A stretch of 64,000 nt of DNA from Eledone cirrhosa (Eukaryota). Made by a program: the position numbers and the translations under genes. A model generated the notes under the pieces. It was not told where the DNA came from and searched no databases. It was given only the letters and a program-made list of their open reading frames with translations. Shown in pieces: positions 1 to 64,000 of the stretch (position 1 is the first letter of the stretch; each line of letters starts with the position of its first letter). The stretch lies in the NCBI GenBank assembly GCA_964016885.1, contig OZ024740.1:339884001-339948000 (forward strand), given 5' to 3'.

Positions 1-251
1 ATATGTCTGACTATGTGTAATTTTATGGTTGTACTATAGAGGTGTGGTAAAAGCAGAGCTATTTTCAATTTATGTTCAAATTCATTGATGATCAAATTCT
101 ATACTTCTGTGAATAAATAGTTATTTTGGAATATTTAATTAAGCCACATATTTTCAACTCAATATATTCTACTACCATCTGATAATAACTATAATACCAA
201 TAACTAGTAGTAGTGGTAGTGGTGGTGGTGGTGGTTGTAGCAGTGGTGGTG

Positions 252-303
<52 letters not shown>

Positions 304-320
304 CAGCAGCAGCAGCAGTA

Positions 321-512
321 GTCGTCCTCCCCCACCAAAGAGTAAAGCGGATATTAAAATCCAAACTCAATGATATAAATATCATCAGTGCCATGAACTC
401 ACACAGTACCGATCATCTGATATATTGTAGGAATAATAAAATGGACAAAGGAAGATCATGAAGAGTTAGAAAAACAAGGGAAGTAATGACAATCTACAGA
501 GCCTTACATTTA
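321..512 (+). mobile_element. Decayed R4/Dong LINE fragment (left half, interrupted)
   Basis: Translates to RVKRILKSKLN..NIISAMNS..MTIYRALH, homologous to the Dong copy near 44030-44210. Confidence 0.7.
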
Positions 513-990
513 CTAGCAGAAAAACCACCCTTCGGGTGGTTTTCTGCTAGCATGTGTAATGTGTATATTGATATGATATGCAGGTATATACACATGTAGA
601 TATGCTACATAAAATAAAATCGTAATTGACAATATATAATACATAGAAATTGAATGAAGACTGCATTACACTGTCTTATCTAATAAGTAACGTAATCGAT
701 GATACATTTAAAAAAATGATATATATATATATATATATAAACTGCATTAGGAGAAAATTAGTATGTTTATTTAAGCGATGGTCAACCGGAAGTGTTAACA
801 TTTCAGAAATTTTAAAGAAATTAATCTTTAAATAAACAAAATATATTTAATCAACAGCCACGATATTTAGTAGATAAATTATGTAATATTCATTCATTAT
901 TTATTCAAAGTAATCCAACTTATTTTACTAATGGGACAAAAATTATAAACTGTAAGCAGTCCCGTGCTCCTTACTTTATTATAGTTTAGA
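513..990 (-). mobile_element. Non-autonomous Helitron
   Basis: Minus strand starts A|TCTAAACTATAATAAAG and ends with hairpin ACCACCC-GAA-GGGTGGT plus 11 nt to CTAG|T; AT target, no TSD. Confidence 0.75.
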
Positions 991-994
991 TGGA

Positions 995-3900
995 AATAAC
1001 AATGGAAATGACAATGGGTTGGGTGGGGTAGGAATCATGGTAGCAGAAAAGTGGGCAGATAAGATAATAGACGTAAATAGAGTGAACGACAGAATAATTA
1101 AAATAAGACTTGTCCTCAATAAAACTACGGTGACAGTAATATCTGCGTACGCACCCCAATCCGGACTGCCCGGCGCTATAAAAGACAGATTCTACGAGAC
1201 ACTGATGCTCGCTACCTCCCAAATAACCGACAGCGACTATATAGTTATTGCAGGCGACCTAAATGGTCACGTTGGACAACATTGTGACGGCTATGACGGA
1301 ATCCATGGAGACTATGGGTTCGGTACTAGAAATGAGGAAGGCTCCAGAATCCTGGAATTCTGCGACGCAAATAACTTAACTATCTGTAACACTAACTTCA
1401 AAAAACGAGACAATCACTTGATCACCTATAGATCAGGGGAACACACAAGCCAGGTAGATTATATCCTTACCAGAAGACGTGACAGAGTGTCTGTTGTTAA
1501 CACTAAATCCCACCCCCATGAAGAATTCACCTCCCAACATAGACTGATAATTAGCGACCTCATAGTCAGGACGAGACGTACTAGACAGCGGAAGAGGACT
1601 ATCCTCAGGAGAAAAATATGGAAGCTAAAGGACCCCATAGCCAGAAATAAATTTCAAAGCATATTACTTGACGCTTTCGACAGTAAGGAAGAGAAATTAG
1701 AGTCGTATAATATAGAGGAACAGTGGGAATTCCTGAGAGCAAACCTGCTGACGGCGGCAGACGAAGTCTGTGGCTGGAGCAGGCCTGTAGGTAGGAGGAG
1801 AGTAACATGGTGGTGGAACAGTAAGGTGGAGGAGTCAATTAAGGCCAAAAAGCAGGCTTGGAAAGTATGGCGGGATGGGGGAAGTAGAGAAGACTATCAA
1901 GTGGCCAGGAGGGAAGCTAGGAGACAAGTGTACTTCGCAAGAAGGGAAGCAGAGGAAAGAAAGTTCAAGCATGTTCTACAACGTGAGGACCAAAAACGTG
2001 AGGTGTTCAGGATTGCCAGGCAATGTGTCAAGGAAAACCGTGATATTGTCGGGGAGAAGTGTGTACTTAACGATGATGGCATACTTGCCATCACCGACGC
2101 TGATAAGAAGGTAGCTTGGAAGTGTCACTACGAAAGGCTTCTAAATGAGGAGAACAAATGGGAGAAAGACAATCTCCCCCAGATCGATCCAATAGAGGGA
2201 CCAGCAGTGTTAGTCGAGGGGAGTATAATAAGTAAGGCAATCAAAGATATGAAGACGGGTAAGGCGGCTGGGCCTTCGGAAATAGTTGCTGAGATGCTGA
2301 AGGCATCTGGTTCGGTGGGACACACCATGGTCACCCGGATAGTTAACCAAGTCGTACAGAATGGGGTTGTTCCGAAGGAATGGCGTAGCAGCATCATCGT
2401 TAACTGCTATAAGGGAAAAGGAGATGCCCTAGATAGGAGTAACTATAGAGGCATTAAATTAATCGACCAGGTCATGAAGGTCACGGAAAAAGTAATAGCG
2501 CAACTAATCAGAGAGAGAATTGATCTAGATGAAATGCAGTTCGGGTTTGTGTCAGGCAAAAGTACCACAGACGCTCTTTTCATTGTACGACAACTACAGG
2601 AGAAGTACCTAGCTAAAAGTAAACCCCTATACTTAGCTTTCGTCGACTTGGAGAAAGCCTTCGACAGAGTCCCCTGTTCCATTATCTGGTGGTCTCTTAG
2701 AAAACTAGGTGTTGACGAATGGCTTGTGAGAGCTATACAAGCCATGTATAAAGAAACAGTCAGTAAGGTTAGAATTAACAACGAATATAGTGAAGAGTTT
2801 AGCGTAAAAGTTGGTGTCCATCAGGGCTCTGTTCTTAGACCCTACTATTTATTATTGCCCTTCAGGCTATAACAGAGGAGTTCAAGACCGGCTGCCCATG
2901 GGAACTCCTATACGCAGATGATCTAACGCTCATAGCTGAATCAATGACCGAACTAGAGAAGAAATTCCAAACATGGAAGCACGGCCTAGAATCAAAAGGC
3001 CTTAAAATTAACCTGGCTAAGACTAAAGTTCTAGTTTGTAGGAAAGAAAATAAGGCGGCGGCCCCATCTGGGAAATGGCCATGCTCAGTGTGTAGGAAAG
3101 GCGTAGGTAGAAACTCCATTTTATGTCCCAAATGCAAAGTATGGGTGCATAAAAGATGTAGTGGGATCACAGGTAAACTAACTAAGAACATAGATTTTAC
3201 ATGTGGCCGGTGCTCTGGTGCAATAAGTAGCAGCAAGTGCCCACAAAATACTAGCTCCTTCAACTGCGCAGAGGGTTCTATAGAAATAGTGGACAGCTTC
3301 CGTTATCTGGGTGACAAAATCAGCAGTGGGGGAGGATGCTCTGAAAGTACAGTAGTTAGAGTCAGAACTGGATGGAAAAAGTTCAGAGAGCTTATACCAC
3401 TATTAGCCGCTAGAGGGTTCTCCCTAAAAATGAAAGGCAGGTTATACGATGCCTGCATACGAACAGCAATGCTGCATGGCAGTGAGACCTGGGCATTGTG
3501 TGCAGAGGATATACGCAGACTAGAGAGGAACGAAGCTTGCATGCTCCGCTGGATGTGCAATAGTAATATACGTGAACGGCAAAGCATAAACGAACTAAGG
3601 AAAAAATTAGAAATAAGAGGGATCAGATGTTGTTTACTCGAGAGAAGGCTACGTTGGTACGGTCACGTGATGCGCATGAAAGACGACAGCTGTATAACAA
3701 AGTGCAGGGCAATAAAGATAGACGGTAGCCACGGAGTAGGCAGACCCAGAAAAACATGGGACGAGCTGATAAATTCCGACCTCACACGCTTACACCTCTC
3801 CAAGACAATGTCACTGGACCGAGACCTTTGGCGGTACTCAGTAATAGAGAAGACCCGCCTTACCTAAATACAAAGTAAAAACCTACTACAGTCAGTAGGC

Positions 3901-4371
3901 ATCTCTATCAAAACACACCCCCGTCCCACCACCTCCACCCCACCCACACCGCCCCTTTCAATGTAAAGTTATGTTGGTCCCACAACATCCAGGCCGAAAC
4001 AAATGAGATCGTGTAGGTGTCACGACAAAAAACACACAGTCCACGCTGTAAATGTGGCCGTGTAGGCAACACGGTAAAAACCTCCCAGCCCCACACTGTA
4101 AATGTGGTTGGTGTTAGGAAGGGCATCCAGCTGTAGAAAACCCGCCAGACAGTCCACGCTGTAATGTGGCCGTGTAGGCAACACGGTAAAAACCTCCCAG
4201 CCCCACACTGTAAATGTGGTTGGTGTTAGGAAGGGCATCCAACTGTAGAAAACCCGCCAGACAGTCCTATGCGAGCAAGACAACCACTCTTGCCTCAAGT
4301 GGGAAAACCCCCGTCCAAACCCATGCAAGCGTGGAACATGGACGCTAAACCTGATGATGATGATGATGATG
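995..4371 (+). mobile_element. RTE-clade LINE, slightly 5'-truncated, one frameshift (APE + RT + PHD-like finger, (GAT)n tail)
   Basis: AYAP, GDLNGH, SQH (APE); DLEKAFD, QGSVL, YADD at 2911-2922; 1-nt deletion near 2840 splits ORFs 1019-2872 and 2944-3867. Confidence 0.95.
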
Positions 4372-4450
4372 ATGGAGAGATTTCCAAAGTTATATTTCAG
4401 CAGAAAAGAAGGAGGAAGAAGACTGATAAGTGTAGAAGACTGTTCAACCA
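4372..4450 (+). mobile_element. Decayed R4/Dong LINE fragment (right half)
   Basis: KLYFSRKEGGRRLISVEDC matches RLYLRRSEGGRGLISIEDC of the 43271-45181 ORF. Confidence 0.7.
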
Positions 4451-4942
4451 GATTTCCCACAAAATTTGATGCAGAAATGTTGCTCAAATTTGTCAGCCAT
4501 CATAAAAATGGCAGTTGTTTGAACATAATATTACAAAACCTCATGTAATAATTGAACATATATAAATAGCAAGAAGTATATTTGTAGATTGAATCAGGAG
4601 AGGCTGACTAACAATGATCATCAGCTGTGCATGTATTTCTGTTAAACTATGCAACACCTCCTCTGGCACTGAGCTGACCATAGACACTGAGTAGCAGTTT
4701 CTTCTCATCTGCAGTCCAGAAATTCTGTAATATCACTTTGTATGGATATATGAAGTCTACATGTGTATGTGTGTGTGTGTGTGTGTGTGTGTATGTTTGA
4801 AGAAAAGTAACCCTTCAAGAGTGGAAAGCATCACTACCAACCATTCATTTTGGTATTCTCACTCTTGGAAGAGGATTGGAGACATAGAGAAGAAATGCAT
4901 TCGATACAACAAAGAGAATAGAGAAAAACAAGCTTTCATTAA

Positions 4943-5121
4943 CCCTTTAGCATTTACATTATATATACTATTGTATTTTCATGGTAAAGGCTTTACCTTA
5001 CATTATGTCACATAATATCGAATCTGTGACATTTTGAGAACAATACCTTAATGTTAGAATGAGTGGCCAGAAAGAGGTGAGAGAATTCTGACAGGATATG
5101 GCCGATTTAAATGCTAAAAGG
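4943..5121. mobile_element. piggyBac-like MITE family 1 (also 17553-17779, 34022-34240, partial ~45558-45730)
   Basis: TTAA flanks; TIR CCCTTTAGCATTTA / TAAATGCTAAAAGG; multiple related copies. Confidence 0.8.
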
Positions 5122-5683
5122 TTAACACTTTGGAATCAGATGCTATACAAAGTCATAACACACAACCAAGAGACGCAAGAAAGGCAGATTAATATCTGGA
5201 TTCTCCAACCAAACATTCACATGTAATATTTGCAGCCAGAACTGTTCTTCAAGAATTAGGATGTACAGTCATCAAAAGATTGAATTCAATGAACAACCAC
5301 AAGCAAGCAATGTTTGTGTGTATGTATGCTTGTGTGTGTGTCTACCTGTATGTATGTCTTTGTGTAGTATCTGGTATTGAAGTGTTAGTAAAGCTTGTTT
5401 TTCTCTATTCTCATATTTCTGTAAATGATTTCTCTTACATTATAGATACTTATTAAATAGAATTATTGATCAATTTCATAATTAATTAATTTACTACTAT
5501 AAGCATGAAAATAAACAATGTAAGTAAGGAAATGAACAGATTATGTACTAAAGAACTGGACATATATGTATGAGGTCAGAGAACAGGTCAAAGTAGTGTG
5601 ATAAATGAACTCAATATCAAATAATTAGAGTAATGAAATGGATGATAATGATGATGATGATGAGGGGGGGGTGATAATTGTCA

Positions 5684-6149
5684 TTGTAATCATATGTTTT
5701 GGTTCTTGTGACCAATAAAGAAATAATATTAATAATAATTGTTTCTACTATTGGCACAAGGCCAGAAATTACCCAGTACATTACTGGTACTTTATTTTAT
5801 CAACGCCGTAAGGATGAAAGGCAAAGTTAACCTCGGCGGGATTTGAACTCAGAATGGCAAGGGCCGTAACTCTATGCGTCAAAACATGGCGTCCGAACCT
5901 CTACCGATACGGTGGATTGGCAGTATCAGTAGAGGTTCGGACGCCATGCTTTGACGCATAGAGTTACGGCCCTTGCCATTCTGAGTTCAAATCCCGCCGA
6001 GGTTAACTTTGCCTTTCATCCTTACGGGGTCGATAAAATAAAGTACCAGTAATGTACTGGGTAATTTCTGGCCTTGTGCCAATAGTAGAAACAATTATTA
6101 TTAATATTATTTCTTTATTGGTCACAAGAACCAAAACATATGATTACAA
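5684..6149. repeat. 227-bp-arm inverted repeat: head-to-head tRNA-SINE copies plus duplicated flank
   Basis: Arms 5684-5910 and 5923-6149 are reverse complements with few mismatches; 12-nt spacer. Confidence 0.95.
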
Positions 6150-6197
6150 AATGTATCACATAAATGAGGTTACAACACATAGGGATGTATAAATATA

Positions 6198-6299
6198 TAG
6201 GGTGTCCCCAAAAAATGTATACACACTTTGATTACCTGTACAGGCAATATTTATTAGAATGCTGTTGAAGATGTATATACATTTTGGGGGGACACACTG
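6198..6299. mobile_element. Tc1/mariner-type MITE
   Basis: TA flanks; imperfect TIRs (t)AGGGTGTCCCCAAAAAATGTATA / TATACATTTTGGGGGGACACACTG. Confidence 0.7.
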
Positions 6300-6329
6300 T
6301 ATACATATAATATGTAAATGGAAGGTGGA

Positions 6330-6661
6330 GCAAAAAATGTAATATACTAAAATGAGTTAAACATTTAGTACACAAACAAATAAACACCCACCCACAAAAG
6401 GATGAGAAATCAGATCACCTCATGACTCTGAACACCATCTGCTCTAATCATATTCTATAAACTGGTTGCTCTGAAATTGAACTTGATCATCTTCAACTTC
6501 AGCTAAATTTCAAAATCTGCCATATTCTATATATGTAATACTTCTTTAGCTGTCAGTAGACTGTTGGTGGGGATTTCACCAGCTATTTATCATCTTTGAA
6601 TTGAATTTACTTGGTTTCTATCACCTTCATCAGAACAGTATTTTTATTTGTATTTATTTGT

Positions 6662-6708
<47 letters not shown>

Positions 6709-7620
6709 TTGTCTTTTAGCTTCCTTAGCAGTTCCATTAGGTCCTGGTTTTCATTTTCCAACATCTATGCAGTTCAGTGGGGTGGGGCTCACTTTTGTGC
6801 AGGATTTCCACCATTTCACCTCCATTTTCAACTCATTCTTCTTTTTTTCATTTTCAGCTGATTTTTTTTTGTTTATCTCTATAACAGTTTGCCACCATTC
6901 TCCAAGCTCTATCTTCACCACTACCAGCCTCCCCATCATCTTTGCAGTGATGAGAAGAAACTGCTATTCAGTGTCTATGGTCAGCTCAGTGCCAGAGGAG
7001 GTGTTGCTGCTGCTATTAGCACTGGGAATTACGTGCTTTTGTTTGTCTTTATTTCCACTCTGGCTATTCCCAGAATTTTACCTGCTAGCGGCTTCATCAG
7101 CAAACACAATCATCTGCTGGTATCAACCACCACCCTCCTCTCTTTTTCTGCTTTTCCTTTTCTGAGCAGTTCTGATTTGATATATGCTTCCACTCAAGTG
7201 CACCTTCTACACTGCACTACCAGTTTCATTGACCTTTTCTCCTGTTAAGGGGTATCGCTCAGGGATATCAATAGGATTTTTGGGGTCATCAGAACCTTCA
7301 AGGATTGAATACTCATGCAGTGTTCACTTGATCACATGTTGTTGCCAGTAATTACCATGTTTCTGCCTATACTGTACTACAAAGGTGACTATGAGCCAAA
7401 GGTCAATGTTGTCATCCCTTTCTCTGGTTGAGACCTATATTTTTTCTGCCCATGTACTGTGGTATCATCTTGTAGGCAATTATGTAATGCATGAGCCCTA
7501 CCGGCGGCTTTCTTGTCTGATCCTCAGTCTTGAACAATAGATATATGTTTCCATATGCCTTGCTTCTGCAAAAGAAACAAATCCTGTCACACATTGGACA
7601 GAGCTCCTTTTAACTCCTCT
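6330..7620 (-). pseudogene. Possible heavily decayed LINE ORF1-like remnant
   Basis: Coding-like composition on the minus strand and CFFCRSK knuckle-like motif near 7560-7580; weak. Confidence 0.3.
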
Positions 7621-8944
7621 TTTAAGGGTATATGGAAACTTTTTTTAAACAAAGTTATGTCATTTACCTCCTTGCATTTACTTACGTCAATTCTTTAAAT
7701 AAAGTCATTCTATTTTATGACATACACCAGCCATGCTTTTTTTCCCTTTTGCCTAAAGCTGATTCATGTTTAGATCTCCTTTTTGGTACACATCATCATC
7801 ACCATTTTACATCTCTTTTTCTTTACTTGCATAGCAAAAAATGAATTTTTGTTGGGGTGGTGGTGGTGGCGGTGGCGACGGCGGCGGCGGTGGTGGTGGT
7901 GGTGAACTTTGTTTTATATTCCATTTTAAGAACAATAATATTGTTTCCTTTGGGGCAATCATTGGTTCACTTCATTTCTCGATGATGGAAGTGACAAGGG
8001 ATTGTGCATCTCCACAGAACAGATACCATAATGAAGTTTTTCTCTCATTGGTTTATATCAGTGTTGCTTAAAGTAGGTTCCAAAGAACTTTAGGTTTCTA
8101 TGAGATAAGATATCTTTTAATAAATTTATTATACAACTTTTTATATGAATAAATTATCTCTCTGAAATGATTTTTGTTTCATTTAATCATCATCATCATC
8201 ATCAACATCATGTAAGATATATTTTCCCTGCTAGCAAGAGTCTGTACTAAAGCAGGGCTACTGACATCCCAGATAGGCTAGGAGTTCACATCTCACTTAC
8301 ATTTAGTTCCTCGTTCTACCAAGTACATTTTATCATGGAGGTAGACTACCAGAGACATAGTCTTATCATTAACAACTTGAAGGTCCTCCAACCGTTTGTC
8401 TGGCAAGTTTTCTATGGCTGGATATCCTTCCTATCATCTATCACTTTACAACATTTACTGTGTACTGGGTGTATTTATTATGTAGATCATCAACACTATA
8501 GAAGTTGTTGTGCCACTGTTAGGCATGGTTTCAACAGCAGGATGTCCTTCCTATCACCAACCACTTTACAATATGTATTAGGTGCATCTTGTGCCACTGT
8601 CACTAGAGAAGTTGGTGGTCAAAGTCCCAACTGAAGAGCCATCTCTGCTCTGTGGTATTTGAGTGTGGGGAACGATAGGGGAGGGAGATAGGTAGGTATG
8701 AAGTAATAGGTGTATGTGATGATTTGGCAGAGTGATAAGTAAGGGGAGGGGATGACTGATAGTATAAATTAGGATAGTAGTGGTTTTCCATAAAATGTAG
8801 GTATGGGTTCTGTGATGTATGGAAAATCCTATAAAGATTCTCCAACAAAATATGTGTGGGAATCACTGGTCTATATGACCAATTTATTTGCCATTCTCTT
8901 GTATGTTGTCTTAACTTCTCAACTTTCTCCTGTCCTATCTTCAG

Positions 8945-9185
8945 CTATCTGTATTACACTGACTGGGGTTCAGAACCAAAGATAGCCAGGTCATTTCTTG
9001 ATGGTTCTGAGATTGAAATTCTCAAGACTGAAGATCTAAGTAGCCCTAATGGATTAACTGTTGATAATGGTCAGCTCTATGTAACAGATTCAAACTATCA
9101 GAACAAAACATCTGGACCACAGATATGGTTATTCAATATGGCTACTAATAAATGGAACCGGTTTGCAGGATCTATAGACCTCAAG
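8945..9185 (+). CDS. Exon A: YWTD blades (YLYYTDWGSEPKIARSFLDGS...PNGLTVD...LYVTD)
   Basis: ttcag|C acceptor, AAG|gtatg donor; phase 2-0; LDL-receptor class B motifs. Confidence 0.92.
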
Positions 9186-12100
9186 GTATGTATGCTCTCG
9201 AAACTGAAATGTCAAATATGATCATTTGATGTGAGGAGACAATAAATTTAACTTTTCAGCTACTCAGGTCCTTCATTGGAAAGCAGATGTCCCCTTCTGC
9301 TGAAACTTCAACATTTTTCAGTTAAGTTTCTAACACTAGAAAATTATTAGCAATCACTGTAAAATGTTATATTATAAATGCAAGCATGGCTGTGTGGTTA
9401 AGGAATTTGCTTCACAACTACATTGTTTTAGGTTTATTTCTACTGCATGATATGTTGGACAAGTGTTTTCTACTGTTACCTTGTAAGTGAAATATGGTAA
9501 ACAGAAATTGTAGAAGCCTGTCATCACTAATAACATTAGTTGTCCATTTTTCCTGCAATCATATATATGTGTGTGTGTATGTGTGTGTGGGGGGGGGGTG
9601 CATGTGTTCATGTCTGTGTTTACATTTTTGTCTGCATTTATGTCCCCTAACTGAGCAGTTTGACAAAAAGAGATCAATAAAATAAGTACTGAAATTGATA
9701 TGACTGACTATGTAGTTTTATGGTAGTGCCCCAGCATGGCCACAGTTTAATGACTGAAACTAGTAAAAGAATAAAAGAACAAAATATTTATATCAAAAAC
9801 ATTATAGTAAAACCATTACAATCATATAGATATCATTATTATTGTTACAAGTAGATTGGCGGAATCGATAGAGTGTCGGACAAAGTGGGCCCTTTACATT
9901 CTGAGTTTAAATCCTGCTGTGGTTAGCTTTGCCGTTCATCCTTATGCAGTCAGTAAATAAAGCACCAGTAATGCACTGGGGTCGATTTAATCAATTTTCC
10001 CTTCCCCCCGAAAAATTGCTGGCCTTGTGCCTAAAGTAGAAACAATTATAAATGTGTTATTCTAATAGCATTATAGTTATTTCTGTTAGATATGATTATT
10101 GTCATATGTTCATAGTGTCACATTTGTTATAATGGTTTCTGATTTAGGTACATGGCCAATAATTTTGGAGGAGGAGAAAGTCGATTAAATTGACCCCAGT
10201 ATGTTACTGGTTTATCATTATTGTCATTAGTCTCAAACTGATATTATTGCTAGCATATATATTATATCTTTATTGATATCATTGTTGGTCATATGTGTCT
10301 TATACAGATATCATTAATATTTATCTCACACTGCACTGAATGTCCACATTCTATATTTACTCCCTTTTAAGTTACAGAGTTGTTACACCTGCTTTTGTTG
10401 ACCAGAATTAATCATTATAATAATGACTTTGATCTTCAATATACATGTGATTTTAAGTAATTAAAATTACTTCGCACACTATATTAAATTAGCTCTGACT
10501 TTACTAGTTATGATCACAATTAGGCATGTTTATTTGGTATCATTAATATATTTCTAATACATCATGCAGCCTAAAATTCTCAAGTAATTTTGAAAATAAT
10601 CTTAGAAATTGGAAACCCCGGGCAAGATAGTTGGATAACGTCCATGAGCTTGGTTGGTCTCATTGGAGACAGTTGCTTCTGACAGGACCCGCAGGGAAGA
10701 GTGTTTGAGGGCTCTGCCTCCACAACCCTCTCAGAAATAAGTGGGCAAAGAAGAAGGAGATATTTAGTAAAATAACTTTATTATGAATCTGGTGTTTGGA
10801 ACACAACTTAAAAGTTTTTCCATAAAATTATGATGGAATTTTTTTTAGATAAAGATAAATACTATAAAAATAACAATGTAGAGGTGTGTATGAAGGCATA
10901 TGTATATGAAGGCATATTGTGTCAGCTTGACTGACTGCAATTAATTAGTAGTAGCACTAACATGGCATGGTTCATAATAGAGATGTATATGAAAGTATAT
11001 ACAATGTGTTTATATAGGATAAACATACATTAATCTGGCTATGGATATTTTAAACTGTGATCATGTCATAGCTACCTTGGAAGCCATATGAGAATGTCAG
11101 ACTCTAATATAATATTTCAGTATTTTTTATACATCATTAGTGATGCCGACTTACTTGGTACTGAGACAAGAATAAGCTATATCTTATATACATATTGTGT
11201 ATAAAACATTCGTGACTGGCATTCTCACATGACTACTGATGTATGTCATGATATGGATTTCTACATGTCTTAAGACTGGCCTGACTTCAAAGTGAAATTC
11301 TTTCTTTTTTTTTAACCATTTTCATACCAAACCCCCTGAAACTGACTCTGATTCTATGATACAAAACTGTTTGTTTTAAAATATTTATATTTATCTAAAA
11401 ATATTCCAACACAAACTTAATGATGTAAAAAATAGTTATATTACTTAAATCCTCCAAATGATTATTTTCAAAATGATTTGAAAATCATAGGCAATGTTTT
11501 TCATTAGAAATATGTACCAAAAGAGTTAAATAATTTACTCAGAAATAAAGGACAATGCTCATGAAACATTCTATGGCCTCCTTCGACATGGGTGACATTG
11601 ATACAATTGAGGTTTAGTTCTTGTTGATTGCAAACATCAGTTTGTAAAGACTGATTCAGTTACTATAGTGACCACAATGTCATTTTTCTCCATATTCTTT
11701 CTCCAGATTCCACGTGGTATTACTCGACACGGTGATATCCTGTATTACACAGACTGGTCAACAGATGACAATACAGAAGGTTCCATATACCAGTACAACT
11801 TAAAGAAGTCCAGTCTTAACACGAACCCTCTAATCAGAGGAATTAAACCAACAGGACTTCATTATTCTCCTCGACAAATCATTTCTTCAGGTAACTTAAC
11901 CCTTCTTTTAACACCTTTCCATTGTAGTCACTCTCTAATTCTTCACCATTTAGCAGTGTGGTTCATAAGTTAGCTTCAGAACTATGTAACCATGTAGTTT
12001 GGGGTTCAGTCCCACTGTATGGCTTCTTGGACAAGTGTCTTCTACTATAACTCCAGACTGACTCATGGCTTGGGAGGAAAAAGTGTGCTACAGTGTGAAA

Positions 12101-12290
12101 GCATCGATGCTTCTCAACACTGTTGGGGAGAGAGATATACTGTTTAGGAAGGTACCAAACTCTTTGAGATTTCAAACCAGGAGATGAAACCCTTAGGAAT
12201 ATTCATCATTGAAGCCAGCTGAGGTTCCATTAAATTTTTATATTCATGTAATCCATCTGTATGTATAATGCTATGTTTGCATGTATATGT

Positions 12291-12335
<45 letters not shown>

Positions 12336-14157
12336 CAAGGACGATTTGTTAATTGATTGGATGTTTATTGATTGGTGGTGCACGTTTTGCTATTGATCAG
12401 CTCAAGGTTCAATCTGTATCGATCTGGCCCGACTCTGGAATCAAAAGCTCATCGGACCTCTACTGTTGTAATATATATATATATCGTTGGTGTTGCACCT
12501 CTGTCATTTCCAAAGACGAGTGCTCCAGTTGATGCAATCAACAGAACAACCAGATTGTGCAAGTGACTATGCATTCCATAGACACATGGATCCTTAATGT
12601 AGTTCTCAGGAAGATCCAACTTGATTAAGTGGGTCACATGGTTGATCCCTTGAATTACAGGTACAAATCATTTTGGCAGCTGAGTAAACAAAAGCAAGGT
12701 GAAATAAAGTGCTATGCTCAAGGACATGATGCACCACTCTGTCTAGAAATTAAACTCATGACCCTACAATGATGAGCCCAGAACCCTAAACACTATGTCA
12801 TATATAAATGGCAAATATTTTTTATAAATACAGAACTTAATACAAAAATATAGAGGCTAATAACTTCATTCAAATGTGCGTGATTAACTATTGATTACAT
12901 TACAGTGATCCAATAAACAGTGAAACTGGCAGTCATAATGCAATAGATGGTTAATAGAATATTTGGGTGTGGGGAGAGATTTACTTGGATATGATGTGTA
13001 CATGGAATAGTTGTTAGAATATCAGACAGTATTTGTTCCTGCTCTCTGCACTCAAAATTCAAATCCTGCTACGGTCGATAAATAAGTACCATACTAGTAC
13101 TGGGGTCAATTCTTCCTCTATATGTCTTTCTCTGAAGAAAATTAACTCTTTTAAGACCTGGAGAGGACTGGGTTTTGCCAAGTATAAATGTCATGACTCC
13201 ATCTAAAGTTCAGGGCCTATGTTTTGGCATGGTAGTGTGTGTGTGTGTAAATATGTATATATATATTTACACACACACACACAGACATATATATGTAGTT
13301 CAGAACTAGCTGTCGAAACGGCCGGAGCTCAGCTATTGGGGTCTGAATCTTTTCATATATATATATATGGTGGCTGCCAACTCGTTTTCGAGTACAGCCA
13401 CTACTTTATATCCATGTAGGAGAACCCCTACCGATGCGCTGAACGAGTGTGACATTTTAGTCCATCCAGCGACTTGAAAACTCTGGTACAAACACTACAC
13501 TTATGACAATTATTGACACATAGTGCTGGGCCCATGGTACCATGTGACGACAAGTGCAGAGAGATCTCCAGATATAAAGCAATGCCTGTGCCGTGAAGCT
13601 TTTATAGTGAAAAAAGGCATTGCACAAAGCCAGTCCCACTCTCTTAACCAAGATGATATTTACCAAAAAGAAGAACAAGTCAACATCATTGGATACCATC
13701 AGATTTGCAGGTGTTATATCAGAGTTTTCCTTCTCCTAGAATCCTGCCTTGACAAAGGCTAAGGGGTTATCTCTCCCGGTGATTTTGGATGGCCATTGAC
13801 TCTTAAGAGCTCCTTTGCCCTTTGACAGGTTTTGTTTTTAGTCCTGCAGGATGTCCAAAGTCACCCTCCTCACCAAGAAACCTTGGTGGGGTTGCCAGTT
13901 TAGTCGCCAACGACCCGACCATGGGACAGGTTGTACTGGGATACATGTTATACATATATATATATATGCACACACACACACTACCATGCTAATACATAGA
14001 CCCTGATATACAAACTTGTACTTACTAAATACAAGTGCTGTAAAATCATGGAGCGAGTGGAAATTCAGCGTGCATAGACAAATTCAATTTATCTGGTTTG
14101 ATAAATTTATATCATCATCATCATTATTTAACATCCATCTTCCATGCCGGCACACAC

Positions 14158-14191
<34 letters not shown>

Positions 14192-17100
14192 TGCAGCCGA
14201 AACACCGCTCTGACCTAGGTACAGAGTCTGTCACCCTCTCCCCTTCCACTTTTCTTGTTTCCTTTGTCTAGTAGTCCTTGCTCTTCCCCTCTTTTTCCTC
14301 TCATTTATACCATTTGTAGTCCTTTCCAATGATGCTCTCTTTTTCTGTATGTTTATATAACTCTACTACGAAATAAAATTTGTAGAATAGCCATTAAATC
14401 TTCCTTCATTGAAATACTGAGAAACACATTAAATCTCAGTTTGTCATTGATGTTTCAAAATAATTATTCTGCTATATATATATAATATATATGTGTGTGT
14501 GTTTGAATATATATATATATATCATGCTGAGCAATAAAAATAAAACACAGTATTCTGGTTGATTAATCCATTGTTTCACAATCGTTTCAGAGGGTAAAAA
14601 TATAATTTACTGATGTATAGACTAATCAATAGCAGTTATGCAACTCAATACTGTTAGCCTCGAAAAAGCACATATGTTCTGCCGTCTATCCTCAGAAACA
14701 ATGGTTTGGGAATGTTATTCAATAGATACAAACAGCACTGATGTAATTGGGTAGAACATTGTGTTTGTGTCTGTATACATGTGTGTGAATATAATGTGTG
14801 TGTGTGTGTGTGTGATATGATATGATATAGTATATGATATTATTTACATCCATGTGATATTTCAGAGCCTGATGCAACATGTGATAATGCCGCTTGCTCC
14901 GATGAATGTATTCGTACTCCAGTTGACTATTCTTCTGAACGATTTCATTGCTCATGTCCTGATACATACAACCTGGTATTATCATCAGACAAGGCTATTT
15001 GTAAAGGTAACCACATTTCTTTTCTTCAAACATTAACATTAATTTGTTAACACTTCATGATAGGTTTTATAATTTAAAAAAATTTAAACTTTTAAGATAT
15101 AATTAATTTATTTAATTAAATTAGAATTTATTGCCAACCTTTGCCAGCTTCTATAAACATCTTGTCTTTGGAAGTTTATGTAACAACCTTTATAAAGTTA
15201 TGCTCCAAACATCAGTTTAATAAGAAGGAAGTTAGTTATATTACTAAATCCTTCTGAATTCTTGATTATTTTCAAAATTATTTGAAAATCGTAGGCACTG
15301 TTTTTCATTAGAAATATGGTGACAAAAGGGCTAATAACTTCTTTCTCTTTTATCTATATTTTGATAATTTCTGCTTTTACCACGAAACAATCAATATCTT
15401 AATTATAAATTGTTATTACTGTTGTTGTTGTTGCTGTGTGTGTTTGTGTGAGTGTGCATGTATGTGTATGTGTGTGTGAGTGTCACCCACTTCAAACTAC
15501 TAACTTAATGTCTCAATGCAACTCATAATTGGTGTTTTAATATTTATTCACTTTCATTAATGCTTTTATTTCAGAACCACAAAATTTCTTAATAGTGGCA
15601 GATCTAAATACACTAAAGCTAAAGGCTCTGGATGACCAACTTGATTCCAAAGTACATATAATTCACTATGGTCGTGCGGACAGCAGCTATGTTGCATTGG
15701 ATTACAATGATTTAGATAAAACCCTTTTTTGGAGTGACCTTCATGAAGGACAGTATGTTAACTTTTTTAGCTTCATTTTATACCTTTTTGTTTCTTTTTC
15801 AATAACAACATATCTTAAAATGTACACAAATAATTCCCCTCATCATCATTTCATGTCCTTCTTCTTTCCAAGCTGGCATGGGTTGGACAGGTCATCCAAG
15901 TCAGTTTTTATTTAGAGCTGTTTCTCCCCTAGGCAGATTGGAGGAAGATGCTGTACTCATACATTCTAGTTTTGGCATGGGTTTTATAACTGGATGCCTT
16001 TTCTAACAATAACAACTTTGCAGAATGTAATGGGTACATTTTATCATGGTATCAACACTAGAGAGATTGCCTTGTCCTCAGATGTACTAAAAGGTCCCCT
16101 CAACTATGATGTTACTGTTTAATTGTCAACTAGTTTACAGAGTGTACTGCATGTATGTTAACATGCCTCCAACACTAGAGAAGCTGCTTTGTCCTTGGCA
16201 AGACTAAAGAGTCTACTCTATTCTACATTGCTTCCATTCATATGTATGAGTGAATCTGGTGTTTGTGTGAGTGTGAGCCTGTATTTGTGCTTATTTTACA
16301 GTTTACATCCTGTAACTTGGTCCATTAATTGACTGTCATATACCCTATGAAAGGGTATAGTGTGATGGATTATAAAAGAATACAGAATGAGAGATAGTGT
16401 TATGTAACTGACAGATACAGCCTTTTTTGTAAAATGTGAAAACAAAAATTTGGCTACAAAATCCTTTTTTTGTGCATGCACTTTTAACTTATAAAAACAA
16501 CTTCTTAGAAACAATGCCATGATATCATAGTTGTCACAGATGGACCAACTTGACAAACAATATAATATAGATTATTATTATGAAAGGGCAGTATAAAATA
16601 AAGCACCAGTAATGCACTGGGATCAATTTTGTCAACTCATCCCACCACCACCAAAAAAAATTGTTGGCCTTGTGCCCAAATCAGAAACCATTATTAAAGG
16701 ACAGTGGATTGACAATATTGGTAAAGTGTCAGACAACATGCTTTGTGGCATAGAGTTATGGTCCTTTATACTCTGTGTTCAAATCCTGCCATGGTTAGCT
16801 TTGCCTTTCATCCCTACAGGGTCGATAAAATAAAGTACCAGTCATGCACTGAGATCGATTTAATCAACTTTCCCCTCCCCAAAAATTGTTGACCTTGTAC
16901 CTAAATCAGAAGCTATTATTATTATTATCATTGTTATTTTCATCATAATCACCATCACCACTAACTAATCAAATCCATGCCACATTGAAAGCAGAAGTAA
17001 AATGATGAATTTTATTATTGTTCTTAATTGAATTCAATGTTAGATAACTTTGTTTGTTTTAGTCTCTTGTCTTTACCATGTTTTCCCCATTTTATGTGTT

Positions 17101-20100
17101 CTCATTGTTTAACATGTCTTCTATAATTAAATCTTGTTACAGACAAGCCATCATGTATTCACATTTAGAAAAGACTGAACCAAAAGTTCTGGTGAAAGTC
17201 AACCATTCCATTGACTGCCTGGCTCTTGATAAAAAGCACCAGAAACTTTACTGGACTGGCTATAATAATATCACAGGTTTTGTTGCTGAAATCAACCTTA
17301 AACACCCAAATAAGCCTTACAAACAATTGCTGGTCAACTTAGATTCACCCAGAGCTGTCACCATCCATTCAGATAAAAAGTAAATTTAATATTTTATTTA
17401 TTTTCAAAACCATTATTTTATTGATGTTTATTAATTTCAATGTACAGTGGAAGCTGCTTATTATAATCAAAGATAATATTATCAAACGGTTATTGTTATC
17501 AAAATCGGTGGGCTTGAAACACACTCAAAATACCATTATATCCTCTGCTTAACCCTTTAACATTTACATTACTCTATATTTACTATTATATTTTCATGGT
17601 AAAGGCTTTATCTCACATAATTATTTCACAGAATATCGAATCTATGAGATTTTGATATTATTTATGTTGAGAATAATACCCTAACATCAGTATAAGCGAC
17701 TGGTTACAGCTGGTTTAAACAGAAAGAGGTGAGAAGAATTATGGCCTGATACAGCCAGTTTAAATGCTAATTTAATGGGTTAATGTTATCAGTTTCCCAA
17801 AGTGATCAAAATAGGCAGCTTCCAATGTATTATGAAGAATTTATTTCCAAGTCGACAGTGAGATTCTATTCATTGAATGTGTGATGTCTGAAGAATTTTA
17901 AACTCCAACACAACTACACATACACCCCTTCAAGTTTAGAGTTTTCATATAAACAATGTTAAGTGGTACAAATTTGTAAACAAACCAATAAAAAAAATAT
18001 AGCAAACATTTCAAAAGAGCTTGAACTTACCATCTTTATATGCATGTCTTTTTTTATGTTTAAAAGCTAAAGAAATCTATTGTTGCCAAATTCTCACCTT
18101 TACCATGAAGTAATATTCCAATAAAACGTTTATTCTGAAAGTGGAACTGAAATAAAACTAAGCTAACTATAAGCCTAAGTGTTCCAAGAGTATGAGCTCA
18201 CATGGTGCATCAATACAATCCTAAATAAACTAATAACCCTTACTGGCCTTCACAGTTCAATATTAATATTTTTGCCTTTTTGTTTTCCTTATGATTTAAT
18301 ATAAATGGTAAATAAAAATGCAAACCTAAAATAAAAATGAATCTAATATCATCTCATAGTTTAACTAAAATGAAATAAAATTATAATTCAAATTTAAATA
18401 ATTTTATGATTTATCTTTAGCTGGCCACTTATTTTCTGTCCCTGGAGATATTTTACCCAATTTTCTAATGCTATTATTATTGTAACAAATCTGTTTGGAT
18501 TTCTAATCCAAATATTTCTATGATAATTTTCAATCATCGAAACGTCTTGATAAATCGTGAGATAGTTTACCTTCAGCTCTAGCTGCTAAAATTATCATAT
18601 ATAGTTCCTAATTTGGACAGAAACTGTTGTCAACTGCCATTTGGTGTAAAGGTTAACACATTTGGCCAGAGTTTAAAAGATACAGAGTTCAATTTTCTGT
18701 AGTGGCTACTGGTCACATATTTTCTGTCTGTCAGAGTATTCATCTGATTTTCTACGGTAGAGAGTCGGACAACATGCTTTCCAGCATAGTTACGTCCCTT
18801 TACGATCTGAGTTCAAATCCCGCCGATGTTGACTTTGTCTTTCATCCTTACGGTGTCGATAAAAAAAAGTACCAGTAATGCACTGGATAATTGCTGGCCT
18901 TGTGCCTAAAGTAGAAACAGTTATTATCATAGCAGTGAAAAAGAGTGGTAGATTGGCAGTATCAGTAGAGCGTCGGACACCATGCTTTGTAGCATAGAGT
19001 TATGGCACTTTACATTCTGAGTTCAAACCCTGCCGAGGTTAGCTTTGCCTTTCATCCTTACAGGGTCGATAAAATAAAGCACCAGTAATGCACTGGAGTC
19101 GATTTAATTGACTTTCCCCTCTCCCAAAATTGCTGGCTTTGTGCCTAAAGTAGAAACAATTATCATGAATCTGTGTTTGGGTTTCAACATTTTTAATTTT
19201 AAATAATTTTCTCTTTTTTTTTAAACTTTAGCATCATATTTTGGAGTGAATATGGACTGAAATCTGGAAAAGCTGGTGTTTACCGATGCCACACAAACTG
19301 CCATCGACATAAAACAGTAATGGCAGAAAAACTACAGTGGCCCAACAGCCTGGTTATCCACAGAAACGAATTGTATGTTGCCGATGGTTTTCATGGACGT
19401 ATTTATGTCATGGATTTCAAAGGTCAGTTTACATTTACCAAATTTTTCTCATGATTAGAATAAAGTTATGAGAGTGAGCTCTCTTGAATTTGTTATATCT
19501 TTGTTGTACAGTACTTTCCTTATGTTTTTGTTCCAGCCAGGGAACTCACATTCTTGTTATTACTTAGTCAAAAGGAAATGCCTATTACACTTTTTGGAAC
19601 CTTCATGGGTGGTGGGACAAAGGACAATATCGTCAAACTGAAGACCTGACCTGAATGCTTGCAACAGAGTGGGCTATACTAAAGGGATCTAAGAGCCAAG
19701 TAGGGGGTGTTAAACCAGGTGATGGGCTAAGTCTACTACATCAGTAGGCCATGGCTGGATTTGAATTTCAGAATGCAAAGAAGTGAACAAAAAGTATAAG
19801 GAAGCTTGTCTGATGCTCTAACAGTTCCACCAGTCTACTGCCGGAGACTTCTACTTTATTTATTAACTCTGGAAGGAAGAAAAGCAAAGTTGATCTCCGG
19901 GGATTTGAACTCAGAACACAAGGAGCCAGAACTGGCTGTAGGATCTCTCTTATTTAATCTAAAGATGGGATGAAGGGTAGTGCCTGAACCCTACTTTTGC
20001 TTTCTTAGATGCAGAGCCAAGTTAGTGCAGGGTATCCCATCCTTTAACAATTCCACCATCCTTCATCTGGTACTATATTTATCAACCCTGAATCGATGAA

Positions 20101-23100
20101 AGACAAAGTTAACCTTAGCAGGATTTGAACTCAGAGCACAATGATCTAGAACAAATAAAAAAAAAAGGGTAAAGACCCTCCTTCGGTCATGAATGACCAT
20201 GGAATTTGCACCTAGAAAGTTCCCCCTCCGAGGCACAAGTCTGGGCAAGATTGTTGTGGAATACCAGCAGTCGCCCATGCATACCAGTCTCCTCTCTCAT
20301 GCCACCAATGTTGTCCAAGGGAAAGGCAATGGCCAATACAGCTTGGCACCTGCGACGTTGCAACTCATTTCTACAGCTGAGTAAACTGGAACAGCATGAA
20401 ATAAAGCTCAAGGACAGAATGCATCACTTGGTCCAAAAATCAAACTCATAAACTCCACATTGCAGTCCCAATCCCCCTAAGCCATGCACCTTCACTCCAG
20501 AAAAAATACCAAAGCATTTAATCCAACCCCAAATGACGCTGCCAATTTGCCACCTTTTGAATGCATGGTTAGCTATCTATCAATGTTTATGTATATGTCA
20601 AGCATGTTTGTTAGAGTAATTGTTTGTCTCTCTCTATTTATGTGTGTACATCATCAATGATGATGATGATAATGGTGGTGGTGGTGGTGGTGGTGGTGGT
20701 GGTAGTGTATATTATCAATGTTAACAAACAAAAACTGTTAACTTTACTCTTCATTTATCCTTTATTGCACTGTTTGCATCCTGGTCACCAATACAATGCC
20801 AGGGACTGGATCACAAACAGTATGATGGAAATTTTGACACCAAGAAACAAATGATACATATCAAGTGAAATTAACAGTTTTTGTGCGTCTTGAAAGGGTA
20901 AAATGGCTATTTCGCAATGTAATTGCTTTAGTTTTAATATACTGTCTCAGATAAAGTCATTTTCCAGACAAGTACAACTCTAAAAAGTAGAAATTTAAAG
21001 ATTAAAGGTACGTAACAAGTTATCTTGGGAATTGGAAATGTCATGGACAATATTAATGATCAATATTAACGACCATCTTAAACTGTTCTCTGACACACTA
21101 TCGTCCAATGCTAATTACTCTACTTGAAATATACATTTGTTTGATGTTAGATGTAGCATAGAAATAATGGTTTCTAATTTAAGCATAAGGCCAGAAATTT
21201 AGGGAAAGTGGGGAAAATTGATTAAATAGATCTCATTACTTGATTAATAGGTTCTCTGGGTTCCCAAATAATAGGGGTTGTGGTGGAAAATCGGTAATTT
21301 TTCTAGATTGTCACTATTGATTTTTTAAAAATTAGTCATTTAGTTTACATATTGAGATCCCAACCCATCCTATTTATTTTTATAACATGAGATTTCTAAT
21401 AATGCACTTTTTTGTCATGTATAATGTTTTTTTAATGTCTAAAGAAGAATTAATTGTCACGGGAATGCGACCACTTAAAATAAAATTTCGCCGGAGATAG
21501 ATTAGCAAAATAGGATAAGCAGGAGATGGGGGGTGGAATAAAAGCAGGGGAGGATCTGAAAAATTAATTAGCGGGGGGAGGGGGTTTATTCGAGACCCAA
21601 GACTACTTCATTTTATTGACCCAGAAAGAATGTAAAACAAAGTTGACCACAGAAGGATTTGAACTCAGAACAAATACTGCAAATCATTTTATCCGAATCT
21701 CTAATGATTTTGCCAATACCTTTGTGCAGAATAGCAATAGCAATAAGTAAATAAACAATAAAATAATTATTAATAATAATACTATTTATAGATTAATAAT
21801 AATAATGATTCACAATTATAATGATTACTATATTATTATTATTATTAAAATTTGTTTTACAGAAATTTTATTTTATCAAAAATCTATCACGAGAAAAGAA
21901 TTAATTCTCTTTAAAATAATCCCCATTTAAAGTTTTAATTTTATCCACTTTAAAAATATACAACTGAAGAGTTTAATCAATATTTTAAATATTACAATGT
22001 TTATTTCATATATATATTTGTCCATTTTAAATCTTCCTCAGATTCCAACTCACACAGTAATATTACACAGATAGCTACTGTTGCTACAGACTTATACATC
22101 ACTATCATCATTATCATACTCATCACTACTACCATCACTACTACCACCATTTTCTCCATCTTCATCATCATTGATGAAGCTGGTAATAGACCCAGGCTTG
22201 ATGTGAAATTAAGTATTTTAACAATCAATGCTAAATACAAATCTGTGTTTGGATTACAGGCATATATGAGGGTCAGCTGAAAAGTTCATGGGCTGACCAA
22301 GATACTCTTATGGAATGTGACCAAATGAGGTTTTGTACTTGTAGTGTACATAATTTACTTACAGCTACTAAGTAGAATAAAAGAACTAAAACTTAGGGTG
22401 AGGAGGCTCCCCTCGAAATTGTTAGTTGATATCAACTAACCCACCTATGTGTGTTCCCATCTGATCTGGCTTGATTGAAAAATCTTTACCATTCTGAAGT
22501 AAAATCCTTTTCCAAAGGTTAGCAGCTGAGCTGAACTTCCCAAACTACAACTATTAGTTATTTACTACTCTCCTGACAAGATTATAGAAAAGATGTTATA
22601 TTGTATACTTTTCAATGTAGTTTGCATATTGGATGGTAGTTGTGTAAGCTTTAAGGGAGGTGCTATTCAAATAGTATAATATTACCTCTGTTAGCAACAA
22701 AAGGATTCTTTCTCCAAGGAAAAAAAAGGTTACATGATGCTTGTTTACATAATGTAATGCTATATGGTAGTGAGAGATGGGCATAGAAAATAGAATATAT
22801 GCAGAAAGAAATGAAGCAAGCATGTTCTACTGGATGTGTAGCATTAGTGTGCATGAATAATGAAGCACAGAGGCAGTGAGAGAAAGCTGGGTATTAGAGA
22901 ATCTTATGTGGTGTGCAGAAGAGAAAATTGTGTTGCTATGGCCACATAGTGTATATGGATGATGACATTTGGGTAAATAAATACCAAGAGTTCCAAATGG
23001 AAGGAAGACACAGAAGAGTAAGGCCAAGGAAAACATGGGCAGATGATATAAATTACCAGTCAAGAAATAGGGCTAATTTAATCAACTTTGCCTTTCCTGC

Positions 23101-25009
23101 AAATTTTCTGGCCTTGTGCTTAAATTAAAAATCATAATTATTTTCCTCTCTCAGTGCTGGTGGATTGGCAGTATCAGTAGAGCATCAGAGACCATGCTTT
23201 GTAGCATAGAGTTATGGCCCTTTACGTTCTGAGTTCAAATCCTGCTGAAGTTAGCTTTGCCTTTCATCCTGACGGGGTCAATAAAATAAAGCACCAGTAA
23301 TGCACTGGGCTAATTGCTGGCCTTGTGCCAAAAGTAGAAACAATTATTATTTCCCTCGCTTTACTCAGCATTTTGTTGTTGTTCTACTGATATTTGGACT
23401 GGTAGATATCAAGCTGTTTCCTGCAGCCTTAGTTATCTAGCACCTTTCAGATATATTTTGCTGTGCCAAGTAAACAAGCCTTCTGTGGAGTTAGAAAATT
23501 CACCTCTGTATCCCACATTTTCAACCATTTAAACTTGTAGCTACTGTTATTATGATATCATTATTATAGTTGCTGTTGTTATTAGATTATTAGAATAAAT
23601 AAAGCTTCATCATCATAGGTGCAGGCATGGCTTTGTGGTTTCACAGCCACAGGGATTTTGGCTCAGTCACACTGCATGATAGGGGCCTTTAGCAAGTGTT
23701 TTTAATTAGAGCCTTCAGTTTATCAATGCTTTGTGAGTGAAATGTAGTAGATAAAAATTGATTTGAAAAGATAACGGATGTTAAATGATGATGATGACAA
23801 TGATATATATATATATCATCATCACCGTTTTACGTCCATTCTTGTACGCTAGCATAGGTTACTATATATATATATATATATATATATAGTAACCTATGCT
23901 AAAGATGTAGTGGGATCACAGGTAAGCTAACTAAGAACATAGATTTTACATGTGGCCGGTGTTCTGGTGCAATAAGTAGCAGCAAGTGCCCACAAAATAC
24001 TAGCTCTTTCAATTGCGCAGAGGGTTCTATAGAAATAGTGGACAGCTTCCGTTACCTGGGCGATAAAATCAGCAGTGGGGGAGGGTGCTCTGAAAGTACT
24101 GTAGCTAGAGTCAGAACTGGTTGGAAAAAGTTCAGAGAGCTTATACCACTATTAGCTGCTAAAGGGTTCTCCCTAAAAATGAAAGGCAGGTTGTACGATG
24201 CCTGCATACGAACAGCAATGCTGCATGGCAGTGAGACCTGGGCATTGTGTGCAGAGGATATACGCAGACTAGAGAGGAACGAAGCTTGCATGCTCCGCTG
24301 GATGTGTAACAGTAATATACGTGAACGGCAAAGCATAAACGAACTAAGGAAAAAATTAGAGATAAGAGGGATCAGATGTTGTTTACTCGAGAGAAGGCTA
24401 CGTTGGTATGGACACGTGATGCGCATGAAAGTCGATAGCTGTATAACAAAGTGCAGGGCAATAAAGATAGACGGTAGTCACGGAATAGGCAGACCTAGAA
24501 AAACCTGGGACGAGCTGATAAACTCCGACATCACACACTTACACCTCTCCAAGACAATGTCACTGGACCGAGACCTTTGGCGGTACTCAGTAACAGAGAA
24601 GACCCGCCTTACCTAAATATATAGTAAAACCTACTCCAGCCAGTAGGCATCTCTAACAAAATACACCCCGTCCCACCACCACCACCCCCACCCATCCACA
24701 CCACCCCGTTCTATGTAAAGTTATGTTGGTGCCGCGCCATCGAGGCCGAAACAAATGAGATCGTGTAGGTGTCACGACAAAAAAACACACAGTCCACGCT
24801 GTAATGTGGCCGTGTAGGCAACATGGTAAAAACCTCCCAGACCCACACTGTAAATGTGGTTGGTGTTAGGAAGGGCATCCAACTGTAGAAAACCTGCCAG
24901 ACAGTCCTATGCGAGCAAGACAATCACTCTTGCCTCAAGTGGGACTACCCCCGTCCAAACCCATGCAAGCGTGGAACACGGACGTTAAACGTTGATGATG
25001 ATGATGATG

Positions 25010-25046
<37 letters not shown>

Positions 25047-28000
25047 GAAGATAGACATTAAACAATGATATATATATATAAAGTTAGTTCCACAACATAT
25101 TAGTAAACCATCTTCGAGGAATGTGTTTCATCCAACAGATTTTCATATATATATATGTGTGTGTGTGTATGTATGTTTGTTTCCATGTCTGTATTTGCTT
25201 TTACTGTTTGTTTATGTTCAGTAACTTAGCAGCTTAACAAAAAGAAAATCAATAAAATAATTACCACTTGAATAAATAACTACTGGGGTCAATACGATTG
25301 ACTAAAAATCCTTCCTATATGGTGCCCTAGCATGGCAGCAGTCTTATGATTGAAACCAGTAAAAGCATAAAAGAATATTATCATTAAGTTTATGTTTGCC
25401 TATCTATACTTGCATAGATCCTCTCCAAAACAGCATCTCAGCACTTGTGATCCTTTGTCTTTTGTGAGCATTAGCATTCTGTGATCAGCTTGTCCCTTTA
25501 ACAAAACGTGAAAGAATAGGCATTTCTGTGTGGTCAGATATGAACTGCGACAAGGCACAATGGTCAGTAGATGATGGAGGTAATATGCACATTTGCCACC
25601 TCCGCCTGATCTTTCAGGAATATTTCTGAGTGGGAATGTCCACCTGCTCATTACTTCATCCAAGTTTTTGTTCACCTGGAGATCTGAACCAAACCATATC
25701 TTGAGCAACTTAACCAGCTAGCCAGTCCAGTGCCCATTGATGTTGTTAGATGGCATGGACCTGCTTCTCCAGATGCCAAGCTGCAAGCTCACAAACTTTT
25801 TCTGGCTAATTTTAACTTCCATCACCACCTCATAGTCTCTTATAGCTGTTCCAATCACCTTGATGTGCTTGGTGCTCGACACCATTACAGTGATATCATT
25901 TGCATATGCTAACATAGATCTCCTGCATCTTAGTGAGTGTGGGTCACCCCTCAGTACCTCTAGCTTGTGTAATAATGACTGAAGAGTTAGTTCATACAAC
26001 AGAAATGAGAGAGGTACCCCTGACAGACCAAGTGCATGATGTTGATGCATGGCCATTCATTTTGATCACCAAACAAATGTCATTGTACATTGAAGCAAAC
26101 CATCCCCTGAAAACAAAGCCAAAACTGGCCACCATGAGAACAGCTGCCAGGTAGCCATGGTCAGTCTCAAAAGCTGTCAATTGATCCAAGTTGATCAAGG
26201 CCCCACTCTCACTAGGTTTCTTACTTACCCTCTCTATGGTGTATCACGTGATATAGAGGCTGTCATTTAGAATGGCACATATCTGTGCCTCTCCAACCAG
26301 ACTCTTGATGACAAGCACCAAACTCTATGCTAACACTTTGGCAAAAACTTTGAGCACTGTGTTTAGCAGTTATGATCCTAAAATTATCAATATGATCCTT
26401 CTCATTAGGATCCTTTATTAGCAGTGCCGCCCCCTCTATTCTATTTCACACTGTCTGCTCTGAGTACGGCCATGTTATTGGGAGGGGTTAATTTGAGGGT
26501 GTTTCCACTTGTAAATCACCAAATATACACTTGGTGATATTCCTTCCGAAATCACCACTTTTCTTTTGGAATTTAGTTTTTATGTGTGTGTATTTTGTGT
26601 TGTTTGTATAATTTGTATGTGTGTGAGTATGCAGATTGTCTGTTGTAAAATCTGCTTGTATCATTAAGTCTGTGCTGTTTGTGTTTATGGTTATAGTTTG
26701 TAAGGAAGGTGGGGGGAGCTTTTGTTGTTCTTGTGTGTGTGGAATGGGTTGTGATTAAGGTGTTGGGTGGTATTTGTGATGTCTGTGGCAGTAGTGGTGG
26801 TGAACTGGGTGTTTGTGATATTTTTTATTTCTTGCAGCTTTTTTTTCCTAACCACTTTTTTGTGTGGGTGAGATTTAGTCTTTATTTTTCATCTTTTCTT
26901 CTGGTTAGTTATAGTTTTCCACTCCTAATCCTTGTCAGACTTACTTCAGGTTATGTCTGATCATTCAGAATCAGAGAATGGCATGTCTTCCATTTGCATT
27001 GTGTTGTGATCTGGGGACTCTATTGTTGTGGTGGTGGTTGCAGGTGTTGCCGTGGCTTTTGTTGTTGATGTTCTTGTTGTTGTTTTCCTTGATACCTGCT
27101 TGTCTTGTTGGTGATGGTGTTGTTGTTATTTAGGTTTTTGATAATAATAATAATAATGGTTTCTGATTTAAGCACAAGGCCAACAATTTTAGGGGAGGGG
27201 AAAGTCGATTAAATCGACCCCAGTATATTACTGGTGCTTTATTTTATTGACTCCTTAAAGATGAAAGGCAAAGCTAACTCAGACAATAGTTGTTTCAAAA
27301 CATGTGGAAATAAATCTTTAATCTCTTTAGTGATTCTAGAAAAACTTCTGTAATGAGTTGTTGATTATTTGCTGAGATGATGAGTAGAAATAAAGAAATT
27401 AGTTTTTATAGCTGAGAATATTCCTCTGCTACGAAACACACTGGTGATGTGATTTATTTCCAGCTGACATAAACATAGTTTCTAAACATGTTACAAAATG
27501 CAAACAAGACATTGCAAGGAAAGTCTCAACTATTCCATTTATCTGAATACTTCCATTCAAACTAACAGCCACTGTGTAAAGTGTTTGGTAATAGACAGAA
27601 CATCTCTATGCAAAGAGCCTTGACTGATTCACCTTTCCCTGCTAAACCCTAGCACCCCCCAACACTGTCCCACCCCAGGAAAGCCTGACACAACCCCAAA
27701 ATGATAGACACCACTCAACCACTTGTTCCAACCACTATAAAAATTCCCCCCTTTTCGTCCACCAAGGGAAGCCAGATACCACCATGACGCTCCCTCCCCA
27801 GCAATGAAATACTGGTACCCCAGTCTCAACCCCATAGCTGTCTAACCCAATCAAGCATGGAATATAGACGTTAAACAGCAAAGATGATGATTTTTTAAGT
27901 TTAATCACAATTTTTATTTTTTTAATCCCTGCTTCTACAACTGTCATTTTTAGAACTGTATCTATTCTTTATTTTTACATTCAGGTGGCAAAAGAAGAGA

Positions 28001-29280
28001 GCTTCTGTATTTATCCAAAAGTATGGACCATATTTTTGGTCTTCAGATCTATGAACACTTACTGTTCTACAGCCGTTGGTATGAACCAAGTGTCCATATG
28101 GTTGATATGATAACTGGTAAAGATGAAATATTTATTGATCACCTCACCCAGCCAACTGCCATCGTAGTACACCATCCGTCCAATATAAACGGTAAGTGAA
28201 AATTTTACAATTTTAATGGAATAGACCTCAGTCAGTTTCAACAATAAGTGTTCTAATCAACAATTCATCTTTTGTGGTTATGAAAATGGAAAAGGAAGGG
28301 CAAGGCAAGGGCTCTAGGGTCACAAAATAATGGGGAAGGGAAGAGGGATGGGCTCTAGGGTGTGGCTGTATTGGGGCTGTGCCCCACGGACAAGACTACA
28401 GAAGTATTCCTGCAAACAATGGCCAGTGACACGCACTGCAACAGCTGCCGCACCTTGTGGAGCTCCTTCCTCAGGCAGGCTACTGATGTTCCGATCTTGT
28501 GGAGAAGCTTGACAGTACAGGGTCCAAGTACTAGTTATAACACTCATGGAATTAAGTAGATGTTTTTGAGATGTAAGATTCAATATAAAACAAAAATAGT
28601 AGTAATGATCTAACAAGTTGTTTCAACTATATTTTCCACTATTCTTCAAAGTGTTTTTGTATTATAGAATTTGCAGGTAATACCAAGTATTATTTGACAG
28701 GGATCATGATATGAACACTTCTACTTTGTTCCCTTCTGAAAATCTCTCTCCTGGTTCAGAAACACTGTGGGATCACTGGAAGGCACTCAGCTGCCTGAGA
28801 ATAAGAATGGAGTGATAAATGGTAGCTTTGGTCAGATTACATGGCTGGCTCAGCCACCTGTGAATGAAGAAGGAAACCAGATTATGGAACACTGCCTTGA
28901 ATGCTCTCTTTTACCCAAACCATGCAGCTCAAAAGACCTTGCAGACTCCAATGAAAATTCAAAGAACTTTGGGGAGAAATGAAATGTTGTTATCTGACCA
29001 CTGTGCTTACTTCAAAGAAATGAATCAACAATAACAATGATCTTGCACAGTTTTAAAATGTTTTAAAGGATTCCATAATTCTCCAGCTGCCTCATATACA
29101 TATATATATATATATATTGAAAAATGTGTGAGATCCTTGGTACAGTTAGGTATATTTGAAAAAAAGGAAAAGAATGACTTCACTAAACAAATTGATTTAA
29201 TTTTATATTATTATTATAATATTATAGAATTAAACCAATTTGTTTAGAATTACAAGTGAAGTCATTCTTTTCCTTTTTTT

Positions 29281-29319
<39 letters not shown>

Positions 29320-32300
29320 TTATTTACATGAACCAAATGGTTTAGAAGTTCATTTTGCAGTAATGAAGTTCTAGATTTGATCCCACTCTGTAGCATCTTT
29401 TAACATAGCCTTAGCTTGACTCAAGCCTTGTGGGTAGATGGAGACTGTTTGAAAAATCATCATATGGACTGTACTTGTAAATTCAAAGGGTCAGCCTTTT
29501 CACACATTATCATGCTGAATCTCACAGAAAGTTATGTGTAGGGCACACATGTCTGTGTAATGCCCTGGCACTTACATGTTAACTTCACAAGTAAGTCATT
29601 CCATTGATTGAATAACTGAAACACTTATCTTCATCAAAACCAACAGACATCCATTACTATACCTCCATGAACAGATAGAGAGAGAGAAAGAAACAAACAG
29701 TGCATACATTATTATCTGCAGCTAATGGCTTCAAGTTGTTGGGGTTAATACATTGAGAAGCTAAGTCACACCTTATTCACTACACAAGTTTATGTCAACC
29801 CAATTCTATGACAGCAGAATGTCTATCTCTTCTGTTATAAAAAGCTGACAGTATTAATTTTGACAGCTCTGTTTTACAATGGTTTCAGCACTTTTGGTGA
29901 ACCTTACATAGGAAAACATTAGGTTATATAAACTATTCTTCACAGCCAATAAACATCAATACCAACATTCTTAACATCATAACCAATTATGTTTACTTAT
30001 TTTTGCAGAGGGGGAAAAAATCACCAAATAATAATTGTAGCAGCTTCTGCTTCTTTTACAGAACATATTAAATCAGTTTTGTTCCTAAGACCCCTCAGGG
30101 AATGTACTTAGTTTGTCTGATGTTTCTTGCTAGAGGTTTCCTTCATATCAATTCCGTATCCTTCAGACTTACAGCCTCAGGTTACCAATCTATCTTTTCA
30201 CAACAATAAATTACTTTTACCAATGATCTGCCAACTTGAGATTTACCAAAATCTTTTTATGTTTGCTTTCAAAATCCAGCAACTGCAACATCATGGCAGT
30301 TTTGCTTCAGCTTATTCTGTGTGTCTTTAATGCCATAGAGTAGAGATAAGCTTCCCGCTTTTGATATTTGGCTCAACTTACATCACTACCTTGGGGAGGC
30401 ATGAACATCATGTAATCTCCTTTCTCTTACCCTATAAATCTGAGATTTTCTGCCTAAAAAAAAAAGAAGAAAATCAATAATGCTTCTCTGTTCTGTCAAA
30501 CTGTACATGAAACTATATATATTTTTTCTGGTTGCCATCAGCTACAGACCACCATCACCAACAACAACAACTACCACTGCCATCGCCAACAACACCAACA
30601 CCAATACAACCCTCACCAACACAACCAACACCAATGCAACCACCACTAACACCACCATCACAACAACTAGCACCTACCAATGCAACCACTAACAACAACA
30701 CAACCGCCAATAATACCAACAGCACCACCACAACCAGCATCAACACCACCACCACAACCACCAACACCATCACTACAAACATCAACAACTACACAACCAC
30801 CACCACTAACAGTACCAAAGCCACCACCACCACCAATACTACCACCAGCACCAACATCATCACTACAACCATCAACAACAACACAACAACCACTAGCAGT
30901 ACCAAAACCACCACCAGCACCACCAAACCACCAACACCGTCACTACAACCATCAGCAACAACACAACAACCACTAGCAGTACCAAAACCACCACCAGCAC
31001 CACCAAACCACCAACACCGTCACTACAACCATCAGCAACAACACAACAACCACTAGCAGTACCAAAACCACCACCAGCACCACCAAACCACCAACACCAT
31101 CACTATAACCATCAGCAACAACACAACACAACAACACAACCACCACTAGCAGTACCAAAAGCACCTCCAGCACCACCAAACCACCAACACCGTCACTACA
31201 ACCATCAGCAACAACACAACAACACAACAACCACTAGCAGTACGAATACCACCAGCAACACTACCACCACAACCCCAGCAGTACCAACACCACTACCACA
31301 ACAACCAACACCAGCAGCACCAACACTACCACAGCCACAACCATCAGCAGCACCACCACCACAACCAACACCAGCAGCACCACCACAACAACCAACATCA
31401 GCAACACCACCACAACCAACACCAGCAGCACCATCAGCAGCACCACCACAACAACCAACACCAGCAGCACCATCAGCAGCACCACCACAACAACCAACAC
31501 CAGCAGCACCATCAGCAGCACCACCACAACAACCAACATCAGCAGCACCACCACAACAACTAACACCAGCAGCGCTGATATAATTACTTCCAATTGCTGA
31601 TCTCAAAATCTTGTTCTTCTTTCAGAAAGCAGTTTTTGCAATACTGATAAAAATGACTGCAAAGGTATGTGTGTGCCAGTGCCACATAATTACCACTGTA
31701 CCTGCGACCCAGGCTATCAATTAACTGATGAGAAATGTACAAAATGTAAGTTGTCCTCCTACTATTTTCTCATTAAACTTTCTCTCCATATTCATCATCA
31801 TCATCATCACCGTTTTACATCCATTCTTCCATGCTAGCATGGGTTAGACAGGTTGTCCTGTTGTGGCAGTGTCCAGTTGGCTGACCTTGTCTTGTTCATA
31901 TGTTATGTATTTCAGTTCTGCATGAACAAGACATGGTCATCTCACCTAGCATTGCCCACAACAGGACAACTCGTCTAACCCATGCTAGTGTGGAAAATGG
32001 ACATAAAACGGTGATGATGATGATTTGACTTTTCTATTTCAAATCAGCAAATTGACAGAGTTATTAGAACATCAGATGGATTGCTTTGCAATATTCATTC
32101 TGCTCCTCTGAGTTCAAATCCCACCAAAGTCGAGATCAACTATGTCGTTCTTCCTTTCAAGGTCAATAAAAAAGTACCTGTCCAGTACTGGGGTCAATTC
32201 TCCCTCTATGTTTCTTTCTCGTTTCTTCTCTATCACTTTCATTCTCTCCTTCACTGAAAGAAATCGACTGTCCTAACCTGGAGAGGGGATGGGCTCTACC

Positions 32301-35300
32301 AGGTTTAAAATGTACAAGACACTACAGCATCTCTGACTCCATTGAGAGATACCGGGTCCATACATACATTTCTATTTCAACAATTATCATATTTTAACCC
32401 TTAGAGACTAGACCCAGACCCTATCCATGTGTGGCAAAGGAGTAAGGAGTATGGGTTAAGATGTATAATGCTTTTATTTATTTTTTTTTTAGTGTTACGC
32501 TTTTATTATTTTAAGGGGCGGTGGATTGGCAGTATCGGTAGAGGGTCGGACGCCATGCTTTGCAGCAAAGAGTTACGGCGCTTTATGATCTAAGTTCAAA
32601 TCCCGCCGAGGTTAGCTTTGCCTTTCATCCTTACGGGGTTGATAAAATAAAGTACCAGTCACGCACTGGGGGCGATTTAATCGACTTTCCCCTCCCTCGA
32701 AATTGATGCCCTTCGGAGGAGAGGTGGGAGGGGGAAGAAGATTTGTTTTTAGCTACGGAAAAATCTGCGAGCGAGCAGAACAAGGGGATTTGATTTTTAA
32801 AAATGTACCAGTCATGAACTGAGGTCGATGATATCAAATCCGTCTCCCCTAAAATAAATAAATATAAGTCAAAGAGTTAATAAGTTATACACATAGGTTA
32901 CGGTTATTCCCCTTAGACTAGCAAACTTTATTGATATTATTATTATATGTCAGATATGCTCGTTTTTTTTTTAACGTTTGTAACATGTCAATTCTCTGTA
33001 ATTGTTGTTGCCGTTGTTGTTATAATTGATGATGTTGTTGTTGTTGTACATGAAATTCCTATGTCCATTCCATTATATTCTAAAATATCGTTTCTACATC
33101 GTATTTGGGAATAACTCAAATCAAAGTAATATTATTGATTTCTGTGTAATTTTTCAGTGGATAATCCCTGGGAACAGTCTGATGAAGCAATGTGCCCCGA
33201 AGGATGCCCTGACCATGCATTCTGCGCCCGTCTTATACCAACTCTACATTATGAATGTGTATGTGCTGCTGGTTTCCACGGAAACGGAGAAGTGTGCAAA
33301 GGTATTTCGAGTCGAACTTTTATCATCAAGGGAAACAACTCTTCTTCAACTGAAAAGTCTATGTGTTTTAGTTTTCTCAATTATAGCTAGGTCTTTATTA
33401 TTTATTTTAATTGCTGGAATCAGAAGAATAACAACACACAACTATTTTACATGGCTCTGGGGCTAGTAGAAGAACGGAGAGAAGATCTTTATTTTCACTG
33501 TTCAGACACCTGGTCTGACTTCTTACAACGGAGTGGACTCTTTTTAAAGTCACCCAAGAGTTTAGTATGGGTGTTAACCAGGCAAGCAGATTAAGAAGAC
33601 TTACGAAAACAGTTAAACAACATTGTATATTTCAACTTAACGAGATATTAGTACATTAGTATCAAAAGGCTTAGACACACATTTGATACTCAAGTAGGTT
33701 AGTATCAAAAGGCTTAGACACTATACTTGAGTAGGTTAATATCAAAAGGTTAAGATATTTTTGACACTCCAAAGTATGACCCAGTATGGCTGAATGGTTA
33801 AGAAATATGCTTTGCAATCATGAGGTTCTGGGTTCAATGCCATTACATTGTATCTTGGGCAAGTTTCTTTTACTATAACCTTGAGTCGAACTAAGCCTTG
33901 TGAGTGTAAATAGATAGACAGAAACTATATAGCAGTCTATTGAATAGACTGGATCTGTAATTCAAAGAGCCAGTCTTGTCACATGCTGTATCATGCTGAA
34001 TCTCCCTGAACATTATGTTAACCCTTTAGCTTTAAACTGGCCATATCCAACCAGAATTCTCTCACCTCTTTTTGTTCAAACAGGCCATAACTGGCTGTTC
34101 ATACTTATGTTAAGGTATTTTCTCAAAATAAATAATATCAAAATCTCATAGATTTGAAATTATTTTAGATAATTATGTGAAATAGAGTGTTTACAGTGAA
34201 AATATAATGGTAAATGTAGAGTAATGTAAATGCTAATGGATTAAGAATACATAATTTTGTAGCATATTTAGGCAGTTAAAGCTGATTCAACAAGTAAGTT
34301 GTTCTGTTGAAAGAACAACTGGAACATTCATTGTCAAAACTGTGGAGGTCTATTTACTTTTGACACTCCACTGAATTTTTTTCATTGAATGTTCTATGAT
34401 ATAAAACTGTTTTAAAGTGCTTATATTAATCTAAAATTCTTCCATGATAATTTTATTTAAGCAGCTTTGCTAAATAATGCTCCAAATACCAGCTTAATAA
34501 TAAGGAAATTAGTTACAATATTAACCCTTTCAATACCGAATTGCCAGAAACCACTCATGGTTCTGTGATACAAAACTGATTGTTTTAAAGTGTTTATATT
34601 AATCTAAAAACTATTATTATTTTTATATAAGAACCTTTTGTTATGTTTTGTTCTAAATACCAACTTAATAACGAAAAAGTTTTATGTTACTAATTCTTCC
34701 CCTAAATATATATTATTTTTTTTTAATTATTTTAAAATTATAAACAGTGTCTTTTTAATGTCTGTCTATCAAAATTCCTGATATTCCTAATTGATATTTT
34801 CTCGATATTGTACTGGTTAGATCATTAGACCAGTGGACAAAATACCTTGCAGTATTTGTTCTGCTTTCAAATCCTGCCGAGGTCAATTTTCCTCTCATCC
34901 TTCTGGGGTTCATTATCATCATCATTTTTATGTCTGTTTTTCCATGCTTACGTGGGTTGGACTTCTCAGGATGGCACCTCTCCACTCATCGCAATCCATT
35001 GTCTTCTCATCTGTGAGTCTCAGGGATTTGAGGTCAGCTCTCACAACCTCTGTCCAGATCTTTCTTGGTCTACCTCTTCCATGGCTTCTTTCCACTGGTA
35101 TTTCCTGGCACTTCTTCACTCAACAATCATTGTCCATGCACATCATATGTCCATACCAATGCTCTAATGATCTTACCAGTACAATATTGATAAATAAAAT
35201 ATCAGTCATGTTCTAGAGTCAATATAATCGACTGTTCTCCTCACATTAAAATATTTGGTGCTCATGTACCTATATAAGAAACAATGTCATACAAACCATT

Positions 35301-38300
35301 GTGTAAAATGCGTGACAGAACACATTAACAGAAGATATTACATTGTAAAACATTGTGGCAAGGTTTCACAGGTACACAGTCACATTGACCAGTCATATTG
35401 ACGAGTCACACAGACCAATCATATTGACCAGTCACATTGACCAGTCACATTGACCCGTTACAATGACCAGTCCCACTGACCAATAATGCTAACTAGTCTC
35501 ATTGTGATTGAGACATACTCCAGCATAAGTGCTGTAAATTCTGTTATCATAGATGCTGCAGTTTCTGCTAAAATATCAACATTTAATTTCTACTAAACGT
35601 TTTGCAGCCTAATCTACACTGAATTATTCAATAGAGAAAGTTAACATCTCCCAACTTACAGATTACTATATCTAGATCAATTGGCAAAATCGTTAGAATA
35701 TCAGAGAGGATGTTTCACAGTATTTTTTCTGGCTCATTGCGGTCTGAGTTCAAATCCTGCCAAGGTCAACAGTACCTTTCATCCTTTCAAAATTGATAAA
35801 TAAAATACCAGTTCTGTCCTGGGATTGATTCTTGCTCTATATCTCTTGCTCACTCTCACGCTCTCTTTCTCTGTAAGAAATCAGCTATGCTCAAACCTGA
35901 AGAGGGATAAGCCCCTCCAGGTTCAAATGGTGCCTCTAAAACACCATCAGGAGTTAAGAACCCATGTATACATGTCTAGATCAGTGTTTCCCAAGTTGGG
36001 TTCCACAAAAATATTCTAGGATCTCTTTAGATAGAAATTATTATAAAATCTTGTTAAAAGGCACTTTTTGTTATTATAGGATTAAATTCTCTCTTTAACT
36101 GTTAATATCCAGTACCTTATAAAACTGCATTACTAAAACATTCTTGACATTATAAAACAGCACTATGATTGCATCACATTAGAAATTAGTCTTTAGTTTA
36201 CTGCAAATTAAACCATAGTAAAGATACTATAAATATTTTAATTAACAAGTAAAAATACTATAAATATTCACTAGTAAAGATACTATAGTATCCACTAGTA
36301 AAGATACTATAAATATTTTAATTAACAAACTCATTTTGAGACATTCTGTTAAATCATTACATAATGTTAAAAGTTGTAATAATAATTATTATTTTTACTT
36401 TTGGCACAAGGCCAGCAATTATCCCAGTGCATTACTGGTACTTTATTTTATCGACCCCATAAGGATGAAAGGCAAAGTTAATGAAAATTATTGTGTACAA
36501 CTACAACTCATAAAGGTGCATGTATAGTACATAGAATACTGTACAAATGTCAGGAAAGTGAACATGCATGTGTGTGTATAGAGAGGGAATATCATGTGTA
36601 GTGTTGGCGAATTTTGGGAAGCATGAAAATTTTGAAGGATGCAATGTCCAAAGAGTTACAACCACTTTGTTTTTCCATGTCTAATTAAAATTAGAGTGAT
36701 GGGGATTGTTGGTAAAATATAGGTATAGGTTCAATGATTTTTGAAAAAGCATATAAGGGTTTGAGGACAAAATAAGTTTGAGAGCCAATGGTGTAGACAA
36801 CAATAAATCTAATATAATGTGTCTGTAATTGCAGAATGTCCCAACAATACGTACAAATCTGACATTGGTAACAGTTCCTGTCTTCCATGCCCAAATGATT
36901 CCGACTCACAACATATATCTGCCTCAAAAGCCTGCCTCTGTAAAAGTCCATCAGCTCGGCTTATCGAGGGAAACTGTGAAGGTAAATCAATGGAATATCT
37001 TTCAGAAACAGAATCTCTTCTTCTTTGGCATGGCTAATTCATTTTATTTGTTCAACTTTTTAAATGTATTCTTCTTCCATATTCTTATGGGTCTGATAAT
37101 TCTGCAAATTTCGACAACTTATTTAAATGCTCTTGCTGCCACTGCCACTGCTGCTGCTGCTGTTTTTGTTGTTCTTGTTTCTTCTTGTTGTTGCTGTCGG
37201 TGTTTGTTATTGTTGTTGTTTGTTGATGCTGTTGAGTAATTTTGATTTGTTCTTCCCAAACTGACATATAATATACAGGTGTAATAAATAAAATGTAAAA
37301 CAAACAAAAAATACAATAACCCACTCATCCAGCACTGTACATGTGCAATACCTTGTCCTACAAACAAGCTGTACTACATTCAACAGAGTGGAAGTCCTAG
37401 AATACTCTGGTCATACTGTGTGGCATCTTGGAAAAATGTTTCTTCTTTAATACATCAACTTCATTTGACCAATACCTTGTAAGTGGAAATTAATAAATGG
37501 GAACTGTGTAAAAGCCTACCGCACGTGTGTATATATATACAAGTATACGTATATATATGTGTATATATATATACACACACATGGTAGGCTTTTGTATGTA
37601 TTATGTGTGTGTACGAACTGGCTGAAAAGTTCATAAGTTGACCAAGACACTCTCATGGAATGACCAAATGAGGTATATTTTTTAACATAGTCCCTGGAAA
37701 GAAACAATGCAGTTATTAATAAAAAGTGTTGACATTAATGCATGCAAGATTTCACAGTGCTACCATTACTCCTTTATAGTCAGCCTATGAACTTTTCAGC
37801 CAACCCTTGTATGTATATATATATATGTACCAGACAATGTAGGGTCCTTGCTAGTCAAAAAAGTCACATCTGTGGTATACATATGCAGAAGAGTGTTTGA
37901 AAATTCAAACAATAGCTATACTTGAACGTTACGTAGCTGCCATCATACATATATATACATATATGGTAAAGGTCATGAATGACCATGGGATTTGCAACTA
38001 GAAAGTTCCCCCTCCGAGGCACAAATCCGGGCAAGTTTTTGTCTGTGGAAGACCAACAATCGACCATGCATACCAATCTCCCCTTTCCAGACCAATGTTT
38101 CTCCGGCAAGTCACAATAGATGATACTAAAATTCACAGAAGCCCTTCATTTCTTTCAAATACATGTGTGTCTATCTGTATGTTTGTATATCTGTGTGTGT
38201 GTGTGTGTGTAACTGTGTGTGTAACTATGTTTGTTTACATCAGTCTAAAAACCCATGTTATTGATTTATGTTGTCTTTTTTATGTCTCATAACTTAGTGG

Positions 38301-41300
38301 TTCAATAAATGGAGTTCGATAAAATAAGAACCACATTTATATGATCAACTAGAACCCTTGAAGGCAGTGCCCCAGCATGGTCACAGTCCAGTGACTAAAA
38401 CCAGTAAAAGAATTTAAACAAAAAACTGAAATATTCACCAATAAGGATGGGGTTGCTAGACAACAGGCATGCCAAATAATATTGTTGCTAGGCAACAAAC
38501 TTGCTTACCAATGGAGTTACCAAGCAACAGATTCACCAAACAACAGGGTTGCCAGGCAACAAAGTCACCAGTTCTTTTATTTTATTTTATTTTTATTTTA
38601 TTTTATTTTATTTTTATTTTATTTTTATTTTTTATTCATTTACTTTTATCATTTAAATTTTCTTTTTTTTTTTTTCATTCTGTATAATAAAATATCTTTT
38701 CTATTTCTGCCAGAATCTGACACAACTTCCAGACCAACTACTACTGTTTCTACCACTACTACTATTACTTCTACTACTAGTACTACTACATTACCTAGCA
38801 CTAGTAGCAGCACAACTATGGCAACTACAACTGAACCTATTATAACAACTAGGAAGAAAGCAACTAATATCGGTTAGCGTTTGATTTACTTTTGTTTTTC
38901 ACTTTTTGAAAAATGAAATTACCCAAGATTTTCCATATAAAATGGCATTCACCCTTTTAATACCAAACCACCAGAAACTATCTTTGATATTTATTATACA
39001 AAGCTATTTAGTTTCATGTGTTTATATTTATCTAAAAAAAAACCTTCCATCATAATTTTATGGAAGAACCTTTGTTAAACTATACTCCAAAAATCAGTTT
39101 AATAATGAGAATGTTAGTTATTTAACTAAATCACTCCAAATTCTTGATCATTTTCAAAATTATTTGAAAACCACTGACTGTATTTTTTATTAGAAATATG
39201 GTAACAAAAGGGTTAAGACATTATAAACTCAAATTTAAGATGGAATGAGAGAAACACACCAAGAGACAAGACTAGGACTCTTTTCTTTCTTAAATTGGTC
39301 TTTATATTGTCTATACTATATTAGATATTGTTAATATCTGAATTCAAATGCCATTTAAGTTAATTTTTAAGGGTCATTGAAAATAAGTTCCAATCAACGA
39401 TTGGGATTAATTAAAATGACTACTATTATTGCCTCTCTTTCATTTCTCCCTCCAGCACTGCCCCTTCTGTAACTATCCCCTCTGCTATCCTCTTACTTAA
39501 ATCACTCTGTATTTCACATAATACTGTCGGCATTTGCATCCTGTCACTTTTTGCACCGTAACCCAAATCACTCAGTATCACAAATCATACTGTCACCATG
39601 TGTCACTCTCTCACCCAAATCACTTGGTATCACACATCATCCTGTCACTTTTTGCACCCTGTCACCCAAATCACTCAGTATCACACATCATACTGCCTCC
39701 ATTTGTCACCCTCTCACCCAAATCACTTGATGTCACGCATAATACTGTCATCATTTGTCACCCTATCACCCAAATCACTTGGATCACACATAATACTGTC
39801 ACCCTGTCATCCAAATCACTTGGATCATACATCATACTGCCACCACTTGTCACTCTCTCACCTTTGTTCATTGTCCTCCCTTCTATTCCCCTGCTTAGCC
39901 ATATAGCCTTAAATAATCAGAAATAATATACAACAAAGAGAACTCTTTAGACTTGCAGGTTATAAAGGCAACCATACTTGGGCTGGGATCATGATAAAAT
40001 GCACCCAGTAAACTCTGTAAAGTGTTGGAAAATAAATTGAAACAACGTAGAGTCAAAAGGATTCTGTAGCTTTGTTGAGGATATAACATCTCTAGTGCAG
40101 GTGCTACGATAAAATGTACCCAGTACACTCTGTAAATTGGTTGGTGTTAGGAAGGATATCGAGCCATAGAAAATATGCAAGAATGTAACATATGGCCAAG
40201 ACATTGTCTTCCAGCTTATCTAGTGACTCTGAATACGAACAGGTCTGGGCCTTAACAATTCATCCAACAGGCCCAGACCTTAACAATTCATCCAACTCAT
40301 CCCATCATAGAAAGTGGACATACACCAATAATGACGATGACTAACATCTCCAAGAAAAATCATTATCATCATCATCATTATCATCATCATCATTATCATG
40401 ACTATCATCATCATCACTATAATTATCATCACTATAATTATCATCATCATTATTATCATCATCATTATTATTTTCATAAAAATGGTGATGGATTCGCTGA
40501 ATATTTAGAAAATTTGACAAAGTAAATTGTGGGTTTTTTTGCCTCTTTTTATGTTCTGAAGTCAAACTTTGCCAGGGTTGACTTTGCCCTTCATCTTTAT
40601 ACAGTCAACAAAATAAGTACCAGTCAAGTATTTGGGTCAATATAATTGACTCTGTCCTCCCACAAATATGTGGTTTTGTGCTGATGTTAGAAATGATAAT
40701 GATAATATGGATCAATGAAAGAGATCAGATCAGGAAAGAAAATTATAGAAGCGTTAAAATGATCCTGAATACTGAGCTGAACTCCCAGAATAGAATTGAA
40801 GCTATAAACTCTCTGGCTGTGACTGTTGTTCAGTATAGCCTTGATGTCATCAAATGGAATTTGAGTGAACTCCAACATATGGACGTAAAGACTAGGAAAC
40901 TGTTGAAATCAAACAGGATGCACCACCCAAAAGTAGACGTCCGTAGGCTCTATCTCCCACAAAAGGAGGGTGGTAGTGGCCTAATCCAACTTGAAACATC
41001 CTATAAAACGACCACAATAGGGCTCCAAATGTACATCCAAAGTAACACTAACTGTATGAAACAGTTGGTAAAACATGAACTAGGTAAGAAACTGCACCCA
41101 ATCTCAAAGGAAGCATATAAATACTAATGGGAGCTTAACTTTCCTGATCATGATGATAAAGAGGATACACCACCTACTAAGTCAGTAAAAAAAGTGTAAG
41201 ACAAAAACCAAACAGGAAAGCTTGAAGGAAATGTCAAGACAGTAGCAAGAAAAACCATTGCATGGGCAATACCCCAAATGAGCTGGGGAAGCTGATGTAC

Positions 41301-44300
41301 ATGTGAAAAGAACCCATCAGTGGCTGCAGAGCACTGGTTTGAAAGCCAAAACAGAAGGATTTATCCTAGCAGCACAATATCAGAATCTCCTCACCCTAAA
41401 CTATCAAGCTAACAATGTCTTGCACACTGGGGTAGGAACAAAGTGCAGACTCTGCGATGACAAACTTGAGAGCATTGACCACATTGTTGCTGATTGCTCA
41501 GTCCTTGCTCCTAGAGAATATAAAACTAAGCATGATCGAGGTGGCCTATACTTGCACTGGAGCATATGTCATCACTATGATGTCGAGCACCCTAAAAACT
41601 GACATGAAGACCATCCACAGCCAGTCACCAAGGGAGAGAATGTTACTATCCTATGGGATTATGGGATACATACAGACAGGCAAATAAATTCTAACAAGCT
41701 AGACATTGTCACCAAAGACCTAAAACAAAAAAACATACCTGTTAATTGATATGATGGTGCTTACTGATAGAAACATTCCAACAAAAGAATTTTAAAAACT
41801 ATCTAAATACACGGACCTTGAGATTGGGGTATCTAGGATGTGCCCATCAAAAACTAAATCATCCCTGCTGTTGTGGATGCCCTGGAAATGGTCAGAAAAG
41901 GTACTGACAAATTTTTTGACCAGATCCCATGGAAACCAACAAGATGCGAGGTTCAAAAAACTGTTCTGACATCATCTACTCACCCTCTTATTAAGTTTCT
42001 CTCCATCTAATGTATACATGCCTAAGGTCTCTGGCTGGAAGATGAAATAAATTGGAAATCATACAGGGAAAAAAAAATAATAATAATAATAATAATAATT
42101 GTTTCTACTTTAGGCACAAGGCCAGCAATTACCCAGTGCATTACTGGTACTTTATTTTATCGACCCCGTAAGGATGAAAGGCAAAGTCAACCTCGGCGGG
42201 ATTTGAACTCAGATCGTAAAGCACCGTAACTATGCTGGAAAGGAAGGCGTCCGACCCTCTACCGATACTGCCAATCCACCGCCCTTATAATAATAATAAT
42301 AATATGTAACCATACATTCACCAATCCTCGATAAGAGTGTTTCAATGTCGAACCTAAACAGTTCGAATAATGGTGAAGTGGAGACTGGAATGTCATGTGA
42401 CAGACTCTCACCCAGCAGGTGCTCACTGGCTCAGCAGCAGGGACCTGGCTGTCAACCAAATACTGCTGGTGTCGGAGGAAGAAGAAGGAAAGGGACCAGA
42501 ACCAACTGGACGAAAGAATTGAATAGAACTGTTATGCAATGTTACCTGAAGAGTAACCCGAAGGAAAAAGGCTATAGGAAACGGATGCATAACATCTGGA
42601 ATGAGATTGGTCTATTTAAATTAGATGAACAAAAATTGGCCGGGCAGGCTCGGGTAATAAGAACTAATGAGTGGATAAGGGGGCTGGAACTGGAAATGAA
42701 GGTGAAGAGGTTGAGAGAACGGAGGAACCATCCGAAGCAGACAATGATCTGAATGCTGAAATAAATAATACCTGGAACAAAGATACGGCCATTGAGGAGA
42801 TGAATGCTGACGGGCCAGGACAAGATTTGGTTGATATCCTAAACTTAGTGGTAGATGAAATGAACAATGATAGTGGGAAACCTATGAACCTAAGATTTGT
42901 AGACAGGAAAAAGTTAAAAGAAACAACAGCTAAGGTAAATAAAGTCATCCCATACCTTGAGGCGAGGAGCCTTCACCAGTGCAACAATATCCTCAAAGCA
43001 ACAGCAAATGCGGTGAGGAAATTATTTGGCATAAAAGCGAGAGGAAACAACAAACAAGAAAGATCAGAACCTTGGTGGAAGAACCTTGGTCAAATCAGAA
43101 CCTTGGTCAAATCAGGGAAATGAGAAATGACATTGGAAAGCTTGAGTCCCTACTGAATGGGACACTAAAAAACATAGACACTAAAAATAGACTGGAAATA
43201 AAGTACAAAACTAGGAGGAAAAGGCTAAATATTATCATAGAGGAACTGAAGAAACGCATTGTAGCAAAGAGTGCAAAAATTAGGCAGTCAGTATAGACAG
43301 AACCGCATGTTTGACAACAACCAGAAGATGTTGTTTGGACAGCTTGAAGGGAAAGAAAGAGGCAACGACTTGATCCCTGAGGCGGAACAAACTAAAACAT
43401 TCTGGAGAGGAATATGGGAGCAGGATATTAAACATAATGACCAGGCAGTGTGGATTGAGACAGTACAAAAGGAGATTAGTGAACAGGCACACCAACAAAC
43501 TGATTTGAGTATCACAGTTGAAACTCTTAAGGGGCAGGCCAAAAAACTAACTAACTGGAAATCACCAGGCCCAGATGGTGTGCAGGAGTATTGGATTAAA
43601 AATGTAACATCCCTCCACCCGAAACTGACAACCATGTTCAATGACTGCTTGACCATTATACTGCCCCTGATCATTATACTGCGAAAAGTGAGAGCAGGAT
43701 ACAAGTTGGGAAAGGGAGAGCTTACCATCAATCACCTCCTCTTCATGGACGATCTTAAGCTCTTCGGGAAGAGTGAGAAGGAGTTGGATGTGCTTGTTGA
43801 CACTGTTCGTATTTTCGGCAATGATATATGTATGCAATTTGGTATTAGTAAGTGTGGAGTGCTTGTGATGAAGGGGGATAAATTGAGCAGAAGCAACGAA
43901 ATCCAGGTACCAACAGGTGAGATGATAAAGAAAATTGACACTGAAGAAGGATACAAGTATTTGGGTATTCTGGAGGCAGATGACATCAAGAACAAAAAAA
44001 TGAAGGAATTGATAAGATCTGAATACATTCGGAGAGTAAGGAGCGTATTAAAGTCACATCTGAACAGTAGGAATGCCATAAGTGTAGTAAATTCCCGAGC
44101 TGTGTCTATTATTAGATACAGTGCGGGAATTCTGAGATGGAATGTTGCTGAACAAAAAGAAATGGATAGGAAGACTAGGAAGCTATTGACTATCTACAAC
44201 ATGTTCCACAAGAGGAATGATGTCGATAGACTCTACTTAAGGAGATCTGAAGGTGGAAGAGGTCTTATCAGCATAGAGGACTGTGTTCAGATGGAGAAAA

Positions 44301-47300
44301 ACAACCTACACAAATACGTGACCAATAGTAAGGAGCCAATGCTCAGAATTGTACTGAAGGAGAGGACAATAGACCAGGGGATGTCCAAGGAGGAAATAAC
44401 AACGAGGAGAAAGAGCAACCTTCATGAAAAATCCCTTCATAGTACCTTCTTTGAGAAAACGGAATTCGGAGATCCACAGACATGGAACTGGTTGAGACTA
44501 GGAGACCTTAAAAAGGCTACAGAAGGAATGGTAATGGCTGCACAAGAGCAGGCCCTCAAAACGAAGTGGCTGAAACACCATATTTACAAAGAGGAGACTA
44601 GCCCACTGTGCAGGATCTGTGGAGAGAGAGAGGAGACTGTGGCTCACATTGTATCCAAGTGTAAACACCTAGCCCAGACTCACTATAAAGGCTGGAGACA
44701 TGATGTGATGGGCAGGGTGATCCACTGGCACCTATGCAAAGTAAACAATTTACCACATTCTGAGAAGTGGTATGAGCATAAGACAGAGTCGGTGATAGAA
44801 AACGATCAGGTGAAGGTGCTATGGGATTTTAGGATACAGACGGACAAGAAACTGGAACACAATAGACCTGACCTGGTGGTTTTGGACAAGGAAAAAAGAT
44901 TGTGCCTGATTGTGGATGTGGCCTGCCCATTTGACACGAGAGTGCAAGAGAAGGAGAGGGAGAAAATTAACCGATACCAGGACTTAAAGTGGGAGGTAAA
45001 AAGGATTTGGAACTGCTATGAAGTCAAAGTGGTCCCGATTGTCATAGGCGCACTAGGTACTATCTCAAGCAGTTTCCAGGGATGGTTAAAGAAAATTGGC
45101 CCCGCCCCGCTTTTTGGAACACTTCAAAAGGCATGCTTGCTGGGAACAGCAAGAACTCTCCGATACGTCCTGAATATCTGAGGCTGCAGGTAGTGGCTTG
45201 ATATTCATTTCAACAAACTTTCCAGTTAACTAACATCAATGACTGAGACTCAAAGAATAATAATAATAATATCATCATTATTATTATTATTATCATTATT
45301 ATTATTATTATTATTATTATTTTCATCATTATTTGTGGGTAGCAGAATCAGTAAAGCATTGGACAAAATGCTTTTAACTTGTATTTAGTGATATCCCTTT
45401 ATATACTAAGTTTCATTCTAACTGTGGTCAATTTATTTGTCTTGAGAAATACATCAGAAATACATTTTTTTAAAAAAGAATTTGTAAATTAAGTAAATTT
45501 TGGAAAACAGGTATACAAATATTCAAGGTTAACAAGTGTTGTGTGAAAATGCCTTAACCTTTTAGCATTTAAACCAGCCGTATCCAGCCAGAATTCTCTC
45601 ACCTCGTTCTGTTCAAACCAGCTGTAACTGGCTGCTCATACTTATGTTAAGGTATTTTTCTCTAAATAAATAATAATATCAAAATCTTATAGATTTGATA
45701 TTATGTGAGATAATTATGTGAAATAAGAGTAATATAAATGCATTATTCCAGTTGAACTAATTATAAATGGGAAGATTGATATATTCCTTGTCTGATATAA
45801 TCTTTTTTTTTTTTTTTTGTTTAATTCTACAACTAAATCAGTGTAACTTCTCAGATTTTCAGCTTGCTTCTGCACAACTTCATAGTTATTTGGTATTGCT
45901 ATATCTATTGCCATTGTTGTCGTGTAAACTGATGCAAGGCTTATAATGTGCTATCTGGTGGTGTGTCTGTATGCTAAAATTTCCAAAGTGTCTGTGCAGT
46001 GTCATTTTCTAAAACAGGTGGAGGCTCATAACAATGCCACAGTGCTTTTTTTCTCAAAAGAGTTGAAACTGGGTGGCCAAAAGTATGCAGAACAGCTTTG
46101 CTATGTTATTGTCTCCAAGTGTATTTGGTAAAAGCTAATATTGTATATCCTGGTATAATGTGGTGTAATGTTTCTTTCAAAAATGCACTACACAGGCAAA
46201 ACATTGTATATATTGAAAGAATTGTATATATTTTTTTTTATATTATTATTGGTTAAAATCATTAGAGCATTGGACAAAAATCTTTGCGGTATTTGTTCTG
46301 GCTCTTTACTTTCAGAATACAAATAATGCCTTTCATCTTTCTGGAGTCAATATAATAAAATACCAGTCAAATACTGGGATTGATTTAATCAACTTCCCCT
46401 TCTCCCTAAATTGCTGGCCTAGTATCTAAATTAGTAACCATGGTGGATTGACAGAATTGTTTGAGTGCTGAACAAAATATTTTGCAATATTTTGTTCTAG
46501 TTCTTTACATTCTCATCTCCCAAGGTCAACTTTACCTTTCAGCCTTCAGGAGACGATAAAATAAAGTATTGATCAAGAATAGCTGGAGAATTGGCAGAAT
46601 CATTAGAAAGTCGGATAGAAGCTTTATGGTATTCGTCTCTGAGTTCGAATCACGCCGAGGTCAACTTTGCTTTTCATCCTTTCAAGGTTGATAATAAAAA
46701 GTACCAATCTAGTACTGGGGTCGATTCTTCCTCTCTCTGTATTCAGACCTGGAGAGAAATGGGCTCCACCAGGCTTAAAATGCCCAAGAAACGTATGTTA
46801 CTACAACACCCCTACGACTCAATCAGGAGTTACAGGGCCATACATACATACCAGTCAAGTACTGAAGTCAACTTTCCACCTCCCAAAATTACAGGCCTTG
46901 TGCCTCAATTAGAAACCATTATTATTATTATCTTCATCAATCTTGATTTAAAGAATGATATTAGTACTGTTGTTGTTATCATTATTATTATCCAACTTTG
47001 CCTTTCATCCTTCTAGGGTTGATAAAATAAAATTAAAAAAACAATTAGGTACTGGGGTCAATACAAGTGACTTTCTTTTCCTCAAATTTCTGGTTTGTGT
47101 CTGTGTTAGAAATTATTATTGTTATTATTAACATTATCATTATTATTTGAAAGTTCTTTTGAATTCTGCTTCCCAGATGATGCCAAGTGGCAACCTGACA
47201 CCTGAGGCAAAATTTGATAATACACACATGATACAATCAATTTTCATACAGATGATGGCAAAAATGACAGTAAATGTCTTTGAAAGGTTTTTAAATCGTT

Positions 47301-50300
47301 AATGCTCTTCTCAGGGCATGGACAGTGCAGAAACAATTATTTGGATTGGAAGTATCAGTAGAGGGTTGGACGCCATGCTTCGACGCATAGAGTTACGGCC
47401 CTTGCCATTCTGAGTTCAAATCCCACCGAGATTAACTTTGCCTTTCATCCTTACGGGGTCAATAAAATAAAGTACCAGTAATACACTGGGATAATTGATG
47501 GCCTTGTGCCAAAAGTAGAAACAATTATTATTATTATTAAAGGCACTGGATTGGCAGAATCGGTAGAGCGTCGGACAACATGCTTTGTGGTATAGAGTTA
47601 CGTCCCTTTACGTTCTGAGTTCAAATCCCGCCAAGGTTAGCTTTGCCTTTCATCCTTACGGGGTTGATAAATAAAGCACCAGTAAAGCACTGGGGTCGAT
47701 TTAATTGATTTTCCCTTCCCAAAAAATTGCTGGCTTTGTGCCTAAAATAGAAACAATTATTATTGTTATTATCATCATCATCTTTATCATTGTTTGAAAA
47801 ACACTATTGCTGTTACTGTCATTATCAATATTAATATTACTATAATATTTGCCATTCAAATTGAGACTTTGTCAGTTCAAAGTAAGATTAAAGATTTCAA
47901 AATGAGACCCTTTGGCTTAAAAGTAAGAATAGCAATTTCAAAATGAGATAAAACACAAAAAGATTTATTTAATAGAAAATCCAACATCAAAGCATCATAA
48001 TATTATTTATAATGCCAACATTGTGAACTTGCTTTGTTAATTATATGTTTTCCTCAGTCAAGCAGCAGGGCAAAACACTCATCTATCTTTTGTAAAGTGA
48101 TTGATGGATTTTAATTTATTACTTTATACAAACAAATAGAAACACATCTCACCAACAACACTTACATTTCATCTACCACCTTTGAATAATGCGTCTTCTT
48201 TTCCCATCTTTATATAGTCTAAAAATATTATTTTCTTTGCAATCTTGAAATTAATGCCCTTGGGTATTGTAAGGTCATTGTAGTTTGATTAGATATCATA
48301 CCAGTCCATGTTGAACACTGGCATCTTATTTCTTCCATATCCCTTTAATACTGTTCATCTAGGTCAGCATCTTTCAATCTTTTTACCCTTGTGGAATCCT
48401 TGAAATAGTTTTTATGTCTCAGGAATACTCTGTATAAAAATTATTATATAACATTTTTAATATCTATCACTTTTAAATGTTGAAGCTTTTATTATAATAA
48501 CAAAGGATTTTCCAGCAATATGCTGTACGGGTATAGTAAAATTATGAATATAGAATTAAACAAAACTCATTCAAAAAGACATTAGCTTATTTATCACTTT
48601 TGCTTGCGAAACCCCTAGCGACCTCTTGTGGAACCTTAGAGCTCCGAGAAACACCAGTTGAGAAACACTGGTCTATGTATTACAAAAAGAAAAACAAATC
48701 ACTTTATAGAGTAAGCAGTCTAACCCTTAAACAATTAGATGCTACACTGTACTTAAAAAGATGTTTGCAATAATTTTAGAAGAGGTACAGTCAGATTTTA
48801 TCTGTAGAAATTTCCATTTTAAACAAGCCATAAAAGGAAATAATTATGTTCATTGCTGCTTGACTTATTGTAGTTTTGTTTTGATTTACTACCATAGCAT
48901 GGTATTCTCTGGCTGATAAAGTCTTCCCTACTACATTTTTCTATTATGAGAAAATACATTATCCTTAGTTACTTGAATTAAGTTTAAATTTTAAGTGAAA
49001 GGTGCTCACTTAGAAATTGCTATTCTCACTTTGATCTGACATGTGCTCACTTAGAATTACAAATAGTGCTACTACTATTAATCATATCTAGAAATAATGT
49101 TACAAATATGGCTATATTAAGTAGCATTAAGTGTTCTAACACATATTTCTGAATTTAATCTGTCATCCTTGATTCTAGCAAGAGGAATGATTCAGTTATC
49201 TATAGCATACCTTCTACCTACTCAAATATTAAAGATTTCTAATTTAGGCACAAGGCCAGCAAATGTGGGAGAAGGACAAAGTTGGTTAAATCAATCCTAG
49301 TTCATAGCTGGTACTCTATTTTATCAACCCCGGAAGGATGGAAGGCAAATTTCACTTCTGCAGGATTTGAACTGGCAAAATAAAGAGCCAGAACAAATAC
49401 TGCTAAGCAACAGTTCGATGCTCTAATGATTCTGAAAATCCACTACCGTACCTACCCAAATAATAATAATGGTTTCTGATTTAGGCACAAGGCCAGCAAT
49501 TATGGTGTTAGGGAAAGTCGATTAAATTGACCCCAGTGCATTACTGGTGTTTTATTTTATCAACCCCATAAAGATGAAAGGCAAAGCTAACCTCGGTGGG
49601 ATTTGTACTCAGATCATAAAGGGGCGTAACTCTATGCTGCAAAGCATGGTGTCCGACGCTCTACCAATTCTGCCAATCCACCGCCTTATGATAGTTACTC
49701 AGAGTCAGTAAAGCATCAGACAAAATGCTTTGTAGTCTTTCATTATACCTCTTGATGATCTCAGTTCAAATCCTACTCAGGTCAACTTTGATTTCGAAGC
49801 TTCTGAACACAAGAAAATCTTTGTCCTGCTAACCCTTTTGATACTAACTCACCCAAAACCAGTTCTGGTCCACTGAAATAAAACCACCCATTACCATGGG
49901 TCTCTATTTATATTCAAACCCTCCAACGTGATTTTATATAAGAACCTTTTGTTAAATTATTTTACAAATAACATCTTAATGAAATAATTTAATTGAATTC
50001 TTGTAAATTATTTATTAATTAATTAAAATACAGTGTATTTCATTAGAAATATGATAATAAAAGGGTTCAGTCTCGAAGTTATTCATGTTGTGGTGAATAA
50101 GGATGAGATTTTATTGAACTATAAACAGCTTACCAGGTTTCAAATTCAATTGGGAATAACTTCACGTATGTTTATAAAGCTGCTGGGAAAGGTATATATT
50201 TCACATCTCATTACTGTCTGCTATAAAGAATCAGGCCATTTTGTTTAAAAGTCACACCATGGATGATTTCATTTCATGGATGTTATTTTCACAATGTAAC

Positions 50301-53300
50301 GTAAGTTCAATTTTCTTTCATATCGTTATATAATGTGTGACTGTGGAGAGGTATGTTTTTTTGTGTATATGTATGTGTGTATGTATCATCATAATCGTCA
50401 TCATCATCATTATCACCATCACCATTATCATCATCTTTGTCACCATTATCATCATCATCGCCATCATCATCATCATCATTATCATCAAGATCCTCATCAT
50501 TATCATCATTGTCGTCACCATTATCATCATCATTATCACCATCATCATCATCATCCTCTTTTTATATCTGTTTTGCCATACTTGCATGCATTTGATAAGA
50601 CTTCTCCTATCACTTGTTGCAGTCCCTTCTCATCTCTGTTGGGTAGCTCACCATTATGACTTCAGACTTCATCACTTTTTCCTGCATCTTTTTTTAATTT
50701 TCTCCTTCCACAGATTCCTTCTACTTGAGATTGCCTGACACTGCATGATCCTACTCTCATCCTTCATACACACCACAGCTCACTCTTTTCTCTTGCACAC
50801 TACATGTCACTAATCTTACATCCATATTTTCTTTTGGCTGATTTATATTTTGTCATTCATACACACAAACATTACACAATTTTCAGAGTATGTTTACCTA
50901 ATTTATTTCCAGCTTTTACACATTCTTTTGGTTATTCAATATCTATGGGTATTTCACTATCGTGCAATATTACATTTTGCACACACCTCATACAATTTAC
51001 CTTTCATCCAAAAAGAGAAAAACTTATTGTTGCTAATAGGCAGTACCGGATTTACCATTGTGCTTAGTGTGCTTAAACACAGGGCCCTGTTAGCCAGGGA
51101 GGCCAATCTTCCTGCCAAAAAGATTTGTTACCTCCTTCAGGGTCCAAGTAAGGGGCCTCATAACTTAACTAGCACAGGGCCTCATTTGTCCTAAATCCAG
51201 CACTGCTAATATGTATATTAGCTCCTTCAATTTTTCCCATCCCATCCATGATTTCAGAATAGTACCACCAACACTGCTAATAAGTCACCTAGATAAGAAA
51301 AGCTATTAACTACTTTTAGTGAGCCTTCTGGACATTTGAAAGAATTCATTTCATGAGTGCTCTAACTGCTAACTACTCTTATACATCTTCTACATATAAA
51401 GTCTGTCTCGATCAGCCAGCCTATGATCCCACTATAACTCCTCATGGCTTAATTATTCTATCACTTAGTCTGATTACCTTATTTGCCTTATCTATCCATT
51501 TTTCTGCCAACAATATGACTTTTCCATGCCAAAAGATTTGTACCTGTGTTCCTTGCATGTAAGATGTCTGGCTGAATCTCTCTTCCATCTCACCTCTGTA
51601 CATGGCACACATTTTCTTCACTTCCACTCTAATATCTCACCAATCTCTCAAGACTTACATTTTATCCTACCATCTGAAAGGGAAGGAAAGAGTTTTACTT
51701 GTGGCGCTAGTGGGGTTGTTTATAATCAAGAGATACTCTGATTATGATGAAGTGGGTGTTTGTAAAATCTATGAATGTGTATGTATGTATTTATCTGAGT
51801 GTGTATGTATGTATGCATGTATGCATGCATGAAACTATTATACAATACTTGTTATATATTTTACAGGAATGCCCAAATTTGGAAACTGCCCTGAAGGGGA
51901 CACTATAACAGTAGCTCTTCCTAACCAAGAGAACAGTGTCTATGTAGCAGTCACTTGGTCAGCAACTGACCACTTGGACAAACGCCTTGTACTAGAGTCA
52001 AATATTCCATATAACAAAGATGGACTTCACTTAAAATGGCTGGGAAAATCTGAAAAACAGAAAGTTATCTTTACAGCTGTCGACCGTTGGAATCAAAAAG
52101 CTGTTTGTGAATTTTATGTCATTGTTGAAGGTAAGATCAGATCCTGTGTTGCTATATTGGTGTTTAACCCCAGCTCAACCTTCACCAAGCAGACTTATAA
52201 TTAAAGACTTTTCAGTTGTGTCCATCCAATATTTTTTTCAACATATTGTAACATTTAAGATAACAATATCCAAATTGTCCTTCATTTTTTTAAAGTCATT
52301 TTCATGAGATTTGACTGCTATTTCTAGCTGGTTGTCTAACCAAGAAGATAACATTTTTTTTAAGAGGCAAAATGTAGAAGAATTAGAAGCAAGAATTTCC
52401 TGATAAATGACAAAAAACTAGCACAATTGTTGCTGTTGTTATTATGACTGTTGTTTTTTTGTTATAAGCCATCAACACCAGCGACAGAGGGACTTTGTTA
52501 TATAGACCCAGTTTGCCTTGTTCAATCAGACCATCAAATCACTCAGTTGTTGTTATGTAGCCCCAGTTTGTTTTGCTCAGTCAGACCTATAATTCTCTCA
52601 GTGTTTGAAAATCGCTACACAGATCCACTAAAACTCCACCAGGAATGTGAGTTTTAATACTTTTGTAAAGATTTCCAACATTCATAGGTGTAGATATGGC
52701 CATGTGGTTAAGGGGTTTTCTTTGCAACCATGTGAGTTTTAATTCATACCCACTGTGTGACATCTTGAGCAAGTGGTTGCTACTGTAGCCTTGGGTTAAC
52801 CAGTGATTTGTGAATTAAATTTTGACCAATGGAAACTGCAAAGCTCATTGTATATATATGTGTATGAGTGTGCACATTTGTATATTTTTGTTTACATTTG
52901 TCTTTGTGTCAGTGTTTAAGTCCCATAACGTAGTGGCTTAACAAAAAGAGATCAATAAAATAAGTGCCAGACTTGAAATACTAAGTAATGAGCTTGATAT
53001 GATTGATTAACTCCCTTTAAGGTTATGCTGCAGCATGGCTGCAGTCTAATAACTGAAACCAATAAAAATAAAATGAAAAATAAAAAAGAATATATATTGT
53101 TCACTTTGCTGGTTTGAGAGCTGATGAGTATGTTTTATGTTTAATTACACAGTCATTTCTGTGTACCAACACACTTCTTGTTCTCCTCCTCTTTCAATCT
53201 TTTCTATATTTCATCTACCTGTCACCCACCTTGTGGATTGTCTCTTTGTTAACCGCTGGTGTCTGTCCTCTGAGGCATTTTTGCCCAATGCTGTCTTTGT

Positions 53301-54748
53301 CAGCATTTAGCTGTTTTAATAAATGTTCTAATGAGTTTTCTCATTTTTTATGTATATAATATATATTATGTTTCCGTCTCATTTTCACACAAATAATTAT
53401 TATTTTGCTCCCATTTTATCTCAATATTTCAGACCGAGAAGCTCCTCATTTTACCTACTGCCCTCACAATATTGTTATCAAAACAAACCTTTTCTCTGAA
53501 CGTGTCGTTTGGCCAACACCAGTTGCCGAAGACAATACTCAACTAGCAGAAGTGGTGTCTTCTCATCAAATTGGTTCAGATTTTACTTCTGGAACCACAG
53601 TTGTCAATTATACAGCAATAGACAAAACAGGAAACAATGCCACCTGTAACTTTAGTGTTACTATCATACCAGGTATGAACATATAATACATCTTTATAAG
53701 TTTTATTAAATAACACCTTATCTTGCAGAGCTCCAGTCTTTTTGTAAGGAACCTACTTTGGACAACACTGATATATAGAATGTGTACATTGCTAGTGAAA
53801 ACCCAAAAGTAGTAATAAAGAAACTAATGTATAGTTTCTGGTGCAGATCATACTAAAGATTACATAATAAAATATACAAAACACCAAACAGCATAACAAA
53901 ATAGTTCTTTATGTGATATCATGTTTATGTATTTAAACAGCTAAGTCTGTTAAATCCTACCCTGCTTAGTGATGTGACTGGTTGGATGGAAATAGGTAGG
54001 ATTTATAAACCTAGACTTTAGGCCAGGACTCAAAAGGGCAATAACATCCTGGGTGAGAGCCACAGTGGACCAAAAGGGAGATGAAGGAGATGCATGATTT
54101 CTACCAGTTATAATGCTAATCTTAACAACCAACACCAATGTGAGTTGTCAAATCCACCCCTTCTCACATTATGAAACAAAATATTTCCTTATTTTCTGTT
54201 GTGTGAGTTAGTTTTTTATAATCTCACTCACCCTTCCACTGTAATAAGTCTTTGAAACAAGTCAATGTAGATCTTAAAATAAATTGTGTGTTTGTATTAG
54301 GTTGGCAGGTTAGGGTTAATGCTGCTGCTGCAAGAGTATGGAAATATTAGTCATGAGAATTGTTCTGATGCAGGCTATAGAAAAGTAGTTTGCAGATCAC
54401 GTTTGAGATCCCTGCTTTAGGTATCATCATCATCATTTAACATCCATTTTCCACACTAGCATAGCTGTCCCTTTGAGAGAGATCAGGTCAGAGGACCATG
54501 TTTTTCTCACACAGGGCTGATTTGGGCTTGGTCTCTACAGCTGGATGCCCGTCCTAATGCCAACCGCATTTACTTTGTGTACTGAGTGCTTTTGTCTTGA
54601 CATATACATGACTACTATACAGTGTGGGCTTTTATCGTGGGTCCAGAGAGACCACTTCATGGTGTGGGATGGGACCTTAGGAGGGTGGGGGAAGAAGCTT
54701 GGGGAAATTGAGGACGTAGGTAATAGGGGAGGGGTGGTTACAGCAAGG

Positions 54749-54791
<43 letters not shown>

Positions 54792-54956
54792 GTTATTCCG
54801 GGTTGAATCGGAGGTAACCACAGTAAGTAAGGTACTCAATACATACCAGAGTATAACAGTTTTAATATAGATGAGATTCTACAGGACTAGAACTGTTTCA
54901 TTCATTTGAAATCATCAGGAATCATGATGAAACAGTTCTAGTCCTGTAGAATCTCA

Positions 54957-54998
<42 letters not shown>

Positions 54999-57900
54999 TT
55001 AACCCTGACTTTTCTGTTTAATCTGGGGGAAGAGGACAGTGTCCATGAATATGTTTAATGCTTTTGAGACTGGCGGGAGGGAGGTGTCCTTAAACACGAA
55101 ACATGTCCTGAATGCTTGCAACAGAGTGAGTTCCACTAAATGCACTAAATGACCAGGGGGTGATGTTAAACTGGTTTATATATTAAGTATACCACCCTAG
55201 TAGACCAATGCAAAGAGCTGAACCAAATACTCCAAGGCATCTCATCCATAGAGCTACCATTACAGTATATATACTGTACAAGTGTATTATTATTATTAGC
55301 TAGCAGTTTTTTATCAACAATACAAGACCAAGAAAGAATTAAAAATATGAATAGAAAATCAGTGTAGTGAAAACTAAGATCATTCAACAAGTTTCCGCAT
55401 TATTTTAGGGGCTTAAGCCCCCCCCCCCCCCCAAAAAAAAAAACTTAATGCTAGAAAGCTTGATCCAATACTCTTACAATTCTTCCAATCCATCACCCTG
55501 GATTTGTACTTTATTTTATTAATCCCAAAAGGATGAAAGACAAAGTTGAGTTCTGTGAGCACAGAGCCCTGGAATAAATACTGCAAGGTATTTTTCCTAC
55601 ACTCTAACAACTCTGCCAATTTGCCAGCTATCACTGATCTCAACAGCTAAAATCTCTTGGCCTCAACCAAATATTATGTTCTAAAGCAGAGGTTGTCAAA
55701 CTTTTCAGCCCCTCCCCCCCCCCCCTCACGGCCACGTAATACCCTCACCTCATCCACCCCTATTTTCAGAGAGACCTGCCTACACATAAATGGTAAATAA
55801 TGCTTAATAAATAAAATTGTCAATTTATATATAATAAAAAATATAATATATACTATGTATAAATAAATGTATTTTTTTATTTTACTATATTTATATATAT
55901 GTATCATTTGATATTTCATATACTATCATATACCATCTCTACCCCTCCCCACCACCGCCTCCTTAGACCCCAACGCTCTCGGAGGAGGGGATTAGCACCC
56001 ACTTTGAGAACCTCTGTTCTAAAGCATCTGTAAGAATATTTCCTCCATACAGAGTTTACATGATTTCTTTTCTAATTGATTACAGAAACAAACTGCAACT
56101 TACCTAAAATTACAAATGGTAGATTTGTTTGTGGCACAGACCCACCACAACTAGCAATGTGTTATATTACCTGTGAAAGTAAGTTTGGAGTTAACCCTCT
56201 TGGAGTGTTCAACGAGCCATTTAACTGTAAAATTCTTGATAATATCCACAAACTGGAAGAGATTATGAAAACACAGAAGCCATGTTTAAGTAAGTAAAAT
56301 ATAAATTTTGCCATCATTATCTTTTGTTCTGGTAGCAGTTCGTTTGTCCACCCCTCTCGCTTGCCTTTTGTTGTTTGTGTGTTTTTAAAACATATTTGTA
56401 ATGTTATTTATACAACTGTGAATAAAATATATAGATTTTTTCTTTTTTTACATGACTATCAAATAGTTCTTCTAATTACTTCCTTTAATTTCATCGAATT
56501 ATGTTCTTTCAATTATCATTATTATACCTTGGAATTTTTAGCTATATTTCTTATGCATTTTATTTTCATTCCATTGGGATTGATAGACTAAATTCTGTCA
56601 TGAACTGATCTTAATTTAGTGAACAATATCCATCTCCCCACAAACTGTGAGGCTTTATGCCCATATTAGAAAGCATTGTTATTATTGAAAGCAGTAGAGT
56701 AGCAGTTGTGGGAGACAGCCATGCTAAATGTTGAATGGGATTTAATTACAACCCTTCGAAAACGGAGGAGTGTGTAACCAGCTACCTGTAGAAGCTCCTG
56801 TAGGCCACTAACCTAGTTCTCACAGCTAAGTCTGTCAAAGAATTCAAGAAAAATCCTAACTGTGGAAGCAAAGAGGCCTCAAAATACACTTAACAAAGAC
56901 ATTTTTATTTTAATTGGTAGGAAAGAAGACAGGATTCTACTGCCATCTAAAAAGTAGCCATACTCAATGTACAGAAAATAACTTGGTAGGAATTTCATAT
57001 GGTGCATCCAATGTAAACTATGGGTACACAAGATGTATAACTCGACCACAGGCAGGCTAACAGAAGAAGGACTTCACGTGTAGCTGATGAACAGAAGTAG
57101 ATAACAAAAAGTGCACCCATAAGATAAATTATTTCAAATGCATGGAGGGTTCCCCAGAAGTAAGATAACCTGTTACCTAGATGATTTAATTAATAGTAGA
57201 GGAGGGAGTTTAAAGCAGAGTAGTCAGAATAAGAAAGGAGTTATTGCATCTGCTGGTAGCAAAAGGTTTCTCTTTCTGAGTGAAAGGCAGATTTTATGAT
57301 CATTGTATATGAAAATGTGTAACGTCAAGGTATGTATGCTTTGATGGGTATGCAATGTTAGTAGTGTGCAAGAACAATAGAGTACAAATATCTGAGAGAA
57401 AAACTGTATATAAGAGAAAGAAGACTGACTGGTGTGTACATGTGATGTGAGTGAAGGATGATTATATAGAAGTACCAAGCTATTCAAGTAGATAGAGTCT
57501 TGGAAATAGGGAGGCATGGGTAGAAGTGATGAGAACAGATCTCAAGAGGATAAACCTCACAAAGGAGATGATAAAGAATTGTGTCAATTGGTAAAATACT
57601 GTAGAAGAACTGTTCAAACAAATTTAAAATGATTATGATGATGACAATGAAGATGACATTCTTATTTGAAATCATTTTTCTATTGGGGGGCTGATAAAAT
57701 AAAGTAGCAGTACTAGACTGGATTAAATCAATTATACCTCTAACTCAAAATGTGTAACTTTGTCAATGTTAAAAACAAGCATTATTATTGTTTAAATGTA
57801 TAATGTGAATAGATAATAAGATTATAAACTTTTTCAGATTCTTATCCTTGTCACTGATGTATGTGCAGTAACCTCGTGGATGAGAACATTATTACCCCTA

Positions 57901-60900
57901 GTTTTAAAATAACGATTTCTAATTTTAATGAAGTTTATTCTCATGAACAAGACACAGTATAAATGTAAATATATATTTTTTTAAAGTTACTCTCTGAATA
58001 TAAAGTCAATAATTTTATGATACACTACAGAATAAATACATAGATTATACCACTTGAGTCTGCCATAGTTGGATTACCTGAATGAGAGAGTATGTTGTAA
58101 GATCTGAAACACACAAGGATTCCAGAATACAACACTGGTGATGTATCCAAGTAAGGGCATCTGTAGATGTATGAAACATTGAACTGAACAATTTTGATCT
58201 TACACAACTTATCATTGTTAACAATTGTATACCACCCTAGTAGACCAATTCTGCAATGCTAATTATTTCACTATTGTTTACTAAATAGATAACCACCATC
58301 CATTCAAAGTACAACAAGAATTTGAAATACAGTTTCAAGGCAGGTGTGAACAGGATGACTCCAGCCTACACTCAAAGCTCTCATCTGCAGTTACACAATA
58401 TCTTGAGGCCCAGAACCATTGTTGGGATGTTAAATGTAACTTTAACAATATCACAGTCCTCTGTGGACCAAGAACTGATGGCCACCGATACAAACGATCA
58501 AATTACTTTACTGTTACATGGAACATCACAATAAACAATGTGTAAGTATCAACATTCCATCAGTATTCATCATCAAGTCTACCATGGCTCTTATATATAT
58601 ATATTTGTGTGTGTGTGTGTGTATGTGTGTGTGTGTGTGTGAAAGCCTTTTAGCTATGAATTTTAGAAGCTGATGGCTAGCGCCACCAGGTGGATTCCAG
58701 CACTAGCAGGAGCAGGTAATCTGCCAACAGTCGACTGTTTCTGACTGATGTTTTATGATACATTTAGTCATGTAATCCATTTTTAAGGCTCTGCAGCATA
58801 TTAATATGAAGACTGACCTGCTTTTGATGTTATTTCAAAGGTCAGGCAAATGATTAGCAATATTTGTTCTGGGTCTTTACGTCCTACTTTGTTTTACATT
58901 CTTCCAAGGTCAATAAAATAAAATAACAGTTAAATAATGAGTCAGTATAATCAGTATAATAAACTTTCCCTTCTTCCAAATTGCTTTGCAGCATATGTCT
59001 CTTTACATTCTGATTTCAAATCCTGTCAAGGTTAGCTTTGCCTTTCATCCTTACGGGCTTGATAAAATAAAGTACCAGTAATGTACTGGGGTCTATTTAA
59101 TCGACTTTCCCCTCCCCCAAAATTGCTGGCCTTGTGACTAAATCAGAAACCATTGTTGGCAGTATTGGTAGAGCATCAGACACCATGATTTGCAGCATAG
59201 GAGTTATGGCGCTTTACGTTCTCAGTTCAAATTCCGCCAGGTTAACTTTGCCTTTCATCATTACGGAGTCGATAAAATAAAGTACCAGTAATGCACTGGG
59301 GTAATTGCTGGCCTTGTGCCAAAAGTAGAAACATTATTATTATTATTATCATCATTAAAGGGCGGTGGATTGGCAGTATCAGTAGAGGGTCGGACGCCAT
59401 GCTTTGCAGCACAGTTATGTCCCTTTACGTACTGAGTTCAAAACCCGCCGAGGTTAACTTTGCCTTTCATCCTTAAGGGGTCGATAAAATAAAGTACCAG
59501 TAATACACTGGGATAATTGCTGGCCTTGTGCCAAAAGTAGAAACAATTATCATCATTATCAGTGGATTTGCAGCATTTATTCGGTAGAGCGTGGGGACAA
59601 CAAGATTTGCAGCATATAGTTATCTCTTTACGTTCTGAGTTCAAATCCTACCAAAGTTTACTTTGCCTTTCGGGGTCAATAAAATAAAGTACCAGTCGAT
59701 GTAATGACTTTTCCCCTCCTTACAAATTGCTGCCCTTGTGCCAAAAAAGTAGAAACAATTATTATTATTATCATCATCATCATCATCGTTGTTGTTGTTA
59801 TCTTCATCACAGACAACGTCTACCGAAATCTGATATTCGTGACATTCTGGAGGCTTTTGAACAAGAACTTGCTTATGTGGCCGAGCTATTCTCCATCAAT
59901 GTCCATGACCGAGAATATAAATCTGTTCCTGGAAGTGTCAAGGCATCAGCCCCTTACTGGCAATGTAAATCTGGAGAAATGCTGCAAGATGAATACTGCA
60001 GTAAGTTCTCCTTCTTCTTTTTCTTCCTTCTTTTTCTTATTTCTTTTCCTTTTTCCTTTTTCCTTTTTCCTTTTTCCTTTTTCCTTTTTCCTTTTTCTTC
60101 TTTTTCTTCTTCTCCTCCTCTTCTTTAACTTATGTAATCTCTCTCTCTCTCCCTCTCTCTCTCTCTCACTTACTCACTCTATCCAATTGTATTTTCTCAG
60201 TTCCTTGCCCTCCTGGTTCAATGTTGAACATCACATCACAGAGGTGTGCTTTCTGTACAGTTGGTTTCTACCAAGAACAGGAAGGACAAACCAACTGTAA
60301 AATCTGCCCTGATGGTGTCAGTGCTGCAGAGGGCGCTACCAGCCTAGATTATTGTAAGTATACATATTCAGCTGATCTTTCACCACACACACACTGTTTC
60401 TATCTATCTATCTCCCCTTTACTCTATCTATATCAATATCTATCTCCCCTTTACTCTATCTATATCAATATATATCTCCCCTTTACTCTATCTATATCAA
60501 TATATATCTCTCCTTTACTCTATCTATATCAATATCTATCTCTCCTCCTCTATCTCCTCTATCAACATTTATATTGCACTTTCTCACACTTTCTGTATCT
60601 TTATCCTTCCTTTTTTCTCTTCACCATCACTACTACTAACATAATCTTGATGACCATCATCATCATCATCACTCCCATCATCAGCTTATCATCACCATCC
60701 ACATTATCAGTATCATCATCATCTTCATCATTACTGTCTAACCTATTCTAATTTACTTTCTCTATATTCTATATTTGTAAATGTATGTGGATTTGAGTTT
60801 AGGACAGGAGTCACAAATATGTGGCATGCTGGCTGCATGCAGTCTGCAAACTACTTTTCTCTGGCTCACAGCAGAACAATTTTTGTGAATAATATTCCAT

Positions 60901-62665
60901 ATTCTTGCAATTTACCCATGAAATACAATAAAATGACGAAAATTGAATTTATGGAATTAAGGAAAATTTTAAATGAAAAATGTGTCCCCCTACATTTTGT
61001 ACTAATTCACTTATCTCATATACTTTCACATGTGTATTCCATCTTCATGAAAAAATAAAATAAATAGCAGCCTAACAGATGGGCATTACAGATGGGCATA
61101 ATAGCTGGTGGAAATCATGCCCTTCCCTCCAACTCATCCCACTTTTGGTCCACAGTGCCTCTTTTCCAGGATGTAATGGCCCTTTTGAGTTCTTAAGTTT
61201 GAGACCTATGATTTAGGGTTTTGGGTTCACAATTGTAAAGTCATGAGTTTGATTCTAGCATAGAGGTGTATTGTGTCCTTGAACTAGGAACTTTATTTCA
61301 TGTTGCTTCAATCCATTGCTAAAAAAGATTAGTTGCAGCATCACTGGTGCCAAGCTGTGTCAGCCTTTGCTTTTCCTCTTTGACAACATTGGTGGCATGG
61401 CGAGGATAGACATGCATGAATGGGTCACTGCTGGTCTTCCACACAACACTTTGTCTAGGTTTGCTCCTTGGAGAGGAACTTTCCAGGTACAGACCCATGG
61501 TCATGACTGGCCATAGGTGTTTTTGAGGACCCTTTTGGCTTTGATGAAAGTTTGTGAATCTCTCTAGTGATTGTACTGTGATGGAATGCACCCAGCCCCA
61601 TTTGGAATTTGGTAGTGCTGGTGCAAAGATGAAATACTCCCAGCCCCATTTGGAATTTGGTAGTGCTGGTGCAATGATAGAATGCTCCCAGTCAATTCTT
61701 TAAAATGATAGTGCTGTTGCCATAATAAAATCCACCCGGTACAATCTGTAATTTGGTAGTGCTGGTGCAATGGTAAAATGCTCCCAGCCCCATTTGGAAT
61801 TTGGTAGTGCTGGTGCAATGACAAAATGCTCCCAGTCAACTCTTTAAAATGATAGTGCTGTTGCTATAATAAAATGCACCCAGTACAATCTATAAATTGG
61901 TAGTGCTGGTACCACAAAAATGCACATAGTGCATTTTGTAAAGTAGTAATGCTGATACCGCAATAAAATGCCCCCAGTACACTCTGTAAAGTGGTATTGA
62001 TGATACCACAAAAAATGAACCCAATACATTCTGTAAATTTGGAAGTGCAGGTACCATGATAAAATGCACCCAGTACACGCTACAGAGTGGTTGGTGTTAG
62101 GAAGGGCATCCAGCTGTAGAAACTATCCTAAAATATAGTACATAGGAGCAATATGCAGTTTCTCCAACCTATCTAGTCTGAGACCATGACAAACTCTCCA
62201 ACCCATGCCAGCATGCAAAGCAAATGTAAAATGATGATGATGATGATGATATGACAACCCATATATCTCTTTGTTTTTGCAGGTATCTCCATCCCAGCCA
62301 TTGATGAAATGAGTAAATTCCTCATTATCACAACTTGTACATTTGGATTTGTCTTCCTCTGTCTGGTGATCTTCATGTACCTTCAGTACCAGCGTCAGCA
62401 ACGGAAAGCTAGTAATCTCAAAGCAGCACCTACCCCAAGAAATACAACAACGAGCGTGTACGTCGCTCCGCCCCCTTTCCCTCGTGTCAAGCCAGTCAAT
62501 GGCAGTTTTGAGACACGAGACTACATGTATGTCCATGAGTATGAAGACATAGAGAATGCTTCGCAGGTATCAAAGATGCCAAACCCTAATATAGATGCAC
62601 TTTATCGAATTCCGCCACATATGCAGCGAAGACTGGCTTCCACAGAAAATATCTATGATGACTGA
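8945..62665 (+). CDS. Spliced gene (18 coding exons visible, 5' end outside window): LRP-like YWTD/EGF + GCC2/GCC3 + mucin + 2xHYR + CCP + SEA-like + TM receptor
   Basis: Exons joined by hand give one open frame of 3634 nt ending TGA at 62663-62665; every junction is GT-AG and the phases match. Confidence 0.9.
9380..9780 (+). mobile_element. tRNA-derived SINE family 2 (copies ~11953, ~23618, ~29335, ~33785, 52693-53075)
   Basis: Head GCATGGCTGTGTGGTTAAG, internal (TG)n, tail GTGCCCCAGCATGGCC...CTGAAAC.AGTAAAAGAATAAAAG shared across copies. Confidence 0.75.
9851..10047 (+). mobile_element. tRNA-derived SINE family 1, long form (many further copies in window)
   Basis: A-box TGGCGGAATCG, B-box-like GAGTTTAAATCC, core GCCTTTCATCCTT..GATAAAATAAAG.ACCAG, (ATT)n tail. 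Confidence 0.85.
11316..11525. mobile_element. piggyBac-like MITE family 2 (also 38952-39212, ~49833-50066, partials near 15130 and 34525)
   Basis: TTAA-type flanks, CCCTTTT.ATACC / GGTAACAAAAGGG ends, shared AT-rich interior. Confidence 0.7.
11707..11890 (+). CDS. Exon B: last YWTD blade (IPRGITRHGDILYYTDW...PTGLHY)
   Basis: ctccag| acceptor, CAG|gtaac donor; phase 0-1. Confidence 0.92.
14568..14704 (-). ncRNA. Degenerate type-I hammerhead motif in Penelope-like remnant
   Basis: CCATTGTTT-CTGAGGA...CT-GAAA-C-GATT-GT-G-AAACAATGG; 9-bp stem I; cleavage triplet GUG is non-functional. Confidence 0.5.
14866..15006 (+). CDS. Exon C: EGF domain (CDNAACSDECIRTP...HCSCPDTYNLVLSSDKAICK)
   Basis: ttcag| and AAG|gtaac; six-Cys EGF spacing; phase 1-1; not in the ORF track in this frame. 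Confidence 0.9.
15575..15752 (+). CDS. Exon D: start of second YWTD propeller (EPQNFLIVAD...VALDY...LFWSD)
   Basis: tttcag| and CA|gtatgt; phase 1-2. Confidence 0.9.
16698..16915 (+). mobile_element. SINE family 1 (long form), preceded by a partial copy
   Basis: Same head, core and tail as the other family 1 copies. Confidence 0.8.
17143..17379 (+). CDS. Exon E: YWTD blade (LALD...KLYWTG...LDSPRAVTIH)
   Basis: ttacag| and AA|gtaaat; phase 2-2. Confidence 0.9.
17445..17827. mobile_element. pogo/Tigger-like MITE with a nested piggyBac-like MITE
   Basis: TA|CAGTGGAAGCTGCTTATT ... AATAGGCAGCTTCCAATG|TA; TTAA-flanked insert at 17553-17779. Confidence 0.75.
18755..19161 (+). mobile_element. Two tandem SINE family 1 copies (short and long form)
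   Basis: Repeated A/B boxes and core. Confidence 0.85.
19232..19422 (+). CDS. Exon F: YWTD blades (IIFWSEYG...LQWPNSLVI...LYVADG)
   Basis: ctttag| and AAG|gtcagt; phase 2-1; translated by hand. Confidence 0.9.
20175..20495 (-). mobile_element. SINE family 3 (copies ~37970-38105 and 61210-61510)
   Basis: Shared GGTCATGAATGACCATGG..CTAGAAAGTTCCCCCTCCGAGGCACAA block; tRNA-like head. Confidence 0.65.
22680..23060 (+). pseudogene. Old RTE fragment (similar decayed pieces ~34925-35160 -, ~51280-51640 -, ~57100-57650 +)
   Basis: LHDACL..MLYGSE, ERNEASM, YGHIV, RPRKTW motifs with stops and frameshifts. Confidence 0.7.
23157..23348 (+). mobile_element. SINE family 1 (short form)
   Basis: GGTGGATTGGCAGTATCAGTAGAG head, GAGTTCAAATCC B-box, core, tail. 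Confidence 0.85.
23901..25010 (+). mobile_element. 5'-truncated second copy of the young RTE LINE
   Basis: Colinear with 3152-4371; ORF 24038-24616 differs at 7 of 192 aa; (GAT)n tail; sits in a (TA)n tract. Confidence 0.95.
25400..26430 (-). pseudogene. Decayed L1/Tx1-like reverse transcriptase fragment
   Basis: INLDQLTAF (=LDQxKAFD), GVPLSFLLY (=GCPLSPLLY), AYANDI (=AYADD), with frameshifts. Confidence 0.75.
27985..28191 (+). CDS. Exon G: last blade of second propeller (HIFGLQIYEHLLFYSRW...LTQPTAIVVHHP)
   Basis: ttcag| and G|gtaagt; phase 1-1; translated by hand. Confidence 0.9.
29152..29288. repeat. Fold-back element in a (TA)n tract
   Basis: ATATTTGAAAAAAAGGAAAAGAATGACTTCACT is mirrored at ~29256-29288, plus an inner inverted pair. 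Confidence 0.85.
30540..31575. repeat. Compound (CAA/CAC/CAG)n array with 80-bp and 39-bp higher-order units
   Basis: CACTAGCAGT recurs at 30891, 30971, 31051, 31144 and 31232; 39-nt units at ~31410-31550. Confidence 0.9.
31626..31745 (+). CDS. Exon H: EGF domain (CNTDKNDCKGMCVPVPHNYHCTCDPGYQLTDEKC)
   Basis: tttcag| and T|gtaagt; six Cys; phase 1-1. Confidence 0.92.
31797..32024. repeat. Hairpin formed by two inverted RTE-type 3' tails
   Basis: (CAT)n-CACCGTTTTA..CCATGCTAGCATGGGTTAGAC mirrored by GTCTAACCCATGCTAG..TAAAACGGTG-(ATG)n. Confidence 0.85.
32517..32700 (+). mobile_element. SINE family 1, CpG-rich young copy
   Basis: Intact head and core with CpGs retained. Confidence 0.85.
33158..33301 (+). 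CDS. Exon I: EGF domain (CPEGCPDHAFC...YECVCAAGFHGNGEVC)
   Basis: ttttcag| and G|gtattt; phase 1-1. Confidence 0.92.
35377..35481. repeat. 13-bp minisatellite (CAGTCACATTGAC)n
   Basis: About 8 degenerate tandem units. Confidence 0.85.
36835..36981 (+). CDS. Exon J: GCC2/GCC3 (ephrin-receptor-like) Cys-rich repeat (CPNNTYKSDIGNSSCLPCP)
   Basis: ttgcag| and G|gtaaat; phase 1-1. Confidence 0.88.
37614..37809. mobile_element. mariner-like MITE (partial relative at ~22267-22333)
   Basis: TA flanks; TIR ..GGCTGAAAAGTTCATA / TATGAACTTTTCAGCC.. Confidence 0.75.
38714..38872 (+). CDS. Exon K: Ser/Thr-rich mucin-like stalk
   Basis: tgccag| after a long pyrimidine tract, G|gttagc donor; 159 nt, phase 1-1, open frame. 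Confidence 0.78.
39500..39862. repeat. ~52-bp minisatellite
   Basis: CACCCAAATCACT..TATCACACATCATACTG recurs about every 52 nt. Confidence 0.85.
40700..42075 (+). mobile_element. Decayed 5'-truncated R4/Dong LINE
   Basis: RMHHPKVDVRRLYLPQKEGG, CRLC..ESIDHIVADC knuckle, REL-endonuclease remnants; ends at (TAA)n. Confidence 0.85.
42099..42284 (-). mobile_element. SINE family 1 (short form) between two Dong elements
   Basis: Reverse complement of the family consensus, CpGs intact. Confidence 0.88.
42304..45255 (+). mobile_element. R4/Dong-clade LINE, apparently 5'-complete, frameshifted, with RT core deleted
   Basis: KSPGPDG, HLLFMDD, CRIC..H...C knuckle, RHD, RPDLVV, DVACP, EKINRY (restriction-like endonuclease); (TAA)n on both sides. 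Confidence 0.92.
45735..46200 (-). pseudogene. R4/Dong-like knuckle/endonuclease fragment
   Basis: CLC..ETLHHII and IDIAIP..K...YTDL..E motifs on the minus strand. Confidence 0.6.
46250..47760 (+). mobile_element. Cluster of SINE family 1 copies (best: 47342-47530 and 47541-47758)
   Basis: Multiple heads and cores separated by (ATT)n tails. Confidence 0.8.
49233..49685 (-). mobile_element. Two tandem antisense SINE family 1 copies
   Basis: Reverse complement of the family consensus. Confidence 0.82.
51041..51205. mobile_element. hAT-type MITE
   Basis: TIR CAGTACCGGATTTA / TAAATCCAGCACTG; 8-bp TSD CTAATAGG / CTAATATG. Confidence 0.8.
51867..52130 (+). CDS. Exon L: HYR domain 1 (PKFGNCP...VTWSATD...FTAVD...AVCEFYVIV)
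   Basis: ttacag| and AAG|gtaaga; phase 1-1. Confidence 0.9.
53433..53672 (+). CDS. Exon M: HYR domain 2 (DREAPHFTYCP...VVWPTPVAEDN...YTAIDKTGNNATCNFSVTI)
   Basis: tttcag| and CAG|gtatga; canonical HYR motifs; phase 1-1. Confidence 0.93.
54791..54960 (-). mobile_element. Penelope-like pseudo-LTR remnant with inverted partial duplication, inside (TA)n
   Basis: (TA)n on both sides; inverted repeat ~54865-54901 vs ~54927-54963; contains a hammerhead motif; family assignment is inference. Confidence 0.6.
54875..54923 (-). ncRNA. Type-I hammerhead ribozyme motif
   Basis: GAUUC-CUGAUGA-U-UUC-AAAU-GAA-U-GAAA-CAG-UUCUAGUC-CUG-UA^GAAUC: full core with stems I and III paired. Confidence 0.75.
55687..56016. 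mobile_element. hAT (Charlie-like) MITE
   Basis: Perfect 8-bp TSD TTCTAAAG (55679-55686, 56017-56024); TIR CAGAGGTTGTCAAAC / CTTTGAGAACCTCTG. Confidence 0.9.
56086..56289 (+). CDS. Exon N: divergent CCP/sushi-like domain (CNLPKITNGRFVC...CYITCESKF)
   Basis: ttacag| and A|gtaagt; phase 1-1. Confidence 0.85.
58289..58541 (+). CDS. Exon O: Cys-containing SEA-like region with RYKR site
   Basis: aaatag| and GT|gtaagt; phase 1-2; open frame translated by hand (differs from the ORF-track frame). Confidence 0.85.
58985..59760 (+). mobile_element. Head-to-tail array of four SINE family 1 copies
   Basis: Units at ~58985, 59156, 59360 and 59560, each ending GCTG.CCTTGTG...AGAAAC. Confidence 0.88.
59813..60000 (+). 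CDS. Exon P: continuation leading into Cys-rich repeat (WQCKSGEMLQDEYC)
   Basis: tcacag| and A|gtaagt; phase 2-1 matches both neighbours. Confidence 0.87.
60201..60353 (+). CDS. Exon Q: GCC2/GCC3 repeat (PCPPGS...CTVGFYQEQEGQTNCKICP...GATSLDYC)
   Basis: tctcag| and T|gtaagt; phase 1-1. Confidence 0.92.
60400..60560. repeat. ~32-bp minisatellite (TATCTATCTCCCCTTTACTCTATCTATATCAA)n
   Basis: About 4 tandem units. Confidence 0.85.
61205..62250 (+). mobile_element. Composite SINE: tRNA-like head + ~45-bp internal tandem array + RTE-derived tail
   Basis: Repeats of GGTAGTGCTGGTGCAA..AAAATGC.CCCAG at 61585-62085; 36 nt identical to the RTE 3' UTR; (ATG)n tail. Confidence 0.75.
62283..62665 (+). 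CDS. Exon R: transmembrane helix and cytoplasmic tail, stop codon
   Basis: ttgcag| acceptor; hydrophobic FLIITTCTFGFVFLCLVIFMYL followed by basic QRQQRK; TGA at 62663. Confidence 0.92.
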
Positions 62666-62750
62666 AGAGAGTTAACCATGCTCATTTGCATATATTACAT
62701 CCATACCTAACAATTTGAATAATTGTATACACATACATTCATACATATAC

Positions 62751-62831
<81 letters not shown>

Positions 62832-63395
62832 GAGAGACATATGTACACATGTATACATGCACATACACACAAACAGACAGACAGAAATGCATGCACTTAC
62901 ATACACACATACACATATGCCTATGGAAAAGATTATAATGAAAAATGGAGTGATGATTTGAAGCAAAGAATCTTTCTCGGAAAACTTGTATATTTGTTTG
63001 TGGCCTTCCGCTGGCAATCATAATATAATGCTGTTTTAATGTCAGATATGGGACACTGCTTATCAGTGTATGTGTATGTGTTTGTGCGTATGTGTGTGTA
63101 TGTGTGTGTATGGATGGGTGTGTATGTGTGTATGATTATAAAAGGATGTACCTGGCTTCAAAGGAGTTACTACTGCATTAAAGCTTCACCTCTTGTACAA
63201 TAATTACTCTTTATTTCTCATCTCTTTGCCATGAGTGGAATCTGAAGGAATTAGGAAAGAAAAAAAAAGAGACTTTGTAGACGAAAAAGAAATTCAAAGA
63301 CATTTTTATCCTAAACTTATTTTAATTATTGAGATATCTTCTTATTTCTATATCTCTCTCCCTCTCTCTATTTGTCTCTCTATGTCTGTCTCTGA

Positions 63396-63403
<8 letters not shown>

Positions 63404-63440
<37 letters not shown>

Positions 63441-63461
63441 TATACATATATATATATATAC

Positions 63462-63492
<31 letters not shown>

Positions 63493-63517
63493 CATATATA
63501 TACATATATATATATAC

Positions 63518-63610
<93 letters not shown>

Positions 63611-63623
63611 GATGTATATATAT

Positions 63624-63654
<31 letters not shown>

Positions 63655-63678
63655 TGCCTGTATATATACACATATATG

Positions 63679-63723
<45 letters not shown>

Positions 63724-63779
63724 ATATATATACATATATACATACATATATATATATATGCCTGTATATATACACATAT

Positions 63780-63836
<57 letters not shown>

Positions 63837-63945
63837 CATGTACATATATATATATATACACATGCACACACATATGTAACATATATACACATTCACACAC
63901 ACATATACATATATAAATATGTGTGTGTGTGTGTGTGTGTGTCTG
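63404..63945. repeat. Long (TA)n/(TACA)/(TG)n microsatellite; others at 204-320, 6645-6710, 40360-40470, 50385-50555, 62730-62830
   Basis: Direct inspection. Confidence 0.95.
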
Positions 63946-64000
63946 TGTAATTACTATATATATTCGTGCATAATGCACACTACTTTTCATGAAAGAGAAA

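Follow-up and report, generated by a model that had tools for sequence, protein, structure and literature searches.

Does a chain of exons that begins with LRP-type propellers and ends with HYR, CCP and GCC modules of the kind found in SVEP1 and Uninflatable belong to a single gene, and if so, what sort of receptor does that gene encode? The chain lies in a window of 64,000 nucleotides of AT-rich, microsatellite-rich animal DNA from Eledone cirrhosa (C1:339,884,001-339,948,000; genome of 3.0 Gb), in which the original prediction had seen a chimeric membrane receptor and had recognised no named counterpart.

The exon chain and the extent of the gene

All 18 exons, A to R, were found at the predicted positions (Table 1), flanked by AG on the 5' side and GT on the 3' side, with GT-AG at 17/17 introns. 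Splicing them, as had been proposed, gave a single frame of 1,210 aa whose sole stop was the final codon, whereas each of 2,000 control splices assembled from random same-length, AG-started pieces contained at least 37 stops. The product aligned end to end, with 91.6% identity and 2 gaps, to residues 602-1811 of O. sinensis XP_029642142.2, which carries the database name "LRP4-like", and was 89.2% identical to Argonauta GAB1599252.1. The predicted phase-compatible chain is thus upheld by its borders, its open frame and its 89-92% identity to octopod proteins. They represent the 3' portion of a single gene, whose product is a single-pass membrane protein carrying three YWTD propeller-EGF units on a stalk made up of mucin, HYR, CCP, SEA and GCC modules; both the gene and its family are almost certainly real.

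Table 1. Exons and the K-L intron of the receptor gene, in window positions.
Feature	Position	Strand	Content
Exon A	8945..9185	+	Later YWTD blades of propeller 2; AG/GT, open frame; O. sinensis 602-682
Exon B	11707..11890	+	End of propeller 2
Exon C	14866..15006	+	EGF behind propeller 2
Exon D	15575..15752	+	Start of propeller 3
Exon E	17143..17379	+	Propeller 3
Exon F	19232..19422	+	Propeller 3
Exon G	27985..28191	+	End of propeller 3
Exon H	31626..31745	+	EGF behind propeller 3
Exon I	33158..33301	+	Additional EGF
Exon J	36835..36981	+	GCC / ephrin-receptor-like repeat 1; PF07699 match at C1:339920834
Exon K	38714..38872	+	Thr/Ser-rich mucin stalk; missing in O. sinensis isoform X2
K-L intron	38873..51866	+	12,994 bp; LINE-like open frames at 40582-45178
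Exon L	51867..52130	+	HYR 1, divergent; missing in O. vulgaris model
Exon M	53433..53672	+	HYR 2; PF02494 E 3.4e-12
Exon N	56086..56289	+	Divergent CCP/sushi-like; Cys pattern aligns with coral and urchin CCPs and thyroglobulin; no Pfam call
Exon O	58289..58541	+	SEA part 1; furin-type RYKR loop
Exon P	59813..60000	+	SEA part 2
Exon Q	60201..60353	+	GCC / ephrin-receptor-like repeat 2; PF07699 E 1.7e-6
Exon R	62283..62665	+	Juxtamembrane, TM helix, ~90-aa tail with YVAPPP, EYEDI and terminal IYDD; stop codon

The window covers the last two-thirds of the protein, from the second half of propeller 2 onward and with propeller 3 complete. Exons encoding O. sinensis residues ~144-601 lie farther upstream in collinear order, also on the plus strand and beginning at C1:339,527,879, which places the gene start at least 356 kb upstream of the window and extends the gene over at least 419 kb. 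A signal-peptide exon exists in the O. sinensis model and in orthologues; a search of another 200 kb on the upstream side of that first exon did not reveal it. The SEA and TM exons are single copy, with no second good match in genome searches.

Several repeats were recorded along the way. A LINE-type element with endonuclease and reverse-transcriptase frames (Pfam RVT_1, Exo_endo_phos_2), split over two frames, occupies window positions 956-3864 (+), and a near-identical 3' fragment of it lies in the F-G intron at 23903-24613 (+). The plus-strand open frames in the K-L intron were read as LINE-like from their translation and matched no Pfam family. A long ACC-rich tandem array in the G-H intron (30548-31554) has Thr/Pro/Gln-rich, mucin-like frames and, because it is absent from orthologous proteins, is taken to be an intronic repeat. 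On another contig, a nidogen-like gene exon occurs twice in opposite orientations, at C28:97.486 and 97.507 Mb.

Architecture and proposed working

The full-length protein runs from a signal peptide through three YWTD propeller-EGF units, an EGF, a GCC repeat and a mucin stretch into HYR-HYR, a divergent CCP, SEA, GCC, TM and a Tyr-rich tail. The domain order originally given holds, but the propeller count does not, since the whole protein has three propellers rather than one and a part. All three propeller-EGF units are complete, and in the full-length O. sinensis orthologue Pfam scored PF00058 (E 2e-53) and found no LDL-A, vWA, pentraxin, CUB or catalytic domain. The same scan scored one HYR stretch and no Sushi, so that HYR 1 and the CCP are divergent and were identified by aligning them with relatives; in the Owenia orthologue, both HYR stretches pass.

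A structural model of the O. sinensis CCP-SEA-GCC stretch, built from a 12-row alignment, reached a pLDDT of 87 and contained a ferredoxin-like middle domain. Four SEA domains were among the top eight hits of a fold search; SEA matches included MUC16 (Z 9.0, rmsd 4.7, 116 aligned), TMPRSS6 (Z 8.6, rmsd 3.4, 110 aligned), MUC16 SEA5 (Z 8.5) and Gpr126 (Z 8.0), scores that tie with some unrelated ferredoxin-like folds or exceed them by only ~1. On the strength of this model, the domain first described as SEA-like very probably has a SEA fold. The entire block also matched thyroglobulin (Foldseek E 3.6e-13; profile E 1e-10 over residues 1215-1514).

The furin-type RYKR of cephalopods falls inside the SEA loop, the only low-confidence loop of the model (residues 130-136). 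Strict R-x-[KR]-R was present in 6/13 aligned orthologues and a dibasic motif in 11/13, five gastropod or other rows being dibasic only and two bivalves having no basic cluster at this loop; the coral and urchin proteins carry RRKR/RKKR there. SVEP1 is described as having a SEA module with a furin site (PMC13722417) and as being cleaved into two fragments upon secretion (PMC10281526). Cleavage of the SEA loop in cephalopods is predicted and seems probable. Abalone orthologues have an additional SEA copy ahead of the mucin stalk (Haliotis P0011, residues 1089-1241), and in the Potamilus, Mercenaria and bivalve-type P0257 proteins no EGF-GCC pair precedes the mucin and the basic SEA loop is missing.

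A single hydrophobic peak marks one TM helix at residue ~1096 of 1210, and the TM segment is the best-conserved part of the protein among molluscs. Over the 39 juxtamembrane and TM residues, identity is 77-90% to three gastropods, 54% to a fourth (Biomphalaria) and 62% to three bivalves, with the folded ectodomain exons lower in the gastropod comparison (19-54%); in Owenia, TM and tail identity falls to ~20% (juxtamembrane and TM, 21%). A two-copy prediction of GCC plus TM, made with the Haliotis orthologue, gave no usable answer (score 0.02). The tail does not vary among octopods (100% identity) and keeps 91% identity to that of a decapodiform-type orthologue, and a YEDI-type motif (Y[ED][ED][IAM]) is present in 13/15 mollusc tails.

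The first propeller departs from the usual pattern: DQ replaces DW and NQ replaces NG in 8/8 lophotrochozoans. We take the propeller 1 motif positions to correspond to the Arg141 and Asn185 sites of LRP6. Compared on the basis of an octopus four-propeller locus and these motif positions, the lophotrochozoan first propellers keep the Arg in 7/8 and the Asn in 8/8. NxI peptides bind to LRP6 at the top face of its propeller 1, where the contact residues include Arg141 and Asn185 (PMC9136615 and PMC3843708). Since the DW tryptophan is Gln in all eight first propellers, this propeller probably binds a ligand unlike the NxI-type ones of LRP5/6.

We propose, with a probability of about 0.65, that this conserved mollusc and annelid protein acts as a non-enzymatic co-receptor, and we lean mildly toward such a role over uptake or structural ones. 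By analogy with SVEP1, cleavage by a proprotein convertase would occur at the basic loop of the SEA domain, whose fold would hold the two pieces together until the head is shed or pulled off. The top faces of the propellers are predicted to bind a secreted or matrix protein, not a lipoprotein, the altered pocket of propeller 1 making a ligand other than the NxI type likely, and the optional mucin exon K may determine how far the head extends. A membrane partner could pair with the strongly conserved TM segment, and a partner kinase would phosphorylate the YEDI-type and YxxPPP tail motifs, recruiting SH2 adaptors or endocytic machinery.

Alternatively, the protein may mainly be an endocytic receptor for scavenging or uptake like LRP1 and LRP2, its propellers binding and releasing cargo and its tail tyrosines serving as sorting signals. 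Its YWTD-EGF units are indeed of LDLR-family type, yet the LDL-A repeats that bind cargo in that family are missing in 19/19 proteins examined (DCxDxSDE motif, 0/19; no PF00057 in the full-length O. sinensis orthologue). NPxY was found in 4/15 mollusc orthologues, as FSNPTY (canonical FxNPxY), and [FY]xNxxY in the urchin protein and in both of the coral ones, but NPxY is missing from the cephalopod and gastropod tails (11/15 molluscs lack it); PPPSP occurs in 1/15, and neither NPxY nor PPP[ST]P is present in the tail of the window protein. The FSNPTY carriers are four heterodont-type bivalve proteins. YEDI also fits the endocytic YxxPhi consensus, so this motif does not separate signalling from uptake. 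Strong conservation of the TM segment would be unexpected for a plain anchor, and on balance we regard a mainly endocytic role as unlikely.

A structural role, in which a mucin-like or Uninflatable-like anchor at the apical surface or matrix sets membrane growth or adhesion and the shed head becomes a matrix component, is less probable still. Mucin, SEA and TM together make up a tethered-mucin layout, Uninflatable (Uif), which has CCP and HYR domains, has a proposed role in adhesion (PMC3340373), and Polydom-like proteins of Nematostella increase in epithelial remodelling (PMC12549020). The mucin exon, however, is short and is skipped in one isoform, and the near-invariant tail of octopods and decapodiform-type relatives argues for specific intracellular partners.

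Any of these roles concerns the product of one transcript, and continuity across the K-L intron can be followed in relatives. A related cephalopod cluster, which includes Sepia pharaonis CAE1322106.1, has 14 members, 11 of them Logan proteins of 1,342-1,757 aa. The contigs bearing these 11 measure 4.5-6.2 kb and could not accommodate introns as long as those of the present gene; J-K-L is continuous in 11/11, from which it follows that the two halves form one transcript in a related cephalopod. Whole proteins are likewise found on Logan contigs of a bivalve (7.2 kb) and a sea urchin (8.5 kb). The K-L intron itself gave no tblastn match to 22 family or related proteins; the skipping of exon K or of exon L, each seen in one octopus model (Table 1), keeps the frame here. 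Partial or split records exist for O. bimaculoides (369 aa, a C-terminal piece), Sepia (1,035 aa) and Patella vulgata (635 + 1,441 aa), the last being split inside propeller 2 and not at K-L. Searched for signs of separate genes, exon L showed no signal-peptide-like start and exons A-K no TM. That gene callers fused an LRP-like gene ending at K with a Polydom-like gene starting at L is therefore rejected as highly improbable, despite the repeat elements in the 13-kb intron, the stop directly behind exon K if its donor is unused and the C-terminal O. bimaculoides record, because J-K-L is unbroken in the intron-free cephalopod contigs and the fused form is found again in gastropods, bivalves and an annelid. 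The claim that exons A-R form one gene accordingly stands on the open frame and on K-L continuity in the contigs of relatives, not in Eledone cirrhosa itself, and the two-gene outcome that had been raised against it is largely refuted by the same read-through.

Distribution and ancestry

A receptor class possibly restricted to molluscs or lophotrochozoans had been suggested. Surveying orthologues gave clear ones in cephalopods, gastropods, bivalves and the annelid Owenia, and this part of the expectation is borne out; the layout is not confined there. Among the 120 matches listed of 758 in a profile search, 17 had both YWTD and HYR, namely 14 mollusc or mollusc-like proteins (including two unnamed Logan proteins), one from Owenia fusiformis and two from Montipora; no vertebrate or arthropod protein with both was among those 120. 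In a search of 50% representatives with the C-terminal half, HYR-repeat proteins dominated, with orthologues at 3/150 among the matches listed, and the ESM Atlas gave no usable match. The same layout of three propellers, CCP/HYR, SEA, GCC and TM, with more CCP/HYR repeats, is found in the sea urchin Strongylocentrotus (XP_030837510/11) and in two paralogues of the coral Montipora. Strict lophotrochozoan restriction of the layout is therefore rejected, and it is the tight orthologue group that comprises molluscs and the annelid.

In the trees, the octopus four-propeller loci served as stand-ins for vertebrate LRP4/5/6. Propellers 1, 2 and 3 of molluscs and Owenia form one clade each (SH-aLRT 99-100), outside the LRP1, LRP2 and four-propeller clades, with weak deep branches. 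A careful tree of 35 propeller rows, from which bivalve rows, the second coral paralogue, most LRP1/LRP2 units, octopus LRP2 and nidogen were excluded, supported the three clades at 98/99, 100/99 and 100/99. The mollusc and Owenia CCP-SEA-GCC blocks also form a clade (96/95) in a tree without the SVEP1 and Uif SEA exons of the present genome. Across phyla, propeller 1 of corals, urchin and lophotrochozoans groups (SH-aLRT 83-96; 94/80 in the careful tree), but propellers 2-3 and the CCP-SEA-GCC block do not, the coral and urchin blocks forming an open fork with Polydom-like blocks of Mytilus and Lamellibrachia. Also placed in the cross-phylum propeller 1 clade are propeller 2 of the urchin, a coral protein with tandem propellers but no HYR, and another octopus gene with three propellers (C2:122.23-122.27 Mb), and urchin propellers 1 and 3 pair with this C2 gene, not with the present one (95/97 and 97/87).

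The second three-propeller gene, at C2:122,227,000-122,274,400 (+) (loci L061, L050, L024-L026 and L051), showed no LDL-A motif and no CCP, HYR or GCC exons within ~96 kb downstream. Montipora XP_068695701.1 has no HYR; it combines six near-identical propeller-EGF units with mucin, EGF, a SEA-like segment containing RKKR, and TM, and its propeller groups with propeller 1 of the present family.

The layout may go back to a single ancient fusion followed by duplication, or its parts may have been joined more than once. Somewhat short of even odds, we place the reading that the gene forms the lophotrochozoan arm of a receptor family, so far undescribed, that predates the cnidarian-bilaterian split, arose by a single joining of propellers to core, was kept in corals, echinoderms, annelids and molluscs, and was lost in vertebrates and ecdysozoans. 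Its product would then be a cleavable, possibly force-released co-receptor whose core is shared with SVEP1, Uninflatable and thyroglobulin, and loss from vertebrates and ecdysozoans would explain why model organisms never revealed the family.

Comparison with known families

With the LDLR/LRP family (LRP4, LRP5/6, LRP1 and LRP2), the protein shares tandem six-bladed YWTD propeller-EGF units, a single TM helix and an O-glycan-type stalk. It differs in lacking LDL-A, in having three propellers and an HYR-CCP-SEA-GCC stalk, in the absence of NPxY and PPPSP in octopus and in not grouping with any named LRP. The genome has separate loci with an LRP1 layout, an LRP2 layout and two four-propeller layouts, the latter two of which we infer from layout to be LRP4 and LRP5/6. 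Orthology of the present gene to LRP4 or LRP5/6 is rejected, its propellers forming their own clades outside the LRP clades. Cueball and pro-EGF likewise combine YWTD, EGF and TM without LDL-A, and are not known to have an HYR, SEA or GCC block.

With SVEP1/Polydom, the protein shares the Sushi-HYR-GCC(TKE) core (HYR and GCC by Pfam, CCP by alignment only), a SEA domain with a basic site between CCP and GCC, and EGF and GCC ahead of the HYRs. Unlike SVEP1, it is membrane-bound, with TM and tail, carries a YWTD head and a single GCC behind SEA, and lacks the N-terminal vWA, central pentraxin and long CCP tail (Pfam, full-length orthologue). Polydom-like proteins of Nematostella have a Sushi-HYR-TKE core, the additions named being TSR or Ig; the main text of PMC12549020 nowhere uses the word "propeller", and no YWTD head is given for the Polydom-like forms in the part of it covered here. 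Two near-identical Polydom-like gene copies lie ~1.7 and 2.5 Mb downstream of the present gene, at C1:341.66-341.70 and 342.41-342.45 Mb (L063-L070), with EGF, GCC, CCPs, HYR, CCP, SEA with RKRR, three GCC and EGF; the pair is either a recent duplication or an assembly duplicate. Drosophila Uninflatable is also a large single-pass TM protein with CCP and HYR domains, but the present protein has YWTD propellers and lacks the C-type lectin, CUB, FA58C and 18-EGF array reported for Uninflatable (PMC3340373).

The entire CCP-SEA-GCC block is shared with thyroglobulin (~1215-1514) and is homologous by profile and fold; thyroglobulin differs in being secreted, in having no propellers or HYR and in carrying no basic cluster at the aligned loop. 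The uncharacterised urchin XP_030837510.1 and coral XP_068706774.1 and XP_068714407.1 share the signal peptide, three propeller-EGF units, CCP/HYR, CCP-SEA(RxKR)-GCC and TM; they differ in having many more CCP/HYR repeats and no mucin ahead of the HYRs, and only propeller 1 groups.

The forecast that automated pipelines would call such a protein LRP-like proved accurate, with NCBI names that include LRP2/4/5/6-like, SVEP1, SCUBE1-like and uncharacterized. Mollusc surveys of Wnt co-receptors, agrin receptors or vitellogenin receptors may miscount the gene as a result. No match to an already characterised family emerged, LRP, SVEP1 and Uninflatable all failing, in keeping with the earlier statement that no named gene with this domain order was recognised. 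Searches of the open literature (with subscription journals and supplements such as the Nematostella matrisome tables outside their scope) gave no description of the layout; six accession or locus identifiers returned 0 papers, and the available portions of PMC7853314, PMC6626399 and PMC12867482 do not describe it.

In sum, the gene encodes a receptor of molluscs and an annelid with a strongly constrained TM segment and tail, which links the LRP propeller module to the Polydom/thyroglobulin core. Its function is a prediction, and the gene is a specific target for knock-out studies in cephalopods, gastropods, annelids or sea anemones. Set beside the systems above, it is a real, well-conserved and publicly annotated but misnamed receptor, apparently undescribed, all of whose parts are known modules brought into a new order.
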